A stretch of DNA of 29,822 bases. Source: an uncultured Thermotogae bacterium (lineage in GTDB: Bacteria; Bipolaricaulota; Bipolaricaulia; UBA7950; UBA9294). The notes beneath the pieces are model-generated. The model was not told the origin of the DNA and did no database searches. It was given only the letters and a program-made list of their open reading frames with translations. The translations under genes were made by a program, and so were the position numbers. Of this stretch, positions 1-29,822 are shown one piece after another (the stretch's first letter is position 1; the number at the start of each line of letters is the position of its first letter). The stretch covers positions 1 through 29,822 of the forward strand of contig CAZQUT010000002.1 of the NCBI GenBank assembly GCA_964596555.1. The letters are read 5' to 3'.

Positions 1-164
1 AGATCGGTCAATGCTAGTCGCTCTTTGGCTACACCATCAGAATACAGAAGAGGAAGCAGAGTCTCCACGCCGGGAAGGCCGTAGGGGAGATCGAGGAATG
101 ATCCTTTCCACGTCTTCTGCTCGACGGTAAACGGGCAGTGATCGGTCGCTACGAGATCGAGCGT
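1..164. repeat. Exact 164-bp direct repeat, copy 1 (identical to 24891-25054)
   Basis: Base-by-base comparison: 1-164 equals 24891-25054. The first mismatches are at 165, 168, 171 and 188. Confidence 0.95.
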
Positions 165-1073
165 CCCTTCGCGCAGGGCTTTCCACAACGCATCCTGATC
201 TCTTTCGGTGCGTAGCGGCGGCATCACTGAAAACAGGTGCCCTTCCGGTTTTTTGTATACATCCTCGGTCAAGAGGAGATACTGCGGGCAGGTCTCCCCA
301 CTCACGCGTACCCCATGTGTGTGTGCACGATGGATAATCTCTAACCCTTGTCTGGAACTCACGTGCACGATGTGCAATCTTGCTCTGGTGTCTTCGGTAA
401 GGGTGACGGCCTCCGCGACGGCCAGAGCTTCGCAAATCGGAGGACGGGTTCTCGAATAGTGGGCCATCGATCCTTTCTGAGCCGGAGTAAGCTGCCGCAA
501 GAAAGACTCGATTATCGAATCATCTTCCGCGTGCACCATCGCCACGCCGCCAAACTCGGAAATCTTGCGGAACGCACGATAGAGGACAGCGGAGTCCGAG
601 CGTTGCCCAAGCGATCCATACGCCATGTAGAACTTGAATGTTTTCACCCCGGCTTCTTGTGCTCGCTCGAATTCTTCTTCATGCCCAGGCTCCCAGCCGA
701 TCACCTCCGCGTGCAGGGCAAAATCCACCACCGACGGTGCGGCCTCTCGCTTACGAGCTTCTATCTCTTCGGGAATTGAGGTCTTCGAGTCTCCAACAGT
801 AAAATCGATTATCGTCGTTACCCCACCGCACGCTGCAGCGATCGTCCCGCTGAGAAAGTCATCGCTCGAACTGATTCCGTAGTTCTCAGCAGCCATGTGC
901 GTATGAGCGTCGATAACACCTGGGAATACAAGCTTTCCAGATGCGTCAATTTCTTTCCTGCCACTAAGATTAACGCCCATAGTAGCGATCTTTCCCCCAC
1001 TGACAGCGACATCAGCTTTGACGACCTCGTAGGGAGTAACAATGGTCCCGCCGCGGATCACAACGTCGTTCAT
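1..1073 (-). CDS. hydA: Dihydropyrimidinase / D-hydantoinase (cyclic amidohydrolase), 3'-truncated by the window edge; paralog 2
   Basis: Absent from the ORF track because no stop falls inside the window. Hand translation from the ATG at 1073 (ATGA overlap with the upstream stop) gives MNDVVIRGGTIVTPYEVVKADVAV...PGVIDAHTH...AAACGGVTTIIDF...GVKTFKFYMAY...MVHAED...LHIVHVSS...GETCPQYL...ATDHCPF. The metal-binding HxH, carbamylated Lys (FKFY), His and Asp motifs are all present. Confidence 0.92.
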   Translation of the reverse strand, partial: MNDVVIRGGTIVTPYEVVKADVAVSGGKIATMGVNLSGRKEIDASGKLVFPGVIDAHTHMAAENYGISSSDDFLSGTIAAACGGVTTIIDFTVGDSKTSIPEEIEARKREAAPSVVDFALHAEVIGWEPGHEEEFERAQEAGVKTFKFYMAYGSLGQRSDSAVLYRAFRKISEFGGVAMVHAEDDSIIESFLRQLTPAQKGSMAHYSRTRPPICEALAVAEAVTLTEDTRARLHIVHVSSRQGLEIIHRAHTHGVRVSGETCPQYLLLTEDVYKKPEGHLFSVMPPLRTERDQDALWKALREGTLDLVATDHCPFTVEQKTWKGSFLDLPYGLPGVETLLPLLYSDGVAKERLALTD

Positions 1074-2179
1074 ATGTCCACCCTCTCTACCACAAGCTGC
1101 AGAGCTTCGTGCGGGCAAGCGGAGGCGCACAGCCCACACAACCGGCAGGCCGACGAATCAACTTGCCGGGGACTTCTCCGTGCCTGGTACGGACAGATCC
1201 GTACGCACACCCCGCAATCTACGCAGCGCTCTTCATTTAGCCCAAATGACGCTCTCTCTGCATCGGTTGTTGTGGGTAGGCCGGAGTCGCTCCGCTCATA
1301 CCCCCGCAATGAGGGAAGCGCCGCCCCGATCACGTCGTTCAGGCTACAATAGCCAAGTTCCTCCAATCGAGCAGAGAGCTTTTCCGCAAGATCGGAGAAG
1401 ATCGTAACTCCGCGCAGGATAGCTAAGCTGCAGATCCCAACGGCGTGTGCACCGGCCATCATCATCTCGACGATCTCATCGACGTTCCAAATCCCGCCGG
1501 TGCCGACAATGGGGGCTCCCGTAGCAAGGGCAATCTCGGATACGATCCGCAGGGCGATAGGTAGGATCGCCTCTCCGGTCAGCCATCCGTATCCACTTCT
1601 AAGAACTGGAGCGCACTTCTCCACATCGATCCGCAACGCCGGCCCGATCGAATCGATCGCCGTGATCGCCTCTGCCCCGTTTGCCAGGCACGCACGTGCG
1701 ACATCGACCACATCGGGCCAGTTAGCGCTCACCTTGGCGAAGACCGGTATATCGACCTGCTGGACCGCTTCCCTAACCATAGGCAACAGAGCCTTGCCGT
1801 CGTAGGAGACGACCTCAAGTGCATCAGCGCCAGCACGCTCGATGCGATGGGCGAGCACAGCGACGTCCTGCAAAGCGAGGCCCAGACTGGCAATGACGAC
1901 CGCTCCACCCTCCTCAGCAAGCGGTATCTCCCTCTCAATCCATTGCTCGCAAGGTAGATCAGACCACTTTTCACCATTGATGAGACCGTTTTCCACCTTG
2001 GCAATGTGGGGGACAGGATTAACAGCAGGCACTCGACTAATTGTCTTAGTCACCACTGCCCCGGCTCCGGCACGATGGGCACGGAGGATCGCGCTGCCGT
2101 CGTAGGAGAGCGGACCGGATGCAAGAATAAACGGATTCTTGAGTTTAACTCCACCGATAGTTGTCTTGAGCTCTGCCAT
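1070..2179 (-). CDS. PreA / class 1 dihydroorotate dehydrogenase-like FMN TIM-barrel protein with a C-terminal 2x[4Fe-4S] ferredoxin domain; atypical active site
   Basis: N-terminal LKNPFILASGPLS, GAVVTKT, VFAKVSAN and IVGTGGI FMN-barrel motifs. C-terminal CVDCGVCVRICP and CRLCGLCASACP. The usual LNxSCPN/H loop is replaced by LEVVSYDG. Confidence 0.8.
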   Translation of the reverse strand: MAELKTTIGGVKLKNPFILASGPLSYDGSAILRAHRAGAGAVVTKTISRVPAVNPVPHIAKVENGLINGEKWSDLPCEQWIEREIPLAEEGGAVVIASLGLALQDVAVLAHRIERAGADALEVVSYDGKALLPMVREAVQQVDIPVFAKVSANWPDVVDVARACLANGAEAITAIDSIGPALRIDVEKCAPVLRSGYGWLTGEAILPIALRIVSEIALATGAPIVGTGGIWNVDEIVEMMMAGAHAVGICSLAILRGVTIFSDLAEKLSARLEELGYCSLNDVIGAALPSLRGYERSDSGLPTTTDAERASFGLNEERCVDCGVCVRICPYQARRSPRQVDSSACRLCGLCASACPHEALQLVVERVDI

Positions 2180-2182
2180 CTC

Positions 2183-3502
2183 TCACCCCACTCCCCACAG
2201 CCGCTGAGCCTGTGTTCTTGCTGCATGTCTCGCCTCTTCGATGTCCACGGTCAACAGCTCACCGTCGTTCATGAGAAGCCTTCCGTTCACGATCGACAGA
2301 CGAACGTCGCTGCCGCTACGGTAGAGAACTACCTGATCGAGAGCATTCTCTTGAGTAAGAGGTGTATCAAGAGACAAATCAATTCCGATCAAGTCAGCGA
2401 GCATTCCCGGGGCGATCTTCCCTGTATTTTGGATGCCAATCGCCTCCGCTCCCCAGGATGTACCCATAGCAAAGACCGTCTTTGCTGGCATCACTTGTGG
2501 GTCGCACAACGCGCCCTTATGAATCAGGAACGCCGCGCGCATCACCTCGAATGGATCGTTGATGTAGCCATCCGTACCTAGCCCCGGTCGCATCCCGCGT
2601 GAGATCATATCCGGAACCAGTGCGATCCCTCCTCCCACTTCGCAGTTGCTTAAGGGCATGTGCGCAAGCCGCACTCCACGCGCGGCAAGGATATCGATCT
2701 CTTCTAAGTCAAGCGCCACCCCTTGAGCCGCAAGGACTGAACCATCCCAGAACCCGACCTGAGCGTACCACTGCACCGGCCGAAGACCATGTTTCTGGAG
2801 GCATACCTCCGGTTCATACGGACTTTCTGAGAGATGGAGATGAATTCCGCATCCAAGTTCATCGGCGATCTCCTTGGCATGCCTGACGAACCCCTCCGAG
2901 CAGGTGAAGCTCGTGTGGACACACATCATTCCACTAACGAGTGGATCGGCCACGTGCCTTTCGGCAAATCGCGCGTTCTCCGTGATCGCCTTTTCTCCCA
3001 GTTCTCTTCCCAGCCTCTCCGACGCCTCGATTGACAGGACTGCTCTAAGGCCTGCATCTATTAGAACCTTCGCTTCCACTTCGAGCGCCCCAGGGAGGCA
3101 GTTTGGCGCCTCCAAAATGTCGCAGAAACTGGTGAACCCGGACTGAATCATCCTCCCACACGCTAGTCGAGACACGGCAGAGATCATCTCGTGGTCAAGT
3201 CGATTCTCTACCCGCGGCCACCAGAAGTCGCTTAGAAATTCATAGAAGCCCACTGATGACGCATCGACCGGAATACCGTGAGCAAGGAGGCCGTAGGAGT
3301 GCATGTGTGCATTCACAAACCCGGGCATGAGGAGAAGATCGGTCGCATCGATCACCTCAGCATCAAGATGTGCGGCACGCAGCTCATCGTTCGGACCGAC
3401 TGCAGTGATCATTGCCCCATCGATCGCAGCCCCCCAATCCTCTTTCAATGGTTCTTCAGCAGAGGAAAGGAGCGCTCCGCCGAGAACGAGACGTTCAGCC
3501 AT
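2183..3502 (-). CDS. Metal-dependent amidohydrolase/deaminase (Atz/Trz/SsnA-like)
   Basis: PGFVNAHMH, HLSES and LGTDG motifs. The FLSDFWWPRVENRLD segment resembles SsnA-type proteins. Substrate unknown. Confidence 0.82.
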   Translation of the reverse strand: MAERLVLGGALLSSAEEPLKEDWGAAIDGAMITAVGPNDELRAAHLDAEVIDATDLLLMPGFVNAHMHSYGLLAHGIPVDASSVGFYEFLSDFWWPRVENRLDHEMISAVSRLACGRMIQSGFTSFCDILEAPNCLPGALEVEAKVLIDAGLRAVLSIEASERLGRELGEKAITENARFAERHVADPLVSGMMCVHTSFTCSEGFVRHAKEIADELGCGIHLHLSESPYEPEVCLQKHGLRPVQWYAQVGFWDGSVLAAQGVALDLEEIDILAARGVRLAHMPLSNCEVGGGIALVPDMISRGMRPGLGTDGYINDPFEVMRAAFLIHKGALCDPQVMPAKTVFAMGTSWGAEAIGIQNTGKIAPGMLADLIGIDLSLDTPLTQENALDQVVLYRSGSDVRLSIVNGRLLMNDGELLTVDIEEARHAARTQAQRLWGVG

Positions 3503-5405
3503 CCTCTAACCCCTTCAGCCGCTTGGCCACCTGAGAGAGACTAAGCCTTTCCAAGGTCTTCGTCGTCGGCCAACCGCGCTTCTTATCCCAGCCACGCAAG
3601 TCGTAGTATTCATCGAGCATATCTTCCGCATGAGCAATCTCTCCCTTTGCTCCAGCAGAGGGAGAGGGCTCCTCGGTGAACCGGCGCGGGAGGCGATCAT
3701 CCGACCGCGTGATCCCGTGGATCGCGTTGTAGGCACGCATCAGGTTGTATATCCGCTCCCCGATTGTCTTGAGATTGCCTCCGGTAAATTCGATCCCCGT
3801 AGCGTAGGTCAGCCCCTGCGCGATCTCCGGCCAGTAGATCTCGGCCATGACAAACGTGCCGCCAGACTTGCATACGCCCACAGAATCGACCACCGCGCCG
3901 AAATCCTCTCCGTCCTTCACCAGGAATGGCTTGTACTTTGTTGCGTGCGGATCGGCCATTTCAGGCAGATACTCTTTCCCGTAGCGACGTTCCACTTCTT
4001 TAGGATAGCCTGTCTCATCGATCGTAGGGAAGGCCTTGAGGTGGTCGGCTCCGCGGCTCGATGTGATGTGCGCAAGGCCCATGGACTGCTGTGCTCGCCC
4101 ATCCTGAGCCGGAATCTCCTGCCCCTTGACCTCCATCGCGTAGTATTCCGCTCCGTGCCCAATCTGAGCTGCAGCAACACGTACCCCGTCTGCAAGGAGT
4201 GCTCCCAATCCTTCACGGTTGGCGATCTGCTCGATCAGCTCAAGGACCACGTGGTAGTTGCCCCATTCCAGGGGCATTCCGCCGGTCTCCTTCTTCGTCA
4301 GGATCCCTTTCTCGTACAGTTCCATGGCAAAGGAGATCGACCGACCGGTGGAGATTGTATCGAGCCCCAACCTATCGCAGCGGTCGTTCGCCGCGATGAT
4401 CGCATCCAGCCTGCTGACACCGACCCCCGATCCCAACGAACTCAGTGTCTCGTATTCGAAGCTCGATGTAACAGTCCCAGCGAACTCTCCTTCGCTCACC
4501 CGATAGATGTTGTCGCAGCGAATCGGGCACGCGAAGCACCCATCGTTCTTGACCCAGTACTTGTCATGGAGGGTGTCACCCCCGATCTTCTCAGCAAGGG
4601 CAAAATCCCCCGCTTGGAAGTTGTTGGTGGGAAAGCGACCAATCTCGTTCATGATCATCACCAATCCGGAGGTACCGTAGCGAGCAAGGGCAGGATAGAA
4701 CTCGTTCTTTCTGATCCGCTCATGCATAGCGCGAGAAAGACGGCCAAATTCCGCGGGGTGTGCGATTGGAACCTTTCCCTTTCCTCGTACTGCAATCGCT
4801 TTGAGCTTCTTTGATCCCATCACCGTCCCAATCCCGCTGCGTGCAAGGCTTCGGTTGGGGGTCACTTGAATAGAGGCATAGCGGACCCCGTTCTCCCCGG
4901 CAGGACCGATGCACGCAACCTTAATCCGCTCATCACCTTTCTGTTCTCTGATAGCTGCTTCAGTCTCGATCGTATCCATCCCCCACAAACTGCTGGCATC
5001 TTCTAGGGTAGCTTTCTCCTGCCCAATCCACAGCGTGACCGGCCGATCGGCAGCGCCAGTGATAACCAGCATGTCGTATCCGGCGAACTTCAGCTCCGGT
5101 CCGAAGTATCCGCCACAGTTCGAATCGCCATAGATTCCGGTAAGCGGAGACTTGCTGATCGCCTCCATCCGTCCGCAGGTCGGCCAAGCCGTGCCCACAA
5201 GCGGACCGGTGGCAATAACCAACACATTCTCCGGTGATAGCGGATTGACCGAAGGAGAGACTTCATCCCAGAGAATCTTGACGCCAAATCCGTTCCCACC
5301 CAGGAATGCGCGGGCCATCTCCGATGTAACCTCGTGCTCTTCGATCGTTCTCTCACTGAGGTCCACCCGTAGGTACCTTCCCATATAACCGCCACCTATC
5401 TGCAT
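3495..5405 (-). CDS. aor: Aldehyde:ferredoxin oxidoreductase family protein (tungstopterin, AOR/WOR), copy 2
   Basis: RVDLS, FLGGNG, KSPLTG, ACIGPAGE, RSGIGTVMGSKKLKAI, CFACPIRC, EYET, GLDTIS, KGQEIP, SSRGADH, DSVGVC. Confidence 0.93.
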   Translation of the reverse strand: MQIGGGYMGRYLRVDLSERTIEEHEVTSEMARAFLGGNGFGVKILWDEVSPSVNPLSPENVLVIATGPLVGTAWPTCGRMEAISKSPLTGIYGDSNCGGYFGPELKFAGYDMLVITGAADRPVTLWIGQEKATLEDASSLWGMDTIETEAAIREQKGDERIKVACIGPAGENGVRYASIQVTPNRSLARSGIGTVMGSKKLKAIAVRGKGKVPIAHPAEFGRLSRAMHERIRKNEFYPALARYGTSGLVMIMNEIGRFPTNNFQAGDFALAEKIGGDTLHDKYWVKNDGCFACPIRCDNIYRVSEGEFAGTVTSSFEYETLSSLGSGVGVSRLDAIIAANDRCDRLGLDTISTGRSISFAMELYEKGILTKKETGGMPLEWGNYHVVLELIEQIANREGLGALLADGVRVAAAQIGHGAEYYAMEVKGQEIPAQDGRAQQSMGLAHITSSRGADHLKAFPTIDETGYPKEVERRYGKEYLPEMADPHATKYKPFLVKDGEDFGAVVDSVGVCKSGGTFVMAEIYWPEIAQGLTYATGIEFTGGNLKTIGERIYNLMRAYNAIHGITRSDDRLPRRFTEEPSPSAGAKGEIAHAEDMLDEYYDLRGWDKKRGWPTTKTLERLSLSQVAKRLKGLEDG

Positions 5406-7255
5406 CGTCCCTCCTGGACTAGTCCGTCAAGGCCAAGCTCACGCAGCTTCTCATCGGTGGGAATACCATTCTCATCCCATCCGCGTAGCAGGTAGTACCG
5501 TTTCAACATCGCATCGAAGTCATTGATCTTGTGCATGATGGTAATCCTGCCGTGCTTAACAGGGAGGGATTCGTCAGTGAATCTGGAGGGAAGTCGATCG
5601 TCCCTTGCCGACAGGCCGAGACGCACATTGTACATCCGTTCCAGATTAATGATCCGTTCCCCAATTTGCAAGAGCTCATCTGCTTTGATCTTCCACCCAA
5701 GGGCGCTGATTCCCCATGCCAAGTCCTCAGGGTAAAGCTGATAATTCTCCACGGTGCTGAACTTGCAGACCCCTAAGGAATCAGCAATCGCACAGTACCG
5801 CTCGCTGAATTCGACAAGGTCGGGCTTATAACGCTCGTTGTCCGTATCCAACAGATCGGGCATGGTGTCTGGAAGGAGATCATTTCCCACTTGTTCGAGG
5901 TGTGCCACATCGATCGTTGGGAGGGCGTACAGATGATCAGCGCCACGGTTAGAGGTAGCATGCCCCAAGCCAAAGCCCTTGGCCACACGCGGCTCCTGGG
6001 ACGGAATCTCCAGGCCTTTCACCTGCATCGCATACCGGTACGCTTCACCCCCGATCTCCACGGCCGCACGTCGCGTCCCCTGTGCTAGAAGTGCCCCTAG
6101 GCCTTCCCGCTTTGCAATCTGGTTGATCAGAGTGACAATTGTCTCGCCGTTTCCCCACGAGAGATCCAATTCATCGCTGTGCAGCAACCCCTTCTCATGG
6201 CACTCCATGGCGAACGCTATCGCGGCACCAGTGGAGAGCGTGTCCATCCCTAGCTCGTTGCATAGGAAATTTGCGTAGATAATAACCTGCGGGTCACTGC
6301 AGTAACACTTGCCTCCAAACGCGTCGATCGTCTCGTATTCCGGTCCAGCGGTGCGACAGCGGTACTTCCCTTCATCGATCCTGGACACACGCGCACACCG
6401 AATTGGGCAGCCAAGACAGCCTTCAGTCTTCTCCTTAAAACGCTCAAGCGCCTCGGCGTTGATTCGATCGACAAACGGGACTTGCCCCAACTGCATGTTC
6501 TTCGTAGGCAGATCACCCACATCGTTCTTGATGTTAACAAGGATCGGTGTGCCCCATCTGTGGTACTCAGCCGTTGCCGGACTGGCAAGGATTTTCTTGG
6601 TAGCAGCACGAACCTGATCGAGGAATTCCTTTGGAGACAGTTGCGGTCTGTTCCGAATGACTACCACTGCCTTCAGATTCTTGGCCCCGAATACTGTCCC
6701 TCCCCCTGTCCGTGCTGCCGCTCGTCCTCCGTCGTTCATCACACTGGCAAAGAGGACACCGTTCTCTCCCGCCGGCCCGATGCTTGCCACAGCGGCATCT
6801 GGGTACTTCGCGTGCAGGAGCGCTTCTGTTTCTCCTGTGGTCTTGCCCCTCAGTTCGTCAGCAAACTCAATTCGAATACTGAGCTTGTCAATCACGAGAT
6901 ACACCGGCCTTTCCGCCTGACCTTGAATCACTACTGCATCGAAGCCACAGGCCGCCAGATATGGCCCCAGTTTCCCTCCGGCATTGGCATACCCATAGAT
7001 CCCGGTGAGAGGAGAGCGAAAGGTGAGGTGATAACGGGACGCCGCAGGCCACGGTGTTCCGGAAAAGAGGCCAGAGGAGATGATGACGGCACTCTCTTGA
7101 CTCTCAGGCTCAACCTCTTTCCCGACCAGATCGTACAAGATACTGGCAGCGTAACCTCGCCCGCCTAAGTAGGACCCTATTGCCTCTATCGGCGTGTCCA
7201 CGAGCTCAATCGCGTACGCCGATAGATCAACATAACCAGTCTTGCGCGTGTTCAT
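5396..7255 (-). CDS. aor: Aldehyde:ferredoxin oxidoreductase family protein (tungstopterin, AOR/WOR), copy 1
   Basis: YLGGRG, RSPLTG, ASIGPAGE, RTGGGTVFGAKNLKAV, CLGCPIRC, GPEYET, GMDTLS, KGLEIP, SNRGADH, DSLGVCKF. Confidence 0.93.
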   Translation of the reverse strand: MNTRKTGYVDLSAYAIELVDTPIEAIGSYLGGRGYAASILYDLVGKEVEPESQESAVIISSGLFSGTPWPAASRYHLTFRSPLTGIYGYANAGGKLGPYLAACGFDAVVIQGQAERPVYLVIDKLSIRIEFADELRGKTTGETEALLHAKYPDAAVASIGPAGENGVLFASVMNDGGRAAARTGGGTVFGAKNLKAVVVIRNRPQLSPKEFLDQVRAATKKILASPATAEYHRWGTPILVNIKNDVGDLPTKNMQLGQVPFVDRINAEALERFKEKTEGCLGCPIRCARVSRIDEGKYRCRTAGPEYETIDAFGGKCYCSDPQVIIYANFLCNELGMDTLSTGAAIAFAMECHEKGLLHSDELDLSWGNGETIVTLINQIAKREGLGALLAQGTRRAAVEIGGEAYRYAMQVKGLEIPSQEPRVAKGFGLGHATSNRGADHLYALPTIDVAHLEQVGNDLLPDTMPDLLDTDNERYKPDLVEFSERYCAIADSLGVCKFSTVENYQLYPEDLAWGISALGWKIKADELLQIGERIINLERMYNVRLGLSARDDRLPSRFTDESLPVKHGRITIMHKINDFDAMLKRYYLLRGWDENGIPTDEKLRELGLDGLVQEGRCR

Positions 7256-7256
7256 C

Positions 7257-8192
7257 TCATCTCTTCTCGCTCGTCAATTTGAACTTCTCAACCTCTGCCA
7301 GCGTAGGGAGTGAGGGCTGCGCTCCTCTGATGGTGGTGGCCAACGCACCGACCGCATTTGCCCATCGGATCGCATCCGACAGGCAGCAATCGTCCAGCGC
7401 CCATCCCAGGGCACCGTTAAACGCATCTCCAGCAGCAGTAGTATCAATCGGAGCAACGCCAAACGCAGGGAACTGACGCGTGCCATCGCGTTTAAACAAG
7501 TACGCTCCTTGGTCACCCGCCTTGCAGACTACGTGCCTCACACCGAGATCCAACAGCTTGTGCGCTGCTGCCTCTAGATCGTGTTCACCGGTCACAGCAA
7601 ACAATTCCCCCTTGTTTGGCGTCAGAAAATCAACTCGCTCAAGAAAGACGGACGAGAGGTCCTGCGCCGGAGCTGGGTCGAGGATCACCCGAGGATGTGT
7701 CGATGGTAATCGTCGCAATAGGTGATCGATCGTTTCCAGTGGAATCTCAAGCTGAAGAAGAAGCACGTCCGATCTTGCAATCGTTGGAAGCACCCGGTCT
7801 ATATAAGCGGTATCTACACGGGCATTCGCACCCGGGGTATAAGCAATGACGTTCTCACCATCCTCACTCACCCAGATGCTGGCAATCCCCGTGGACTGCC
7901 CCTCCTCTCGCTCGACCGCACTAACATCGATGCCGTTTTCCGCAAGGCTGTTCAAGAGTTCCTCCGCAAAGGGATCGACGCCGATCTTCCCATAGAAGGA
8001 GACCTGAGCCCCAAGGCGAGCTGCAGCCACAGCCTGGTTCGCCCCCTTTCCACCCGGGTAGCGGTCGAATCTATGACCGAGAACGGTCTCCCCTGGTTGA
8101 GGAAGGTGCGGGACCTCGGTGACGAGATCCATGTTGATGCTCCCCAATACACTGATCACTTGTCCAGATTCACCTCTCTTCTGTAAACTCAT
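7257..8192 (-). CDS. rbsK: Ribokinase (PfkB family)
   Basis: GSINMDLV, PGGKGANQAVAAARLG, LLQLEIP, LTPNKGE and the DTTAAGDAFNGAL signature. Confidence 0.88.
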   Translation of the reverse strand: MSLQKRGESGQVISVLGSINMDLVTEVPHLPQPGETVLGHRFDRYPGGKGANQAVAAARLGAQVSFYGKIGVDPFAEELLNSLAENGIDVSAVEREEGQSTGIASIWVSEDGENVIAYTPGANARVDTAYIDRVLPTIARSDVLLLQLEIPLETIDHLLRRLPSTHPRVILDPAPAQDLSSVFLERVDFLTPNKGELFAVTGEHDLEAAAHKLLDLGVRHVVCKAGDQGAYLFKRDGTRQFPAFGVAPIDTTAAGDAFNGALGWALDDCCLSDAIRWANAVGALATTIRGAQPSLPTLAEVEKFKLTSEKR

Positions 8193-9493
8193 GCGCTACG
8201 GATGATCGGCCCGACAATTTGCTTTCCCCGCTCTGCTGTCCATTGACTCAGTTTTGCGAAGCTCATCTTCTCAAACCCGATCACGTAACTTTCGAACTCC
8301 TGCCCGACAGGGCCCTTCCATTTATCAGGAATGCGCTCGTATCCAAGGATGGTGCCGAGAAGGCCACCAACTTGTCCGGTCGAGCAGTCTGTGTCAAATC
8401 CACACATGAGTGTAGTTGTGAGAGACTTCTCGAAATCCCCCTCTCCCAATAACAGGCCCGTGACTACAGTGGCGATGTTGGGAAAAGTGTGTATCCAGTG
8501 GTAATGGCCCAGCTCCTGCTGGATCTTTGCCAGCACGCCCTTCCAGTCTCCTATCTTGTTGCACCACCTGATAGTCCGTTCGACCACCTCGCTAAAACGA
8601 CTCTCTGGCGGAACGAACGCCAACGCCAGCCGCAGGATATCCTCGATCGACCGGTCGGAGAAGGCAATGCTGATAAGGGCGGCACAGAAGACCTCACCGT
8701 AGATCCCCTCTCGTCGATGCGAGATGATCGCATCGCGAAAGGCGAGCTCTGCGGCAAGATCGGGGCGAAACGGTGTCAGCAATCCATGTATCTCGCCGCG
8801 CATCTGTGCGCCAATCCACTCACTGCACGGATTTCGAAATCGCCCGCTCTCTGGCGGCATGATCCCTGCTTTGACGTTCTCCAATGCGCTCATCTCCGCA
8901 GTGAACGCATATGGCAGGTGCTCCACCCACTCCAGAGCTAGCTGCTCGCTAGTAAACGAAGAACCGTACTCATCAAGCACATGGAGCACAAGGATCGGGT
9001 AGGCCGTATCGTCATTCTCCACCTTAGGCGGGACGAGGTAGCTATTAACCGTCCCATAGCGGGAACGGATCATCTCACTTGTCCAGCCTTCCACCGGGTC
9101 ACCCAGTGCCGTGCCGATGCACTTCCCCACCCATCCTCCTTTTACTCGATCGAGATACTCCGAATCGGTGATCATACCGGGAATCCCTTTCGGAGGTTGA
9201 GGGAGCAAAGCAGCCATTTCGCTGAAAGTCGTGGGTCCGATGTTCTTGCCAGCTTCCAGCGCAAGGTGGATCTCCTTGTTAATACGAGAGATCCTGACAA
9301 GAAGCTTGTCCCAATTGCCATCCGTATAGCATTTCTCAGCGTGTTGGAGAAGCTTAAGGGCAGCATCCATGTTGTATCCCTGATTGATCATCGCTTGCAC
9401 AGCGGCACGCATGGGGTAGATCTTCACTCCGGAGAGGCTTGTCGTCTCCCACATGTTTGCCGCGTCCTCACGTCGCTTCTTCAATCGATCCAT
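8189..9493 (-). CDS. ADP-ribosylglycohydrolase (ARH/DraG) family protein with an N-terminal extension
   Basis: GGWVGKCIGTALGDPVEG, ENDDTAY and GFDTDCSTGQVG Mg-binding motifs. Start placed at the ATG at 9493 (GAGGT 4 nt upstream); the track start at 9544 overlaps the upstream gene. Confidence 0.85.
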   Translation of the reverse strand: MDRLKKRREDAANMWETTSLSGVKIYPMRAAVQAMINQGYNMDAALKLLQHAEKCYTDGNWDKLLVRISRINKEIHLALEAGKNIGPTTFSEMAALLPQPPKGIPGMITDSEYLDRVKGGWVGKCIGTALGDPVEGWTSEMIRSRYGTVNSYLVPPKVENDDTAYPILVLHVLDEYGSSFTSEQLALEWVEHLPYAFTAEMSALENVKAGIMPPESGRFRNPCSEWIGAQMRGEIHGLLTPFRPDLAAELAFRDAIISHRREGIYGEVFCAALISIAFSDRSIEDILRLALAFVPPESRFSEVVERTIRWCNKIGDWKGVLAKIQQELGHYHWIHTFPNIATVVTGLLLGEGDFEKSLTTTLMCGFDTDCSTGQVGGLLGTILGYERIPDKWKGPVGQEFESYVIGFEKMSFAKLSQWTAERGKQIVGPIIRSA

Positions 9494-9500
9494 GTATACC

Positions 9501-10652
9501 TCACTCATCCCGGAGTGCCTTGGCGAGAAGTTCGAGAATGTCAAGGACTTCTACTTTCGATCCTGCCTTGCTCTTGGCATCCAGAAGTCCACTCTGACAC
9601 GCCGGGCATGCACTCACCACTGTGTCCGCTCCCGTTGCTTCCGCCTCTGTAAACCGATCGAGCTCGCAATCCACGGACATTTCCTCGTAGTCATAGCGAA
9701 CAAACGCGCCGTTTCCACAGCAGAAAGAGTTATCACGGTTACGCGGCATCTCCACCAGCCTGAGCCCAGGGATCATTTCGATCAGTTCTCGCGGTGGCTC
9801 GTAAATTCCCATGTGTCTGCCAAGATTACAGGGATCATGATAGGTAACGACACGAGACAGCTTCTTCAGCTGAACAGGGTGCTTTGCGAGCTCCCCAGTA
9901 ATAAACTCAGTCAAGTGCATCGTCTTAAACGGGAGCGGCTCGCCGAGAAGCCGCGGCATCTCTTCCCTAAACGTACGCAAGCACCCGGGGCAGGCAAAGA
10001 CAACGGTCTCTATTCCAAGGCAGGAAATGGCTTCCAGATTCATCGCCGCCGTTTTTCTTGCATGATCCATCTTCCCTGCCGCGATATAGGGATGACCGCA
10101 ACATTGTTCGTTACCAAGAAGTGTGAAATCCACTCCCAGCTTTTCGAGAACCTGATAAGAACTACGGGCGATACCGCGTCTCAGGTAAGCAGTGGTGCAA
10201 CCAACAAAGAACAGGACACCTGCTTGCCTATCAATCCTTTCTCTGTTGGGAAGCCAGGCAAGTCTCTTCTCTCCGGGTTTCTTATACGGATTGCCAAACT
10301 CGTCCACCTGAGCAAGTACATCGCTGAGGCCAGAGGGCAACAAATCCCGCTCTGCCAGGTCCTCTTTCATCGCTGCGTAGATCTCAGTGAGCGGAAGATA
10401 CTTGAAGCACTGCTCTTGGCAAGCCTCACACTCGGTACAGGCAAAGATACGTTCTGCAACATCTTCGTCATACTCTATTTCCTTGTCGATCAGGGCACGC
10501 GCGATGGCAAGCTTTCCCCGCGCGCCATACGATTCAAGCCCATACGTTGCATATGGTGGACAGATCTTCTGTCCTTCCCCTTGTTCTTGATCGAAACAGA
10601 ACGCACACCGAAGACAGCTGTAGATCTGATCTCTATACTTCTCAAGCTTCAT
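9501..10652 (-). CDS. Fe-S oxidoreductase with two 4Fe-4S motifs and two CCG domains (HdrD/GlcF/GlpC-like)
   Basis: CLRCAFC, CTECEACQEQC, FFVGC, QCCG, FACPGC, YHDPCNLGR, FCCG, SACPAC. Confidence 0.9.
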   Translation of the reverse strand: MKLEKYRDQIYSCLRCAFCFDQEQGEGQKICPPYATYGLESYGARGKLAIARALIDKEIEYDEDVAERIFACTECEACQEQCFKYLPLTEIYAAMKEDLAERDLLPSGLSDVLAQVDEFGNPYKKPGEKRLAWLPNRERIDRQAGVLFFVGCTTAYLRRGIARSSYQVLEKLGVDFTLLGNEQCCGHPYIAAGKMDHARKTAAMNLEAISCLGIETVVFACPGCLRTFREEMPRLLGEPLPFKTMHLTEFITGELAKHPVQLKKLSRVVTYHDPCNLGRHMGIYEPPRELIEMIPGLRLVEMPRNRDNSFCCGNGAFVRYDYEEMSVDCELDRFTEAEATGADTVVSACPACQSGLLDAKSKAGSKVEVLDILELLAKALRDE

Positions 10653-12069
10653 GTTTCACTCCAGTGGGGAAGAGAAGGTCGGGGTTCAAGATACCGTTCG
10701 GGTCCATCGTGGTCTTGAGCGCCTTAAACAGCTCAAAAGACGTACCGAGCTTTCCCATGATGTACGGAGAAACCCCGGCACCCAAACCGCCCGGGCTCAT
10801 CCGCCCTTCCGTGAACATCAACTCGGCGATATCGCCGCGTAACTTCATCCCGTACTCCCAGGCGTCATTTCGGCGTTCATCATACAGGGTGTCGATCCAC
10901 AGGTAGGCCCCGTTGCGGGAGAAGTATGCATCAAGACCCTTGACTCGAATCCCGTATCGGGTGAAATCCGCATCGCGCTCTTCCCGTAGATTGCGGAACA
11001 GCCGAACCGCCTTCTTCAGCCCCTGAGTGGAGACAAACCCCGCTACCTCGGGGCAGAAGTACGGCCGATCACTGTAGTATGGTCCGGGCGCGGTGTTTCG
11101 CAGCCAGGAGTACATGTGCTCCTCCCAGTAGTGCCTCGTCCCCTCCGCAGAGGAAGGGCGCCCGCCGTGCGATTCGCAGATTGCAGCAGCCTCCTGAAGC
11201 CGCTCGCGTGCCCTAGTAGCACGATCACGAACGATCAGGTGGAGGAACCCGTCACCTTCCACTCCCGCCGGTTTAGGTCCACCGAACATGCCAACAATGA
11301 ACGTCGCTGCCTCGCGCATCTGAATACCATCCGCTGCATCGATTGCATCCTGATAGTCATCAAAAGCATAAAATGCAAACAGCTCCGTCTCCGGAACCGG
11401 CCGAATGCGATATGTTACCTTGGTGATAATGCCAAGGACCCCATACGACCCCATGAATAGCCCAGCAAAATCGGGCCCGTTAGCATTTCGCTCGATCGGC
11501 TCAGAATTCGGATTAGCGGCTGAGCCAGTGTTGATTACGCTTCCATCCGGAAGAACGACCTCAAGAGACAGGACATGATCGGCGGTCATCCCATACTCTG
11601 TAGCTCCATGTGGAATAGCATTGACCGCGACTGTCCCACCGATGGTGCATGAGAAGAGTCCTCCCCCACCGGGAACAGCAAGCTCCCGTCCCAGTTTATG
11701 CAAATGGTTGTCGATTCCATGCCAGATCGCCCCTGCCTGTGCAGTGACGTATCCCGCCTGCAGATCAACGCACTCTATCCGGTTCATCCTGGTTGTTTCG
11801 ATAATGATCACGCCGTCTTTAACGCCGCTTCCCAGGAAGGTTGTTCCCCGTCCCCGCGTGTAAATCGCTTTCTTGACTTTGTTCGCGAGACGGACAATCG
11901 CGGCCACCTCTTCTGTCGATCCAGGACGGACTACCGCGTCCGGAATTCCTGCTTTGTCTGGACCACAATCCCGTGAATAGCAGATCCTATCTACCATATG
12001 ATCGCTGACATACCGCTCACCAACGATCGCTACAAGTCCTTCCTTGATATTATTATCCATAACTTTCAC
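10642..12069 (-). CDS. FAD-binding oxidoreductase (VAO/PCMH fold; GlcD/alkyl-DHAP-synthase-like)
   Basis: PDAVVRP, RGRGTT, AQAG, CTIGG, LEVVLPDG, FMGSYGVLGIIT and C-terminal DPNGILNPD. Confidence 0.87.
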   Translation of the reverse strand: MKVMDNNIKEGLVAIVGERYVSDHMVDRICYSRDCGPDKAGIPDAVVRPGSTEEVAAIVRLANKVKKAIYTRGRGTTFLGSGVKDGVIIIETTRMNRIECVDLQAGYVTAQAGAIWHGIDNHLHKLGRELAVPGGGGLFSCTIGGTVAVNAIPHGATEYGMTADHVLSLEVVLPDGSVINTGSAANPNSEPIERNANGPDFAGLFMGSYGVLGIITKVTYRIRPVPETELFAFYAFDDYQDAIDAADGIQMREAATFIVGMFGGPKPAGVEGDGFLHLIVRDRATRARERLQEAAAICESHGGRPSSAEGTRHYWEEHMYSWLRNTAPGPYYSDRPYFCPEVAGFVSTQGLKKAVRLFRNLREERDADFTRYGIRVKGLDAYFSRNGAYLWIDTLYDERRNDAWEYGMKLRGDIAELMFTEGRMSPGGLGAGVSPYIMGKLGTSFELFKALKTTMDPNGILNPDLLFPTGVKHEA

Positions 12070-13405
12070 CTATCTTCTTAACCTCCCTAATAATAGCTTT
12101 CTCATCGATTGTCGTGATCGTCCGATCGCGCATGACGATGCGCCCATTAATGATTACCGTTTCAACATCGCTCCCCTTGGCACAATAGACAAGCGCAGGG
12201 ATGATATCGTCGCTCAAGTTGAACATATGCGGAGCAGAGGGATCCATGATGACAAGGTCAGCAAGCCGTCCCTCGTCAATGGTCCCCGCGTCGACTCGGC
12301 AGGCCGCAGCTCCAACTGCGGTCGCACTGGCAAAGATATCGCGCGCATCCAGGGCAGTTGGATCCATAGCTGCCACCTTCTGCAGGAGGACCCCGGTACG
12401 CATCTCCTCAAATGGGTCCAGGAGGTCATTTGATGCCGCGCCATCGGTTCCCATAGCGACATTGACACCAACCTGCCGCATCTTCGTGATTGGAGCGATC
12501 CCACTGCCAAGCTTCATGTTGCTCTTCGGGTTGTAGACCACTGTCACCGAGCGATTCTTGGCAAGCTCTATCTCCTTATCGGTAAGGTGAACGCCATGGA
12601 CGGCAAGAATCGGGCGAGAGAGAAAACCGATCGACTCCAGGTAAGAGAGAGGAGTCTTCCCCACCGTTTCCAGGGAGTGTTGCACCTCCCACTCCGTCTC
12701 CGACACATGTGTCTGAATCCCGAGGTCATATCGCTCAGCGGTCTCCATGATCCAAGTGAGCAAGCCCTCACTACAGGTAAACGGAGCGGAGGGCCCTAGG
12801 AAGACCTGCACGAGCGGATCTTCCGATGGCATCTGATGCCAGTCCTCAATAAGCTTCAGGGTCTCTTCCCGCAACCGCTCTGGCGTAGTGATCAAATCGT
12901 CGGGGACCCACTGATCGACCATACTCATCGCAGCGATCCCGCGGATGCCCATCTCGGCCCACGCTTGCGGAACTCCGGGAAGATTCATGTCCATGTCGAT
13001 GAACGTCGTGATCCCGCTTCGAATCATCTCTATCGTCCCGAGCATCGACCAGAGATAACCAATCTCACCTACGCTCCCTTCTCGCATTCGCCGCAGCACG
13101 TTACGCACAAACGGGAAGGTCACTTCCTCGCACCACGATACGAGCGGGACGTCATCCCTCCTACCCTTAAGCATCGATTGATAGAGGTGAGTGTGTGCGT
13201 TGACAAACCCGGGCGTGACGATCCGGCCTCTTCCATCGATAACGATGGTCTCCAGTGTTATCTCCTGTGATGTGACCTGACCGATCCGCACGATCCGATT
13301 CCCTTCGATCAGCACGTCCACATCGTGCTCCACACGGTGCGCGTCCCGAACGAGATGGGAGATATTCTCGATGAGGATCATCCTTTCTCTCATGTCATCC
13401 ACCAT
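12053..13405 (-). CDS. Metal-dependent amidohydrolase/deaminase (MtaD-like, 5'-deoxyadenosine/MTA/SAH deaminase family)
   Basis: PGFVNAHTH, QTHVSET, AVHGVH, NPKSNMKLGSG, GTDGAASN. The start may instead be 13393. Confidence 0.87.
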   Translation of the reverse strand: MVDDMRERMILIENISHLVRDAHRVEHDVDVLIEGNRIVRIGQVTSQEITLETIVIDGRGRIVTPGFVNAHTHLYQSMLKGRRDDVPLVSWCEEVTFPFVRNVLRRMREGSVGEIGYLWSMLGTIEMIRSGITTFIDMDMNLPGVPQAWAEMGIRGIAAMSMVDQWVPDDLITTPERLREETLKLIEDWHQMPSEDPLVQVFLGPSAPFTCSEGLLTWIMETAERYDLGIQTHVSETEWEVQHSLETVGKTPLSYLESIGFLSRPILAVHGVHLTDKEIELAKNRSVTVVYNPKSNMKLGSGIAPITKMRQVGVNVAMGTDGAASNDLLDPFEEMRTGVLLQKVAAMDPTALDARDIFASATAVGAAACRVDAGTIDEGRLADLVIMDPSAPHMFNLSDDIIPALVYCAKGSDVETVIINGRIVMRDRTITTIDEKAIIREVKKIGESYG

Positions 13406-14384
13406 TGCAATCCCTTCCTTCTAGAAGATCGACCAAGCACTTCACGTCCACCTTCCCAGCACGGCTTACGCGCCCGCTGGAGAGGTGATTGATCGTGATC
13501 TGCGCCGGTTTGTTGATGTCATTCAGATTAGGGATCTTCTCGAAGACCCCACCCGCTTCCCGCAACACATCGCAGAACAGGCGCCCGTAAATCGAAGCGG
13601 ATTCAAATGAGAGCCGGTGCGCAAGCTCATCCAAGCCGTCATCCGGAAAGCCGTCAACAGTAAGGAGCGCAGCGCCAGCGTAGTGAATGAAGTCATCGGG
13701 GTAGGGACGATTCTCTGTGGGAGATGCGCCTCCGTTCACCGGGCACACAAGCGCTCGCCCGATCATGTGTTTGACGATATGGGGATCGACGTCCAGGCTC
13801 TCTTTCATAGTGAAGATGACGCTCTCATTCACTCGTCCCGCGATCTGCGTCGCGCCAACCACACTTGCGATCGGTGCGGCGATCAGGGTCAACATCTGCG
13901 GCAGAACGCCGCTCTTCTCAGCAAGATGGAGCGCAACCGCATCATCGGGGAGACAATCGGTTTCAATGACGGCAATCCCGATCGCATCCTTCGCGGGCAA
14001 GTCTCCATCCAAACACAGACGGATAGGACCGGAAACGCGAATCCCCGGCTTATCCGCGCTCAATGGATAGGAGGTTTGCAGTCCGTATGTTGAGAGGAGA
14101 GGATGAAACGACTCGACAGTAATCTGTGGGAGGATGAATCCCCCAAGATCGGTGAGGTCAAGCGAGACGTTGGCCAGCCCTCCATGGCAGATCTCAATCA
14201 ACAGGCGCCCTGCCTCGAATGACCCAACTACGCCAAATCCAGCGTCGATCAACGTCGCTTTGCAGGGGAGTGTCTGTACAGAGAGGCCGTATTCCCATGC
14301 GTGGTCAATCAGAATGCGCGTGAGCTCGCCCGATCGGCGGGCAATATGCGCTTGCATTCTTGAATCGAGGCTTGGACTATTCAT
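13395..14384 (-). CDS. mch: Methenyl-tetrahydromethanopterin cyclohydrolase-like protein (divergent)
   Basis: Co-linear motifs matching Mch: LIDAG, GSFEAG, EICHGGLANV, SGP.R, ETDCLP, APIASVVGATQIAGRVNE, IYGRLF, SSGRVSRAGKV. Confidence 0.82.
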   Translation of the reverse strand: MNSPSLDSRMQAHIARRSGELTRILIDHAWEYGLSVQTLPCKATLIDAGFGVVGSFEAGRLLIEICHGGLANVSLDLTDLGGFILPQITVESFHPLLSTYGLQTSYPLSADKPGIRVSGPIRLCLDGDLPAKDAIGIAVIETDCLPDDAVALHLAEKSGVLPQMLTLIAAPIASVVGATQIAGRVNESVIFTMKESLDVDPHIVKHMIGRALVCPVNGGASPTENRPYPDDFIHYAGAALLTVDGFPDDGLDELAHRLSFESASIYGRLFCDVLREAGGVFEKIPNLNDINKPAQITINHLSSGRVSRAGKVDVKCLVDLLEGRDCNGG

Positions 14385-14389
14385 ATTCT

Positions 14390-15298
14390 CTACCGTTCAC
14401 CGACCACATCAGGAAGGTAAAGCTGATGCTTTCCCCACTTCCCTCCGAATGAAGGGGCGGTGATGCGTATTGTCCCTGGAGTTGCAGCAAAGGCATCAAT
14501 CGCCGTGCGCAATCCCTCTTTGATCTCGGCAAGCCCTACTCCGATGAGCGGGTACTCGATCACCGCATCCGCGTTATCCGGGATTTTCGTTTCAACTTCG
14601 TTGCGCAGCCCGGGGCAGAACGGCTCGTTGATCGTCAAGCCTTCGTCGCGATAATTGATGCCGCCTACCTTCGCTCCGCTGATTCCACCGAGTGGATAGT
14701 TGAAGAGAGAGACACCGTAGACATCGTTGAAGATGCGATCCGATGCCTCCTGTGCCGCGATAAGACATGAAGCCGCATTCTGAGCGAAGACCTCAAGCAC
14801 GCCGTCCATACCGTTGATGATGTGGAACTGCCGCTCGATCATGATGTCTCCCGTCATGATCGGAAGGCGTATCACATCGCGCCCGCCAAGTTTCTCCTCC
14901 CGCTCGAATCCATCGCCCCATCTTCTCACATGTTCGCCAATGGCGATCATCTCCCCATCTCTTCCCTGCAGGCTTGCATCGAAAAGCGAGCAAGTGGGAA
15001 GGTGTGGCAGGATGTACAAGCGATCGAGCAAGGCTTTGCGGAATGCATCCATCCCCAACTCTGTAGGAGCGTTGAACTGAATGAGAACGCCGGGGCGGGC
15101 ATCCGGAGATTCCGTCGGGGAGACGCGTCCCTCCACGCATGCTTGCAGCGGCGCAGAAGTGATCACGGAAAAGCCGGATAAATAAGTGGCTTCTTGCAGC
15201 GCTACTCTCTCTGTCAGGGCAGTAAGCAACACACGGCAGAGATAGACATCCGTACATTCACAGTTCACTTCTTCCAGTTCGATATTCTTGTACAGCAA
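14390..15298 (-). CDS. ftr: Formylmethanofuran:tetrahydromethanopterin formyltransferase-like protein (divergent)
   Basis: RVLLTA, GFSVI, SPDARPG, LLDR, PTCSLFDA, WGDGF, LPIMTGDI, SGAKVGG, FCPGL, VIEY, FGGKWG, all in Ftr order. SD AAAGGAG upstream. Confidence 0.85.
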   Translation of the reverse strand: MLYKNIELEEVNCECTDVYLCRVLLTALTERVALQEATYLSGFSVITSAPLQACVEGRVSPTESPDARPGVLIQFNAPTELGMDAFRKALLDRLYILPHLPTCSLFDASLQGRDGEMIAIGEHVRRWGDGFEREEKLGGRDVIRLPIMTGDIMIERQFHIINGMDGVLEVFAQNAASCLIAAQEASDRIFNDVYGVSLFNYPLGGISGAKVGGINYRDEGLTINEPFCPGLRNEVETKIPDNADAVIEYPLIGVGLAEIKEGLRTAIDAFAATPGTIRITAPSFGGKWGKHQLYLPDVVGER

Positions 15299-15319
15299 TG
15301 TTTCTCCTTTTCTTGTCTT

Positions 15320-16327
15320 CTAGATCATTCTTCCGTACGCATGAAGGGCGTCACGCCTGAGAGAGAGCACGACGCGGTTGCTCGGTGCAAAAGCACGTAT
15401 TGGCGTTCCATCGAGAATTAGGGCTGCATCCGCTTCGAGGCCCACAATCTCCACGCTGTCACCATCACCAAAGCTGATCTGCCGGAGAGTGACCGGTTCG
15501 ATGGCTTCGATATCCTTCTGAACGATATGCGTTCGAATCAAGACGGCACTTGCCACAGTGAGGACTCCCTCTTTGCCTAGGTATGGTCCCCAACACATCA
15601 ACCCACTCACAGCCTTTCCACTGTAGGGAACTGGATCATTGATCGGCGAGGCAACGATCTGCCCCATCTGCGTGTCCATACTGCTAACCATTAGTAGCTC
15701 ATTCTTGTAGATTCGCGTTTTCTCCCCACAAACTGAGTGCGGCTGAGCTTCCCTCTTCGTTCCAGTGAGCATCGCACGGGCGTCTAGATCAAGGCGCACC
15801 CCATCTCTCGTTCCAAAGAAGGTATTGCTGAAAGTGACGTCGTTGAATGCAATCCCTATGTGTTCACCATTCACCCGCACATCAATTCCGTGAATCGGAC
15901 GAGCCGCGAGGCAAGACAGATCGAGCCGTTCCAAATCCCTCCCACGTATCGTTACAAGCGGTCCCACGTTGGACGACCCAGCACCGACTCCCAGGAGGCG
16001 TACCTTCGCTCCACTAGCTACTATTGTGTTTGCGACTGCGCATAGGGTCCCATCCCCACCAACGCCAATCAGCGTATCAACTTTCCTCGCAAGCATCGCC
16101 TTCGCCGCGCGTTCAATGAACGCAAAATCGGAGGTCACGGGAACATCCATTTGGATAAAGTCCTGTCCTTTTTCTTGGGCAATGGATGCACCAACTGTCC
16201 CGGACACGATCAATAGGGAGGCGATCTCAACGCGAGAGAAGAGAATGGGAAGCAGCTCCCGCATCGCTGTCTCTCCCCGTCCAGCAGCAGGATGGACAAT
16301 CAAACCGGCACGCACGATGTGGTTCAC
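15320..16327 (-). CDS. NAD-kinase / diacylglycerol-kinase superfamily protein (ATP-NAD kinase/AcoX-like)
   Basis: IVHPAAGRG, GVGGDGT, GSSNVG and AFNDV (NE/ND motif). Start placed at the GTG at 16327 (GTGA overlap, GGAGGGG SD). Confidence 0.75.
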   Translation of the reverse strand: MNHIVRAGLIVHPAAGRGETAMRELLPILFSRVEIASLLIVSGTVGASIAQEKGQDFIQMDVPVTSDFAFIERAAKAMLARKVDTLIGVGGDGTLCAVANTIVASGAKVRLLGVGAGSSNVGPLVTIRGRDLERLDLSCLAARPIHGIDVRVNGEHIGIAFNDVTFSNTFFGTRDGVRLDLDARAMLTGTKREAQPHSVCGEKTRIYKNELLMVSSMDTQMGQIVASPINDPVPYSGKAVSGLMCWGPYLGKEGVLTVASAVLIRTHIVQKDIEAIEPVTLRQISFGDGDSVEIVGLEADAALILDGTPIRAFAPSNRVVLSLRRDALHAYGRMI

Positions 16328-17151
16328 TTGATCGCCCCTCCCGTAAGACCGGAGACAAGGTATTTCTGGCCCAGCATGAACAGGATCAGGACAGGGATAC
16401 ATGCCAGCAACGCTGCTGCGCTCAATGGCCCCCACCGAACTACCCCGCCTGAACCCATGAACCGCGCCAGGAATACGGGAAGAGTGTAGTGAGCGTTATC
16501 ACGCATAATGACTAATGCAAAGAAAAACTCGTTCCACGATAGAAGCAATGAGAATGTCCCCACTGCCAGGAGCCCAGGAACGGAAAGAGGAAGAACGATC
16601 TTGACGAGCGATCTCAGCCGGCCACACCCGTCAATGCGAGCAGCTTCTTCTAAGGCAACCGGGATCTTGTCGAAGTAACCCTTAAGCAACCAGATGCCGA
16701 AGGGCATGCTGAAACTGGTGTACATAATCACAAGGCCAGGGATCGTATTCAACAAATGGTAGGTCTTCAATACGGTGAAGAGTCCCAGAACCATGATGAT
16801 CCCAGGGAAGGACTGGGTGGCAAGGAGCCACACGGAGAATATGGTTCGCCCACGAAACCTGAACCGCGATAGAGCATATCCGGCCGGCGTAGAAACGATG
16901 ATCGACAAGAGCACGGTCGCCAGGGCAACGATGCTGCTATTCTTGAAGTTCGTTATAAAGGTCGACTCGGTAAAGATCTCCTGGTAGTTGACAAACGTCA
17001 CTTCCCTTGGAACCTCCATTGGGGAAGCGATAATTTCTTGCTCTGTTTTGAACGAGTTAAACAGGAGAAAGACCATCGGAAAGGCAAGGAGGAGCATGAA
17101 CAGGACGACAAACACGTGCAACAGCACCTGTTTTACTGGGGACATCCTCAT
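16324..17151 (-). CDS. Carbohydrate-family (CUT1) ABC transporter permease, MalG-like
   Basis: NSFKT, FKNS, GYALSRFRFRGR, EAA loop LEEAARIDGC, SWNEFFFAL. Start placed at the ATG at 17151 (ATGA overlap). Confidence 0.93.
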   Translation of the reverse strand: MRMSPVKQVLLHVFVVLFMLLLAFPMVFLLFNSFKTEQEIIASPMEVPREVTFVNYQEIFTESTFITNFKNSSIVALATVLLSIIVSTPAGYALSRFRFRGRTIFSVWLLATQSFPGIIMVLGLFTVLKTYHLLNTIPGLVIMYTSFSMPFGIWLLKGYFDKIPVALEEAARIDGCGRLRSLVKIVLPLSVPGLLAVGTFSLLLSWNEFFFALVIMRDNAHYTLPVFLARFMGSGGVVRWGPLSAAALLACIPVLILFMLGQKYLVSGLTGGAIK

Positions 17152-18026
17152 CTTAGTACCTCCCGAATGTAAAAGACGATCACGACAAGAAGGCACAACA
17201 GAATAAGTAGACCGATCGCGGCTCCATAGCCCGCTTGATAGTACATGAATGCGTTTTCGTAGGCGTACAGGGGAAGAGTGAGAGACGCATTCCCCGGGCC
17301 CCCTTTTGTCAAAATGAACACGATGTCGAACATGTTGAATGTCCAAATCGTCTCCAGAGTAAAGATTATCAGTACAACTTTCTTGATGCTCGGGACGATG
17401 ATGTTAACCTGAGTCTGAATATAGCTCGCCCCGTCGATTGCTGCAGCATCGACGATATCTTTATTGATCGTCTGCAGCCCGGCAAGAAGCATTACAGTGA
17501 CAAATGGAATCCCCATCCAAATATTGGTGATGATGCATGTCCAGAGAGCAAGCTGCGGATCAGTGAGCCAATTGGGCGGATGGGCCATGCCCAAAGAATG
17601 GAGGACAGTATTCAGTGGCCCGCCGTTAAGAAAGATGTAGCGCCACATTAGTGAGACAACAACCGGAGGCAGGGCCCAAGGAACGAGAGCTATTCCGCGG
17701 AACATCCTTCGGAAACGCAGGAAGCGGGAATTAAGCATTGTGGCCAGCCAATAGGAAAGGACAAACTGCATCCCAACGCTGGTTATCGTCCAGACAAGGC
17801 TGTTACTGAATGCACGCAGGAAAAGGGGATCCTGAAACAGAAGTCCCACATTTTGGAAGCCGACAAACACGGTCTCTCGTGCGAGAGCACGGTAAGTGTA
17901 GAACATCCGCGTAATTCCCTGTATCAATGGATACAGGCTGACACCACAGAGAACAACTAACGCTGGAATGAGAAAGGGAATGGCTCGGCGCTCTTCGTTG
18001 AATGCTCCGCGATTGCTGTGCATCAT
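17148..18026 (-). CDS. Carbohydrate-family (CUT1) ABC transporter permease, MalF-like
   Basis: FVGFQN, PWALPPVV, W.GIPF, EAA loop DAAAIDGAS, TKGGPGNAS. Confidence 0.93.
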   Translation of the reverse strand: MMHSNRGAFNEERRAIPFLIPALVVLCGVSLYPLIQGITRMFYTYRALARETVFVGFQNVGLLFQDPLFLRAFSNSLVWTITSVGMQFVLSYWLATMLNSRFLRFRRMFRGIALVPWALPPVVVSLMWRYIFLNGGPLNTVLHSLGMAHPPNWLTDPQLALWTCIITNIWMGIPFVTVMLLAGLQTINKDIVDAAAIDGASYIQTQVNIIVPSIKKVVLIIFTLETIWTFNMFDIVFILTKGGPGNASLTLPLYAYENAFMYYQAGYGAAIGLLILLCLLVVIVFYIREVLR

Positions 18027-19054
18027 TGACCAAGCCCTTCAGCAAACTCTATCACAATCTTCAATCCTTTAGCTTCCTTGGCAAGTTGCAGTGCTTTCTC
18101 TAGCTCGGAAAAGGGGAAAGTATGTGTGATGATGCCCGGGAAATCTTGTGCATGATCGTTCAACCAGTTGACGGCTTCTCCAAACTGGCGCAGGTTGTAG
18201 CCGAAACTGCCCACAAGGGAGATCTCGCGGTAGTGTACCGCAAATGCATCGATACATACTCGATCACCCTTCGGTAATCCTCCGAATAGAAGAACCCGTC
18301 CAGCGGGCGCTGCCATATCAAAAGCCGTTTCTACTGGTGCCTTGCTTCCGACGGCGACTAGGATGCGATCAGCTTTGTCCCTGCCCCACTCGGCGGTCAT
18401 CCGCTCGCTGAGGTCCTCTTCCTGTGGTGAGATAACAGCCAGGCCGAGGTGGCGCGCCGCTTCAATCCGTGAAACGGAGATCTCGCTCAGTAGAACCTGT
18501 GCGCCTTTCGTTCTTGCCAACAGGGCAAGCATCACTCCCATCGGCCCGCCACCGATGACAAGGACGGTATCACCGTTACTGATGTCCGCCTTCTCGATCC
18601 CATTATGAACACAGGCAAGTGGTTCAGCTAGCGATCCGACGGAGAAATCGACCTCCGCTCCCAAGCGGAAGGTCCCCTGTTCCACGATCGCTCGTGGAAG
18701 AAGGATGAACTCCTGAAACGCGCCCGTAACAAATGACTTGTGTTCGCACATCTCCCCAAAATCGTGCTGGCAGAGATCGCACACTCCACACTCAACATAC
18801 GGAGCAGCAACGACTCGCTCTCCTACCTTGAATCGGTCAACTTCTGGCCCCACTTCCACTATGGTCCCAGTAAACTCATGTCCAAGTATGCAAGGAGGGG
18901 TGAAGTACGGGTGTCCCTTGAAGTAAGCCTTAACGTCGGTTCCACACAGTCCGACGGCTTGTGTCTTCAGCACTATCTCTCCAGGACCGGCGTGCGGCGT
19001 GGGAATCTCCCGATAACCGATCTTCCCAATCTCGACAAGCTCAGCGATCTTCAT
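18023..19054 (-). CDS. Zn-dependent alcohol/polyol dehydrogenase (MDR, sorbitol/threonine dehydrogenase-like)
   Basis: GLCGTD, LGHE, structural Zn motif CGVCDLC...C, AEPLAC, Rossmann motif IGGGPMG. Confidence 0.92.
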   Translation of the reverse strand: MKIAELVEIGKIGYREIPTPHAGPGEIVLKTQAVGLCGTDVKAYFKGHPYFTPPCILGHEFTGTIVEVGPEVDRFKVGERVVAAPYVECGVCDLCQHDFGEMCEHKSFVTGAFQEFILLPRAIVEQGTFRLGAEVDFSVGSLAEPLACVHNGIEKADISNGDTVLVIGGGPMGVMLALLARTKGAQVLLSEISVSRIEAARHLGLAVISPQEEDLSERMTAEWGRDKADRILVAVGSKAPVETAFDMAAPAGRVLLFGGLPKGDRVCIDAFAVHYREISLVGSFGYNLRQFGEAVNWLNDHAQDFPGIITHTFPFSELEKALQLAKEAKGLKIVIEFAEGLGQ

Positions 19055-19080
19055 CTTTGATGTCCTTCTGATCGTCTCTC

Positions 19081-19107
19081 AAGAAAGAAGGGGGGCTCTC
19101 GCCCCCC
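19081..19107 (-). terminator. Intrinsic terminator inside the operon
   Basis: Minus strand GGGGGGC-GAGA-GCCCCCC-TTCTTTCTT: a 7-bp GC stem, GNRA tetraloop and U-rich tail, just downstream of the stop at 19116. Confidence 0.75.
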
Positions 19108-19115
19108 ATAAAAAT

Positions 19116-19631
19116 CTAGTACTCGACCCGGATCTCGACGACGTACCAGTTCCACTGGTTCTCGTCGTAGAGCTCTATGGTCTCTGGATCGGAGTTGTAC
19201 GGGAAGGCAAGCTTCACCGGTCCACCCACGCTTGCTGGGAGGTCATCACCATCGAGAGTGGTAACCAAAAGGACCGGATAGTAGAGGGCATCCCTGATTG
19301 CAACGGGGACTTCCTTATCATCCGAAGCGATCGTCACGGCAGTGCTAGCACCGGCGGGAATCCCCACGTAGTCGAGAACCGCCTTCAGCGTCACACCACC
19401 GTAGGCCTGTTCTCCCATCCACGGATCCTCCACTACAAAGGCAACGTAGGGAAGTGCCTTCAGCATGTCGATATCAAACTCGAACACGTCACCATTATTG
19501 GTCAGCGCGATCGCTCCCGATACCGTAAATACAACCTCTCCAGCAGGTACGGGGACTTCTTTCCCCCACACACTCACGGCCATGAGTGTAATCACCAGTA
19601 CGCATAGCAACACCTTAGAAACATTTTTCAT
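19116..19631 (-). CDS. Exported protein with an oxidoreductase molybdopterin-binding-like (sulfite oxidase/MsrP-type) fold
   Basis: Signal peptide MKNVSKVLLCVLVITLMAVSVWG, then FTVSGAI, DPW, GVTLKAVL, ASDD, LDG, GGPVKLAFP, WNWYV. Strong SD GGGAGG. Fold call made by motif resemblance. Confidence 0.68.
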   Translation of the reverse strand: MKNVSKVLLCVLVITLMAVSVWGKEVPVPAGEVVFTVSGAIALTNNGDVFEFDIDMLKALPYVAFVVEDPWMGEQAYGGVTLKAVLDYVGIPAGASTAVTIASDDKEVPVAIRDALYYPVLLVTTLDGDDLPASVGGPVKLAFPYNSDPETIELYDENQWNWYVVEIRVEY

Positions 19632-19736
19632 AATCTATCCTCCCTTGTCTGTCTTTTGCTTCGTTTGGATCTATCTTGTTCTTATACTTATGCTCATGCT
19701 TATAATTATCACCTCCATAAATCGCAGATTACCCCC

Positions 19737-20999
19737 CTATTGCAGGCCCATCCTCTTTAGGAACATGTTCCCCTGCGTCGTTGCATTGTTGAGAGCTGTA
19801 TCAAGGTCTCTTTTTCCCAAGACAACGAGTTCTAACTGCGGCAGGAATGATTGCCACTCCCACGAGAAGAATGCAAACATGTGCGGCTTCACGTCCCGAG
19901 CGTAGGGCAGCCACTGATACGCGACGTTCCACTGCCCTCCTTCTGTTTGAAATTCTGGCCGATCGATGGCGCTCTGTCTGACCGGGAAGAGCCAGTCAGC
20001 ATAGGCAATCCGGGCTGAATTCTCCACATTGGTGAAGAACTTCACGAACTCGGCCGCCTCATCTTTGTGTGGAGAGTCAATGTATATGCCCAACGATTGC
20101 GGATCAGATTCGGTGACCGTCCTTTCATCTCCCTTAACCTGCAGCATCCCCCAATCGAGTTTCCCCTTTGTCAGTCGCTCGATCCAGCTTCGTACCCAGC
20201 AACCGTAGCTGAACATCGCATACTTACCAGTTCTAAACCCTTGCAGCAGGCTCATGAAGTCATAACTCAAGATATCCTGCGGCATCGTCTTATCTACCGT
20301 TACTAGATCGGTGAAACTCTTGATCGCCTGCCTAGCGTTATCGTCAATGTCTACGTGCCACGTCCCATCGTCATACTGCTGGAGCACGTGTCCATTGTTC
20401 TCATCCACCAGACACCACCACAGACGCTGCTCGAGCGGGGCGAGTAGCCCCCACGTGGTGACCTCGCCGGTCTCATCCCTCTTGGTCAGTAGCTGCGCGT
20501 AGCCACGGAGTTCGTCCCAGGTGATCATCCCATCTTCAGGTAGAACGATCCCCGCGTCGGTGAACAGGGCCTTGTTGTAGAAGATGACCAGTGTCTCTTG
20601 CAAAAGGGGCATCCCATAGATAGCGCCGTTATCATCGCTAACCCCATCCCATATCGATGAGGAGATATCGGCCAGTGTGTCATCGCTCAGGTAATCGTTG
20701 AGCGGAGCAGCGTAGCCGAGCATCCCATACTCATAGCACATTACTGAATCCTCATGGAAGATGTCCGGGGCTTGCCCACCCTGAAAACTAGTCAACAGAT
20801 AGTCGTCCAGGTTCTCCCAGCCTTGCCAATTGATCTCGACCTGAATGTCCGGATTAGCCTCATTCCACTCCGCGACGATAGCCTTGATCTCCTTCACCGT
20901 ATCTCCCTGCCAGGCAGGGCAGACAAACATGAGGTCGGCGGCCGATCCGAGAACCCCAAGCATCGAGACCATCAGAGCCAGCAACATAACTCGTTTCAT
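19737..20999 (-). CDS. Carbohydrate-family ABC transporter substrate-binding protein (Sec signal peptide, no lipobox)
   Basis: Signal peptide MKRVMLL, WNEANPDIQV, GQAPDIF, YGMP, FYNKALF, TWDEL, FRTGKYAM. SD AAGGAGG supports a start at 20999 or 21002. Confidence 0.93.
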   Translation of the reverse strand: MKRVMLLALMVSMLGVLGSAADLMFVCPAWQGDTVKEIKAIVAEWNEANPDIQVEINWQGWENLDDYLLTSFQGGQAPDIFHEDSVMCYEYGMLGYAAPLNDYLSDDTLADISSSIWDGVSDDNGAIYGMPLLQETLVIFYNKALFTDAGIVLPEDGMITWDELRGYAQLLTKRDETGEVTTWGLLAPLEQRLWWCLVDENNGHVLQQYDDGTWHVDIDDNARQAIKSFTDLVTVDKTMPQDILSYDFMSLLQGFRTGKYAMFSYGCWVRSWIERLTKGKLDWGMLQVKGDERTVTESDPQSLGIYIDSPHKDEAAEFVKFFTNVENSARIAYADWLFPVRQSAIDRPEFQTEGGQWNVAYQWLPYARDVKPHMFAFFSWEWQSFLPQLELVVLGKRDLDTALNNATTQGNMFLKRMGLQ

Positions 21000-21035
21000 C
21001 ATTCCTCCTTTCATGCTCTTACACCCTCCCTTTTG

Positions 21036-22700
21036 TTAATCTGCTGCCTCGTCGTACTTCGTGAAGAAGATGGGGTCGTAGGGTTTTATCAGTGTCGCGC
21101 TGTGCTCGCGATAAATACCTACTATCCCGATCACATCCTTCCTTTCCACTGGAATAGGGAACTTGCCTATGATAATGGTTGCACTTCCGTCACTTGCCGA
21201 GATGTCGTTACCCATAATTGCCTTGACTTCGAGTCGGGGAACCGCAACTGTCTTTCCGATGAAGACCTCACTATGGGACTTCATCTCGTCGATCGTTAAA
21301 TTGGGGTTTAAGATGTAGAAAGACCGCTCACGGGAGACGGTTTCTCCATCCACCATCAGAAAGTCGATCGTCAATGAATGGTAGCCGCCGTCCAGCGTTG
21401 AGAAGTTCAGGTTTCCGTAGGCGGTGCTCCAAAGCATATTGTGAGATAACCCTGCTTCTATTGATGCTCTGTCATCGAGTTGCCAGGAAGCGCTCTTCGC
21501 TTCCCCCCACACCGCTGCCTGCAAGGTATCGTTCCAGAAGACAACCGCCCCTTGGGGTGAGCTGAGTTCAACTGTGTTCAGGCCCACCTCCTGCCAGATA
21601 CTCTCCAACCGCCCGCGGCTCATCCGGTACACCCGATATCCAAACTCGCTTCCATCTGGGGCCTCCCCTTCCCACCAGGAGCCGCATACTGCTCCAGATG
21701 TAAGCTCATAGAAGGGGTATTGCTGGTGTATAAGGAAGTTCGCGTGCCAAGAGCCATCTAACAAAGCAGTGATACCGATATTTGCTAAGAGCTTGAGCAT
21801 CTGTGCATTCTCCTCGGTATTAGCCCAAGAAGGGGTTGGCTCGTGACAGAAGACCACAATAGGGGCATTCGGATCTGCTGCGGCCAGATCCTGCTCTATC
21901 CAAACAAGTTGATTTTGGGAGACTGTATAAGTGAGTTTTGTGCCAGAAAGCTGCATGGTGTCTAAAACGACAAAGTGGATACCTTTCCTATTAAATGAGT
22001 AATAGGTAGGACCAAAGTATTTTTCGTATATCCCTTTCCCTACGGCTTCATCCCGCACTATGTCATGGTTCCCTTCCACAGCGAAGAAAGGGGAAGTAAA
22101 GTTTGCGGCAAACTGGTTGGCTACATAGGCCATCCATTTGTCGACCAGCTCAACAGGTGGCCGTTGCGCATCGGCCACAACGTCTCCTGTCAGCATAACA
22201 AAATCCGGTGCGAGGCTGTTTACCTCATCGATGATCGAATCCAATACCCCTTGAGGGAGGACTTTCATCCGTCGATCGTAGAAGGCTTTCTTGAACTCAT
22301 CCGGGTCAGTCGCGTAGTGCGTGTCCGAGAGTTGAACGAAGACGAGCGGGGAATCGTCCACTACCTCCCCCAGTGGGAAGTCAAGGGGTTTCCCTTCCGT
22401 AAGGTCCCGGTACCATCCGTCAAGCGGCCGGGTCCCGCTGGGCGTGCAGATAAAGACGAATCCAGCTTCGGGATCATGGTCCAGCGCGAAAACGCCGTTA
22501 TCATCCGTCGACACTATTGTAACCCCATCGCTCACGACCACCCCAGATAGTGGAAGATCGGCGCTGTCGTATTGCAGATCCTTGTTGTAATCGATGTAGA
22601 TCATTCCTGTTACCCCATAAAGGACGGCGCTTGCCAGTATCAGGGTACAGAGTGCTATCCCGATTGCCAGTGCAAGCCGTAATCTTCTCTGCATCATCAT
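21036..22700 (-). CDS. Secreted calcineurin-like metallophosphoesterase with an N-terminal beta-sandwich domain and a C-terminal extension
   Basis: Signal/anchor helix, DYNKD...PLSGVVVSDG, then SDTH, TGDVV, GNHD, FCHEP, GSWH and SGAVCGSWWEG. Confidence 0.85.
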   Translation of the reverse strand: MMMQRRLRLALAIGIALCTLILASAVLYGVTGMIYIDYNKDLQYDSADLPLSGVVVSDGVTIVSTDDNGVFALDHDPEAGFVFICTPSGTRPLDGWYRDLTEGKPLDFPLGEVVDDSPLVFVQLSDTHYATDPDEFKKAFYDRRMKVLPQGVLDSIIDEVNSLAPDFVMLTGDVVADAQRPPVELVDKWMAYVANQFAANFTSPFFAVEGNHDIVRDEAVGKGIYEKYFGPTYYSFNRKGIHFVVLDTMQLSGTKLTYTVSQNQLVWIEQDLAAADPNAPIVVFCHEPTPSWANTEENAQMLKLLANIGITALLDGSWHANFLIHQQYPFYELTSGAVCGSWWEGEAPDGSEFGYRVYRMSRGRLESIWQEVGLNTVELSSPQGAVVFWNDTLQAAVWGEAKSASWQLDDRASIEAGLSHNMLWSTAYGNLNFSTLDGGYHSLTIDFLMVDGETVSRERSFYILNPNLTIDEMKSHSEVFIGKTVAVPRLEVKAIMGNDISASDGSATIIIGKFPIPVERKDVIGIVGIYREHSATLIKPYDPIFFTKYDEAAD

Positions 22701-22710
22701 AGGTACCTCC

Positions 22711-23457
22711 TTAATCGCTCTGCGAATGGACTAGCTCCGTAAGTTGTTCAACCTCTCGTGTGGGATCGGCGGCCTCGAAGATGTTTCTGCCGAAGGCAAC
22801 ACCCGCGGCATGCAACGCGAGCGCGTCACGCACCATAGTCAGTGGGTCATCTACTTTTGGACCGCCAGCAATGAGAATCGGAACGGGGCAACTGTCAATA
22901 ACAGATTTGTAGGCTGGTGCACCCGTGAAGTAGGCCTTGATACAATTGGCCCCGAGTTCGTACCCCACCCGTGCCGCGCAACGCACCCACCCTGTATCGT
23001 AGAATCTGTCCGGTTCAACGGGGAGTATCTCCGCGATGAGCGGCATACCATAGTGCCGACAATCTCCTGCGATCTTCGCGAGAAGTTCGAGCGAGCGGGC
23101 TTCTCCCGCTCCTCCGATGAACCCCATCACCAAGACAGCGTCCGCGCCGAGAGAGACGGCCTGTTTCACCGTGGCGATCAGGCGGTGGTAATCGAAATCT
23201 GGGTTATGCTCGGTCGATGCCCCGGTCAGCCGCAAGATGAGCGCTGACCTTCCGGCATAGATGGATGCGAATTGCGCCGCAGGGCCGGGATTCAGGATTA
23301 TCCCATCCGCCCCGCCGTCGACCACCTTCCCTATGACCCCCTCCATGCTTTCGAGTCCTTTTGCCTCGTGCTTGAACTGCCCGTGGTCGAGGGCGATGAC
23401 GACCGCCCGTCCATCCGCACGGAAGATCCGCCTCAGCCGAATCATCTTTCCACTCAT
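22711..23457 (-). CDS. Class I (DhnA/LsrF-type) aldolase
   Basis: ALDHG, GADG, LGADAV, YGMPLIAE, ARVGYELGA, Schiff-base Lys in CIKAY, IAGGPK, GVAFGRNIF. Confidence 0.9.
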   Translation of the reverse strand: MSGKMIRLRRIFRADGRAVVIALDHGQFKHEAKGLESMEGVIGKVVDGGADGIILNPGPAAQFASIYAGRSALILRLTGASTEHNPDFDYHRLIATVKQAVSLGADAVLVMGFIGGAGEARSLELLAKIAGDCRHYGMPLIAEILPVEPDRFYDTGWVRCAARVGYELGANCIKAYFTGAPAYKSVIDSCPVPILIAGGPKVDDPLTMVRDALALHAAGVAFGRNIFEAADPTREVEQLTELVHSQSD

Positions 23458-24455
23458 TTATTCTCCTCCTTGATCACTTGCTGTTGACAGGTGGCACCGG
23501 GTATGAGTTTGACCGGCAAGGTGATGTCCTCGCCCTTCCCATCGAAGAGTTGCCGACATACCTCTTCGCCAAAACGGTATGCCGGGACCTTCACTGTGGT
23601 CAGCTTCGGTCTCACAAGAGCCAGGAGCGGCGTGTGGTCGAATCCTGTCACTCCTAGGTTCTCCGGAACGCTTAGCCCCATGTCCTCAGCAGCCTGGATC
23701 ACCCCAATCGCGATGAGGTCGTTTCCCGCCATGATTGCGTCCACATGGTGTGTTCCCAGGGTTTTCTGGGCGTGCTCGTATCCGGATTCATAGGTGAACT
23801 TACCGTGACAGATACATACAGGAGAGAGATTGGCCTGCGCCATCGTTTGGCGAAAGCCAGCTAAGCGGTCCTGGGTCGTGCTCACCTCTTGCGGTCCTGC
23901 GATGTAGGCAATCCTCTGATAACCGAGCCTAATGAGGTGCTTCGTCAATTCGCAGCTCCCCCCCTGGTTGTCGGCCCCAACGGTAGGCAATCCCTCCACA
24001 CGACGATCCGCAACGACGATCTTGATCCCTTGGCGCAGCAAGCGCTGCAGCTGTACCCCGTCCGGACGCCCCACCGGGATAAAGACGATCCCCTCCACCC
24101 CTTCCGCAAGGAGAATGTGCAAGTAGCGTGACTCCTTCTCAACAGAATGCGCGCTGTCACATACCAGAGTGGAAAAGTCGTTCTCGAATGCGACCGATCC
24201 TACACCACGCACGATACGGGAGAAAAATGAGTTAGAGATATCTGGAACGAGGATACCGATTACTTGCGTGTGCTGTCGACGAAGTGTCTGCGCCGCTTTT
24301 ACCGGCGTGTAATTCAGATCCTTAATCGCCACTAGAACTCGCTGTTTCGTTTCCGGCCGCATGTGATCAGCGTCATTCCCGTTCAACACACGAGAGACAG
24401 TACTCTGCGAAACCCCAGCTCTTGCAGCTACGTCTCTAATGGTTGCCTGTTTCAT
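23454..24455 (-). CDS. LacI-family transcriptional regulator
   Basis: HTH TIRDVAARAGVSQSTVSRVLN, IGILVPDISNSFF, RLAGF, GNDLIAIG, VTGFD. Start placed at the ATG at 24455; the track extension to 24497 runs into the promoter. Confidence 0.95.
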   Translation of the reverse strand: MKQATIRDVAARAGVSQSTVSRVLNGNDADHMRPETKQRVLVAIKDLNYTPVKAAQTLRRQHTQVIGILVPDISNSFFSRIVRGVGSVAFENDFSTLVCDSAHSVEKESRYLHILLAEGVEGIVFIPVGRPDGVQLQRLLRQGIKIVVADRRVEGLPTVGADNQGGSCELTKHLIRLGYQRIAYIAGPQEVSTTQDRLAGFRQTMAQANLSPVCICHGKFTYESGYEHAQKTLGTHHVDAIMAGNDLIAIGVIQAAEDMGLSVPENLGVTGFDHTPLLALVRPKLTTVKVPAYRFGEEVCRQLFDGKGEDITLPVKLIPGATCQQQVIKEENK

Positions 24456-24459
24456 AATG

Positions 24460-24482
24460 GGAAATCGTTTTCCGAAATCGTT
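24460..24482. promoter_or_regulatory. LacI-type operator (GGAAATCGTTTTCC, 24460-24473) plus an adjacent repeat GAAATCGTT (24474-24482)
   Basis: CG-centred near-palindrome with 6 of 7 pairs matching, resembling LacI-family operators. It sits between the -10 box and the regulator start codon. Confidence 0.65.
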
Positions 24483-24487
24483 ACACC

Positions 24488-24516
24488 ACCATAACACAAC
24501 TCTTGGAGGATGTCAA
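24488..24516 (-). promoter_or_regulatory. Sigma70-type promoter of the operon
   Basis: Minus strand TTGACA (24516-24511), 17-bp spacer ending in TGT (extended -10), TATGGT (24493-24488). Confidence 0.75.
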
Positions 24517-24613
24517 TAGGTAAGTACGCTAAGAAAGCTCAGAGAACATGGAAAATCTGAGTAGACATGCGAAACATCACTTGGGACACAAGCTTGTACA
24601 AGGAGGGTCTTGC

Positions 24614-25975
24614 TCAGGCTGCTACAAATTCTCCCCAACCGGCATTTCCCTGAAACTCACCATCTGTGTAGACGACCCTGCCGCGAGAGATCGTCGTGTC
24701 GACCGCTCCGTGGACCTCCATCCCTTCATAGGGCGAGAAGTCGGTATTCATGTGCAGATCCTTAGCATGGATGGTCCACCCCACACTCGGGTCAAAGATA
24801 ACGATATCAGCGTCCGACCCAATTCCAAGAGTGCCCTTACGTGGGTAGAGACCATTCACTCGCGCCGGTCCCTCGCTGAGCAGGCGAGGAAGATCGGTCA
24901 ATGCTAGTCGCTCTTTGGCTACACCATCAGAATACAGAAGAGGAAGCAGAGTCTCCACGCCGGGAAGGCCGTAGGGGAGATCGAGGAATGATCCTTTCCA
25001 CGTCTTCTGCTCGACGGTAAACGGGCAGTGATCGGTCGCTACGAGATCGAGCGTTCCCTCACGCAGGGCTTTCCACAGCGCCCGTTGATCTGCCTCTGCA
25101 CGCAGCGCCGGGCTCGCCGAGTAGAGGTGCGCATCCTTGCGTTCGTACACGGCCTTTGTTAGCAACAGGTACTGGGGGCACGTCTCAGCAGTAAGACGCA
25201 CGCCGCGCGACTTGGCCCGTTTGACCGCCGCCTGGCCAAGATCAGAGCTGACATGAACAATATGGACCCTCGCCCCGGTGACATCCGCGTAGTAGACGAC
25301 CTGCTCGATCGCCGCCCCCTCGCACTCCGGCGGTCGGGTTCGCGCAAGGCTCAGCATCTTCCCTCGTTCCTTGTTCGTCAATTGATCTACAAGTGAGCTG
25401 ATCAGATCATCATCTTCACAGTGAACCAACGCTGTGGCACCAACCTTAGCGATGGCACGAAAAGCGTGATAGAGGACTCCGCTATCCGACCTGCGACCGG
25501 AGCTTCCGTAGGCGGTGTAAAACTTGAACGTCTTCACGCCAAGTGAAACTGCATCGCGAAATTCCGCCTCCTTCCCGGGCTTCCAGCCTACGACCTCACC
25601 GTGCAGGGCGTAATCGATCACGGCATCCTCAGCTACCTGTAGCCGCTTCTCGATATCCTCCGGGATCGTCGTCCCAGCGCTTCCTACTGTGAAATCGACG
25701 ATCGTCGTCACTCCGCCGCAGGCAGCAGCCCGCGTACCGGTAAAGAAGTCATCGCTCGACCGCGTCCCTGCTACGGGTAACGCCATGTGTGTGTGAGCGT
25801 CGATCACTCCGGGGAGTACCAGTTTCCCGGAAGCATCGATCTCTCTCCTTCCCGAGAGATCGAACCCCACAGCAACGATCTTCTCGCCAACGACGCCAAG
25901 ATCGCTCTCCAGCGTCCCGTTGGAAGTAACGAGTGTTCCGTTCTTGATCACCAGATCGTACGTCTTCATGCTCAT
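24614..25975 (-). CDS. hydA: Dihydropyrimidinase / D-hydantoinase; paralog 1
   Basis: PGVIDAHTH, GGVTTIVDF, FKFY, VHCED, HIVHVSS, AETCPQYL, ATDHCPF, GLPGVET, GSDADIVIFDP. SD GGAGG supports a start at 25975 or 25969. Confidence 0.93.
   Translation of the reverse strand: MSMKTYDLVIKNGTLVTSNGTLESDLGVVGEKIVAVGFDLSGRREIDASGKLVLPGVIDAHTHMALPVAGTRSSDDFFTGTRAAACGGVTTIVDFTVGSAGTTIPEDIEKRLQVAEDAVIDYALHGEVVGWKPGKEAEFRDAVSLGVKTFKFYTAYGSSGRRSDSGVLYHAFRAIAKVGATALVHCEDDDLISSLVDQLTNKERGKMLSLARTRPPECEGAAIEQVVYYADVTGARVHIVHVSSDLGQAAVKRAKSRGVRLTAETCPQYLLLTKAVYERKDAHLYSASPALRAEADQRALWKALREGTLDLVATDHCPFTVEQKTWKGSFLDLPYGLPGVETLLPLLYSDGVAKERLALTDLPRLLSEGPARVNGLYPRKGTLGIGSDADIVIFDPSVGWTIHAKDLHMNTDFSPYEGMEVHGAVDTTISRGRVVYTDGEFQGNAGWGEFVAA
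24891..25054. repeat. Exact 164-bp direct repeat, copy 2 (identical to 1-164)
   Basis: Base-by-base comparison with the window start. Confidence 0.95.
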
Positions 25976-26228
25976 CGCCCTCCATTGCAAGTGTACCATC
26001 CCCGTCGCTTCTCAGTCCACTGATTGCAGATTACATTGCAGGGGGGAGGAGCGCACTAAGAAGCACACATGCGATATGCAAGCAACAAGACATGCTTGCC
26101 AACTGACAACAGCGCACTAACGGAGAGCTAACGGCACCAATTGCCGCTTCTGTGACCTTGCGATTTAGCCAAGTTGTATGATAGCATTACAGGTAGCAAC
26201 CGCATAGAAATTTCTAGGGAGGAGAAGG

Positions 26229-27692
26229 ATGATCGATCTAACAGTCAATGAGAAGCAACTCGAACGCACGGCGCAGCGCGCGAGGGAACGGGGAATCATC
26301 GCCCCCACATTCGCCCAGATGAAGGACCCAAACAAGATTCCACAGAAGATCAAGGACGGGTTGAAGGATGTGGGCCTGTGGGATCTGCACCCACTGAATC
26401 TGTTTCGCATCACGTGGAAGAACGAGCCGGTGAGGCAGGGCGGAGGGTTCGATGGGGTGAACTACGTGGAGATCCCCTCGGAGATCACTGGGGTGAAAGC
26501 GCGCATCATCGCCCTCGTCGGCAAGTGGTTCCCCACCGGGGCACACAAAGTGGGAGCGACCTACGGCTGCCTCGCCCCGCGTCTGGTCACCGGGCAGTTC
26601 GATCCCACGTTCCACAAGGCGGTATGGCCATCCACGGGAAATTACTGCCGCGGTGGAGCGTACAACTCCAACCTGCTCGCCTGCGAGTCGATCGCCATCC
26701 TCCCTGAGCAGATGTCTCAGGAACGCTTCCAGTGGCTGTCCAAGGTTGCCGGTGAGGTAATCGCCACCCCCGGCTGCGAATCGAATGTGTGGGAGATCTT
26801 CCAGAAGTGCATCGAGTTGCAAAACACGCGCGACAACATCATGATCTTCAACCAGTTCGACGAATTCGGGAACCACCTGTGGCACTACGAGGTCACCGGG
26901 CATGCCATGGAGGAGGTCCTACAGCAAGAGTTGGGTGAGAGCGGCCGCTATGCCGGTGTTGTCCTCACTTCCGGCTCGGCCGGGACGATGGGTTGCGGAG
27001 ATTATCTGAAGGAACTTCGCCCAGCGAGCAAGCTGGTTGTCTCCGAGGCACTACAGTGCCCGACGCTCCTTGAAAACGGGTTCGGCGGCCACCGCATCGA
27101 GGGAATTGGCGACAAGCACGTCCCATGGATCCACAACGCCCGCAATACGGACATGGTCACCGGAATCGATGATGAAGATTGCATGAGCCTCATCCGACTA
27201 TTCAACGAGCCCGCTGGCCAGAAGTTCCTCGCAGACCAAGGCGTGGGAGAGAAGTTCATCGAGCAGCTCCCTCTTATGGGTATATCCAGCGTGGCCAACG
27301 TCCTCTCGGCGATCAAGTTCGCCAAGTACTACGAACTGACGGAGAAGGACGTCATACTAACCGTGTTCACCGACTCGATGGAGCTCTACCAGACACGCCT
27401 CGCCGAACTGACAGAAGAGCGCGGAGAGTACAACGAGATGCAGGCGGCAATCGACTACAATCTGCACCTGCAGGGTATCAAGACCGACCACACCCTCGAA
27501 CTGCGCCACCAGGACCGCAAGCGGATCCACAACCTGAAGTACTACACGTGGATCGAGCAGATGGGTAAATCCGTCGATGAGCTGGACGCACAGTGGTACG
27601 ACTATCCCGGCTACTGGGATCGCATCCACAAGATGGTCGAGCCGATCGACAAGCTAATCGAGGCATTCAACGAACGCGTCGGTCTGCTGTAA
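26229..27692 (+). CDS. PLP-dependent fold-type II enzyme (cysteine synthase/threonine synthase/diaminopropionate ammonia-lyase superfamily)
   Basis: PLP Lys in GAHKVGA, STGNY, NQF, phosphate loop GSAGT, HRIEGIGD. Strong SD AGGGAGGAG. Confidence 0.85.
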   Translation: MIDLTVNEKQLERTAQRARERGIIAPTFAQMKDPNKIPQKIKDGLKDVGLWDLHPLNLFRITWKNEPVRQGGGFDGVNYVEIPSEITGVKARIIALVGKWFPTGAHKVGATYGCLAPRLVTGQFDPTFHKAVWPSTGNYCRGGAYNSNLLACESIAILPEQMSQERFQWLSKVAGEVIATPGCESNVWEIFQKCIELQNTRDNIMIFNQFDEFGNHLWHYEVTGHAMEEVLQQELGESGRYAGVVLTSGSAGTMGCGDYLKELRPASKLVVSEALQCPTLLENGFGGHRIEGIGDKHVPWIHNARNTDMVTGIDDEDCMSLIRLFNEPAGQKFLADQGVGEKFIEQLPLMGISSVANVLSAIKFAKYYELTEKDVILTVFTDSMELYQTRLAELTEERGEYNEMQAAIDYNLHLQGIKTDHTLELRHQDRKRIHNLKYYTWIEQMGKSVDELDAQWYDYPGYWDRIHKMVEPIDKLIEAFNERVGLL

Positions 27693-27722
27693 GAATCGGC
27701 AAACGAGAAGATCGATCTATCG

Positions 27723-27757
27723 AGCGCCCCTCGCATGTTGAGGGGCGCTTCCTTGTT
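27723..27757 (+). terminator. Probable intrinsic terminator
   Basis: AGCGCCCCTC-gcatgtt-GAGGGGCGCT (10-bp perfect stem) followed by TCCTTGTT, 30 bp after the stop codon. The U-tract is weak. Confidence 0.6.
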
Positions 27758-27790
27758 AACCCGCTGAGAACGCGCTAACCTGAGGATGAG

Positions 27791-28327
27791 ATGGATACGT
27801 CGAGTAACACTCTTGCACAAGTAGTCGATACGATCACAGAGCTAGTCAAGAACCATAAGCATAACTGTGTCATCATCCAGGGGGAGATTGGTGCCGGGAA
27901 GACGCGCTTCGCCGAACGGCTCGTGATCGCTCTCAGACAGCGCAAGCTCACAGTAGGCGGGATCATCAGCCCACGCATCCTCGACGGCGATGAGACGATC
28001 GGCTACCGCGTGCGAGACATCACAACTGGCGAGGAGCAATTGCTTGCGACAGTGGCCCCACCGGGAATTCGTGTCGGGAAGTTCTACCTGTCGCAGGATG
28101 CTCTCACTTTTGCTCGCACGGCGATCGAGCAAGCGTTGTCCACAGCCAACATCGGATTCATCGACGAGGTGGGCCGCCTCGAACTTGCTGAGAAGGGGCA
28201 CGCGCCAGCTCTTCGTGTACTCCTGCAATCGGACGCGATCCCTGTCCTCTTCATCCGGACCAAGTTCATAGGAGGGATAGTCGACAAGTTCAACATTGCC
28301 GATTACGCAGCGTTTCCCGTCGGTTGA
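27791..28327 (+). CDS. THEP1-like nucleoside triphosphatase (P-loop NTPase)
   Basis: Walker A GEIGAGKT, VGGIISP, GYRV, VGKF, Walker B FIDEVGRLE. Confidence 0.8.
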   Translation: MDTSSNTLAQVVDTITELVKNHKHNCVIIQGEIGAGKTRFAERLVIALRQRKLTVGGIISPRILDGDETIGYRVRDITTGEEQLLATVAPPGIRVGKFYLSQDALTFARTAIEQALSTANIGFIDEVGRLELAEKGHAPALRVLLQSDAIPVLFIRTKFIGGIVDKFNIADYAAFPVG

Positions 28328-28363
28328 TCGCGTGTGGTAAGATAAGGCCTGAGGAGGATCAAT

Positions 28364-29614
28364 ATGCAATGGCTCAGTCTGGCAATTGGGATCATCGTCG
28401 GCATTGTGGTGGGTTTCCTCGTGGCGCGACTGCGCGCTAGTGAGAGGATCTCATCGTTACAAATGCAACTCACGGGAAAGAAGCAGGAGTTCCTCGCCCT
28501 GCAACAATCAAGCGCCGAGAAGGCACAGTGGGTAGAGACAGCCGAGAAGCAATTGCGCGAGGCGTTCGATTCCCTGGCCGGCAAGGCACTAGAGACAAAC
28601 TCCGACCGCTTTATCAAGCAGGCCCACGAGCAACTGGACGCCCTACTCACGCGTGTACGCGGAGACTGGGGAACGCACAAGGAACAGCTCAAGAACCTCG
28701 TCGAACCGCTGGAGAAGACGCTGGAGAAGATGGACGTACAAGTAAGAGCTCTGGAAGAAAAGCGCGCCGGGGCTTACAAGAGCCTCGAAAAACACCTACA
28801 GCAGCTAGGATCCGATCAAACGCAACTGCGTGACTCAACCGTCAAGCTGGAGCAAGCGCTCAAGTCATCGACCGTGCGTGGCCGCTGGGGTGAGTTTCAG
28901 TTGCGGCGAGTGATGGAACTAGCCGGGATGACCGATCACATCGACTTTGATGAACAGGTAACAACGGACGAGGGACGTCCCGATGTGATTGTGCACCTGC
29001 CTAATAACGGATTCTTGCCGGTGGATGCGAAGACACCGATGACATCGTACTTCGAAGCGCTCAACGCTGAGGGTGACACGCAGCAGAAACTGCTTACCGC
29101 CCACACGCAAGCGATGAAGAGCCGCATCCAGGACCTATCGCGCAAGGCCTACTGGAGTCAATTTGAGCGGGCGCCGGAGATGGTGGTGATGTTCATCCCC
29201 AGCGAGTCCAGCCTCTCTGCCGCGTTCTCCCAGGATCCGACCTTGCTGGAGTTCGCCATCGAGCACCATGTGCTCGTCGCCAGCCCCGTCTTGCTACTCG
29301 CCCTGTTGCGCTCCGTCGCCTACGGCTGGCAGCAACAGCAGATCACAGAGAATGCCCGCGAAATTGCACAAAAAGGGAAAGAACTCTACGATCGCATCCT
29401 CAGATTCTTGGACCTATTCCAGAAAACAGGCAAGGGCCTCGGCCAGGCGGTCGATGCCTATGACAAGGCGGTCGGATCACTGCAAAGCCGCCTCATCCCA
29501 TCCGCGAAAGACTTCAAGGACCTGAACGCGGCGAGCAAGGATCTCCCTGAGGTGACACCGCTCGACAAGACACCGCGCCTGCTCGCATTCTCGGAGGATG
29601 AGCCCGAAAAGTGA
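28364..29614 (+). CDS. rmuC: DNA recombination protein RmuC family
   Basis: N-terminal TM helix, coiled coil, RGRWGEFQL, RPDVIVHLP, VDAK.P, MFIPSE, SP..L.ALL. Confidence 0.92.
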   Translation: MQWLSLAIGIIVGIVVGFLVARLRASERISSLQMQLTGKKQEFLALQQSSAEKAQWVETAEKQLREAFDSLAGKALETNSDRFIKQAHEQLDALLTRVRGDWGTHKEQLKNLVEPLEKTLEKMDVQVRALEEKRAGAYKSLEKHLQQLGSDQTQLRDSTVKLEQALKSSTVRGRWGEFQLRRVMELAGMTDHIDFDEQVTTDEGRPDVIVHLPNNGFLPVDAKTPMTSYFEALNAEGDTQQKLLTAHTQAMKSRIQDLSRKAYWSQFERAPEMVVMFIPSESSLSAAFSQDPTLLEFAIEHHVLVASPVLLLALLRSVAYGWQQQQITENAREIAQKGKELYDRILRFLDLFQKTGKGLGQAVDAYDKAVGSLQSRLIPSAKDFKDLNAASKDLPEVTPLDKTPRLLAFSEDEPEK

Positions 29615-29668
29615 GGACTTAGCCGCCAAAGAAGTGCCGCCGACTTTACTTGCCTAGAATCAACTAAC

Positions 29669-29793
29669 TCACCACGAAGAGCACGAAGTGGTCAAGAGAA
29701 ACGATTGATACTTCCAGCAAGCTTTCGGAATATACAGCGAATTGACGTATTCGCTAACCCTTCGAGTTCCATTCTTCGTGTCCTTCGTGGTGA
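29669..29793. repeat. 125-bp element bounded by 20-bp imperfect terminal inverted repeats (REP/MITE-like)
   Basis: TCACCACGAAGAGCACGAAG (29669-29688) versus the reverse complement of 29774-29793, TCACCACGAAGGACACGAAG: 18 of 20 match. Internal hairpin AGCGAAT-tgacgt-ATTCGCT at 29736-29755. Confidence 0.7.
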
Positions 29794-29822
29794 AAGAGTC
29801 TTGGCACCTCGCTGAGAGGATT

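Follow-up and report, generated by a model that had tools for sequence, protein, structure and literature searches.

The locus analysed here raises the question of why homologues of two C1 enzymes, Ftr and Mch, lie side by side within a catabolic gene run. The window, that is, the whole stretch of DNA under analysis (29,822 nt), belongs to a metagenome-assembled genome (MAG) that is 74.6% complete and has exactly one FTR match and one MCH match.

Extent and packing of the gene run

Pfam and NCBIfam scans delineate a run of 22 tightly packed minus-strand genes at positions 3-25999. A closely packed same-strand run had already been noted in a preliminary description of this DNA, and its count of 19 genes has to be replaced by 21-22: 21 minus-strand genes occupy positions 3-24497, and 5' of them, also on the minus strand, is the 22nd, which encodes a dihydropyrimidinase (24614-25999). 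The features are as follows.

24614..25999, minus: dihydropyrimidinase/hydantoinase paralogue DHP_up, first gene of the run (TIGR02033, 425 bits, above the cut-off of 393)
24488..24516, minus: sigma-70-like promoter TTGACA-17-TATGGT, TG-extended (consensus match only)
23454..24455, minus: LacI-family repressor (PF00356, Peripla_BP_3)
22711..23457, minus: class I DhnA/DeoC-type aldolase (PF01791, 110 bits)
21036..22700, minus: calcineurin-like metallophosphoesterase, exported or membrane-anchored (PF16371, PF00149, PF16370)
19737..21014, minus: CUT1 (SBP_bac_1) solute-binding protein with a signal peptide
19116..19631, minus: small exported protein, 171 aa, molybdopterin-binding (Oxidored_molyb) fold (PF00174, 31 bits)
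19090..19107, minus: GC-rich hairpin and T-tract, 3' of the binding-protein and small-protein genes
18023..19054, minus: Zn-dependent polyol/threonine-dehydrogenase-like alcohol dehydrogenase, Zn-ADH (PF08240, PF00107)
17148..18026, minus: ABC permease 1, MalF/UgpA-like (PF00528)
16324..17151, minus: ABC permease 2, MalG/GlcU-like, start at an ATGA overlap (PF00528)
15320..16327, minus: predicted kinase of the NAD-kinase/DAGK fold (PF00781 and PF01513, both weak)
14390..15298, minus: Ftr-like protein, diverged formyltransferase paralogue (PF01913, PF02741)
13395..14384, minus: Mch-like protein, diverged cyclohydrolase paralogue (PF02289, 173 bits)
12053..13405, minus: cog0402 (TRZ/ATZ) aminoheterocycle deaminase, AH1 (PF01979, 225 bits)
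10642..12069, minus: VAO/GlcD-type FAD oxidoreductase with a divergent substrate domain (PF01565, 122 bits)
9501..10652, minus: Fe-S/CCG (GlcF/HdrD-like) electron-transfer partner (PF02754, PF13183)
8189..9493, minus: ADP-ribosylglycohydrolase (ARH)-fold hydrolase with an N-terminal extension (PF03747, 170 bits)
7257..8192, minus: ribokinase (TIGR02152, 311.4 bits, above the cut-off of 299.65)
5396..7255, minus: tungsten aldehyde:ferredoxin oxidoreductase (AOR) 1 (PF02730, PF01314; top PDB match 1AOR, 392 bits)
3495..5405, minus: tungsten aldehyde:ferredoxin oxidoreductase 2 (top PDB match 1AOR, 468 bits)
2183..3502, minus: SsnA-like cog0402 amidohydrolase, AH2 (NF005540, 265 bits, below the cut-off of 444)
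1070..2179, minus: DHODH/PreA-like flavoprotein with a C-terminal 2x[4Fe-4S] domain (PF01180, Fer4)
3..1073, minus: dihydropyrimidinase/hydantoinase paralogue DHP_dn, cut by the contig end (TIGR02033, 330 bits for the partial protein)

Start and stop codons overlap by 4 nt at six junctions (ATGA at 23454, 18023, 17148, 8189 and 1070; GTGA at 16324), all six of them as previously described, and the remaining intergenic gaps range from -44 to +105 nt. The Ftr-like and Mch-like genes are indeed adjacent, as had been reported, between the ABC importer/kinase and a deaminase; the gap between them is 5 nt, and they are flanked by the NAD-kinase/DAGK-like kinase and the cog0402 amidohydrolase AH1.

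The TTGACA-17-TATGGT site, located approximately 35 nt 5' of the likely LacI start (ATG at 24455; the longest ORF reaches 24497), is the top promoter-like match of the region (10/12), and a direct repeat, AACGATTTC, occurs twice between this site and the LacI ATG. In the region scan, neither promoter nor terminator counts exceeded those in shuffles, and the hairpin with the T-tract possibly acts as an attenuator or a partial terminator. Hence, of the earlier claim of one TTGACA promoter, the site itself stands, whereas the shuffle-level counts and the hairpin at 19107-19090 leave its being the sole promoter unsupported; co-transcription from a single promoter is what we infer. The cluster is probably under LacI control; the nearest NCBIfam models of the repressor are RbsR, CytR, CcpA, UriR and PurR, all matched below cut-off.

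The Ftr-like and Mch-like proteins

Neither protein reaches its NCBIfam equivalog cut-off: the Ftr-like protein has 171.8 bits on TIGR03119 (cut-off 292.6) and the Mch-like protein, 157.8 bits on TIGR03120 (cut-off 228.8). On TIGR03119, Ftr-like proteins score 156-193 bits, compared to 400-456 bits for canonical archaeal Ftr (n = 16), to which the Ftr-like protein is approximately 30% identical, and just 44 of the 111 columns conserved among these 16 proteins are retained. Glu248, the counterpart of the oxyanion-stabilising Glu in Ftr/FhcD (PMC6926001), is kept, and SGSK has become SGAK, the second Ser being missing. In the Mch tree, the window protein falls into a clade of 23 rows (SH-aLRT 100, stem 0.51), set against about 100 other Mch cluster representatives. 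It retains R184, E187 and 26 of the 33 canonical columns; the canonical QxAGW stretch has lost its Trp, and N230D is a fixed replacement throughout the clade. By sequence, the catalytic machinery is retained in both proteins. The separate clade that had been suggested as a check is thus seen for Mch, in line with the sub-cut-off scores of both proteins.

None of Fwd/Fhc, Mtd, Mer, Fae or cofactor-biosynthesis genes is encoded within the window, and here the preliminary description, which had listed Fwd/Fhc, Mtd and the biosynthesis genes as lacking, was correct. The scan for the H4MPT pathway in the host and its relatives agrees: none of 151 genomes from the phylum, 18 of them Ftr carriers, has RFAP synthase; FwdC/FhcC and above-cut-off Mer were each found in 0 of 61 genomes of the family; and the source genome has no match to Fae or GXGXG. 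FolD is present in 53 of these 61 genomes, nearly all Ftr carriers among them.

Conservation of the cluster and its sister types

Approximately 20 species-level MAGs share the whole gene set, with amino-acid identities of 40-97% and in two permuted orders, so that the synteny, the second proposed check, recurs despite rearrangement. The carriers are uncultured sediment anaerobes (Bipolaricaulota and others), coming, as judged by record titles, from anoxic sediments, wetlands, seeps and brines. The flanks of the cluster vary among genomes, and the genes just beyond it are unrelated (type I R-M, PKD, SIR2). Given the recurrence in about 20 species, the permuted orders, the unrelated flanks and the six overlaps, we consider the gene run to be a single functional module. 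Its most conserved gene is that of the FAD oxidoreductase (71-73%). The kinase (Atlas family score 0.97; no PDB sequence match) always directly precedes Ftr, and the small protein (Atlas family of ~170-aa proteins, score 0.96) adjoins the binding protein in related loci too. Other genomes likewise have a DHP gene bordering the cluster, the orthologue of DHP_dn being the last cluster gene in G222; in the window, DHP_dn and DHP_up are 65% identical. One relative, L026, has no Mch.

In a sister type of cluster (L052, L056, L057), the clade-type Mch adjoins a second Mch that scores above the TIGR03120 cut-off (240-292 bits); L062 and L063 have the same gene order, the Mch scores covering only the former three. 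Sister clusters also contain an AH1 orthologue (42%, next to the clade-type Mch in L052, an unrelated cluster), FAD amine oxidases and vitamin- or nucleoside-type importers, and in one of them there is a Pterin_bind (MeTr-like) protein. Their binding proteins are Bmp-type, and such proteins typically bind purine nucleosides. As the clade-type Mch is found beside a canonical-scoring one, the clade enzyme probably differs in function from textbook Mch, and the textbook reaction on methenyl-H4MPT is probably not what it catalyses.

A catabolic scheme and its alternatives

A general catabolic scheme, every step of which is based on family membership and conserved linkage, appears probable. The best reading of the substrate would be a phosphorylated, alpha-ribosylated, polyol-bearing fused-pyrimidine compound. 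The metallophosphoesterase, in which a hydrophobic N-terminus and DxH, GDxxD and GNHD motifs are visible, would strip a phosphate or phosphodiester group; since it carries an export signal, as do the binding protein and the small protein, dephosphorylation probably takes place outside the cell. The neutral glycoside would then be imported by the CUT1 system, consisting of the binding protein (for which the PDB offers only generic sugar-binding relatives, at most 73 bits), the small exported pterin-fold protein and two permeases, with the ATPase encoded elsewhere. The ARH-fold hydrolase (DDT and DTDCS metal motifs intact; top PDB match MJ1187, 32 bits) would cut the alpha-ribofuranosyl bond, and ribokinase would capture the ribose. 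The Zn-ADH (Tdh, IolM and galactitol-1-P 5-DH matches, all below cut-off) and the NAD-kinase-fold kinase could turn the polyol side chain into a ketose phosphate, to be split by the aldolase (212 bits on NF005556, ADH-synthase/FBA-I-like, below the cut-off of 241) into triose phosphate and an aldehyde; the latter would be oxidised by the two AORs, both nearest to the broad aldehyde oxidoreductase 1AOR, with reduction of ferredoxin.

As for the ring, AH1, which is closest to deaminases of MTA/SAH/5'-deoxyadenosine and of 8-oxoguanine, would remove an exocyclic amino group; hydrolysis of a cyclic formamidine (methenyl) carbon by the Mch-like protein would leave an N-formyl group, to be taken off by the Ftr-like enzyme in a putative deformylation. 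Finally, the PreA-like flavoprotein (163 bits on the PreA model, cut-off 335), the SsnA-like hydrolase and the hydantoinase(s) may reductively dearomatise and then open the pyrimidine ring; the AH2, flavoprotein and DHP genes are contiguous in the window.

Methanopterin consists of a pterin, an aminophenyl group, ribitol, alpha-ribose-5-P and hydroxyglutarate, and it would be the one substrate accounting for nearly every gene, supplied as such or as (methenyl/formyl-)H4MPT out of archaeal necromass. A pterin is suggested by the canonical-scoring Mch and the Pterin_bind protein of the sister clusters and by the molybdopterin fold of the small protein. A single pathway that would degrade a decorated fused-pyrimidine N-heterocycle taken up from outside, with methanopterin as the candidate, is the best explanation at hand, to be held tentatively; methanopterin as the actual substrate is possible rather than likely. 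Several observations count against the best explanation. With an extracellular phosphoesterase, hydroxyglutarate would be freed outside the cell, leaving the FAD/CCG pair with no proposed substrate, and the substrate domain of the FAD oxidoreductase is unlike that of known 2-hydroxyacid dehydrogenases, only residues 13-255 aligning with the D-2-hydroxyacid enzymes. The altered Trp and N230 positions of the Mch-like protein, the few canonical columns kept in the Ftr-like one, the relative devoid of Mch and the pairing of clade-type with canonical-scoring Mch in the sister clusters also weigh against this explanation.

The main rival is a purine-type substrate, a modified or decorated nucleoside or nucleotide (5'-deoxyadenosine- or MTA-like, ADP-ribose- or NAD-derived, or a cationic N-alkylated purine such as m7G). 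Here AH1 would deaminate adenine or guanine, the Mch-like protein would open the N-CH=N amidine (C2 or C8), cf. IMP or GTP cyclohydrolase, the Ftr-like protein would take off the formyl, cf. AICAR transformylase in reverse, and the PreA-like, SsnA-like and DHP proteins would complete ring breakdown as in the reductive purine pathway, where this trio is known. A purine fits because AH1 is nearest to adenosine-type deaminases and the sister clusters have Bmp-type proteins; SsnA among the best characterised relatives of the two amidohydrolases and the RbsR, CytR, PurR and UriR affinities of LacI point the same way. However, the cluster has neither a nucleoside phosphorylase or hydrolase nor a xanthine-dehydrogenase-type enzyme, the later-pathway genes YgeW, YqeA, YgeX and YgeY are missing at its edges, and the Zn-ADH, kinase, aldolase, two AORs, FAD/CCG pair and alpha-specific glycohydrolase are left unexplained; the canonical-scoring Mch copies of the sister clusters and the pterin-binding protein of one of them count against it too. 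We regard a purine as unlikely. Salvage of an imported pterin (methanopterin or folate-like), with C1 units stripped or interconverted by Ftr/Mch and the pterin reused, possibly by an auxotroph, would agree with the importers, the exported pterin-fold protein and the folate or pterin auxotrophy with salvage that is reported to be conserved in Atribacterota (PMC13408713). It is improbable, as the ring-destroying enzymes (two deaminases and the reductive dearomatisation trio) and the side-chain-cleaving aldolase and AORs are always in the cluster, FolD is present irrespective of Ftr/Mch, and the genomes have no H4MPT-dependent enzymes to use such a cofactor.

Separate operons for sugar uptake, ribose, aldehyde oxidation and pyrimidine breakdown, juxtaposed by chance with a relic Ftr/Mch pair, could be split at the hairpin 3' of the small-protein gene, and the promoter and terminator scans at shuffle level would allow this; yet the same ~20 families stay together in as many species despite permuted order and differing flanks, with translational coupling at six junctions, which makes chance a disfavoured and highly improbable explanation. 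Least credible of all is a canonical role of the pair in H4MPT-dependent formaldehyde or formate metabolism: Pfam domains, overall fold and catalytic residues do match Ftr and Mch, but this role is effectively refuted by the scores, the Mch clade, the missing pathway genes and the catabolic operon in which the pair is embedded. We therefore take the Ftr-like and Mch-like proteins here for non-C1-pathway enzymes. Recruitment of the pair to N-heterocycle catabolism, as the preliminary description had it, is supported by the clade, synteny and H4MPT checks, the chemistry assigned to the two proteins and the identity of the substrate being our inference.

We found no paper describing this gene cluster, and the pathway proposed for the 22-gene operon appears to be previously undescribed. 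Two methanogen C1 enzymes have, in the form of diverged copies, apparently been borrowed for the breakdown of a sugar-decorated N-ring. A parallel exists for the last step: AH2, the PreA-like Fe-S flavoprotein and the hydantoinase represent the same three families as SsnA, YgfK and HyuA of the reductive uric-acid pathway, for which coupled reductive dearomatisation and ring hydrolysis were shown in vitro in a 2025 publication (bioRxiv 10.1101/2025.05.19.654654).

Gene content and conservation of the cluster

By ORF listing combined with Pfam and NCBIfam scans of the window, we observed 22 consecutive minus-strand genes spanning 25999 to 3, rather than the 19 counted in the preliminary description. 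The adjacent ftr-like and mch-like genes do lie, as had been described, inside a catabolic operon with a LacI regulator and an ABC importer.

Genes of the cluster, in order along the minus strand
1 (-), dihydropyrimidinase/hydantoinase, DHP_up
2 (-), LacI repressor, probable start ATG at 24455
3 (-), DhnA/DeoC class I aldolase
4 (-), calcineurin-like metallophosphoesterase, hydrophobic N-terminus
5 (-), CUT1 binding protein, hydrophobic N-terminus
6 (-), 171-aa exported protein, molybdopterin-binding fold, hydrophobic N-terminus
7 (-), Zn-dependent alcohol dehydrogenase
8-9 (-), two ABC permeases
10 (-), NAD-kinase/DAGK-fold kinase
11 (-), 14390-15298, Ftr-like protein
12 (-), 13395-14384, Mch-like protein
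13 (-), AH1, cog0402 deaminase
14 (-), GlcD/VAO-type FAD protein
15 (-), Fe-S/CCG protein
16 (-), ARH-fold hydrolase
17 (-), ribokinase, above the equivalog cut-off
18-19 (-), two tungsten AORs
20 (-), AH2, SsnA-like cog0402 hydrolase
21 (-), PreA/DHODH-like flavoprotein with 2x[4Fe-4S]
22 (-), DHP_dn, second hydantoinase, truncated at the contig end

The source MAG (1.27 Mb, 219 contigs, 74.6% complete), of which the window is one entire 29.8-kb contig, has MAGs labelled Bipolaricaulota as its nearest relatives, and the runs carrying the locus are DNA metagenomes from salt lakes, brine and marine sediment, with no RNA run listed among them. Beyond 26229 there are plus-strand genes for a PALP enzyme, an NTPase and RmuC, all unrelated to the cluster. 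The two hydantoinase paralogues have 65% protein identity, yet share a 189-nt tract that is 97.9% identical (3-191 and 24893-25081; 164 identical bases had been noted earlier) and sits exactly at the contig end; the tract may result from gene conversion, or from an assembly artefact that broke the contig.

The repressor, the SBP_bac_1 binding protein and the two BPD_transp_1 permeases, encoded in one strand run, constitute a LacI/CUT1 uptake operon. No ABC ATPase gene was found within the window; CUT1 systems commonly lack an ATPase of their own and share MsiK/MalK. All six of the 4-nt gene overlaps listed previously are present in the sequence, the remaining junctions between the cluster genes ranging from -44 to +105 nt. 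As for the TTGACA promoter proposed to serve the whole run, TTGACA-17-TATGGT at 24516-24488, upstream of the probable LacI start, is indeed the best promoter-like match of the region, in which the counts of promoter and terminator motifs do not exceed those in shuffles; the single transcript, the other half of that proposal, is putative. The inverted-repeat search near the promoter detected no palindromic LacI-type operator, only a direct repeat, AACGATTTC-N5-AACGATTTC (24460-24490, minus strand), situated downstream of the -10 element and ahead of the LacI start codon. There is also a strong, GC-rich hairpin, GGGGGG CGAGAG CCCCCC with a T-rich tail (19107-19090, minus strand), between the genes of the small exported protein and the Zn-dependent alcohol dehydrogenase, which may set a higher expression level of the binding-protein genes.

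The synteny expected in other genomes was found when we compared the neighbourhoods of Ftr homologues from a protein collection together with 22 loci, taking one genome per species: the same approximately 20 families recur at 40-97% identity, in two gene orders. In the first, shared by the window, Ftr-Mch is followed by AH1-FAD-CCG-ARH-RbsK-AOR-AOR-AH2-DHOD-DHP; in the second, by AOR-AOR-AH2-DHOD-AH1-FAD-CCG-ARH-RbsK, the hydantoinase gene being divergent. Since the gene content is retained despite the rearrangement, this is strong evidence that the cluster encodes one pathway. In three long contigs that extend past it, its direct neighbours (a type I R-M system, PKD, SIR2, AMP-ligase) are unrelated.

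Some loci depart from this common content. Four of them (L003-L005, L012) have a second CUT1 importer upstream of the phosphoesterase, comprising a binding protein (38-41% identical), two permeases and, in L003-L005, a small Moco-fold protein; this points to the uptake of two related solutes. The locus of the Acetothermia MAG T3Sed10_47 (L026) contains no Mch; a hydantoinase-family gene (8574-9917), 36% identical to DHP_up, stands between the kinase and Ftr genes, where it may take over the ring-opening step as a non-orthologous replacement.

All homologues of the window Ftr and Mch are metagenomic proteins from uncultured organisms, with no cultured carrier among them; their labels, as deposited, include Bipolaricaulota/Acetothermia, Atribacteria, Thermotogae, Neomarinimicrobiota, Spirochaetota, Hadesarchaea and Pacearchaeota. 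No homologue of the kinase was found in the plasmid collection.

The Ftr-like and Mch-like proteins and C1 metabolism of the hosts

The Ftr-like protein scores 171.8 bits on TIGR03119, below the equivalog cut-off of 292.6, and its relatives in the diverged clade score 156-193 bits, as compared to 400-456 bits for 16 canonical archaeal Ftr. The two-lobe architecture is retained (PF01913, residues 3-147; PF02741, residues 150-297). Of the 111 columns with a conservation of 90% or more in these 16 proteins, only 44 are kept; the 16 represent one archaeal phylum, and their column conservation is hence overstated. Glu248 does not vary within the clade. It aligns with the canonical catalytic Glu, whose role in Ftr/FhcD is to stabilise the oxyanion (PMC6926001). 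Among the motifs, SGSK has changed to SGAK, and the N-terminal DTFAEAF to xxCECT.

The Mch-like protein, less diverged from its canonical counterparts than the Ftr-like one, also scores below its equivalog cut-off (157.8 bits on TIGR03120; 228.8 required). Exhaustive searching with phmmer across 1.84 billion cluster representatives yielded only 415 Mch clusters, 13 of them above 160 bits, and outside the clade the scores fall to about 120. Maximum-likelihood analysis of 129 Mch sequences places the window protein in a 23-member clade (SH-aLRT 100, stem 0.51), so that the anticipated separation from canonical Mch is borne out. The clade keeps 26 of the 33 columns whose conservation is 80% or more across about 100 other Mch representatives. 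R184 and E187, which we take to be the catalytic pair Arg183/Glu186 of M. kandleri Mch, are invariant in the clade; the Trp of QxAGW is lost, N230D is fixed, and there are several other changes. Matches to PDB entries reach 134-145 bits for Ftr and 102-138 bits for Mch (1FTR/2FHJ, 1M5S, 6S6Y chain D; 1QLM, 4GVQ). Judging from their sequences, the two proteins are not canonical enzymes.

Two further groups were noticed in these comparisons. Three archaeal genomes (G178, G196, G220; loci L049, L050, L051) carry a third Ftr group with 222-230 bits on TIGR03119, between canonical and clade values, which in two of them (G196, G220) accompanies a canonical Ftr. P0132 (L054:370-2157), sister to the Mch clade, is canonical-scoring (274 bits), its neighbours being an FTR_C-only truncated protein (228 aa), a MalK-type ABC ATPase, an SDR and DUF2193.

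Of the 151 phylum genomes, 18 carry Ftr, each in one copy (within the same family, 16 of 55 genomes), and the MAG itself has one FTR match and one MCH match. RFAP synthase, Fae and the GXGXG domain (FwdC/FhcC) have no match in this MAG, which is 74.6% complete. The presumed absence of a host H4MPT/methanofuran pathway is upheld in the wider set, as RFAP synthase (TIGR00144) occurs in 0/151 phylum genomes, and FwdC/FhcC (TIGR03122) and Mer above its cut-off each in 0/61 family genomes; the Mpt_N search (MtdA/B) gave no match in the control genomes and hence had no positive control. Canonical C1 metabolism by the Ftr/Mch pair is thus rejected: both proteins stay below the HMM cut-offs, Mch has a clade of its own in the tree, and genes of the pathway are missing.

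The possibility that the pair replaces FolD/Fhs is likewise rejected, given the presence of FolD in 53 of the 61 family genomes, including nearly all Ftr carriers; the pair is hence an addition to folate C1 metabolism, not a substitute for it. The MAG itself has no FolD or Fhs match, and FolD is present in all six same-genus genomes searched. As FolD is common in the relatives, we ascribe this gap to incompleteness (~75% complete).

Accessory enzymes, sister clusters and the candidate substrate

The ribokinase scores 311.4 bits on TIGR02152 (cut-off 299.65), and the ARH-fold hydrolase 169.8 bits on PF03747 (threshold 26.2). In the latter we read DDT and DTDCS, which correspond to the two acidic metal-binding motifs of ARH3/DraG. 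Intact metal motifs together with a bona fide ribokinase downstream suggest that free ribose is released from an alpha-ribosyl linkage. Both AORs are closest to the broad-specificity 1AOR, not to FOR or BamB, which points to aldehyde intermediates and would supply the ring reductase with reduced ferredoxin; by analogy, the polyol dehydrogenase, the kinase and the class I aldolase could be the natural source of such aldehydes. AH1 and AH2 are of aminoheterocycle deaminase/hydrolase types. Hydrophobic N-termini are seen in the phosphoesterase, in the binding protein and in the small protein, so that the first step probably takes place outside the cell. The PDB searches offered no substrate clue: the kinase had no match, the solute-binding protein matched only generic sugar binders, and the FAD protein aligned with D-2-hydroxyacid dehydrogenases in the FAD domain only.

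Clade-type Mch also occurs in a second type of cluster, on metagenome contigs L052, L056, L057 and L062/L063. These sister clusters combine Bmp-type ABC or ECF importers, the clade-type Mch, a ThiO/SoxB-like FAD amine oxidase, an AH1 orthologue (42% identity) and a second Mch, which in the three scored (L052, L056, L057) reaches 240-292 bits, above the TIGR03120 cut-off of 228.8. Some of them additionally contain a clade-type Ftr, an opine/sarcosine-oxidase-like three-subunit enzyme or a TPP-dependent E1 alpha/beta pair, and one encodes a Pterin_bind (MeTr-like) protein. As independent evidence, their gene content hints at a pterin substrate. What cuts against this hint is the presence of two Mch types in one operon: if a canonical-scoring Mch stands beside the clade-type one, the latter should catalyse a different reaction, and thus probably does not perform the textbook conversion of 5,10-methenyl-H4MPT+ to 5-formyl-H4MPT.

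We consider it likely that the genes form one catabolic pathway for an imported, decorated fused-pyrimidine N-heterocycle, and the core interpretation of the preliminary description is supported. The pathway appears undescribed, as our literature search found no paper describing the cluster or methanopterin degradation, catabolism or salvage, nor any linking Ftr/Mch to Bipolaricaulota, Acetothermia or Atribacterota.

As to the substrate itself, methanopterin is a tentative candidate. It consists of an aminopterin, an arylamine, ribitol, an alpha-ribose 5-phosphate and a phosphodiester to 2-hydroxyglutarate, the structure reportedly going back to White's and Thauer's work; its common C1 forms, N5,N10-methenyl and N5-formyl, are those for whose binding Mch and Ftr evolved. 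A role on this molecule can be found for each of the conserved genes, which is not so for the other cofactors and nucleotides considered. A purine-type substrate, with the Mch-like and Ftr-like proteins working as a reversed PurH, seems to us only slightly less likely: the Bmp binding proteins of the sister clusters and the adenosine-type deaminase relatives of AH1 would both fit a purine nucleoside. F420, FAD/riboflavin, Moco/MGD, a cobamide lower ligand and NAD/ADP-ribose, considered on paper, were rejected, as each fails to account for several conserved genes, in particular Ftr/Mch or the ARH hydrolase and ribokinase.

If methanopterin is the substrate, Bipolaricaulota and their neighbours would import it, or H4MPT, from dead methanogens or ANME. 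The phosphodiester, the alpha-ribose and the ribitol (yielding DHAP and an arylacetaldehyde) would be taken off stepwise, the C1 unit would be removed via the Mch-like and Ftr-like proteins, and the deaminases, together with a reductive opening, would dismantle the pterin ring. Archaea might have been the source of Ftr and Mch, captured for their existing ability to recognise a methanopterin-type molecule, and the sister clusters, with their Bmp/ECF importers, two Mch and amine oxidases, might be variants for related C1-pterins. Taken as a whole, we regard this sequence of events as less likely than not.

Ftr and Mch serve as metagenome marker genes for H4MPT-dependent C1 metabolism, and here they form a well-populated clade outside it; hence automatic calls of 'methanogenesis' or 'formaldehyde oxidation' in Bipolaricaulota, Atribacteria-labelled and similar MAGs are wrong. 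The cluster represents a large, highly conserved, uncharacterised catabolic pathway of abundant, mostly uncultured subsurface anaerobes, and would extend the recently discovered reductive (ferredoxin- or flavin-driven) ring opening from uric acid to another heterocycle. Were the substrate methanopterin, this would be the first turnover pathway for a methanogen cofactor and a trophic link from archaeal necromass to fermentative bacteria in methane-cycling sediments.

Relation to known systems

Ftr and Mch of the H4MPT C1 pathway are known from methanogens and methylotrophs. With canonical Ftr (EC 2.3.1.101) and Mch (EC 3.5.4.27) the window proteins share the folds, the gene adjacency, the catalytic Glu and the Arg/Glu pair, at about 30-38% identity, whereas no Fwd/Fhc, Mtd or Mer was found with them, nor methanopterin biosynthesis in their hosts.

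The ARH-fold hydrolase has the fold and both acidic metal motifs in common with ADP-ribosylglycohydrolases of the ARH3/DraG type, but differs from solved ARH structures in a ~130-residue N-terminal extension, the best match being only 32 bits (MJ1187). ARH enzymes cleave alpha-linked ribofuranosyl-5-phosphate conjugates, and the ribose-5-phosphate alpha(1->5) ribitol bond of methanopterin is chemically the same type of linkage. The gene adjoins that of a PfkB sugar kinase, a pairing like that of the E. coli yegTUV type (ARH and PfkB kinase).

The proposed logic of aldehyde formation is, by analogy only, that of the DHAP shunt for 5-deoxyribose disposal, where an aldolase splits a phosphoketose into triose phosphate and an 'odd'-end aldehyde, which is oxidised. 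The shunt uses a kinase, an isomerase and an aldolase, the last yielding DHAP and an aldehyde; the window has other enzyme families, with the Zn-dependent alcohol dehydrogenase in place of the isomerase, along with the NAD-kinase-fold kinase, the class I DhnA-type aldolase and the tungsten AORs.

The SsnA-like, Fe-S flavoprotein and hydantoinase genes, which adjoin one another, have a chemical parallel in the reductive uric-acid pathway. For the anaerobic breakdown of uric acid, recent in vitro work showed that YgfK, SsnA and HyuA dearomatise the ring reductively, hydrolyse it and open the hydantoin/dihydrouracil in coupled steps (bioRxiv 10.1101/2025.05.19.654654), and the full set for uric acid/2,8-dioxopurine comprises XdhD, YgfK, SsnA, HyuA, YgeW/UacY, YgeY and YgeX (10.1101/2025.05.19.654654; 10.1101/2025.04.24.650524). 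Common to both systems are an Fe-S flavoprotein reductase together with an SsnA-family protein and a hydantoinase, and hence anoxic reductive dearomatisation with hydrolysis. The window hydantoinase passes its model cut-off; AH2 scores 265 bits on the SsnA model, below the cut-off of 444, and the reductase is of the PreA/DHODH type with its own 2x[4Fe-4S], not YgfK. The Mo/Se hydroxylase, carbamoyltransferase, carbamate kinase and diaminopropionate lyase of the uric-acid pathway are missing from the window cluster, and at the cluster edges in the long contigs we found no carbamoyltransferase, carbamate kinase or PLP lyase; the sugar, polyol, aldehyde and Ftr/Mch modules, in turn, are extra. 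By gene content, then, the cluster is not a member of the reductive uric-acid group: it appears to borrow the chemistry, not the pathway.

Finally, pairing a cyclohydrolase with a formyl(imino)transferase on one ring carbon has counterparts in PurH and FTCD. Their folds are unrelated to those of Mch and Ftr and they use tetrahydrofolate, so the analogy is only a mechanistic one.

Follow-up and report, generated by a model that had tools for sequence, protein, structure and literature searches.

A UacX-type flavoprotein lacking the canonical cysteine loop and encoded beside an SsnA-like amidohydrolase: a probable ferredoxin-dependent reductase of an oxopurine-like ring

The closest described systems come from reductive ring catabolism. 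YgfK is a 2,8-dioxopurine reductase (bioRxiv 10.1101/2025.04.24.650524) whose turnover is visible only when it is coupled to SsnA (PMC12507026). This NAD(P)H:2,8-dioxopurine oxidoreductase (DOPOR), known from E. coli and C. sporogenes, has about 1030 residues, includes a PreT-like NAD(P)H module and is unrelated to P0001 in architecture; its gene has an SsnA-type partner together with XDH, HyuA, YgeY, YgeW and YgeX neighbours. Li et al. (2025, Life Metab; PMC12507026) described UacX, a PF01180 protein that has no FAD domain and is encoded beside SsnA and HyuA. They proposed that it is a ferredoxin-dependent replacement for YgfK, with a role in the reductive uric-acid (2,8-dioxopurine) pathway (PMC12507026). 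A stand-alone ferredoxin-dependent PydA is also known (PMC7332683). This enzyme, PydAc of Clostridium chromiireducens, takes electrons from ferredoxin or viologen, reduces uracil, belongs to a Pyd cluster and carries two ferredoxin domains (16 Cys) flanking its FMN domain (PMC7332683).

The stretch of DNA analysed here, referred to as the window, comprises 29,822 nucleotides from an uncultured Thermotogae bacterium. Near its start lies the gene for a flavoprotein, P0001, within a run of catabolic genes. The features referred to below are as follows.

3-1073, minus strand: D-hydantoinase/dihydropyrimidinase-like (HyuA-like) gene, whose ATG overlaps the reductase stop (ATGA); cut by the contig end
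1070-2179, minus strand: UacX-type reductase gene P0001 (369 aa), encoding a DHO_dh FMN barrel followed by a C-terminal 2x[4Fe-4S] domain
1364-2170, minus strand: DHO_dh (PF01180) TIM-barrel domain of P0001, residues 4-272 (Pfam, E 6e-29)
1793-1819, minus strand: shortened active-site loop L121-EVVSYDG-K129 of P0001, with the canonical N-x-S-C-P loop deleted
1649-1660, minus strand: A174-IDS177 (AIDS) of P0001, replacing the canonical A-I-N-T (motif positions and alignment)
1112-1225, minus strand: ferredoxin-like domain of P0001 with both CxxCxxCxxxCP motifs, a predicted electron relay to FMN
1190-1225, minus strand: first CxxCxxCxxxCP motif, C319-C329 of P0001, CVDCGVCVRICP
1112-1147, minus strand: second CxxCxxCxxxCP motif, C345-C355 of P0001, CRLCGLCASACP
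2183-3502, minus strand: SsnA-like amidohydrolase (SsnA'), separated by 3 nt from the downstream reductase gene; proposed ring-opening partner
3495-7255, minus strand: two overlapping AOR-family tungstoenzyme genes directly upstream of SsnA', an arrangement conserved in relatives
10642-12069: GlcD-like FAD protein, of a type other than PreT/GltD (Pfam)

The open reading frame at 1070-2179 is real and lies on the minus strand, and the motifs named in the original prediction (LEVVSYDGK, AIDS and two intact CxxCxxCxxxCP) all read as it gave them. Pfam places Fer4 families over residues 314-361. Pfam, the motifs and an AlphaFold2 model concur on a single C-terminal ferredoxin domain with eight cysteines and on the absence of an FAD/NAD(P)H domain. 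K45 and K149, the FMN lysines, are kept, as are N68 and E70, the equivalents of DPD N609 and E611. P0001 thus shares with PreA and with domains IV-V of pig DPD (PDB 1H7W, 1GTH) these FMN lysines, the N609/E611 equivalents and a C-terminal 2x[4Fe-4S] domain, whereas it has neither PreT nor the N-terminal half. Class 1B dihydroorotate dehydrogenase, PyrD (PDB 1EP1, 5UE9), has the same TIM-barrel FMN fold (TMq 0.70, about 25% identity). In contrast to P0001, it has no Fe-S domain, needs PyrK and retains the catalytic Cys loop. PydAc resembles P0001 in its DPD-type FMN barrel, its supply by Fe-S clusters and its lack of an FAD domain; it differs in having a second ferredoxin domain, and P0001 in having lost the catalytic Cys loop. 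The likeness to UacX of Clostridioides difficile (Q181U4), drawn by description and gene context, is that of a PF01180 flavoprotein with no FAD/NAD(P)H domain and with SsnA-family and HyuA neighbours. UacX is said to resemble PydAc, with its two ferredoxin domains, whereas P0001 has one.

P0001 lacks the canonical loop. A profile-profile alignment of its clade with PreA/PyrD-like proteins, E. coli PreA first, showed a 16-residue gap exactly at the canonical 'N-F-S-C-P-Q...' loop and placed D176-S177 opposite the canonical N-T. phmmer alignments with pig DPD and DHODB showed the same loop gap. In the AlphaFold2 model (pLDDT 95), strand 120-124 runs into helix 128-141 with only S-Y-D in between. 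Structural comparison of this model gave pig DPD domains IV-V as the best matches (TMq 0.82-0.85), with DHODB next. The loss of the catalytic Cys loop, proposed in the original prediction, is borne out both by the 16-residue gap and by the three-residue turn of the model. Against pig DPD, the whole N668-x-S670-C671 loop (16 residues) is deleted and N736-T737 becomes D-S. Alignment with PreA and PyrD-like proteins, which had been suggested as a check, and with pig DPD showed no equivalent Cys/Ser loop. The full pyrimidine-binding Asn set (N609, N668, N736-T737) is also absent: N668 is deleted, D176-S177 replaces N736-T737 and only the N609 equivalent, N68, is kept. By strand and loop equivalence with DPD, the model suggests that S125, Y126 and D176 lie in the active site.

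The deletion is neither an artefact nor a sign of a pseudogene: the S-Y plus D-S signature recurs in 118 of the 121 closest homologues of P0001. Losing the loop thus marks a large clade and is no local oddity. Among 32 diverse clade members, S125, Y126, D176, K45, K149, N68, E70 and all eight Fe-S cysteines are invariant, and the catalytic motifs are alike across XDH-, AOR- and MCH-linked contexts. The few near-site differences of the window subclade include L101, where most members have H. The clade extends over gut Lachnospiraceae, Oscillospiraceae and Christensenellaceae, and also includes members in Atribacterota, Spirochaetota, Thermotogota and Bipolaricaulota-like MAGs. In 23 of 80 relatives, a PreT-like NAD(P)H module is fused to the same barrel or abuts it, which identifies the barrel as the catalytic, electron-accepting part. 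A scan of genome contigs showed no C. difficile among the 80 clade loci, and the name was likewise absent from the 120 matches of a homologue search seeded with a Proteocatella member. Extending the search to genomes of the family around the Proteocatella genome yielded no additional carriers. In the literature, we found no activity reported for the clade or for C. difficile UacX.

Gene neighbourhoods in 80 named genomes place the clade in clusters of the purine-degradation type and match the setting described for UacX. An SsnA-like amidohydrolase accompanies the reductase in 65/80, XDH in 55/80, FAD_binding_5 in 48/80, a YgeY-like M20 peptidase in 43/80, a HyuA-like hydantoinase in 31/80 and a YgeW-like OTC carbamoyltransferase in 26/80. 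YgeX (9/80) and YqeA (3/80) are rarer, and full-length YgfK was found inside none of the clade loci of these 80 genomes. Paradesulfitobacterium and Desulfitibacter provide examples of purine-degradation-type clusters. The nearest outgroup loci (L083 and L087) carry YqeA, YgeY-like and OTC genes, a set characteristic of the diureidopropionate route. UacX clusters with XdhD, YgeY, YgeX and YgeW or UacY, whereas the window operon has none of these and has AORs instead. XDH, YgeY, YgeW and YgeX are absent from it; the MAG carries XDH and OTC-like genes elsewhere, on contigs C102 and C38. The operon also holds genes for Mch-like, Ftr-like and deaminase-type amidohydrolase proteins, an ABC importer, a ribokinase and a glycohydrolase. 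As had been anticipated, no PreT partner is in view: the window has no PreT/GltD-type gene, and matches to E. coli PreT in the same MAG occur only on contigs C112, C139, C187 and C155.

Relatives keep the AOR-AOR-SsnA'-reductase-hydantoinase block, and AOR1 is similar to the AOR of P. furiosus; a link of the reductase to the AORs is therefore plausible. The module's fixed partners in this lineage are two tungsten AORs instead of XDH. SsnA' scores below the cut-off of the SsnA model TIGR03314 (261 versus 455 bits). Its clade of 66 sequences is sister to the YgfK-linked SsnA, with joint support of 1.0 against the TRZ/GuaD types.

UacX was proposed to replace YgfK, whereas the genome of P0001 keeps it. 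True YgfK is encoded in the same MAG (contig C187) and in 16 of 18 family relatives, whereas only 4 of the 18 have a P0001 orthologue. An E. coli-type SsnA adjoins YgfK at every locus read, namely contig C187 and two relatives. YgfK is also present in 8 of 10 other carriers of the reductase clade, some with a complete canonical cluster; culturable carriers of both modules include Oscillibacter valericigenes, a Clostridium sp. and Moorella/Paradesulfitobacterium. The module therefore runs in parallel to YgfK-SsnA and is no simple substitute for it. Since both coexist in most of the genomes examined, the YgfK and P0001 clades are probably not redundant, and the P0001 module may act on a ring different from that of YgfK. 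We tentatively propose that the loop-less reductase and SsnA' form a second, unrecognised ring-opening module that would parallel YgfK-SsnA and take a different N-heterocycle, for example a pteridine-type ring or another isomer of the oxopurine. Its wiring in this lineage would be to tungsten AORs, not molybdenum XDH, with the AORs serving as a low-potential electron source or as ring-preparing enzymes.

The reading we favour, at a probability of roughly 0.6, is that P0001, a flavoprotein of the UacX type, draws on ferredoxin to dearomatise an oxopurine-like bicyclic N-heterocycle by reduction. As the specific substrate, 2,8-dioxopurine, for which there is published precedent, falls somewhat short of even odds, and an isomeric or related ring makes up the remainder. 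Ferredoxin, possibly re-reduced by the adjoining AOR pair, would pass electrons through the Fe-S clusters to FMN. FMN would then hand a hydride to the ring, for which the deletion of the loop would have made the pocket larger. The proton could come from Tyr126/Ser125, from solvent or via enamine tautomerisation. The unstable reduced ring would be pulled forward through hydrolysis by SsnA' and then by the hydantoinase. The core of the original prediction, a ferredoxin-linked reductase for a bulkier or different heterocycle next to a cyclic amidohydrolase, fits everything found and matches the published UacX proposal. Its order of partners needs revision: by analogy with YgfK-SsnA, the product would go first to the upstream SsnA' and only afterwards to the dihydropyrimidinase/hydantoinase-like enzyme.

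The main competitor, itself rather unlikely, retains the enzyme class and mechanism and changes the substrate to a non-purine ring. A pteridine/lumazine-type or other ring derived from an imported riboside or cofactor would then be opened by the reductase-SsnA'-hydantoinase trio. The Mch-like, Ftr-like, deaminase-type, importer, ribokinase and glycohydrolase genes of the operon, which has no XDH, speak for such a substrate, and an Mch-like gene follows the reductase gene in 8 of the 80 loci. The operon is also an accessory one that occurs alongside YgfK-SsnA within single genomes, and the near-site differences of the window subclade, though small, point the same way. Yet the catalytic motifs are essentially those of members in full XDH/YgeY/YgeW/YgeX/HyuA clusters, the two outgroup loci carry diureidopropionate-route genes, and no pterin-specific enzyme was found here. 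A different role, as a non-catalytic flavin and Fe-S electron-transfer subunit for the two adjacent AORs, would suit the conserved AOR-AOR-SsnA'-reductase block of the lineage, and extra Fe-S or flavin subunits do occur in some bacterial AORs. However, 72 of the 80 clade loci have no AOR, most of them with an SsnA-like gene, and the S-Y, D and N/E residues on the substrate-facing side of the barrel are invariant, which speaks for a substrate pocket. On these two grounds we rejected the subunit role, which is highly improbable.

Assignment to a known pyrimidine enzyme fares no better. If P0001 were simply the PreA/PydA subunit of a dihydropyrimidine dehydrogenase, reducing uracil or thymine with a PreT from another locus and feeding the dihydropyrimidinase, this would account for the fold and domain order, the adjoining dihydropyrimidinase-like gene and the PreT-like ORFs on other contigs. 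This assignment was rejected, and we consider it very improbable: P0001 has lost the catalytic Cys/Ser loop together with one Asn, N-T is replaced by D-S, and the PreA model NF006183 gives 162.9 bits against a cut-off of 335. Moreover, the constant neighbour across the clade is an SsnA-like gene and not the beta-ureidopropionase pathway. Least probable of all is that P0001 serves as the organism's biosynthetic class-1 dihydroorotate dehydrogenase, even though its best NCBIfam match is a PyrD model and the 75%-complete MAG has no other convincing PyrD. Scores against the class 1B PyrD models NF005574 and TIGR01037 stay below their cut-offs (177.8 versus 269 and 169.8 versus 270 bits), the catalytic loop is deleted and the operon is catabolic. 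With orthologues in only 4 of 18 family relatives, P0001 is not a housekeeping enzyme, and this patchy distribution, together with the scores, the loop and the operon, led us to reject PyrD as well.

Anaerobic purine breakdown in gut and sediment bacteria was worked out only in 2025, and within it the ferredoxin-type reductase UacX has been a name without biochemistry. UacX-type enzymes now have a clear sequence signature, consisting of the 16-residue catalytic-loop deletion, the invariant S-Y, and D-S replacing N-T. The predicted ring reduction on a DPD fold that lacks the canonical Cys acid is of mechanistic interest in itself. The enzyme type is widespread, occurs together with YgfK in most cases and is paired with an SsnA paralogue of its own. 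This raises a question relevant to urate handling in the gut, namely whether these bacteria operate two ring-reduction pathways side by side and, if so, on which substrates.

The reductase under study, P0001, is encoded by a single gene:

1070-2179, minus strand: P0001, 369 aa, the sole ORF at these coordinates

Pfam places a DHO_dh barrel at residues 4-272 (E 6e-29) and, C-terminal to it, 4Fe-4S families at 314-361. P0001 falls far below the cut-offs of all curated NCBIfam PyrD and PreA models (177.8 bits against 269 for PyrD; 162.9 against 335 for PreA). The motifs named in the original prediction are all present, LEVVSYDGK at 121-129, AIDS at 174-177 and two CxxCxxCxxxCP motifs from C319 and C345, and the proposed deletion of the catalytic loop is borne out by phmmer, profile-profile alignment and an AlphaFold2 model.

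Alignment to PreA, DHODB and pig DPD showed a gap at the Cys loop and an incomplete Asn set; with phmmer, the gap opens opposite the N-I-S-C-P-N or N-L-S-(C)-P-H of DHODB and pig DPD. Profile-profile comparison of 32 clade members (A4) with 16 canonical relatives that keep the loop, E. coli PreA first among them (A3), gave 100% probability, with a 16-residue gap over 'F-S-C-P-Q...'. Here V124, the last residue ahead of the gap, pairs with the canonical Asn, D176-S177 pairs with the canonical N-T, and N68/E70 correspond to the PreA 'N-x-E' and to N609/E611 of pig DPD. In the AlphaFold2 model (pLDDT 95, pTM 0.91), strand 120-124 passes into helix 128-141 through an S-Y-D turn only, where the canonical loop would stand. 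The best Foldseek match is pig DPD (TMq 0.82-0.85), followed by DHODB (0.70). Together, the alignments, model and Foldseek matches identify P0001 as a DPD scaffold without the general-acid loop. It retains the two FMN lysines and the relay of Fe-S clusters, and of the three Asn positions that bind the pyrimidine it has lost two.

The loss is a clade signature and no accident; S-Y and D-S occur together in 118 of the 121 closest homologues (43-93% identity). Ahead of S-Y, 91 sequences have Val and 36 have Cys, which shows that Cys is dispensable at this position. Invariant across A4 are K45, N68, E70, W80, E122, S125, Y126, K149, D176 and all eight cluster cysteines. In a FastTree phylogeny, the smallest clade uniting the window protein with a gut Lachnospiraceae member has 88 leaves (support 0.75) and x-S-Y in every representative, with nine more S-Y representatives just beyond that node. 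Other short-loop motifs, such as E-L-S-T-H-Y, are frequent in remoter DHO_dh-Fer4 proteins. Further DHO_dh and Fer4 lineages without the catalytic Cys carry E-L-S-T-H-Y, E-x-P-A-Y-D and similar loops (P0129, P0130, P0157-P0161, P0140, P0144 and others); 'loop-less' DPD-like flavoproteins are a large uncharacterised radiation. Searches with P0001 itself, not a PyrD, as query found class-1 PyrD-like matches in other families of the class and none in most of the genomes of its own family with 90% or higher completeness, a family that may be without class-1 DHODH.

A reductive uric-acid pathway has been established by Li et al. (Life Metab 2025, PMC12507026; preprint 10.1101/2025.05.19.654654) and Liu et al. 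(bioRxiv 10.1101/2025.04.24.650524). Its intermediate 2,8-dioxopurine comes from XdhD and is dearomatised by YgfK; SsnA and HyuA then open both rings, leaving the last steps of the breakdown to YgeY, YgeW/UacY and YgeX (PMC12507026; 10.1101/2025.04.24.650524). YgfK turnover was seen only under coupling to SsnA; C. difficile, where YgfK is missing, has 'UacX' in its stead, described as a PydA homologue (PF01180) that has a site for FMN, lacks an FAD domain and presumably depends on ferredoxin, and whose operational marker is 'PF01180 near SsnA' (PMC12507026). A DPD-type barrel drivable by ferredoxin is known in PydAc (PMC7332683). The literature searched held no report of UacX activity or of its active site. 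P0001 fits this operational definition: the SsnA-like gene SsnA' ends 3 nt upstream of the reductase gene, whose stop codon and the start codon of the hydantoinase gene overlap in an ATGA. The original prediction of a ferredoxin-linked reductase for a different heterocycle was largely right, and leads to a recently named, uncharacterised enzyme type. The two hydantoinase paralogues of the window share a 300-nt direct repeat (1-300 and 24891-25190; 85% identity overall), which may reflect gene conversion or, as one copy is at the contig end, an assembly boundary.

A scan of species-representative genomes gave 80 named loci, in Peptococcaceae, Moorella, Lachnospiraceae, Oscillospiraceae, Christensenellaceae, Anaerolineaceae, Spirochaetes, Thermotogae, Atribacterota and Halanaerobiales. 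Full-length YgfK was found at none of the 80.

Genes found by tblastn within 10 kb either side of the reductase
SsnA-like amidohydrolase, 44-52% identical to that of the window: 65/80 loci
XDH-family molybdoenzyme: 55/80 loci
FAD_binding_5 subunit: 48/80 loci
M20 (YgeY-like) peptidase: 43/80 loci
HyuA-like hydantoinase: 31/80 loci
OTC (YgeW-like) carbamoyltransferase: 26/80 loci
YgeX-like lyase: 9/80 loci
YqeA-like carbamate kinase: 3/80 loci
AOR: 8/80 loci
Mch-like gene: 8/80 loci

At 23 of the 80 loci (including L010, L013, L015, L016, L035, L037, L049, L057, L058 and L060), a loop-less barrel without Fer4 is fused to or abuts a PreT/GltD-like NAD(P)H module, a DPD-like architecture in reversed order. 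One catalytic barrel thus exists in ferredoxin-type and pyridine-nucleotide-type versions.

Reductase clusters of Paradesulfitobacterium and Desulfitibacter were annotated with Pfam. UbiD-family decarboxylases occur within clusters L005/L008, L010, L037, L065 and L076 of Peptococcaceae/Moorellaceae-type genomes, and hint at a heteroaromatic carboxylate intermediate; Paradesulfitobacterium L005, the only UbiD locus with Pfam calls, also has two FMN_red flavoproteins nearby. The window carries an accessory gene of the Mch-like kind:

13395-14384: Mch-like gene

At L039, L040, L043, L046, L047, L062, L066 and L012, in genomes of Christensenellaceae and Oscillospiraceae, the gene immediately after the reductase encodes an Mch-like cyclohydrolase; a TRZ-type amidohydrolase and a second copy of the Mch-like gene often accompany it. 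Mch-like enzymes are therefore a recurrent module accessory outside the window's lineage.

XDH, YgeY, YgeW and YgeX are absent from the window operon. Elsewhere in the source MAG (1.27 Mb, 74.6% complete), contig C102 carries XDH and two OTC-like genes, C38 carries XDH and FAD_binding_5, and C187 (L089/L102) has a genuine YgfK (43% identity to the E. coli protein over residues 1-610) with a fragment of E. coli-type SsnA ahead of it. Among the 30 relatives examined, YgfK occurs in 16 of 18 family genomes and clear P0001 orthologues in four (G009, G014, G015, G018), all of which have YgfK; SsnA precedes YgfK in both relatives' loci read (L106, L107). The block AOR-AOR-SsnA'-reductase-hydantoinase is conserved in G014, G015 and G018, the three of four carriers' loci read, and on a metagenomic contig. 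Beyond the family, 8 of 10 other carriers tested encode full YgfK elsewhere in the genome; in Clostridium sp. and Ca. Formimonas this second locus is a canonical cluster of YgeW/OTC-YgeY-SsnA-YgfK-XDH-HyuA type, with YqeA and YgeX added in Clostridium sp. In the amidohydrolase tree, YgfK-adjacent SsnA (8 sequences, support 1.0) is sister to SsnA' (66 sequences, support 0.78), and the two are jointly set off from TRZ/GuaD-type enzymes (support 1.0). The coexistence with YgfK and the sister amidohydrolase clades therefore show two reductase-plus-amidohydrolase modules in parallel, rather than a single pathway with interchangeable reductases.

As originally noted, no PreT-type partner gene is present in the window. 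AOR1, one of its two AOR-family tungstoenzyme genes (3495-7255), is closest to P. furiosus aldehyde:ferredoxin oxidoreductase (468 bits). Because the operon also encodes a ribokinase and a DeoC-type aldolase, aldehydes from a sugar moiety could supply reduced ferredoxin to P0001. AOR-family genes about 50% identical to AOR2 directly adjoin the SsnA'-reductase pair at L011, L037, L072, L073, L074, L081, L084, L087 and L108-L110, in Atribacterota, Spirochaetes, Thermotogae and Bacillota, with XDH at some loci only; L087 combines AOR with YqeA-YgeY-OTC-SsnA'-reductase-HyuA-M20 and has no XDH within 10 kb. AOR may act there as electron source or in ring chemistry.

With respect to the substrate, active-site motifs are near-identical across XDH/YgeY/YgeX, AOR and Mch-like contexts, and L083 and L087, which branch closest outside the window's subclade, both have YgeY-like and OTC genes, L087 with YqeA and AOR in addition. 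These observations favour an oxopurine-like ring giving ureido products. The ring may instead be a different one, for example a pteridine or a further oxopurine isomer, given the YgfK co-occurrence, the accessory operon and its Mch/Ftr/importer content. For an oxopurine-like ring, the missing acid would have a possible chemical rationale. 2,8-Dioxopurine may be likened to a uracil carrying the substituents C4-N9 and C5-N7; if hydride attacked C6, the resulting enamine or amidine could take up a proton on nitrogen and tautomerise, and a dedicated Cys acid would thus be dispensable. Replacement of the Asn by Asp would fit a ring with an N-H donor at the position of uracil's carbonyl.

These results give the UacX-type reductase a defining sequence signature, reveal its breadth across phyla and assign it a dedicated SsnA paralogue, SsnA'. 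They further show that this reductase type coexists with YgfK, that PreT-fused forms exist, and that it also occurs in an AOR-linked, XDH-less operon form, as in the window.

Follow-up and report, generated by a model that had tools for sequence, protein, structure and literature searches.

A LacI-controlled operon of Bipolaricaulota with a probable role in the uptake and breakdown of a pterin-like or guanine-like compound

Introduction

The reductive uric acid/2,8-dioxopurine pathway involves XdhAC/XdhD, YgfK or UacX, SsnA, HyuA and YgeW/Y/X (bioRxiv 2025.04.24.650524, 2025.05.19.654654). Aerobic pterin breakdown funnels into xanthine, and the pterin/lumazine cluster of Cupriavidus sp. LA-1, which targets free pigments rather than a ribosylated cofactor, ties pteridine to purine catabolism, with pterin deamination as its proposed first step (PMC12391406). 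PruR proteins are periplasmic pterin-binding proteins with a truncated sulfite-oxidase fold in which Pro-Trp replaces the Mo-binding Cys, and intact Moco is too long for their pocket (PMC11194511; structures 7KOS and 7RKB). The H4MPT/methanofuran C1 pathway includes Mch and Ftr/FhcD, the latter with a catalytic Glu (PMC6926001). Modules of LacI, an SBP_bac_1 ABC transporter, an ARH-fold glycohydrolase and ribokinase occur in Mycolicibacterium arabiense (plasmid pJCM18538) and elsewhere, and no report of their substrate was found in the literature searched.

The operon described here shares components with each of these systems. In the literature searched, we found no matching degradation pathway, nothing relevant on methanopterin scavenging, on ARH-ribokinase catabolism or on Mch in Bipolaricaulota or purine clusters, and no description of a methanopterin recycling route in anoxic sediments. 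Its gene content points to a probable role in the uptake and degradation of a pterin (or guanine-like) compound that carries phosphate, a ribose and a sugar alcohol.

Results

Operon architecture and conservation

The window is the whole stretch of DNA analysed, 29,822 nucleotides of contig CAZQUT010000002.1 (assembly GCA_964596555.1, an uncultured bacterium placed in Bipolaricaulota). A 21-gene operon occupies its minus strand from 24455 to the contig end, with intergenic gaps mostly of -17 to +26 nt (maximum 105). It is preceded by the following control elements and begins with its own repressor gene.

24488..24516, minus strand: sigma70-type promoter serving the operon (consensus match 10/12)
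24460..24473, minus strand: LacI-family palindromic operator, a motif recurring before orthologous lacI genes
23454..24455, minus strand: LacI-family repressor (family match)

Comparable -35/-10 spacing was seen 5' of orthologous lacI genes. The operator motif, with at most two mismatches, precedes lacI in 9 of 11 orthologous loci and has only five near-matches across the 1.27-Mb genome. An upstream hydantoinase gene (24614-25999) was ruled out of the operon transcript because the promoter separates it from lacI. Rfam gave no matches.

The earlier note had confined the operon to 7257-22700; the real unit, with promoter, operator and 21 genes, is larger. Every gene family named there was recovered in or adjoining that range: ribokinase, ARH, Mch, Ftr, MtaD/SsnA-type amidohydrolases, a Zn polyol-type dehydrogenase, an exported Oxidored_molyb-fold protein, SBP_bac_1 with two permeases, a metallophosphoesterase, an aldolase and two AORs. 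Of these, the aldolase (22711-23457) and the two AORs (3495-7255) fall immediately outside that range, which also holds a previously unnamed NAD-kinase/DAGK-fold kinase (15320-16327) and GlcD/GlcF-like pair (9501-12069).

Many Bipolaricaulota genomes share this gene order and content, with protein identities of 40-95%. This recurrence, together with the operator in the orthologous loci, shows that the association is not due to chance. Some copies carry two SBP/permease sets. A 'Neomarinimicrobiota' record (L022) was rejected as evidence of a second phylum, being the same contig as a family-f1 genome (G147). Record titles give lake, wetland and vent sediments and a digester as habitats, a sample that includes no methanogen-free control. 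Cofactors of the H4MPT type are made by methylotrophic bacteria and by archaea other than methanogens as well (PMC6926001), so habitat does not discriminate between sources, and the suggestion that the cofactors are methanogen-derived was too narrow.

Uptake and extracellular proteins

The genes for extracellular processing and import are as follows.

21036..22700, minus strand: exported calcineurin-like metallophosphoesterase (PF16371 and PF00149)
19737..21014, minus strand: SBP_bac_1 solute-binding protein, sugar-type (profile match)
19116..19631, minus strand: exported PruR-like pterin-binding-fold protein, 171 aa (best PDB matches 7KOS and 7RKB)
17148-18026 and 16324-17151, minus strand: two ABC permeases (family matches)

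The phosphoesterase has a hydrophobic N-terminus and metal motifs that are conserved in orthologues. No ABC ATPase gene was found in the operon, and MalK-type ATPases are encoded elsewhere in the genome. Solved relatives of the binding protein are distant (best E 2.5e-19) and none was found for the NADK-fold kinase, so no ligand can be read for either.

The PruR-like protein matches 7KOS (E 1.5e-16) and 7RKB (E 1e-14) far better than sulfite oxidases (E 0.002). It has the marks of the PruR family: the protein is exported, its SUOX fold is truncated, and the Mo-binding Cys is replaced by Pro-Trp; Pro70-Trp71 is invariant and Trp162 nearly so. At the positions of the PruR pocket residues Asn102, Tyr104 and Trp160, it has an invariant Asp, no conserved Tyr and a retained Trp. 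In contrast to PruR, there is no DcpA-like signalling partner nearby; the gene follows that of the binding protein in nearly all loci, and none of the operon copies checked across this region lacks it.

Riboside and polyol enzymes

Five genes encode enzymes that may act on a sugar or sugar-alcohol moiety.

7257..8159, minus strand: ribokinase (311 bits, above the TIGR02152 cut-off of 299.65)
8189..9493, minus strand: ARH-fold glycohydrolase with a helical N-terminal extension (PF03747, E 1e-49; Mg-binding acids kept)
15320..16327, minus strand: NAD-kinase/DAGK-fold kinase, proposed ketose kinase (fold-family match)
18023..19054, minus strand: Zn-dependent polyol/threonine-type dehydrogenase (family match)
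22711..23457, minus strand: class I (DhnA/ADH-synthase-like) aldolase (below family cut-offs)

The ARHs characterised so far have alpha-ribosides as substrates (structures 7AQM and 7ARW). The operon protein matches the fold of MJ1187, DraG and ARH3, and its dinuclear Mg ligands Asp178, Asp179, Asp384 and Asp386 are invariant (n=34 sequences), with the Glu152 equivalent kept in all 11 aligned sequences. It falls outside the DraG family (TIGR02662, 21.5 vs 337 bits), and an invariant Trp243 replaces a Gly in what we take to be the ADP-ribose pyrophosphate-binding loop; both observations speak against a DraG-type activity towards ADP-ribosylated protein. ARH and ribokinase also occur with ABC transporters in Mycolicibacterium, Rhizobium and a further genome (G072), and with BMP transporters in other loci; the pair is a generic module, aerobes included. 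The M. arabiense module has an ARH of the same subfamily (~30% identity), ribokinase and a sugar-type ABC transporter, but it lacks any ring-degrading or C1 genes.

The aldolase keeps the Schiff-base Lys174 and the catalytic Asp. If a 1-substituted D-ribitol is oxidized at C4, the product has the configuration at C3 that class I aldolases accept. Taken together, these side-chain enzymes add up to a coherent route for a 1-substituted ribitol that carries an alpha-ribosyl group.

Ring-directed enzymes and redox proteins

The remaining metabolic genes, apart from those for the Mch- and Ftr-like proteins, are listed below.

12053..13405, minus strand: amidohydrolase with a guanine/pterin-type deaminase site, as suggested by site residues
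10642-12069, minus strand: GlcD-like FAD protein without the 2-hydroxyacid metal motif
9501-10652, minus strand: GlcF-like CCG/4Fe-4S partner (family match)
5396-7255 and 3495-5405, minus strand: two tungsten AOR-family oxidoreductases (family match)
2183-3502, minus strand: SsnA-like amidohydrolase (265 bits vs a 444 cut-off)
1070-2179, minus strand: PreA/UacX-like FMN-Fe-S reductase (family match)
3..1073, minus strand: hydantoinase/dihydropyrimidinase, cut by the contig end

The deaminase has His-x-His-x-x-Gln in all ~40 orthologues, as does the 8-oxoguanine deaminase 3HPA. The marks of MTA/SAH/adenosine deaminases are absent: Gln replaces the Met of His-x-His-x-x-Met, Ser the His of the Pro-His-Ala-Pro-Tyr loop, and a hydrophobic residue the ribose-binding Glu. 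Given the functional roles that we assume for these motif residues, the site appears to be of guanine/pterin type and not of adenosine type. It is compatible with both pterin and guanine and does not separate the two.

In all full-length orthologues of the GlcD-like protein, Pro-Gly stands in place of the Glu-His pair of the metal site, and the His pair upstream of it is missing. With this motif lost, a role for the GlcD/F pair as 2-hydroxyglutarate, lactate or glycolate dehydrogenase was rejected. Neither a 2-hydroxyglutarate dehydrogenase nor an aminophenyl-ring enzyme was found in the operon. The AOR at 3495-5405 is nearest to P. furiosus AOR (1AOR, 468 bits; benzoyl-CoA reductase, 247 bits).

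The SsnA-like, UacX-type and HyuA-like genes are co-located (1070-3502 and 3-1073), and the terminal hydantoinase is 65% identical to the product of 24614-25999, which passes TIGR02033. The resemblance to the 2,8-dioxopurine pathway extends to the UacX architecture of the reductase (PF01180 without the FAD domain) and to a PF00291 PLP enzyme adjoining the operon on the opposite strand. However, the operon lacks Xdh, YgeW, YgeY and YgeX, its SsnA-like protein is below cut-off, and it further encodes two W-AORs, ARH, ribokinase, a polyol module, the PruR-like protein, Mch and Ftr. Another contig (C102) carries an XdhA-like gene and genes for two carbamoyltransferases that score under the YgeW cut-off. 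Unlike the LA-1 cluster, the operon has no Mo lumazine dehydrogenase, amidohydrolase-2 isomerase or UbiD decarboxylase.

Mch- and Ftr-like proteins

Two genes resemble those of the H4MPT C1 pathway.

13395..14384, minus strand: divergent Mch-like cyclohydrolase (PF02289; Arg184/Glu187 kept, pocket loops rewritten)
14390..15298, minus strand: divergent Ftr-like protein (PF01913 and PF02741)

Both proteins keep the folds of their families. The Mch-like protein reaches a TM of 0.83 to Mch structures, but it scores 157.8 bits against the TIGR03120 cut-off of 228.8. Arg184 and Glu187, which we take to be the catalytic Arg183 and Glu186 of A. fulgidus numbering, are invariant (n=29 sequences). Segment 93-95 and the C-terminal pocket loops are rewritten throughout the clade, and the canonical substrate segment is absent. 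The Ftr-like protein (171.8 bits vs a 292.6 cut-off) keeps Glu248 at the position of catalytic Glu245, and the position of Ser209, presumably also catalytic, is Ala throughout the clade.

A contiguous operon without Mch and Ftr was found in a 93%-complete genome of family f6 (G063), and no Mch was found in three further genomes of that family. Both proteins are thus remodelled and dispensable, and Mch was rejected as an essential ring-opening enzyme. MptG, FwdA and FwdC were not found in five host genomes (75-92% complete, four of them at least 90%) with positive controls, so that the hosts searched lack methanopterin synthesis and formylmethanofuran dehydrogenase; the Mtd family search gave no signal in any control.

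Related clusters in archaea and other bacteria

The same divergent Ftr clade occurs in an archaeal cluster with two Mch, a different ARH, PfkB, an FGGY xylulokinase-like kinase, an SDR, a purple-acid phosphoesterase and an SBP_bac_1 ABC transporter. In a second archaeal cluster it is found with a Zn dehydrogenase, a class I aldolase and Xdh, and at a third locus it adjoins Mtd. The archaeal genes are largely non-orthologous to those of the operon, and this separate assembly of a similar functional combination argues for one linked substrate. Mch clusters of Firmicutes and Atribacterota carry BMP (nucleoside-type) transporters, and the Firmicute clusters also carry Xdh. The ring module stands by itself in Firmicutes, as ARH-ribokinase does elsewhere.

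Discussion

The methanopterin family is the best single fit for the substrate, with a rough probability of 0.4. The route set out here draws every reaction from gene families, conserved residues and synteny. The operon would be a LacI-controlled anaerobic scavenging system for methanopterin, sarcinapterin or dephospho-H4MPT from dead cells. Outside the cell, the phosphoesterase would remove 2-hydroxyglutarate and phosphate, and the PruR-like and binding proteins would capture the dephospho pterin-riboside. ARH would cut the alpha-ribosyl bond, with ribose salvaged by ribokinase. The Zn dehydrogenase would oxidize the aryl-ribitol at C4, the NADK-fold kinase would phosphorylate the resulting ketose, and the aldolase would yield DHAP and an aryl-acetaldehyde for oxidation by W-AOR. 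The non-canonical GlcD/GlcF pair probably cleaves the C-N bond that joins the ring to the aryl arm. The deaminase would convert the 2-amino-4-oxo ring to lumazine, which PreA/UacX, SsnA and hydantoinase would reduce and open as in reductive purine degradation. The optional Mch- and Ftr-like proteins would, in the simplest case, strip loaded cofactor of its methenyl or formyl unit.

A pterin substrate is supported by the PruR match, the deaminase site, the orphan Mch and Ftr and the independent archaeal clusters. The methanopterin reading is weakened by the dispensable, remodelled Mch and Ftr, the generic ARH-ribokinase pair, the changed Tyr104 and Asn102 positions, the missing 2-hydroxyglutarate dehydrogenase and aminophenyl-ring enzyme, the pterin/guanine ambiguity of the deaminase, and the BMP transporters and Xdh of the other Mch clusters. 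The earlier note had offered a family match for each bond; the families are all present, but they do not amount to one diagnostic enzyme per bond, and 2-hydroxyglutarate and the aromatic ring have none. Its proposal that an archaeal cofactor is disassembled is partly supported: the pterin part is strengthened, with a coherent riboside/ribitol route, and the F420 or flavin option fits poorly.

A nucleoside or nucleotide with a modified guanine or 7-deazaguanine base is unlikely to be the substrate, although it is the next most probable candidate. ARH would then be a nucleosidase, GlcD/F would remove an N-linked side chain, the AORs would oxidize aldehydes or replace Xdh, and the base would enter a 2,8-dioxopurine-like route. 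The SsnA/UacX/HyuA module (bioRxiv 2025.05.19.654654), the XdhA-like and carbamoyltransferase genes on C102, the guanine-compatible deaminase and the ARH-ribokinase pairs with BMP transporters are consistent with this. However, the PruR-like protein would go unexplained, as would the dehydrogenase-kinase-aldolase set, which needs an acyclic polyol, and the Glu with which nucleoside deaminases bind ribose is missing from the deaminase. Rather less likely is another pterin conjugate, such as remnants of molybdo- or tungstopterin guanine dinucleotide, a pterin glycoside or a folate-like compound. To our knowledge, these contain no alpha-riboside and no five-carbon ribitol, and the recruited Mch, Ftr and Mtd homologues point instead to pterin-aminobenzyl cofactors. 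The PruR match and deaminase site count equally for them, a pterin-guanine dinucleotide also yields pyrophosphate, ribose and a guanine ring, and aerobic pterin breakdown leads into xanthine (PMC12391406); intact Moco nevertheless exceeds the length of the PruR pocket (PMC11194511).

Mixed necromass products (ribosides, polyol phosphate and N-heterocycles) may be pooled under one regulator, as the separate occurrence of the modules and the double SBP/permease sets would allow. The single promoter and operator and the non-orthologous archaeal assembly speak against this, and we consider it still less probable. F420, FAD or riboflavin, or NAD or ADP-ribose, are the least likely substrates. The dehydrogenase, kinase, aldolase and AOR would also shorten an N-ribityl chain, and ARH has the ADP-ribose fold, but the rings of flavins and deazaflavins carry no 2-amino group, F420 has no ribose, and the metal site of lactate dehydrogenases is missing from the GlcD-like protein. 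The NAD/ADP-ribose alternative, once put forward as equally open, is a poor fit to a deaminase that is not adenosine-type and to an ARH with invariant Trp243 for Gly in the loop presumed to bind pyrophosphate.

Were methanopterin the substrate, the operon would be the first pathway for its biodegradation, with ARH as a small-molecule alpha-ribosidase, a PruR-type uptake aid and repurposed Mch and Ftr unloading C1 units, and bacteria and archaea would have arrived separately at a similar combination; we put this forward just as tentatively. If the substrate is a modified guanine, the operon would still represent an undescribed anaerobic pathway. Matches to mch and ftr in Bipolaricaulota, Atribacterota and gut Firmicutes are no proof of an H4MPT C1 pathway. 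The operon provides a short, ordered list of soluble candidate enzymes and a handle on two open families, the bacterial ARH-ribokinase modules and the PruR-like proteins outside signalling.

Organization and conservation of the operon

The candidate operon is a minus-strand unit of 21 genes, separated by intergenic distances of mostly -17 to +26 nt and preceded by a promoter and an operator. Its features are as follows.

24516-24488, minus, promoter at the start of the operon
24460-24473, LacI-type operator at the start of the operon
Genes 1-7, minus: lacI, class I aldolase, exported phosphoesterase, solute-binding protein (SBP), PruR-like protein, Zn dehydrogenase, permease
Genes 8-14, minus: permease, NADK-fold kinase, Ftr-like, Mch-like, deaminase, GlcD-like, GlcF-like
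Genes 15-21, minus: ADP-ribosylglycohydrolase-fold protein (ARH), ribokinase, AOR, AOR, SsnA-like, PreA-like, hydantoinase

Every gene family named in the earlier note was confirmed; its range, 7257-22700, lies inside the operon and leaves out both ends. The window is one entire contig of the source genome, which is 74.6% complete. Synteny is kept across many Bipolaricaulota genomes. Profile matches among 151 genomes of the phylum numbered 18 for the Ftr-like, 22 for the PruR-like and 21 for the ARH protein, with all three in 16; because the matching genomes are kin, these counts measure conservation and are not independent trials.

Some operon copies (loci L014, L016, L045, L063, L066 and L088) contain a second SBP and permease pair, the SBP being approximately 40% identical, implying two imported forms. 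At locus L101 of genome G036 (10228-12116), a highly divergent Ftr-like gene adjoins a ribokinase and the remaining operon genes are absent, which suggests operon decay. Locus L022, with the record title Neomarinimicrobiota, is the same contig as genome G147, which falls in the window's own family. The NTPase_1 family protein and RmuC encoded at 27791-29614 (plus strand) are ordinary and have no relation to the operon.

Evidence for a pterin ring

Among solved structures, the exported 171-aa protein is closest to the pterin-binding PruR family, with E values of 1.5e-16 and 1e-14; sulfite oxidases match far more weakly. PruR is defined by a Pro-Trp motif and the pocket residues Asn102, Tyr104 and Trp160 (PMC11194511). 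In the operon protein, Pro70-Trp71 is invariant and Trp162 nearly so; the pocket Asn is replaced by an invariant Asp, and the pocket Tyr is not kept.

The deaminase carries His-x-His-x-x-Gln in all of its approximately 40 orthologues, as does 8-oxoguanine deaminase 3HPA, and is without the features of the MTA/SAH deaminases 3LNP and 4F0R. A site of this kind points to pterin or guanine, which contain a 2-amino-4-oxo-pyrimidine ring, and not to adenine. A modified guanine nucleoside, the main rival substrate, would share such a ring and is unlikely; we place the probability of a pterin at about 0.57.

The proposed ring-opening module

The operon's SsnA, PF01180 reductase and hydantoinase correspond to the module for reductive purine breakdown. 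This lower module works in the manner of the 2,8-dioxopurine pathway without belonging to it, and the idea of deamination is the only feature common to the operon and the aerobic Cupriavidus pterin route (PMC12391406). No gene acting on an aromatic ring was evident in the operon.

The PreA/UacX-like reductase (1070-2179) is without the catalytic Cys loop known from dihydroorotate and dihydropyrimidine dehydrogenases; Glu-x-Val-Ser-Tyr stands there in 14/14 aligned sequences. The two hydantoinase paralogues have 65% protein identity, but over 191 bp (1-191, at the contig end, and 24891-25081) their DNA is 97.9% identical, which reflects either a recent gene conversion or an assembly that broke within a repeat. 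Divergent from hydA, a PLP fold-type II protein (PF00291; 26229-27692, plus strand) is a possible equivalent of the diaminopropionate lyase of reductive purine breakdown.

Firmicute clusters with an Mch of the operon's clade also carry ssnA and preA, a further Mch, a deaminase, an amine oxidase, a hydantoinase and Xdh, often together with a BMP transporter. No side-chain genes were found among the loci examined, and these clusters may act on free pterin, folate or purine. The Oscillospiraceae and Christensenellaceae clusters (L024, L026, L033-L038) hold two Mch paralogues, ssnA, preA, deaminase, amine oxidase, hydantoinase, Xdh and a 2-oxoacid dehydrogenase; MptG was found in none of five genomes with clusters of this type. 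The two-Mch clusters likely represent an undescribed N-heterocycle pathway of Firmicutes.

Mch-like and Ftr-like proteins are accessories

No MptG, FwdA or FwdC was found in five host genomes (4/5 at least 90% complete), and Mch and Ftr are orphans in operon hosts. The Mch-like model matches Mch structures with a TM of 0.83; the catalytic Arg and Glu are kept, and pocket segments are rewritten across the whole clade. The Ftr-like protein, in a supported clade separate from canonical Ftr, keeps the Glu that is catalytic in Ftr (PMC6926001) and has Ala at the Ser209 position. In genome G063 (93% complete) the operon is contiguous and has a hydantoinase in the position of ftr and mch, genome G116 has ftr without mch, and no Mch was found in four genomes of family f6. 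Both proteins are optional accessories and not the core ring-opening step.

DUF2193 (PF09959) adjoins the divergent Ftr in two separate clusters (L053, 1298-2767; L091, 1-1215), one of which also has an MtmB-like gene.

A proposed side-chain route

We infer the route as a whole from gene families. Since a ribokinase implies free ribose, phosphate would be removed before ribose release, consistent with the exported phosphoesterase. The ARH keeps its metal ligands and has a fold like MJ1187, DraG and ARH3. Oxidation of a 1-substituted D-ribitol at C4 would give an L-ribulose-type ketose; once phosphorylated, its C3 configuration would suit a Schiff-base aldolase, yielding DHAP and a substituted acetaldehyde. 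The AOR examined is closest to true aldehyde oxidoreductases. The same ribitol logic applies to an N-ribityl flavin, which leaves the ARH and the deaminase without explanation.

In Mycolicibacterium and genome G072 the ARH subfamily likewise occurs together with ribokinase and ABC transporters, and in Rhizobium it accompanies a BMP transporter; ARH and ribokinase are thus a generic riboside module. At locus L048 (8928-15047), a PfkB kinase and a dCMP-deaminase-family gene flank a related ARH, and nrdR and nrdD follow downstream. The GlcD-like protein was rejected as a 2-hydroxyglutarate oxidiser: its His/Glu-His metal site is lost in all full-length orthologues, so the operon does not encode this oxidation. 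The role of the GlcD-like protein is perhaps C-N oxidation.

Archaeal clusters and the identity of the substrate

Beside an Ftr of the operon's clade and a pair of Mch, an archaeal locus near replication factor C contains a different ARH, two kinases (PfkB and FGGY xylulokinase-like), an SDR, a phosphoesterase of the purple-acid type, an SBP_bac_1 ABC system and a Mer-like protein (PF00296). PF00296 is listed as an alternative ring reductase in work on the reductive purine module (bioRxiv 2025.05.19.654654), so the Mer-like gene may have a role other than in C1 chemistry. In a second, probably archaeal locus, a deep Ftr-clade member occurs with Mch, XdhABC, an SBP_bac_1 ABC system, a Zn dehydrogenase and a class I aldolase; at a further locus an Ftr-clade gene adjoins an Mtd-family gene.

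A literature search with limited coverage of subscription journals returned no published account of this gene set or of methanopterin degradation. The proposal that the operon disassembles an archaeal cofactor, methanopterin-like or F420/flavin-like, is partly supported: its methanopterin-like part gains from the pterin evidence and the linked side-chain genes, and the proposal is weakened by the generic ARH, the lost GlcD motif and the optional Mch and Ftr. Because unrelated genes fill equal roles across clusters, the comparison suggests one linked substrate carrying a ring, a riboside, a polyol and a phosphoester. Methanopterin contains all four, and its family is the best single candidate, held tentatively at somewhat short of even odds.

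Follow-up and report, generated by a model that had tools for sequence, protein, structure and literature searches.

The active-site motifs of a homolog of methenyl-H4MPT cyclohydrolase (Mch), encoded in the window (the whole stretch of DNA that was analysed, 29,822 nucleotides), are by sequence comparison the signature of an uncharacterised clade that stands apart within the Mch family. Both comparative sequence analysis and structural modeling indicated that this protein is best read as an amidine hydrolase that is active on a non-canonical substrate, and this reading is well supported. The same analyses point, more tentatively and at somewhat under an even chance, to a catalytically competent Mch-family member that acts in catabolism and not in H4MPT-linked C1 energy metabolism. 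Since no genes for synthesis of the usual cofactors were found in the bacterium, the gene product probably opens a nitrogen ring of an imported compound, outside classical C1 metabolism.

Family membership and active-site motifs

The Mch-like gene and its motifs were located as follows.
13395..14384, minus strand: Mch-like cyclohydrolase, 329 aa, with Met10 as an alternative start
13824..13838, minus strand: GRVNE, residues 183-187, aligned with ARVVE of 1QLM; catalytic Arg184 and Glu187 kept, Gly183 and Asn186 clade-specific
14064..14078, minus strand: QTSYP, residues 103-107, in place of canonical QKAGW in the 1QLM alignment, with a one-residue gap
13680..13700, minus strand: PDDFIHY, residues 229-235, in place of canonical (R)TNDxxxY

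This ORF was the sole PF02289 match in the whole genome, and its product was identified as a full-length Mch homolog (173 bits, profile positions 4-307 of 311), which matched M. kandleri Mch (1QLM) in HMMER with an E value of 3e-39 and was 25-32% identical to known Mch proteins. Its score against the NCBIfam Mch equivalog TIGR03120 was 157.8 bits, below the cut-off of 228.8. The AF2 model had a pLDDT of 91.2 over the full length and TM-scores of 0.83/0.87 to 1QLM and 0.82-0.87 across 1QLM, 4FIO and 4GVQ, and it matched no other folds. In the ESM Atlas, where the copy of the sequence begins at residue 10, only generic Mch clusters were found. The Mch family comprised 415 representatives at 50% identity among 1.84 billion proteins.

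An Arg/Glu pair activates the attacking water in Mch. This pair is Arg183 and Glu186 in M. kandleri / A. fulgidus numbering, which aligned here with R184 and E187. The earlier note had claimed that the catalytic pair is kept, and the alignment of GRVNE with ARVVE of 1QLM bore this out. Its readings of QTSYP at the QKAGW position and of YPDD at the GRTND position were likewise recovered in the HMMER alignment to 1QLM, in which RPYPDD (residues 226-231) pairs with GRTND. Lys94 (M. kandleri numbering) lies in the conserved QxAGW motif, presumably near the pterin, and the earlier note labelled this motif pterin-binding, a putative role. Upadhyay et al. (2012) reportedly described Mch segment 93-95 as helping to form the catalytic site round the water and the formyl oxygen. 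The statement that QKAGW had been lost was correct in that the canonical motif is absent, but it is replaced by another conserved motif, in which the Gln is still invariant.

Phylogenetic analysis separated the clade from canonical Mch with full support on trees whose root was not inferred (FastTree support 100, stem 0.63; IQ-TREE SH-aLRT 100). The GR.NE motif was found in 47 of the 51 clade sequences and in 1 of the 93 canonical sequences, and DD..HY in 51/51 and 0/93, respectively, whereas Q..GW was present in 64 of the 93 canonical sequences and ND in 72 of them, and neither in any of the 51 clade sequences. All three traits of the clade, namely GR-x-NE, DD-x-x-HY and no Trp past the conserved Gln, are seen in the protein studied here (GRVNE, PDDFIHY and QTSYP). 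Because the motif changes are conserved clade-wide, they are not due to chance. The canonical form of the active-site segment is Q-[KYML]-A-G-W, and the three solved Mch enzymes, 1QLM, 4FIO and 4GVQ, all carry QKAGW and TND.

The clade and canonical Mch had 25 invariant positions in common, among them Q103, S118-G119-P120, R184, E187 and D231, and R184 together with E187 was retained in 49 of the 51 clade members by motif count. Newly invariant in the clade were N186, D230, which replaces an Asn (0.89 in canonical Mch), and H234, which is clade-specific; D231 is common to canonical Mch. The segment after SGPxR was 8 residues shorter than in 1QLM, as the earlier note had suspected, but with 54 residues here against medians of 60 in the clade and 62 in canonical Mch, the shortening is a trait of this gene's sub-branch only.

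The operon and its distribution

Pfam and NCBIfam scans placed the gene in an operon with the following extent and immediate neighbours.
3..24497, minus strand: LacI-headed operon of ~20 genes
14390..15298, minus strand: Ftr-like formyltransferase, 302 aa; PF01913 and PF02741, ~77 bits each
12053..13405, minus strand: cog0402-type amidohydrolase (termed deaminase here), 450 aa; PF01979, 225 bits

The operon begins with genes for a LacI regulator, a DhnA-type aldolase, an exported metallophosphoesterase, a CUT1 binding protein, a small exported Oxidored_molyb-fold protein adjoining the binding protein, a Zn-ADH and two permeases. These are followed by an NADK/DAGK-fold kinase, the Ftr-like protein, the Mch-like protein, the deaminase and an FAD oxidase with a CCG Fe-S subunit, and then by an ARH-family glycohydrolase, a ribokinase, two AORs and SsnA-like, PreA-like and dihydropyrimidinase-like proteins. 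Signal peptides were seen for the exported proteins. The Ftr-like stop codon lies 5 nt ahead of the Mch-like start, and the deaminase gene shares its first 11 nt with the end of the Mch-like gene.

The Ftr-like protein matched 1M5S over its full length (E 3e-41) but scored 171.8 bits against TIGR03119, below the cut-off of 292.6. The nearest NCBIfam models of the deaminase were of the MTA/SAH/5'-deoxyadenosine deaminase and 8-oxoguanine deaminase types, all below cut-off, and its PDB matches were 3LNP, 4F0R and 7WW2. The ribokinase is bona fide (311 bits, cut-off 299.65), the closest relatives of the LacI regulator are RbsR, CytR and PurR, and the DhnA-type aldolase is nearest to ADH synthase. 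In PDB sequence searches the hits of the binding protein were generic CUT1 sugar binders, MJ1187 was the sole match of the ARH-like protein, the NADK/DAGK-fold kinase had no match, and the FAD oxidase resembled 2-hydroxyacid dehydrogenases in the FAD domain only. The domain scans of the operon revealed neither a folate glutamate-tail peptidase nor corrinoid-related genes.

The operon recurred in metagenome-assembled genomes labelled Bipolaricaulota, Neomarinimicrobiota, Thermotogae, Planctomycetota and Clostridiaceae, with synteny conserved across loci L003-L016. In this operon type the Ftr-like gene was always directly upstream of the Mch-like gene, an arrangement seen in 12 loci, and a deaminase homolog was present in all 16 assessable loci. 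Genes of the Mch-like clade were always found within import-and-breakdown operons, and their occurrence was patchy and accessory: they were seen in 1/10 genomes from the genus of this bacterium, 6/24 from its family and 0/16 beyond. Beta-RFAP synthase (TIGR00144), MfnB (PF04476), Fae (PF08714), F420-Mtd (PF01993) and Mpt_N (PF09176, searched without a positive control) were not found in the five carrier genomes searched, which were this genome (75% complete) and four at 90-92%.

Sister operons contained further genes of potential relevance, including a Pterin_bind protein similar to methyl-THF:corrinoid methyltransferase in L022 (226.7 bits, below the 259-bit cut-off), an Mpt_N-domain protein in L018, carbamate kinase, and second Mch paralogs, one of which exceeded the Mch equivalog cut-off at 292.5 bits. 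Their importers were of the CUT1, Bmp (nucleoside- or riboflavin-type) and ECF types, the last with RibU-like or YkoE-like components, and in some sister loci no Ftr-like gene was visible.

Proposed function and alternative explanations

In the proposed mechanism, water activated by Arg184/Glu187 would attack the methine carbon of a cationic N-CH=N ring in the imported compound to give an N-formyl product, the Ftr-like enzyme would then move the formyl group to a non-methanofuran acceptor or to water, and the deaminase would modify the adjoining aminopyrimidine ring. The leading substrate candidate, though at a little less than even probability, is a methanopterin-type pterin that carries a C1 bridge and is scavenged from archaea. 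The ring would then be the N5,N10-methenyl bridge of a tetrahydropterin of the methanopterin type, released by archaea and probably modified beforehand at its head or tail. The exported phosphoesterase could act on the phosphodiester of such a cofactor, the ARH-type hydrolase and ribokinase on the alpha-ribosyl unit, and the kinase, Zn-ADH and DhnA-type aldolase on the deoxyribitol chain, which would yield DHAP and an aryl-acetaldehyde open to oxidation by the AORs, while the deaminase, PreA-like reductase and dihydropyrimidinases might act on the pyrimidine ring of the pterin. The similarity of the DhnA-type aldolase to ADH synthase is an observation that fits the polyol branch.

Pterin_bind, Mpt_N and second Mch proteins in sister operons, together with the exported Oxidored_molyb-fold protein in this operon, lean toward a pterin-type substrate, if tentatively. 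The remodelled site suggests a different or modified head group, and because a near-canonical Mch paralog coexists in sister operons, this clade may catalyse a different step. It was also observed that a bacterial methylotroph Mch (P0045) keeps QKAGW and TND at similar divergence, which speaks against methenyl-H4MPT itself as the substrate.

Several observations count against the methanopterin reading. Matching many genes to many bonds carries a risk of over-fitting, the closest relatives of the LacI regulator and the deaminase are of the ribose/nucleoside type, and the sister importers are Bmp-type. The restriction of the FAD oxidase match to the FAD domain and the low conservation of the Mch-like gene within the operon point the same way. 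It is conceivable, but rather doubtful, that the whole operon is a dedicated route by which fermentative/acetogenic bacteria import and dismantle methanopterin-type coenzymes from methanogens, ANME archaea or haloarchaea, with the Mch-like/Ftr-like pair processing the C1-bridged pterin head.

Alternatively, the Mch-like enzyme might act on an imported purine nucleoside and open either its imidazole ring (C8) or the C2 position. The most plausible substrate would be an N-alkylated purine with a positive charge, for example 7-methylguanosine, or else the neighbouring deaminase would act first. The Ftr-like enzyme would deformylate the resulting formamidopyrimidine or formamido-imidazole, the PreA-like reductase and dihydropyrimidinases would follow, and the ARH-like protein and ribokinase would recover the ribose. 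This is the main rival explanation, possible although not likely. It is consistent with the adenosine-analog and 8-oxoguanine deaminases nearest to the deaminase, the RbsR/CytR/PurR-type regulator, the bona fide ribokinase, the Bmp-family binding proteins and carbamate kinase of sister operons, and the SsnA-like, PreA-like and hydantoinase-type genes, which are typical of anaerobic purine/pyrimidine breakdown; the remodelled pocket would also suit a ring fused otherwise than in methenyl-H4MPT. However, it leaves without a role the extra kinase, the Zn-ADH, the DhnA-type aldolase, the two AORs, the FAD/CCG oxidase and the exported Oxidored_molyb-fold protein, as well as the Pterin_bind and Mpt_N proteins of sister operons, and the importers are CUT1, Bmp or ECF and not classical nucleoside permeases. 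Moreover, neutral purine imidazole rings are usually opened by metal-dependent GTP cyclohydrolases, whereas Mch is metal-free and its substrate is an amidinium cation.

Another N-CH=N compound or related cyclic amidine is an unlikely substrate, be it a benzimidazole/alpha-ribazole-type base, a folate-type methenyl-pterin, a diazepine nucleoside or a compound with a substituted amidine carbon, which would yield no formamide and leave the role of the Ftr-like protein unrelated. The several importer types of the sister operons do suggest that the substrates form a related group, alpha-ribosyl bonds are targets of ARH-family enzymes, and the Ftr-like gene was unseen in some sister loci. On the other hand, its constant position immediately upstream in operons of this type speaks for a formyl product, and the operon has no folate glutamate-tail peptidase and no corrinoid-related genes. 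A flavin or F420 was set aside as a substrate because the ring amidine carbon bears no hydrogen and would therefore give no formyl product for the Ftr-like enzyme.

It is highly improbable that the protein is simply the ordinary methenyl-H4MPT cyclohydrolase from a divergent lineage, with a part in H4MPT-linked C1 metabolism or in the detoxification of formaldehyde. Automated annotation gives relatives this name, the Pfam domain, fold and catalytic pair are all present, and Ftr is the usual pathway neighbour. Nevertheless, this explanation was rejected on the equivalog score, the changed QKAGW segment and TND motif, the placement in a separate clade and the failure to find RFAP synthase, MfnB, Fae, Mtd or Mpt_N genes in the five carrier genomes searched; the LacI-controlled operon with sugar-type import and the patchy accessory distribution also stand against it.

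Equally improbable is a non-catalytic remnant that serves as a binding or scaffold subunit after cyclohydrolase activity has gone: the gene is less conserved than any other in the operon (41-46% identity versus 51-74% for its neighbours) and its dN/dS exceeds those of the Ftr-like gene and the deaminase, but the values themselves (0.20 and 0.14) indicate purifying selection and thus constraint, the AF2 model is confident over the full length, and a decayed gene was rejected on these values and on the clade-wide conservation of R184 and E187 and of the new N186, D230 and H234.

The earlier interpretation is supported in part. Its general proposal, a working cyclohydrolase for some other cyclic amidine or C1 carrier, is well supported by the fold, the catalytic pair, purifying selection, clade-signature motifs and a conserved catabolic operon in genomes where neither H4MPT or methanofuran biosynthesis genes nor Fae or Mtd genes were found, whereas any particular substrate is putative.

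Significance and comparison with known systems

Mch and Ftr serve as metagenome marker genes for methanogenesis, methanotrophy and methylotrophy. Their matches in bacterial metagenome-assembled genomes can be mislabelled, inflating inferred C1 metabolism, and some relatives are already annotated as 'methenyltetrahydromethanopterin cyclohydrolase'. Our literature search turned up no report on homologs of Mch or Ftr beyond C1 metabolism, nor on this operon. If characterised, the clade would define a new reaction for the small Mch family and an undescribed anaerobic pathway of ~20 genes for the breakdown of ribosylated N-heterocycles; the heterocycle is possibly a cofactor from archaea, in which case the pathway would matter for archaea-bacteria carbon/nitrogen recycling in anoxic sediments. 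If the dismantling of methanopterin were true, it would be the first catabolic route described for an archaeal C1 coenzyme and the first role of Mch/Ftr outside C1 energy metabolism.

Compared with Mch (EC 3.5.4.27; PF02289, TIGR03120; 1QLM, 4FIO, 4GVQ/4GVR/4GVS), the protein shares the full-length fold (TM 0.82-0.87), the catalytic Arg and Glu, the SGP loop, the Gln of QKAGW, the Asp of TND and an Ftr homolog as neighbour. It differs in that QKAGW has become Q-x-S/G-x without Trp, TND has become PDD, and Asn186 and His234 are newly invariant; furthermore, the clade gene lies in a catabolic operon, and neither H4MPT/methanofuran synthesis nor partner C1 enzymes were found in the five carriers.

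In the formyltransferase/hydrolase route of methylotrophs (Mch and FhcABCD; 6S6Y), of which P0045 exemplifies the canonical arrangement, a bacterial Mch likewise works with an Ftr-type subunit to take C1 from methenyl to formyl and off the carrier. Unlike that route, no FhcA, FhcB, FhcC, MtdA/B or H4MPT biosynthesis genes are present here, and the Ftr-like protein matches FhcD (6S6Y_D) with an E value of only 1e-23.

A functional analogy only is offered by IMP cyclohydrolase/AICAR transformylase (PurH, PurO) and by archaeal GTP cyclohydrolase III/formamide hydrolase ArfB. In these systems a purine N-CH=N cyclohydrolase works alongside a second enzyme for the transfer or removal of the resulting formyl group, as is proposed here for the Mch-like/Ftr-like pair, but their folds are unrelated, no sequence similarity was detected, and they are biosynthetic with nucleotide substrates.

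The second Mch paralogs of sister loci L017, L019 and L022 resemble the protein studied here in having the Mch fold, in occurring in anaerobes and in lying near cog0402 amidohydrolases, flavoprotein amine oxidases and vitamin-/nucleoside-type importers. They differ from it in that they keep the Trp (Q-[LF]-S-[GA]-W), have RVN[TS] and fall in the canonical half of the tree, with one of them passing the equivalog cut-off.

Divergence of the Mch-like protein from known Mch enzymes

The Mch-like protein (329 aa; 13395-14384, minus strand) matched the Pfam MCH profile with 173 bits over profile positions 4-307 of 311 and the NCBIfam equivalog TIGR03120 with 157.8 bits, under the cut-off of 228.8. 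No other Mch-family gene occurs in the source genome, a 1.27-Mb MAG that is 74.6% complete and whose entire contig C2 is the window. The AF2 model of the protein (pLDDT 91.2, pTM 0.91) had structural matches to Mch only, with TM scores of 0.82-0.87 at 25-32% identity.

HMMER alignment with M. kandleri Mch (1QLM; E 3e-39) bore out the earlier note's reading that the catalytic Arg/Glu pair is retained and that two motifs are replaced: GRVNE (residues 183-187) lies opposite ARVVE, QTSYP (103-107) opposite QKAGW with a one-residue gap, and RPYPDD opposite GRTND. Unlike the Mch-like protein, all three solved Mch enzymes have QKAGW and TND. The earlier note labels QKAGW a pterin-binding motif; the A. 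fulgidus Mch structure paper reportedly describes segment 93-95, Arg183 and Glu186 as jointly forming the catalytic site. The stretch after SGPxR, also described as shortened, is eight residues shorter than in 1QLM, but the shortening is confined to the sub-branch of the Mch-like gene and is not clade-wide: the post-SGP segment has 54 residues in the Mch-like protein, against medians of 60 in the clade and 62 in canonical sequences.

Of 1.84 billion representative proteins scanned in full, only 415 belonged to the Mch family, and their scores showed a gap below the 13 highest. The Mch-like gene was placed by FastTree (144 rows) within a 38-row clade with support of 100 and a stem of 0.63, and in the IQ-TREE tree (71 rows, LG+C20+F+G4) a branch with an SH-aLRT of 100 set all 22 clade representatives apart. 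Motif counts split the clade cleanly from canonical Mch.

Motif occurrence in clade and canonical sequences
Q..GW: clade 0/51; canonical 64/93
GR.NE: clade 47/51; canonical 1/93
DD..HY: clade 51/51; canonical 0/93
ND motif: clade 0/51; canonical 72/93

Twenty-five positions are invariant across both groups, including Q103, S118-G119-P120, R184, E187 and D231, while those invariant in the clade only include G183, N186, D230 (Asn in 89% of canonical sequences), H234, P285 and N291. The Mch-like gene is a member of this clade and not a decayed copy. Other small Mch lineages between the clade and canonical Mch (tree rows P0059, P0073, P0139, P0066, P0087, P0061, P0107, P0124, P0105, P0069, P0080, P0092 and P0052) also lack the AGW motif and have P-DD but no His-Tyr.

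Genomic setting and selection

The Mch-like gene is located in a LacI-headed operon of about 20 genes on one strand.

Operon genes in order
LacI regulator, head of the run
DhnA-type class I aldolase, nearest to ADH synthase
exported metallophosphoesterase
CUT1 binding protein
19116-19631: small exported Oxidored_molyb-fold protein (171 aa, signal peptide, weak Oxidored_molyb match of 31 bits)
Zn-ADH
two permeases, the second at 16324-17346
15320-16435: NADK/DAGK-fold kinase
14390-15298: Ftr-like gene, directly upstream of the Mch-like gene
13395-14384, minus strand: Mch-like gene
12053-13405: deaminase (cog0402-type amidohydrolase), downstream of the Mch-like gene
10642-12069: FAD oxidase ('GlcD-like'), with a CCG Fe-S partner
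ARH-family glycohydrolase
ribokinase, bona fide
two AOR tungsten/molybdenum enzymes
SsnA-like amidohydrolase
PreA-like flavo-Fe-S reductase
dihydropyrimidinase-like gene

Only 5 nt separate the end of the Ftr-like gene from the Mch-like start, and the deaminase start and the Mch-like stop share an 11-nt overlap. The Ftr-like protein is also under its cut-off (171.8 bits on TIGR03119, against 292.6). The Mch-like gene, with dN/dS of 0.20 and 0.14 against two relatives, is under purifying selection, which is weaker than that on the Ftr-like gene (0.05-0.08) and the deaminase (0.08-0.12). It and the kinase are consistently the fastest-evolving operon genes (0.14-0.25 versus 0.05-0.12), and its product is the least conserved operon protein, at 41-65% identity versus 51-83% for the Ftr-like protein and 72-91% for the FAD oxidase; where it falls to 41-46%, those two are at 51-61% and 72-74%, respectively.

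The FAD oxidase is the most conserved operon protein across phyla; its 2-hydroxyacid dehydrogenase match is confined to the N-terminal FAD domain (residues about 13-255), and solved structures include no close relative of its C-terminal substrate domain. In every locus with this type of operon, the Oxidored_molyb-fold protein is conserved beside the binding protein (49-94% identity); it may assist ligand binding outside the cell. Taken from their longest-ORF starts, the second permease and the kinase overlap upstream genes by about 200 and 110 nt, respectively; because the N-terminal residues are unlike the families concerned, the true starts probably lie further downstream. The two dihydropyrimidinase-like paralogs have a 164-bp tract in common (1-164 and 24891-25054) that matches base for base and is followed by about 60% identity. 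Because one copy occupies the extreme end of contig C2, a contig break caused by the repeat, or an assembly join, has the same likelihood as recent gene conversion.

The same operon, in which the kinase, Ftr-like and Mch-like genes follow one another in that order, is present in MAGs labelled Bipolaricaulota, Neomarinimicrobiota, Thermotogae, Planctomycetota and Clostridiaceae; the nearest named relative is a Bipolaricaulota MAG (83% for the Mch-like protein). In the sample of relatives the Mch-like gene is an accessory one, carried by 1/10 genomes in the genus, 6/24 in the family and 0/16 beyond. Metagenome runs containing the window were from salt-lake, brine, marine and marine-sediment sources.

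Sister operons and C1 metabolism

More distant clade members were located in different import-and-breakdown clusters. A cog0402 amidohydrolase was found in all 16 loci long enough to judge and was directly adjacent in 10.

Sister-operon loci of the clade
L017: TPP-dependent E1 subunits, Ftr-like gene, Bmp-type ABC importer, DAO-type flavoprotein, second Mch (13705-14664)
L018: E1/E2, Mpt_N-domain protein (3552-4460; methylene-H4MPT dehydrogenase-like), M19 peptidase, ECF importer, Ftr-like gene
L019: Bmp importer, second Mch (7246-8214), carbamate kinase
L022: Pterin_bind protein (9172-9984), two Amidohydro_2, second Mch (14054-15016), DAO-type flavoprotein, ECF (RibU-like) and Bmp importers

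The second Mch paralogs (L017, L019, L022), which neighbour the clade members, belong to the canonical half of the tree, keep the Trp (Q-[LF]-S-[GA]-W) and have RVN[TS]. That of L022 scored 292.5 bits on TIGR03120, over the equivalog cut-off, yet lies in a bacterial import-and-breakdown cluster. In sister operons, even an Mch annotation that clears the cut-off may not mean C1 metabolism. The L022 Pterin_bind protein resembles methyl-THF:corrinoid methyltransferase (226.7 bits, under the model's 259-bit cut-off); its gene is directly upstream of the clade Mch, and no corrinoid protein was seen.

Neither the source genome nor four carriers 90-92% complete yielded beta-RFAP synthase (H4MPT synthesis), MfnB (methanofuran synthesis), Fae or F420-dependent Mtd in searches with positive controls, nor the MtdA/B N-domain, which was searched with no positive control. 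A cluster of the canonical methylotroph type (Mpt_N, ATP-grasp, FhcA, FhcD, FhcC, Mch) was seen only at 36% identity, outside the clade.

Candidate substrates and comparison with Mch

Fold, catalytic pair, clade-conserved remodelling, selection and tight linkage to Ftr-like and deaminase-type genes are established for the Mch-like gene, as is a catabolic setting without evidence of endogenous H4MPT or methanofuran. The protein would be a metal-free amidine hydrolase acting in an Mch-like manner, in which Arg/Glu-activated water would attack a cationic N-CH=N carbon to give an N-formyl product. The Ftr-like enzyme would next remove the formyl group, and the deaminase would alter the adjoining aminopyrimidine ring.

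By our own weighing, a methanopterin-type C1-loaded pterin is tentatively preferred as the substrate. H4MPT is bound by both co-opted enzymes; Pterin_bind, Mpt_N and near-canonical Mch proteins occur in sister operons; one exported operon protein is of a molybdopterin-binding fold; and the operon's genes for sugars and polyols suit the alpha-ribosyl-phosphate, deoxyribitol and hydroxy-acid tail of the cofactor. What speaks chiefly against plain methenyl-H4MPT is the remodelling of the active site, together with the presence of a near-canonical paralog alongside the clade member in sister operons. A purine-type ring is a possible but less probable substrate; pointing to it are the ribokinase, the Bmp importers, the genes of reductive pyrimidine type and the families nearest to the deaminase and the regulator. 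Some other amidine is unlikely. That the protein is an ordinary Mch or inactive is in either case very improbable.

No paper describing a role of this kind for an Mch-family protein was found in the literature search. The Mch-like protein resembles Mch (EC 3.5.4.27) in its putative way of working, but it fails the equivalog score and differs in active-site segment, TND motif, tree placement and pathway context; classification as a functionally new variant of the Mch family suits it best.

What the first reader, a model, noticed from the sequence alone, without database searches (positions are those of the whole stretch)
14390..15298. Ftr homolog with the formyl-activating Ser apparently replaced by Ala
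Known (recalled, M. kandleri numbering): Ser209 in S(A/G)SKVG activates the formyl group and Glu245 in YEIV is the proposed base. Seen: SGAKVG (Ala at the Ser position) and VIEY (Glu kept). The N-terminal DTFAEAF motif is replaced by EVNCECT. Inference: altered acyl donor or acceptor, so not a formylmethanofuran transferase; it may transfer or remove the formyl group generated by the adjacent Mch-like protein.
Basis: partly seen in the sequence, partly recalled or inferred. Interest (0 to 1): 0.66.

Follow-up and report, generated by a model that had tools for sequence, protein, structure and literature searches.

The report
Divergent Ftr-like formyl enzyme, catabolic operon
This gene encodes an intact but clearly re-specialised relative of the methanogen enzyme Ftr; it sits with a similarly altered Mch relative inside a large, conserved import-and-breakdown operon of bacteria that make neither of Ftr's two coenzymes, so it almost certainly handles a formyl group on some other, still unidentified, imported compound.

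Summary
ORF 14390-15298 (-) is a 302-aa protein with the Ftr fold: E 1e-38 to 1e-41 against solved Ftr structures, and an AF2 model with TM 0.91. It reads S207-G-A209-K-V-G where all four solved Ftr/FhcD structures and 31/31 canonical representatives have Ser or Thr. The Glu (E248 = M. kandleri E245) is kept. DTFAEAF is replaced by EVNCECT.

The changes are a family signature, not damage. About 78 relatives share CECT / SGAKVGG / IE[FY]P / PSFGGxWG. These come mostly from Bipolaricaulota MAGs, with some labelled Atribacterota, Thermotogota and other phyla. dN/dS is 0.05-0.09. The clade lies in a well-supported Ser-less superclade apart from Ftr/FhcD and fails the NCBIfam Ftr cut-off (172 vs 293 bits).

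The gene always lies in one LacI-headed operon. Its parts are an exported phosphoesterase, a sugar-type ABC importer, a polyol dehydrogenase, a kinase, Ftr-like, Mch-like, cog0402 deaminases, two AORs, a GlcD/F-type oxidoreductase, an ARH-family hydrolase, ribokinase and an aldolase.

Six operon-bearing genomes have no H4MPT or methanofuran biosynthesis gene, and no Mtd, FwdA or FwdC.

Best reading: a non-methanofuran formyl transferase or deformylase acting just after the Mch-like enzyme. The substrate is unresolved; I lean towards a methanopterin-like pterin, with a purine-type compound as the main rival. The scan found the same pair earlier in another Bipolaricaulota genome.

The parts
14390..15298 (-). 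Ftr-like protein (FtrL), 302 aa, TTG start preceded by AGGAG
   Evidence: AF2 model pLDDT 96; Foldseek TM 0.91 to 1m5s/1ftr/1m5h.
14663..14680 (-). SGAKVG segment. Ala209 (14672-14674) replaces the Ser/Thr that is universal in canonical Ftr/FhcD. The loop before it is two residues shorter.
14555..14557 (-). Glu248, equivalent to M. kandleri Glu245 / FhcD Glu252 (oxyanion-stabilising residue). Invariant in the clade.
   Evidence: PMC6926001.
15251..15271 (-). N-terminal strand motif EVNCECT (clade consensus D-T-x-C-E-C-T) in place of DTFAEAF. Glu14 is kept; A13C, A15C and F16T are switched.
14990..15004 (-). Clade-invariant H99-L-P-T-C103 segment. Together with invariant C54 and near-invariant C13 it is a possible clade-specific metal or redox site; not mapped in 3D.
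13395..14384 (-). Mch-like protein, 5 nt downstream of FtrL. Keeps the R..E of the catalytic segment. QKAGW reads QTSYP. Below the NCBIfam Mch cut-off (158 vs 229 bits).
   Evidence: Directly downstream of FtrL in 16 of 18 informative loci.
12053..13405 (-). cog0402 (TRZ/ATZ) amidohydrolase/deaminase; overlaps the Mch-like gene by 11 nt. The same type sits beside Ftr-like genes in distant loci.
15320..16435 (-). NAD-kinase/DAG-kinase-like kinase, always directly upstream of FtrL. The listed start is probably too far upstream.
3..24497 (-). The operon that holds FtrL. Gene order: LacI, DhnA-type aldolase, exported metallophosphoesterase, sugar-type SBP, small exported Moco-domain-like protein, Zn-ADH, two permeases, kinase, FtrL, MchL, deaminase, GlcD-like FAD enzyme, CCG/GlcF-like Fe-S protein, ARH-family hydrolase, ribokinase, two AORs, SsnA-like hydrolase, PreA-like flavoprotein, hydantoinase-like hydrolase.
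   Evidence: Synteny in L003-L024.

Best explanation
FtrL is a functional, re-specialised member of the Ftr fold family. It is not formylmethanofuran:H4MPT formyltransferase.

It keeps the Ftr chemistry core: the buried Glu that stabilises the tetrahedral oxyanion of a formamide, plus about 30 other family invariants, many of them polar. One substrate cleft has been rebuilt. The Ser/Thr209 hydroxyl is lost, the conserved hydrophobic residues F16, F152, F201, V250, M263 and L288 are replaced, and new invariant Cys/His/Trp/Pro residues appear.

It works as the step after the adjacent Mch-like enzyme. MchL hydrolyses a cyclic amidine/amidinium to an N-formyl amine. FtrL then takes the formyl group off, either passing it to an acceptor other than methanofuran or releasing formate. 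Tetrahydrofolate is the obvious acceptor candidate, because formate-THF ligase is present in relatives and would yield ATP.

Both enzymes serve a LacI-controlled pathway of about 20 genes. That pathway dephosphorylates a compound outside the cell, imports it through a sugar-type ABC system, removes a ribose, degrades a polyol side chain (dehydrogenase, kinase, aldolase, AOR, 2-hydroxyacid-type oxidoreductase) and deaminates and opens an N-heterocycle.

What is shown: homology, fold, residue pattern, purifying selection, conserved operon, and absence of coenzyme biosynthesis and partner enzymes. What is inferred: the reaction, its direction, the acceptor and the substrate.

My confidence of 0.6 is for the general mechanism, that is, non-methanofuran formyl removal coupled to MchL in a catabolic pathway. 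Within that, I put about 0.35-0.4 on the substrate being a methanopterin-like pterin glycoside and about 0.25 on a purine-type or other heterocycle.
For: **Homology and fold:**

**Distinct lineage:**
- It scores 172 bits against a cut-off of 292.6 for TIGR03119, while canonical representatives score 340-430.
- A 97%-supported superclade holds FtrL and six further Ser-less lineages, apart from Ftr/FhcD.

**Constraint:**
- 57 invariant columns among 35 members that are 49-88% identical to the window's protein.
- dN/dS 0.05-0.09.

**Residue pattern:**
- 30 canonical invariants are kept, including E14, R22, D66, R68, R93, D129, K210, Y216, N224 and E248.
- 12 are switched clade-wide (A13C, F16T, A36E, E52Q, G54C, P200N, F201Y, S209A, T223I, V250P, M263L, L288W).

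**Context:**
- The same operon occurs in 22 loci down to 50% FtrL identity.
- MchL lies directly downstream in 16 of 18 informative loci.
- Genes are tightly packed or overlapping.

**Coenzymes and partner enzymes are missing:** no hit for beta-RFAP synthase, MfnB or Mtd in any of six genomes; for FwdA in the five searched; or for the FwdC GXGXG domain in the window's genome, the only one searched. There is one Ftr-family gene per genome.

**THF route is available:** Fhs in 5/6 genomes and Pterin_bind in 6/6.

**The module recurs at great distance:**
- Ftr-like genes only 26-45% identical also sit with a cog0402 amidohydrolase (35-42% identical to the window's), Zn-ADH, DeoC-type aldolase and GlcD/CCG.
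- They also sit with Mch-like genes and importers.

**Points leaning to a pterin substrate:**
- Two unrelated H4MPT-specific folds were recruited together.
- A third, Mer-like, fold lies in L028 (best NCBIfam hits are Mer, below cut-off).
- An exported Moco-domain-like protein is conserved next to the SBP.
- An ECF-type (vitamin-type) importer lies beside the L031 homologue.
- The polyol-chain module has no role in nucleoside breakdown.
Against: - There are no biochemical data for any member of the clade.
- The role of Ser209 in canonical Ftr could not be verified, so its loss cannot be read mechanistically.
- I could not map the switched residues onto the methanofuran and H4MPT sites of 2FHJ because no coordinates are available here. 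'The methanofuran cleft is the one rebuilt' rests on my recollection that methanofuran is held mainly by hydrophobic contacts.
- The genomes are MAGs (the window's is 75% complete; the others are of unstated completeness), so absences are strong only because they repeat in six genomes.
- The nearest characterised relatives of the deaminase act on adenosine derivatives. SsnA-, hydantoinase- and PreA-like enzymes are typical of purine/pyrimidine breakdown. Both points favour a purine reading of the substrate.
- Two informative loci (L021, L018) lack MchL next to FtrL. Some distant homologues (L025, L030, L031) also have no Mch-like neighbour, so FtrL may not depend strictly on MchL.
Confidence: 0.6

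Rival explanations
1. Same mechanism, different substrate: a purine-type (or other non-pterin) heterocycle. A nucleotide is dephosphorylated outside the cell, imported and deaminated by the cog0402 enzyme. MchL opens an amidine carbon of the ring to a formamide; this would be formally the reverse of IMP cyclohydrolase, or a GTP-cyclohydrolase-III-like opening. FtrL removes the formyl group, as AICAR transformylase run backwards or ArfB would. The ARH-family enzyme and ribokinase deal with the ribose. SsnA-, hydantoinase- and PreA-like enzymes finish the ring.
For: - The deaminase's best characterised relatives are MTA/SAH/5'-deoxyadenosine and 8-oxoguanine deaminases.
- Ribokinase passes its equivalog cut-off.
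- One hydantoinase/dihydropyrimidinase passes its cut-off. SsnA-like and PreA-like proteins are present.
- The lineage lacks purF, purM, purC and purH in 6/6 genomes, so it must import purines.
- An earlier follow-up on another genome also read the operon as nucleoside-type (e1-1153189).
Against: - The importer is a CUT1 sugar/glycoside-type system rather than a nucleoside-type binding protein.
- The conserved Zn-ADH, kinase, DhnA-type aldolase, AOR and GlcD/CCG module has no obvious role in nucleoside breakdown, yet it travels with Ftr-like genes even in very distant loci.
- Hydrolytic opening of an aromatic purine ring is thermodynamically unfavourable (established knowledge of the PurH reaction).
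- It does not explain why H4MPT-specific folds, and in L028 a Mer-like protein, were recruited.
Confidence: 0.25
2. It is a genuine formylmethanofuran:H4MPT formyltransferase that runs on coenzymes scavenged from methanogens. Ser209Ala would then be a tolerated substitution.
For: - Full-length Ftr fold with the key Glu kept.
- Databases annotate relatives as Ftr.
- An importer is encoded in the same operon.
Against: - It scores well below the curated cut-offs.
- Twelve canonical invariants are switched clade-wide, including the universal Ser/Thr209 and F16.
- There is nothing to make or use formylmethanofuran: no FwdA in five genomes searched and no FwdC in the window's genome. Mtd is absent from all six genomes.
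- The gene is embedded in a sugar-regulated catabolic operon, not a C1 cluster.
Confidence: 0.07
3. [quoted passage not shown]
For: - A universally conserved hydroxyl is lost.
- The more distant relatives P0104/P0107 have lost both the SGSK loop and the Glu, which shows the fold can persist without them.
Against: - Within the FtrL clade the Glu and 30 other family invariants are strictly kept.
- The switched positions are themselves invariant, which is a pattern of re-specialisation rather than relaxation.
- dN/dS is 0.05-0.09.
- No FhcA/B/C-type partners were found: FwdA/FhcA-type absent in five genomes searched and the FwdC/FhcC GXGXG domain absent in the window's genome; FhcB was not sought.
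Confidence: 0.06

Closest known systems
Formylmethanofuran:tetrahydromethanopterin N-formyltransferase, Ftr (EC 2.3.1.101; PDB 1FTR/2FHJ M. kandleri, 1M5S M. barkeri, 1M5H A. fulgidus)
   Same: - Same two-lobe fold over the full length: TM 0.91, rmsd 1.9 A, 29-34% identity.
- Same length.
- The conserved Glu, the PDGRPG and GDG motifs, K210, Y216 and N224 are kept.
   Different: - Ala instead of the universal Ser/Thr209, with a two-residue shorter loop before it.
- DTFAEAF becomes D-T-x-C-E-C-T.
- E52Q, G54C, V250P and L288W, plus a new invariant PHLPTC segment.
- It fails the curated family cut-offs.
- It lies in a catabolic operon of organisms without methanofuran or H4MPT biosynthesis.
FhcD, the formyltransferase subunit of the bacterial formyltransferase/hydrolase complex (PDB 6S6Y; PMC6926001)
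   Same: - A bacterial Ftr-fold protein that works in the formyl-unloading direction, next to an amidohydrolase-superfamily hydrolase.
- TM 0.87. The Glu (E252) is aligned.
   Different: - FhcD keeps SGSKVGG and uses methylofuran held by FhcC.
- Here no FhcA- or FhcC-type proteins were found (FwdA/FhcA sought in five genomes, the FwdC/FhcC domain only in the window's; FhcB not sought). The neighbouring amidohydrolase is a cog0402 deaminase type.
Unnamed Ser-less Ftr-like lineages found here (P0081, P0083/L028, P0085 and its paralogue/L026, P0086, P0104, P0107/L031)
   Same: - One well-supported superclade with FtrL.
- None has Ser/Thr209.
- They sit with a cog0402 amidohydrolase, Zn-ADH, DeoC-type aldolase, Mch-like genes and ABC or ECF importers.
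   Different: - 26-45% identical to FtrL.
- Different residues at positions 207-209.
- P0086, P0104 and P0107 have lost the Glu.
- Operon composition varies (XDH-type, Mer-like, GFO/IDH/MocA and FGGY kinase instead of the NADK-like kinase).
Functional analogues only, not homologues: PurH (AICAR transformylase/IMP cyclohydrolase), archaeal GTP cyclohydrolase III plus formamide hydrolase ArfB, and formiminotransferase-cyclodeaminase
   Same: Each pairs a cyclohydrolase step on a cyclic amidine with a step that transfers or removes the resulting formyl/formimino group. This is the logic proposed for MchL and FtrL (established pathway knowledge; an analogy, not tested here).
   Different: - Unrelated folds.
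- The analogous steps are biosynthetic or folate-linked.
- purH itself is absent from all six genomes, along with the rest of de novo purine synthesis.

Membership tests
Ftr/FhcD (EC 2.3.1.101; NCBIfam TIGR03119, NF002554) | Two-lobe Ftr fold (Pfam FTR + FTR_C) over the full length | tested here: met
   PF01913 and PF02741 at 77 bits each. AF2 model pLDDT 96. Foldseek TM 0.91 to 1m5s/1ftr/1m5h and 0.87 to 6s6y_D.
Ftr/FhcD (EC 2.3.1.101; NCBIfam TIGR03119, NF002554) | Score above the curated equivalog/subfamily cut-off | tested here: not met
   171.8 vs 292.6 bits and 171.6 vs 297 bits. Canonical representatives P0087/P0091/P0092 score 342-429.
Ftr/FhcD (EC 2.3.1.101; NCBIfam TIGR03119, NF002554) | Conserved Glu (Mk Glu245 / FhcD Glu252) that stabilises the oxyanion | tested here: met
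   E248 is aligned in all four PDB alignments and invariant in 78/78 clade members. Role taken from PMC6926001.
Ftr/FhcD (EC 2.3.1.101; NCBIfam TIGR03119, NF002554) | Ser/Thr at Mk position 209 in S(A/G)SK(V)G | tested here: not met
   Ala209. Canonical: S29 T2 of 31. Clade: A77 of 78.
Ftr/FhcD (EC 2.3.1.101; NCBIfam TIGR03119, NF002554) | N-terminal D-T-F/Y-A-E-A-F motif | tested here: not met
   Reads E-V-N-C-E-C-T. Only Glu14 is shared. F16 (30/31 canonical) is Thr in 75/78 clade members.
Ftr/FhcD (EC 2.3.1.101; NCBIfam TIGR03119, NF002554) | Organism makes, or has enzymes that use, methanofuran and H4MPT (beta-RFAP synthase, MfnB, Fwd/Fhc subunits, Mtd) | tested here: not met
   No hit for TIGR00144, PF04476 or PF01993 in six genomes, for TIGR03121 above cut-off in five genomes, or for PF01493 in the window's genome, the only one searched for it. 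The control genomes did give hits. The MtdA/B model PF09176 gave no hits in the controls, so that result is uninformative. These are MAGs, so absence is probable, not proven.
Ftr/FhcD (EC 2.3.1.101; NCBIfam TIGR03119, NF002554) | Formyl transfer between formylmethanofuran and H4MPT | not testable with these tools
   Needs an enzyme assay.
Ser-less Ftr-like superclade (unnamed; defined here) | Monophyly apart from canonical Ftr/FhcD, and no Ser/Thr at position 209 | tested here: met
   A branch with SH-aLRT 97 joins 23 rows. This was a quick IQ-TREE search, so support is less reliable than from a full search. Position 209 is A/V/I or deleted in all members.
Ser-less Ftr-like superclade (unnamed; defined here) | Encoded beside a cog0402 amidohydrolase within an import/catabolic gene cluster | tested here: met
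   Seen in the window and L003-L024, and in L026, L031 and L033 with an amidohydrolase 35-42% identical to the window's.
Formyltransferase/hydrolase complex (FhcABCD) | FhcA (FwdA-type amidohydrolase), FhcB and FhcC (GXGXG) partners | tested here: not met
   No GXGXG domain in the window's genome. Only generic amidohydrolase N-terminal matches of about 30 bits to TIGR03121, against a cut-off of 393. FhcB was not searched for.

The most novel reading that the evidence does not exclude
The operon is a dedicated pathway by which fermentative or acetogenic bacteria of anoxic sediments (Bipolaricaulota, Atribacterota and others) import and dismantle methanopterin-type C1 coenzymes released by dead methanogens.

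The proposed steps:
- An exported phosphoesterase trims the phosphodiester tail.
- A glycoside-type ABC system takes up the ribofuranosyl-polyol-pterin.
- MchL and FtrL strip the methenyl/formyl unit from N5/N10 and hand it to tetrahydrofolate, giving ATP via formate-THF ligase.
- The ARH-family enzyme and ribokinase remove the alpha-ribose.
- The dehydrogenase, kinase, aldolase, AOR and GlcD/F chain degrades the deoxyribityl-aryl side chain.
- The deaminases and ring hydrolases consume the pterin.

FtrL would then be the first Ftr-fold enzyme that uses formyl-H4MPT as a catabolic substrate rather than as a coenzyme intermediate.
Probability: 0.3. Interest if true: 0.85.

Novelty: new variant of a known kind. 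Interest (0 to 1): 0.6.

Why it matters
Ftr and Mch genes found outside methanogens and methylotrophs are routinely annotated, and discussed in evolutionary arguments, as evidence of H4MPT/methanofuran-linked C1 metabolism (for example PMC5020050).

This clade shows that a sizeable, widely distributed branch of the Ftr family has a different job, in organisms that cannot make either coenzyme. That affects annotation of subsurface MAGs and the inference of 'ancient C1 pathways' from gene presence.

If the substrate proves to be a methanogen coenzyme, it would reveal an unrecognised trophic link: bacteria feeding on archaeal cofactors in methanogenic sediments. It would also reveal a new reaction type for the Ftr fold.

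The pathway is directly testable with a handful of recombinant proteins.

Tried and rejected
1. **Replacement for a missing PurH.** I checked whether FtrL and MchL might replace PurH in purine biosynthesis. purH is indeed absent in 6/6 genomes, but so are purM, purC and true purF. The whole pathway is missing, and there is no gap for a replacement to fill. Rejected.

2. **Literature on Ser209 and Glu245.** Two full-text searches, the Acharya 2006 DOI and the supplement of PMC6926001 gave nothing on Ser209. A search for open papers on Mch active-site residues also found nothing.

3. **Published descriptions of this operon, or of methanopterin degradation.** None found. The Caldatribacterium paper only shows pterin/folate auxotrophy in Atribacterota.

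4. **Expression evidence.** Only DNA runs (salt-lake and marine metagenomes) hold the stretch. The run search asked for any kind of run rather than RNA specifically and listed no RNA run, and I did not lay reads.

5. **Ser207 as the 'true' equivalent of Ser209.** Rejected. The K-V-G anchor fixes the register in all four PDB alignments, and position 207 is Ala in 7 of 31 canonical enzymes.

6. **FwdA-like identity of the neighbouring amidohydrolases.** Rejected.

7. **Mapping switched residues onto the methanofuran and H4MPT sites, or testing whether C13/C54/H99/C103 cluster in 3D.** Not possible, because the tools do not return model or PDB coordinates.

8. **PF09176 (MtdA/B).** The search gave no hits even in the control genomes, so the result is uninformative.
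Full report
**What is at the coordinates**

ORF 14390-15298 on the minus strand encodes 302 aa. It starts at a TTG that lies 6 nt after an AGGAG Shine-Dalgarno sequence. Pfam finds both Ftr domains over the full length. phmmer against the PDB gives E 3e-41 to 7e-38 for the three archaeal Ftr structures and 1e-23 for FhcD of the Methylorubrum Fhc complex. An AlphaFold2 model built on 73 family sequences has mean pLDDT 96 and pTM 0.92. It superposes on 1m5s, 1ftr and 1m5h with TM 0.91 and rmsd 1.9 A, and on 6s6y_D with TM 0.87. It is a real, full-length Ftr-fold protein.

**The observation**

In every pairwise alignment the K-V-G anchor puts query S207-G-A209-K opposite S-A/G-S-K of M. kandleri, M. 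barkeri and A. fulgidus Ftr and of M. extorquens FhcD. Query E248 lies opposite the Glu of YEIV/LEIV. Query E-V-N-C-E-C-T (10-16) lies opposite D-T-F-A-E-A-F. The coordinates of these segments were verified by translation.

Among 31 canonical representatives, position 209 is Ser 29 times and Thr twice. Position 207 is Ser 22, Ala 7, Cys 1, Gly 1.

Two points of recalled background need correction. The Fhc structure paper describes the Glu as a protonated residue that stabilises the tetrahedral oxyanion, not as a base (PMC6926001). I found nothing in the library on a role for Ser209.

**A family signature, not damage**

A search of 5.8 billion proteins returned 80 close relatives at 49-100% identity. 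Where they are named, they come from Bipolaricaulota, Atribacteria and a Spirochaetota MAG. All full-length members share these segments:

| FtrL clade | Canonical Ftr/FhcD |
|---|---|
| D-T-x-C-E-C-T | DTFAEAF |
| GGI-SGAKVGG | GGIxxSGSKVGS |
| AVIE[FY]P | VYEIVIN |
| PHLPTC | (no equivalent invariant segment) |
| PSFGGxWG | GNYGGKLG |

A column-by-column contrast gives two lists:
- 30 positions are conserved in both groups: E14, R22, T26, A27, P65, D66, R68, G70, R93, P101, F106, G128, D129, G130, P146, M148, G150, G163, G166, G208, K210, Y216, N224, C228, P229, P240, E248, G286, G289, L295.
- 12 positions are switched from one conserved residue to another: A13C, F16T, A36E, E52Q, G54C, P200N, F201Y, S209A, T223I, V250P, M263L, L288W.

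dN/dS against four orthologues is 0.05-0.09. This is the pattern of a re-specialised enzyme under strong constraint.

**Place in the family**

An exhaustive HMMER search of 1.84 billion cluster representatives finds only 276 Ftr-family clusters. In a tree of 59 full-length sequences, one branch with 97% SH-aLRT support joins FtrL with six further lineages: P0081, P0083 with a paralogue from L026, P0085, P0086, and P0104 with P0107. This branch is separate from all canonical Ftr/FhcD types (a quick search, so support is less reliable than from a full search). No member of this superclade has Ser/Thr209.

NCBIfam scores tell the same story. Canonical representatives reach 340-430 bits against cut-offs of 293-297. 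The superclade reaches 149-252, and the window's protein 172.

**Genomic context**

The window is almost entirely one minus-strand operon. In order, it encodes:
- LacI regulator
- DhnA-type class I aldolase
- exported metallophosphoesterase
- CUT1-type sugar binding protein
- small exported Moco-domain-like protein
- Zn-dependent polyol/threonine-type dehydrogenase
- two permeases
- NAD-kinase/DAG-kinase-like kinase
- FtrL
- Mch-like protein
- cog0402 deaminase
- GlcD-like FAD enzyme with a GlcF-like CCG protein
- ARH-family glycohydrolase
- ribokinase (above its equivalog cut-off)
- two AOR-type tungsten enzymes (closest to 1AOR)
- SsnA-like hydrolase
- PreA-like flavoprotein
- hydantoinase-like hydrolase

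FtrL, MchL and the deaminase are separated by 5 nt and by an 11-nt overlap respectively.

A scan of 185,579 species genomes found 22 loci, mostly in Bipolaricaulota MAGs. tblastn shows the same gene order in essentially every locus long enough to tell, down to 50% FtrL identity. MchL lies directly downstream of FtrL in 16 of 18 informative loci.

**No coenzymes and no partner enzymes**

The window's MAG is 1.27 Mb and 75% complete. It and five other operon-bearing genomes each have exactly one Ftr-family gene. The window's MAG also has a single Mch-family gene, in the operon. None of the six has a hit to beta-RFAP synthase (the committed step of methanopterin synthesis), MfnB (methanofuran synthesis) or F420-dependent Mtd. 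FwdA/FhcA-type hits were absent above noise in the five genomes searched. The FwdC GXGXG domain was absent in the window's genome, the only one searched for it. The control genomes gave hits for all of these models. Formate-THF ligase is present in 5 of 6 genomes and a Pterin_bind protein in all six, so folate-based C1 chemistry is available.

**Distant relatives point the same way**

Contigs carrying the other Ser-less lineages repeat the association:
- **P0083 (38% identical):** lies with a sugar binding protein and two permeases, an SDR, an Mch homologue, Zn-ADH, a DeoC-type aldolase, an XDH-type molybdoenzyme, and a luciferase-like protein whose best NCBIfam hits are methylene-H4MPT reductase, below cut-off.
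- **P0085 (35% identical):** lies in a run of two Ftr-like and two Mch-like genes with MalK, a binding protein, permeases and a cog0402 amidohydrolase.
- **P0081:** is followed by Mch, a cog0402 amidohydrolase and a binding protein.
- **P0107:** has lost the loop and the Glu. It lies in a complete 6.44-Mb genome within GntR, Zn-ADH, FGGY kinase, DeoC, GlcD-like, CCG, amidohydrolase, Zn-ADH, Ftr-like. Next come a 204-aa polytopic membrane protein and ECF T and A components.

The amidohydrolases in these loci are 35-42% identical to the window's. The recurring core is therefore an Ftr-like protein, a cog0402 amidohydrolase, a polyol dehydrogenase, a kinase, an aldolase, usually an Mch-like protein, and an importer.

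**How it most likely works**

- **Shown:** fold, residue pattern, constraint, operon, and missing coenzyme pathways.
- **Inferred:** MchL hydrolyses a cyclic amidine to an N-formyl amine. FtrL, using the retained Glu-centred chemistry, removes that formyl group to an acceptor other than methanofuran, or to water.
- **Reasoning on which site changed:** the retained family invariants are largely polar, and the switched ones are largely conserved hydrophobics. I recall that methanofuran is held mainly by hydrophobic contacts and that H4MPT lies in a shallow cleft. If so, the methanofuran side is the one rebuilt. I could not test this, because no coordinates are available.
- **Candidate acceptor:** tetrahydrofolate is attractive because formyl-THF plus formate-THF ligase would conserve ATP.

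**What the substrate might be**

Two readings survive.

*The pterin reading.* This was first proposed for this operon in scan note e1-5295881. It explains the most parts:
- Two unrelated H4MPT-specific folds were recruited together, and a Mer-like one in L028.
- The importer is glycoside-type.
- An ARH-family enzyme (a family known for alpha-ribosyl bonds) sits with ribokinase.
- A chain of polyol dehydrogenase, kinase, class I aldolase, AOR and 2-hydroxyacid-type oxidoreductase fits a deoxyribityl-aryl side chain.
- An exported pterin-cofactor-domain-like protein is present.
- The deaminases belong to a family that includes pterin deaminases (family knowledge).

*The purine reading.* It is favoured by the deaminase's nearest characterised relatives. 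It is also favoured by the SsnA/hydantoinase/PreA set and by the lineage's complete lack of de novo purine synthesis. It leaves the polyol module and the importer type unexplained.

I put about 0.35-0.4 on the pterin reading and 0.25 on the purine or other-heterocycle reading. Both fall within a 0.6 confidence in the general mechanism.

**Rejected or unlikely**

- A canonical Ftr running on scavenged coenzymes is unlikely (0.07), for the reasons given under coenzymes and partner enzymes.
- A pseudoenzyme is unlikely (0.06), given the strict retention of the Glu and the invariant nature of the switched residues.
- The idea that FtrL and MchL replace PurH was tested and rejected, because the whole purine pathway is absent.

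**Novelty and prior notes**

No paper describing this clade or operon was found. A published opinion article treats such genes in bacteria as H4MPT/methanofuran-linked C1 genes (PMC5020050).

The scan had already noted the same motif in another genome (e1-5295348). It had also followed up the same Ftr/Mch pair in another Bipolaricaulota genome, reading it as a nucleoside-type operon (e1-1153189).

I rate this as a new variant of a known kind, with interest 0.6. It is a clear, well-supported case of functional divergence with a testable and potentially surprising substrate, but there is no biochemical evidence and the substrate is unresolved.

Noticed in passing
whole genomes G000-G005 (operon carriers): No purH, purM, purC or true purF in any of six genomes; the only purF hits are the amidotransferase domain of GlmS-sized proteins. 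Formate-THF ligase is present in 5/6. The lineage looks like a purine auxotroph.
   Followed up: partly
L028:529-1521: A luciferase-like ORF lies in a distant Ftr-like/Mch-like/ABC-importer cluster. Its best NCBIfam hits are methylene-H4MPT reductase (Mer): 175 bits vs a cut-off of 276, and 160 vs 349. It would be a third H4MPT-pathway fold in such a cluster.
   Followed up: partly
L031:10001-14857 (CP017634.1, a complete 6.44-Mb genome): An Ftr-like protein lacks both the SGSK loop and the catalytic Glu. It is followed by a 204-aa polytopic membrane protein and ECF-transporter T and A components, which looks like a vitamin-type importer. The same Zn-ADH/kinase/DeoC/GlcD/CCG/amidohydrolase set lies upstream.
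   Followed up: partly
L026:3824-9471: Two Ftr-like and two Mch-like paralogues lie within about 6 kb (Ftr-like, an oxidoreductase gene, then Mch-like, Ftr-like, Mch-like). They are followed by MalK, a sugar binding protein and two permeases, with a cog0402 amidohydrolase alongside.
   Followed up: no
window 14990-15004, 15137-15145, 15251-15271: Clade-specific invariant or near-invariant C13, C15, C54, H99 and C103 have no counterpart in canonical Ftr. They may form a metal or redox site. Their spatial proximity could not be checked.
   Followed up: no
window 19116-19631: A small exported protein with a weak match to the Moco-binding domain of sulfite-oxidase-type enzymes. It has a signal peptide and is conserved next to the binding-protein gene in most related loci at 40-94% identity.
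   Followed up: partly
window 8189-9544: The ARH-family protein has no NCBIfam hit. Its only PDB relative is MJ1187 of Methanocaldococcus jannaschii (1t5j, E 5e-7). It carries an N-terminal extension of about 130 aa.
   Followed up: no
window 15320-16435: The kinase ORF as listed (GTG start) overlaps the upstream permease ORF (16324-17346) by 112 nt. The real start is probably further downstream.
   Followed up: no
window 13395-16435: The stretch is held at full length by DNA runs labelled salt-lake and marine metagenomes. The search asked for any kind of run rather than RNA specifically and listed no RNA run.
   Followed up: no
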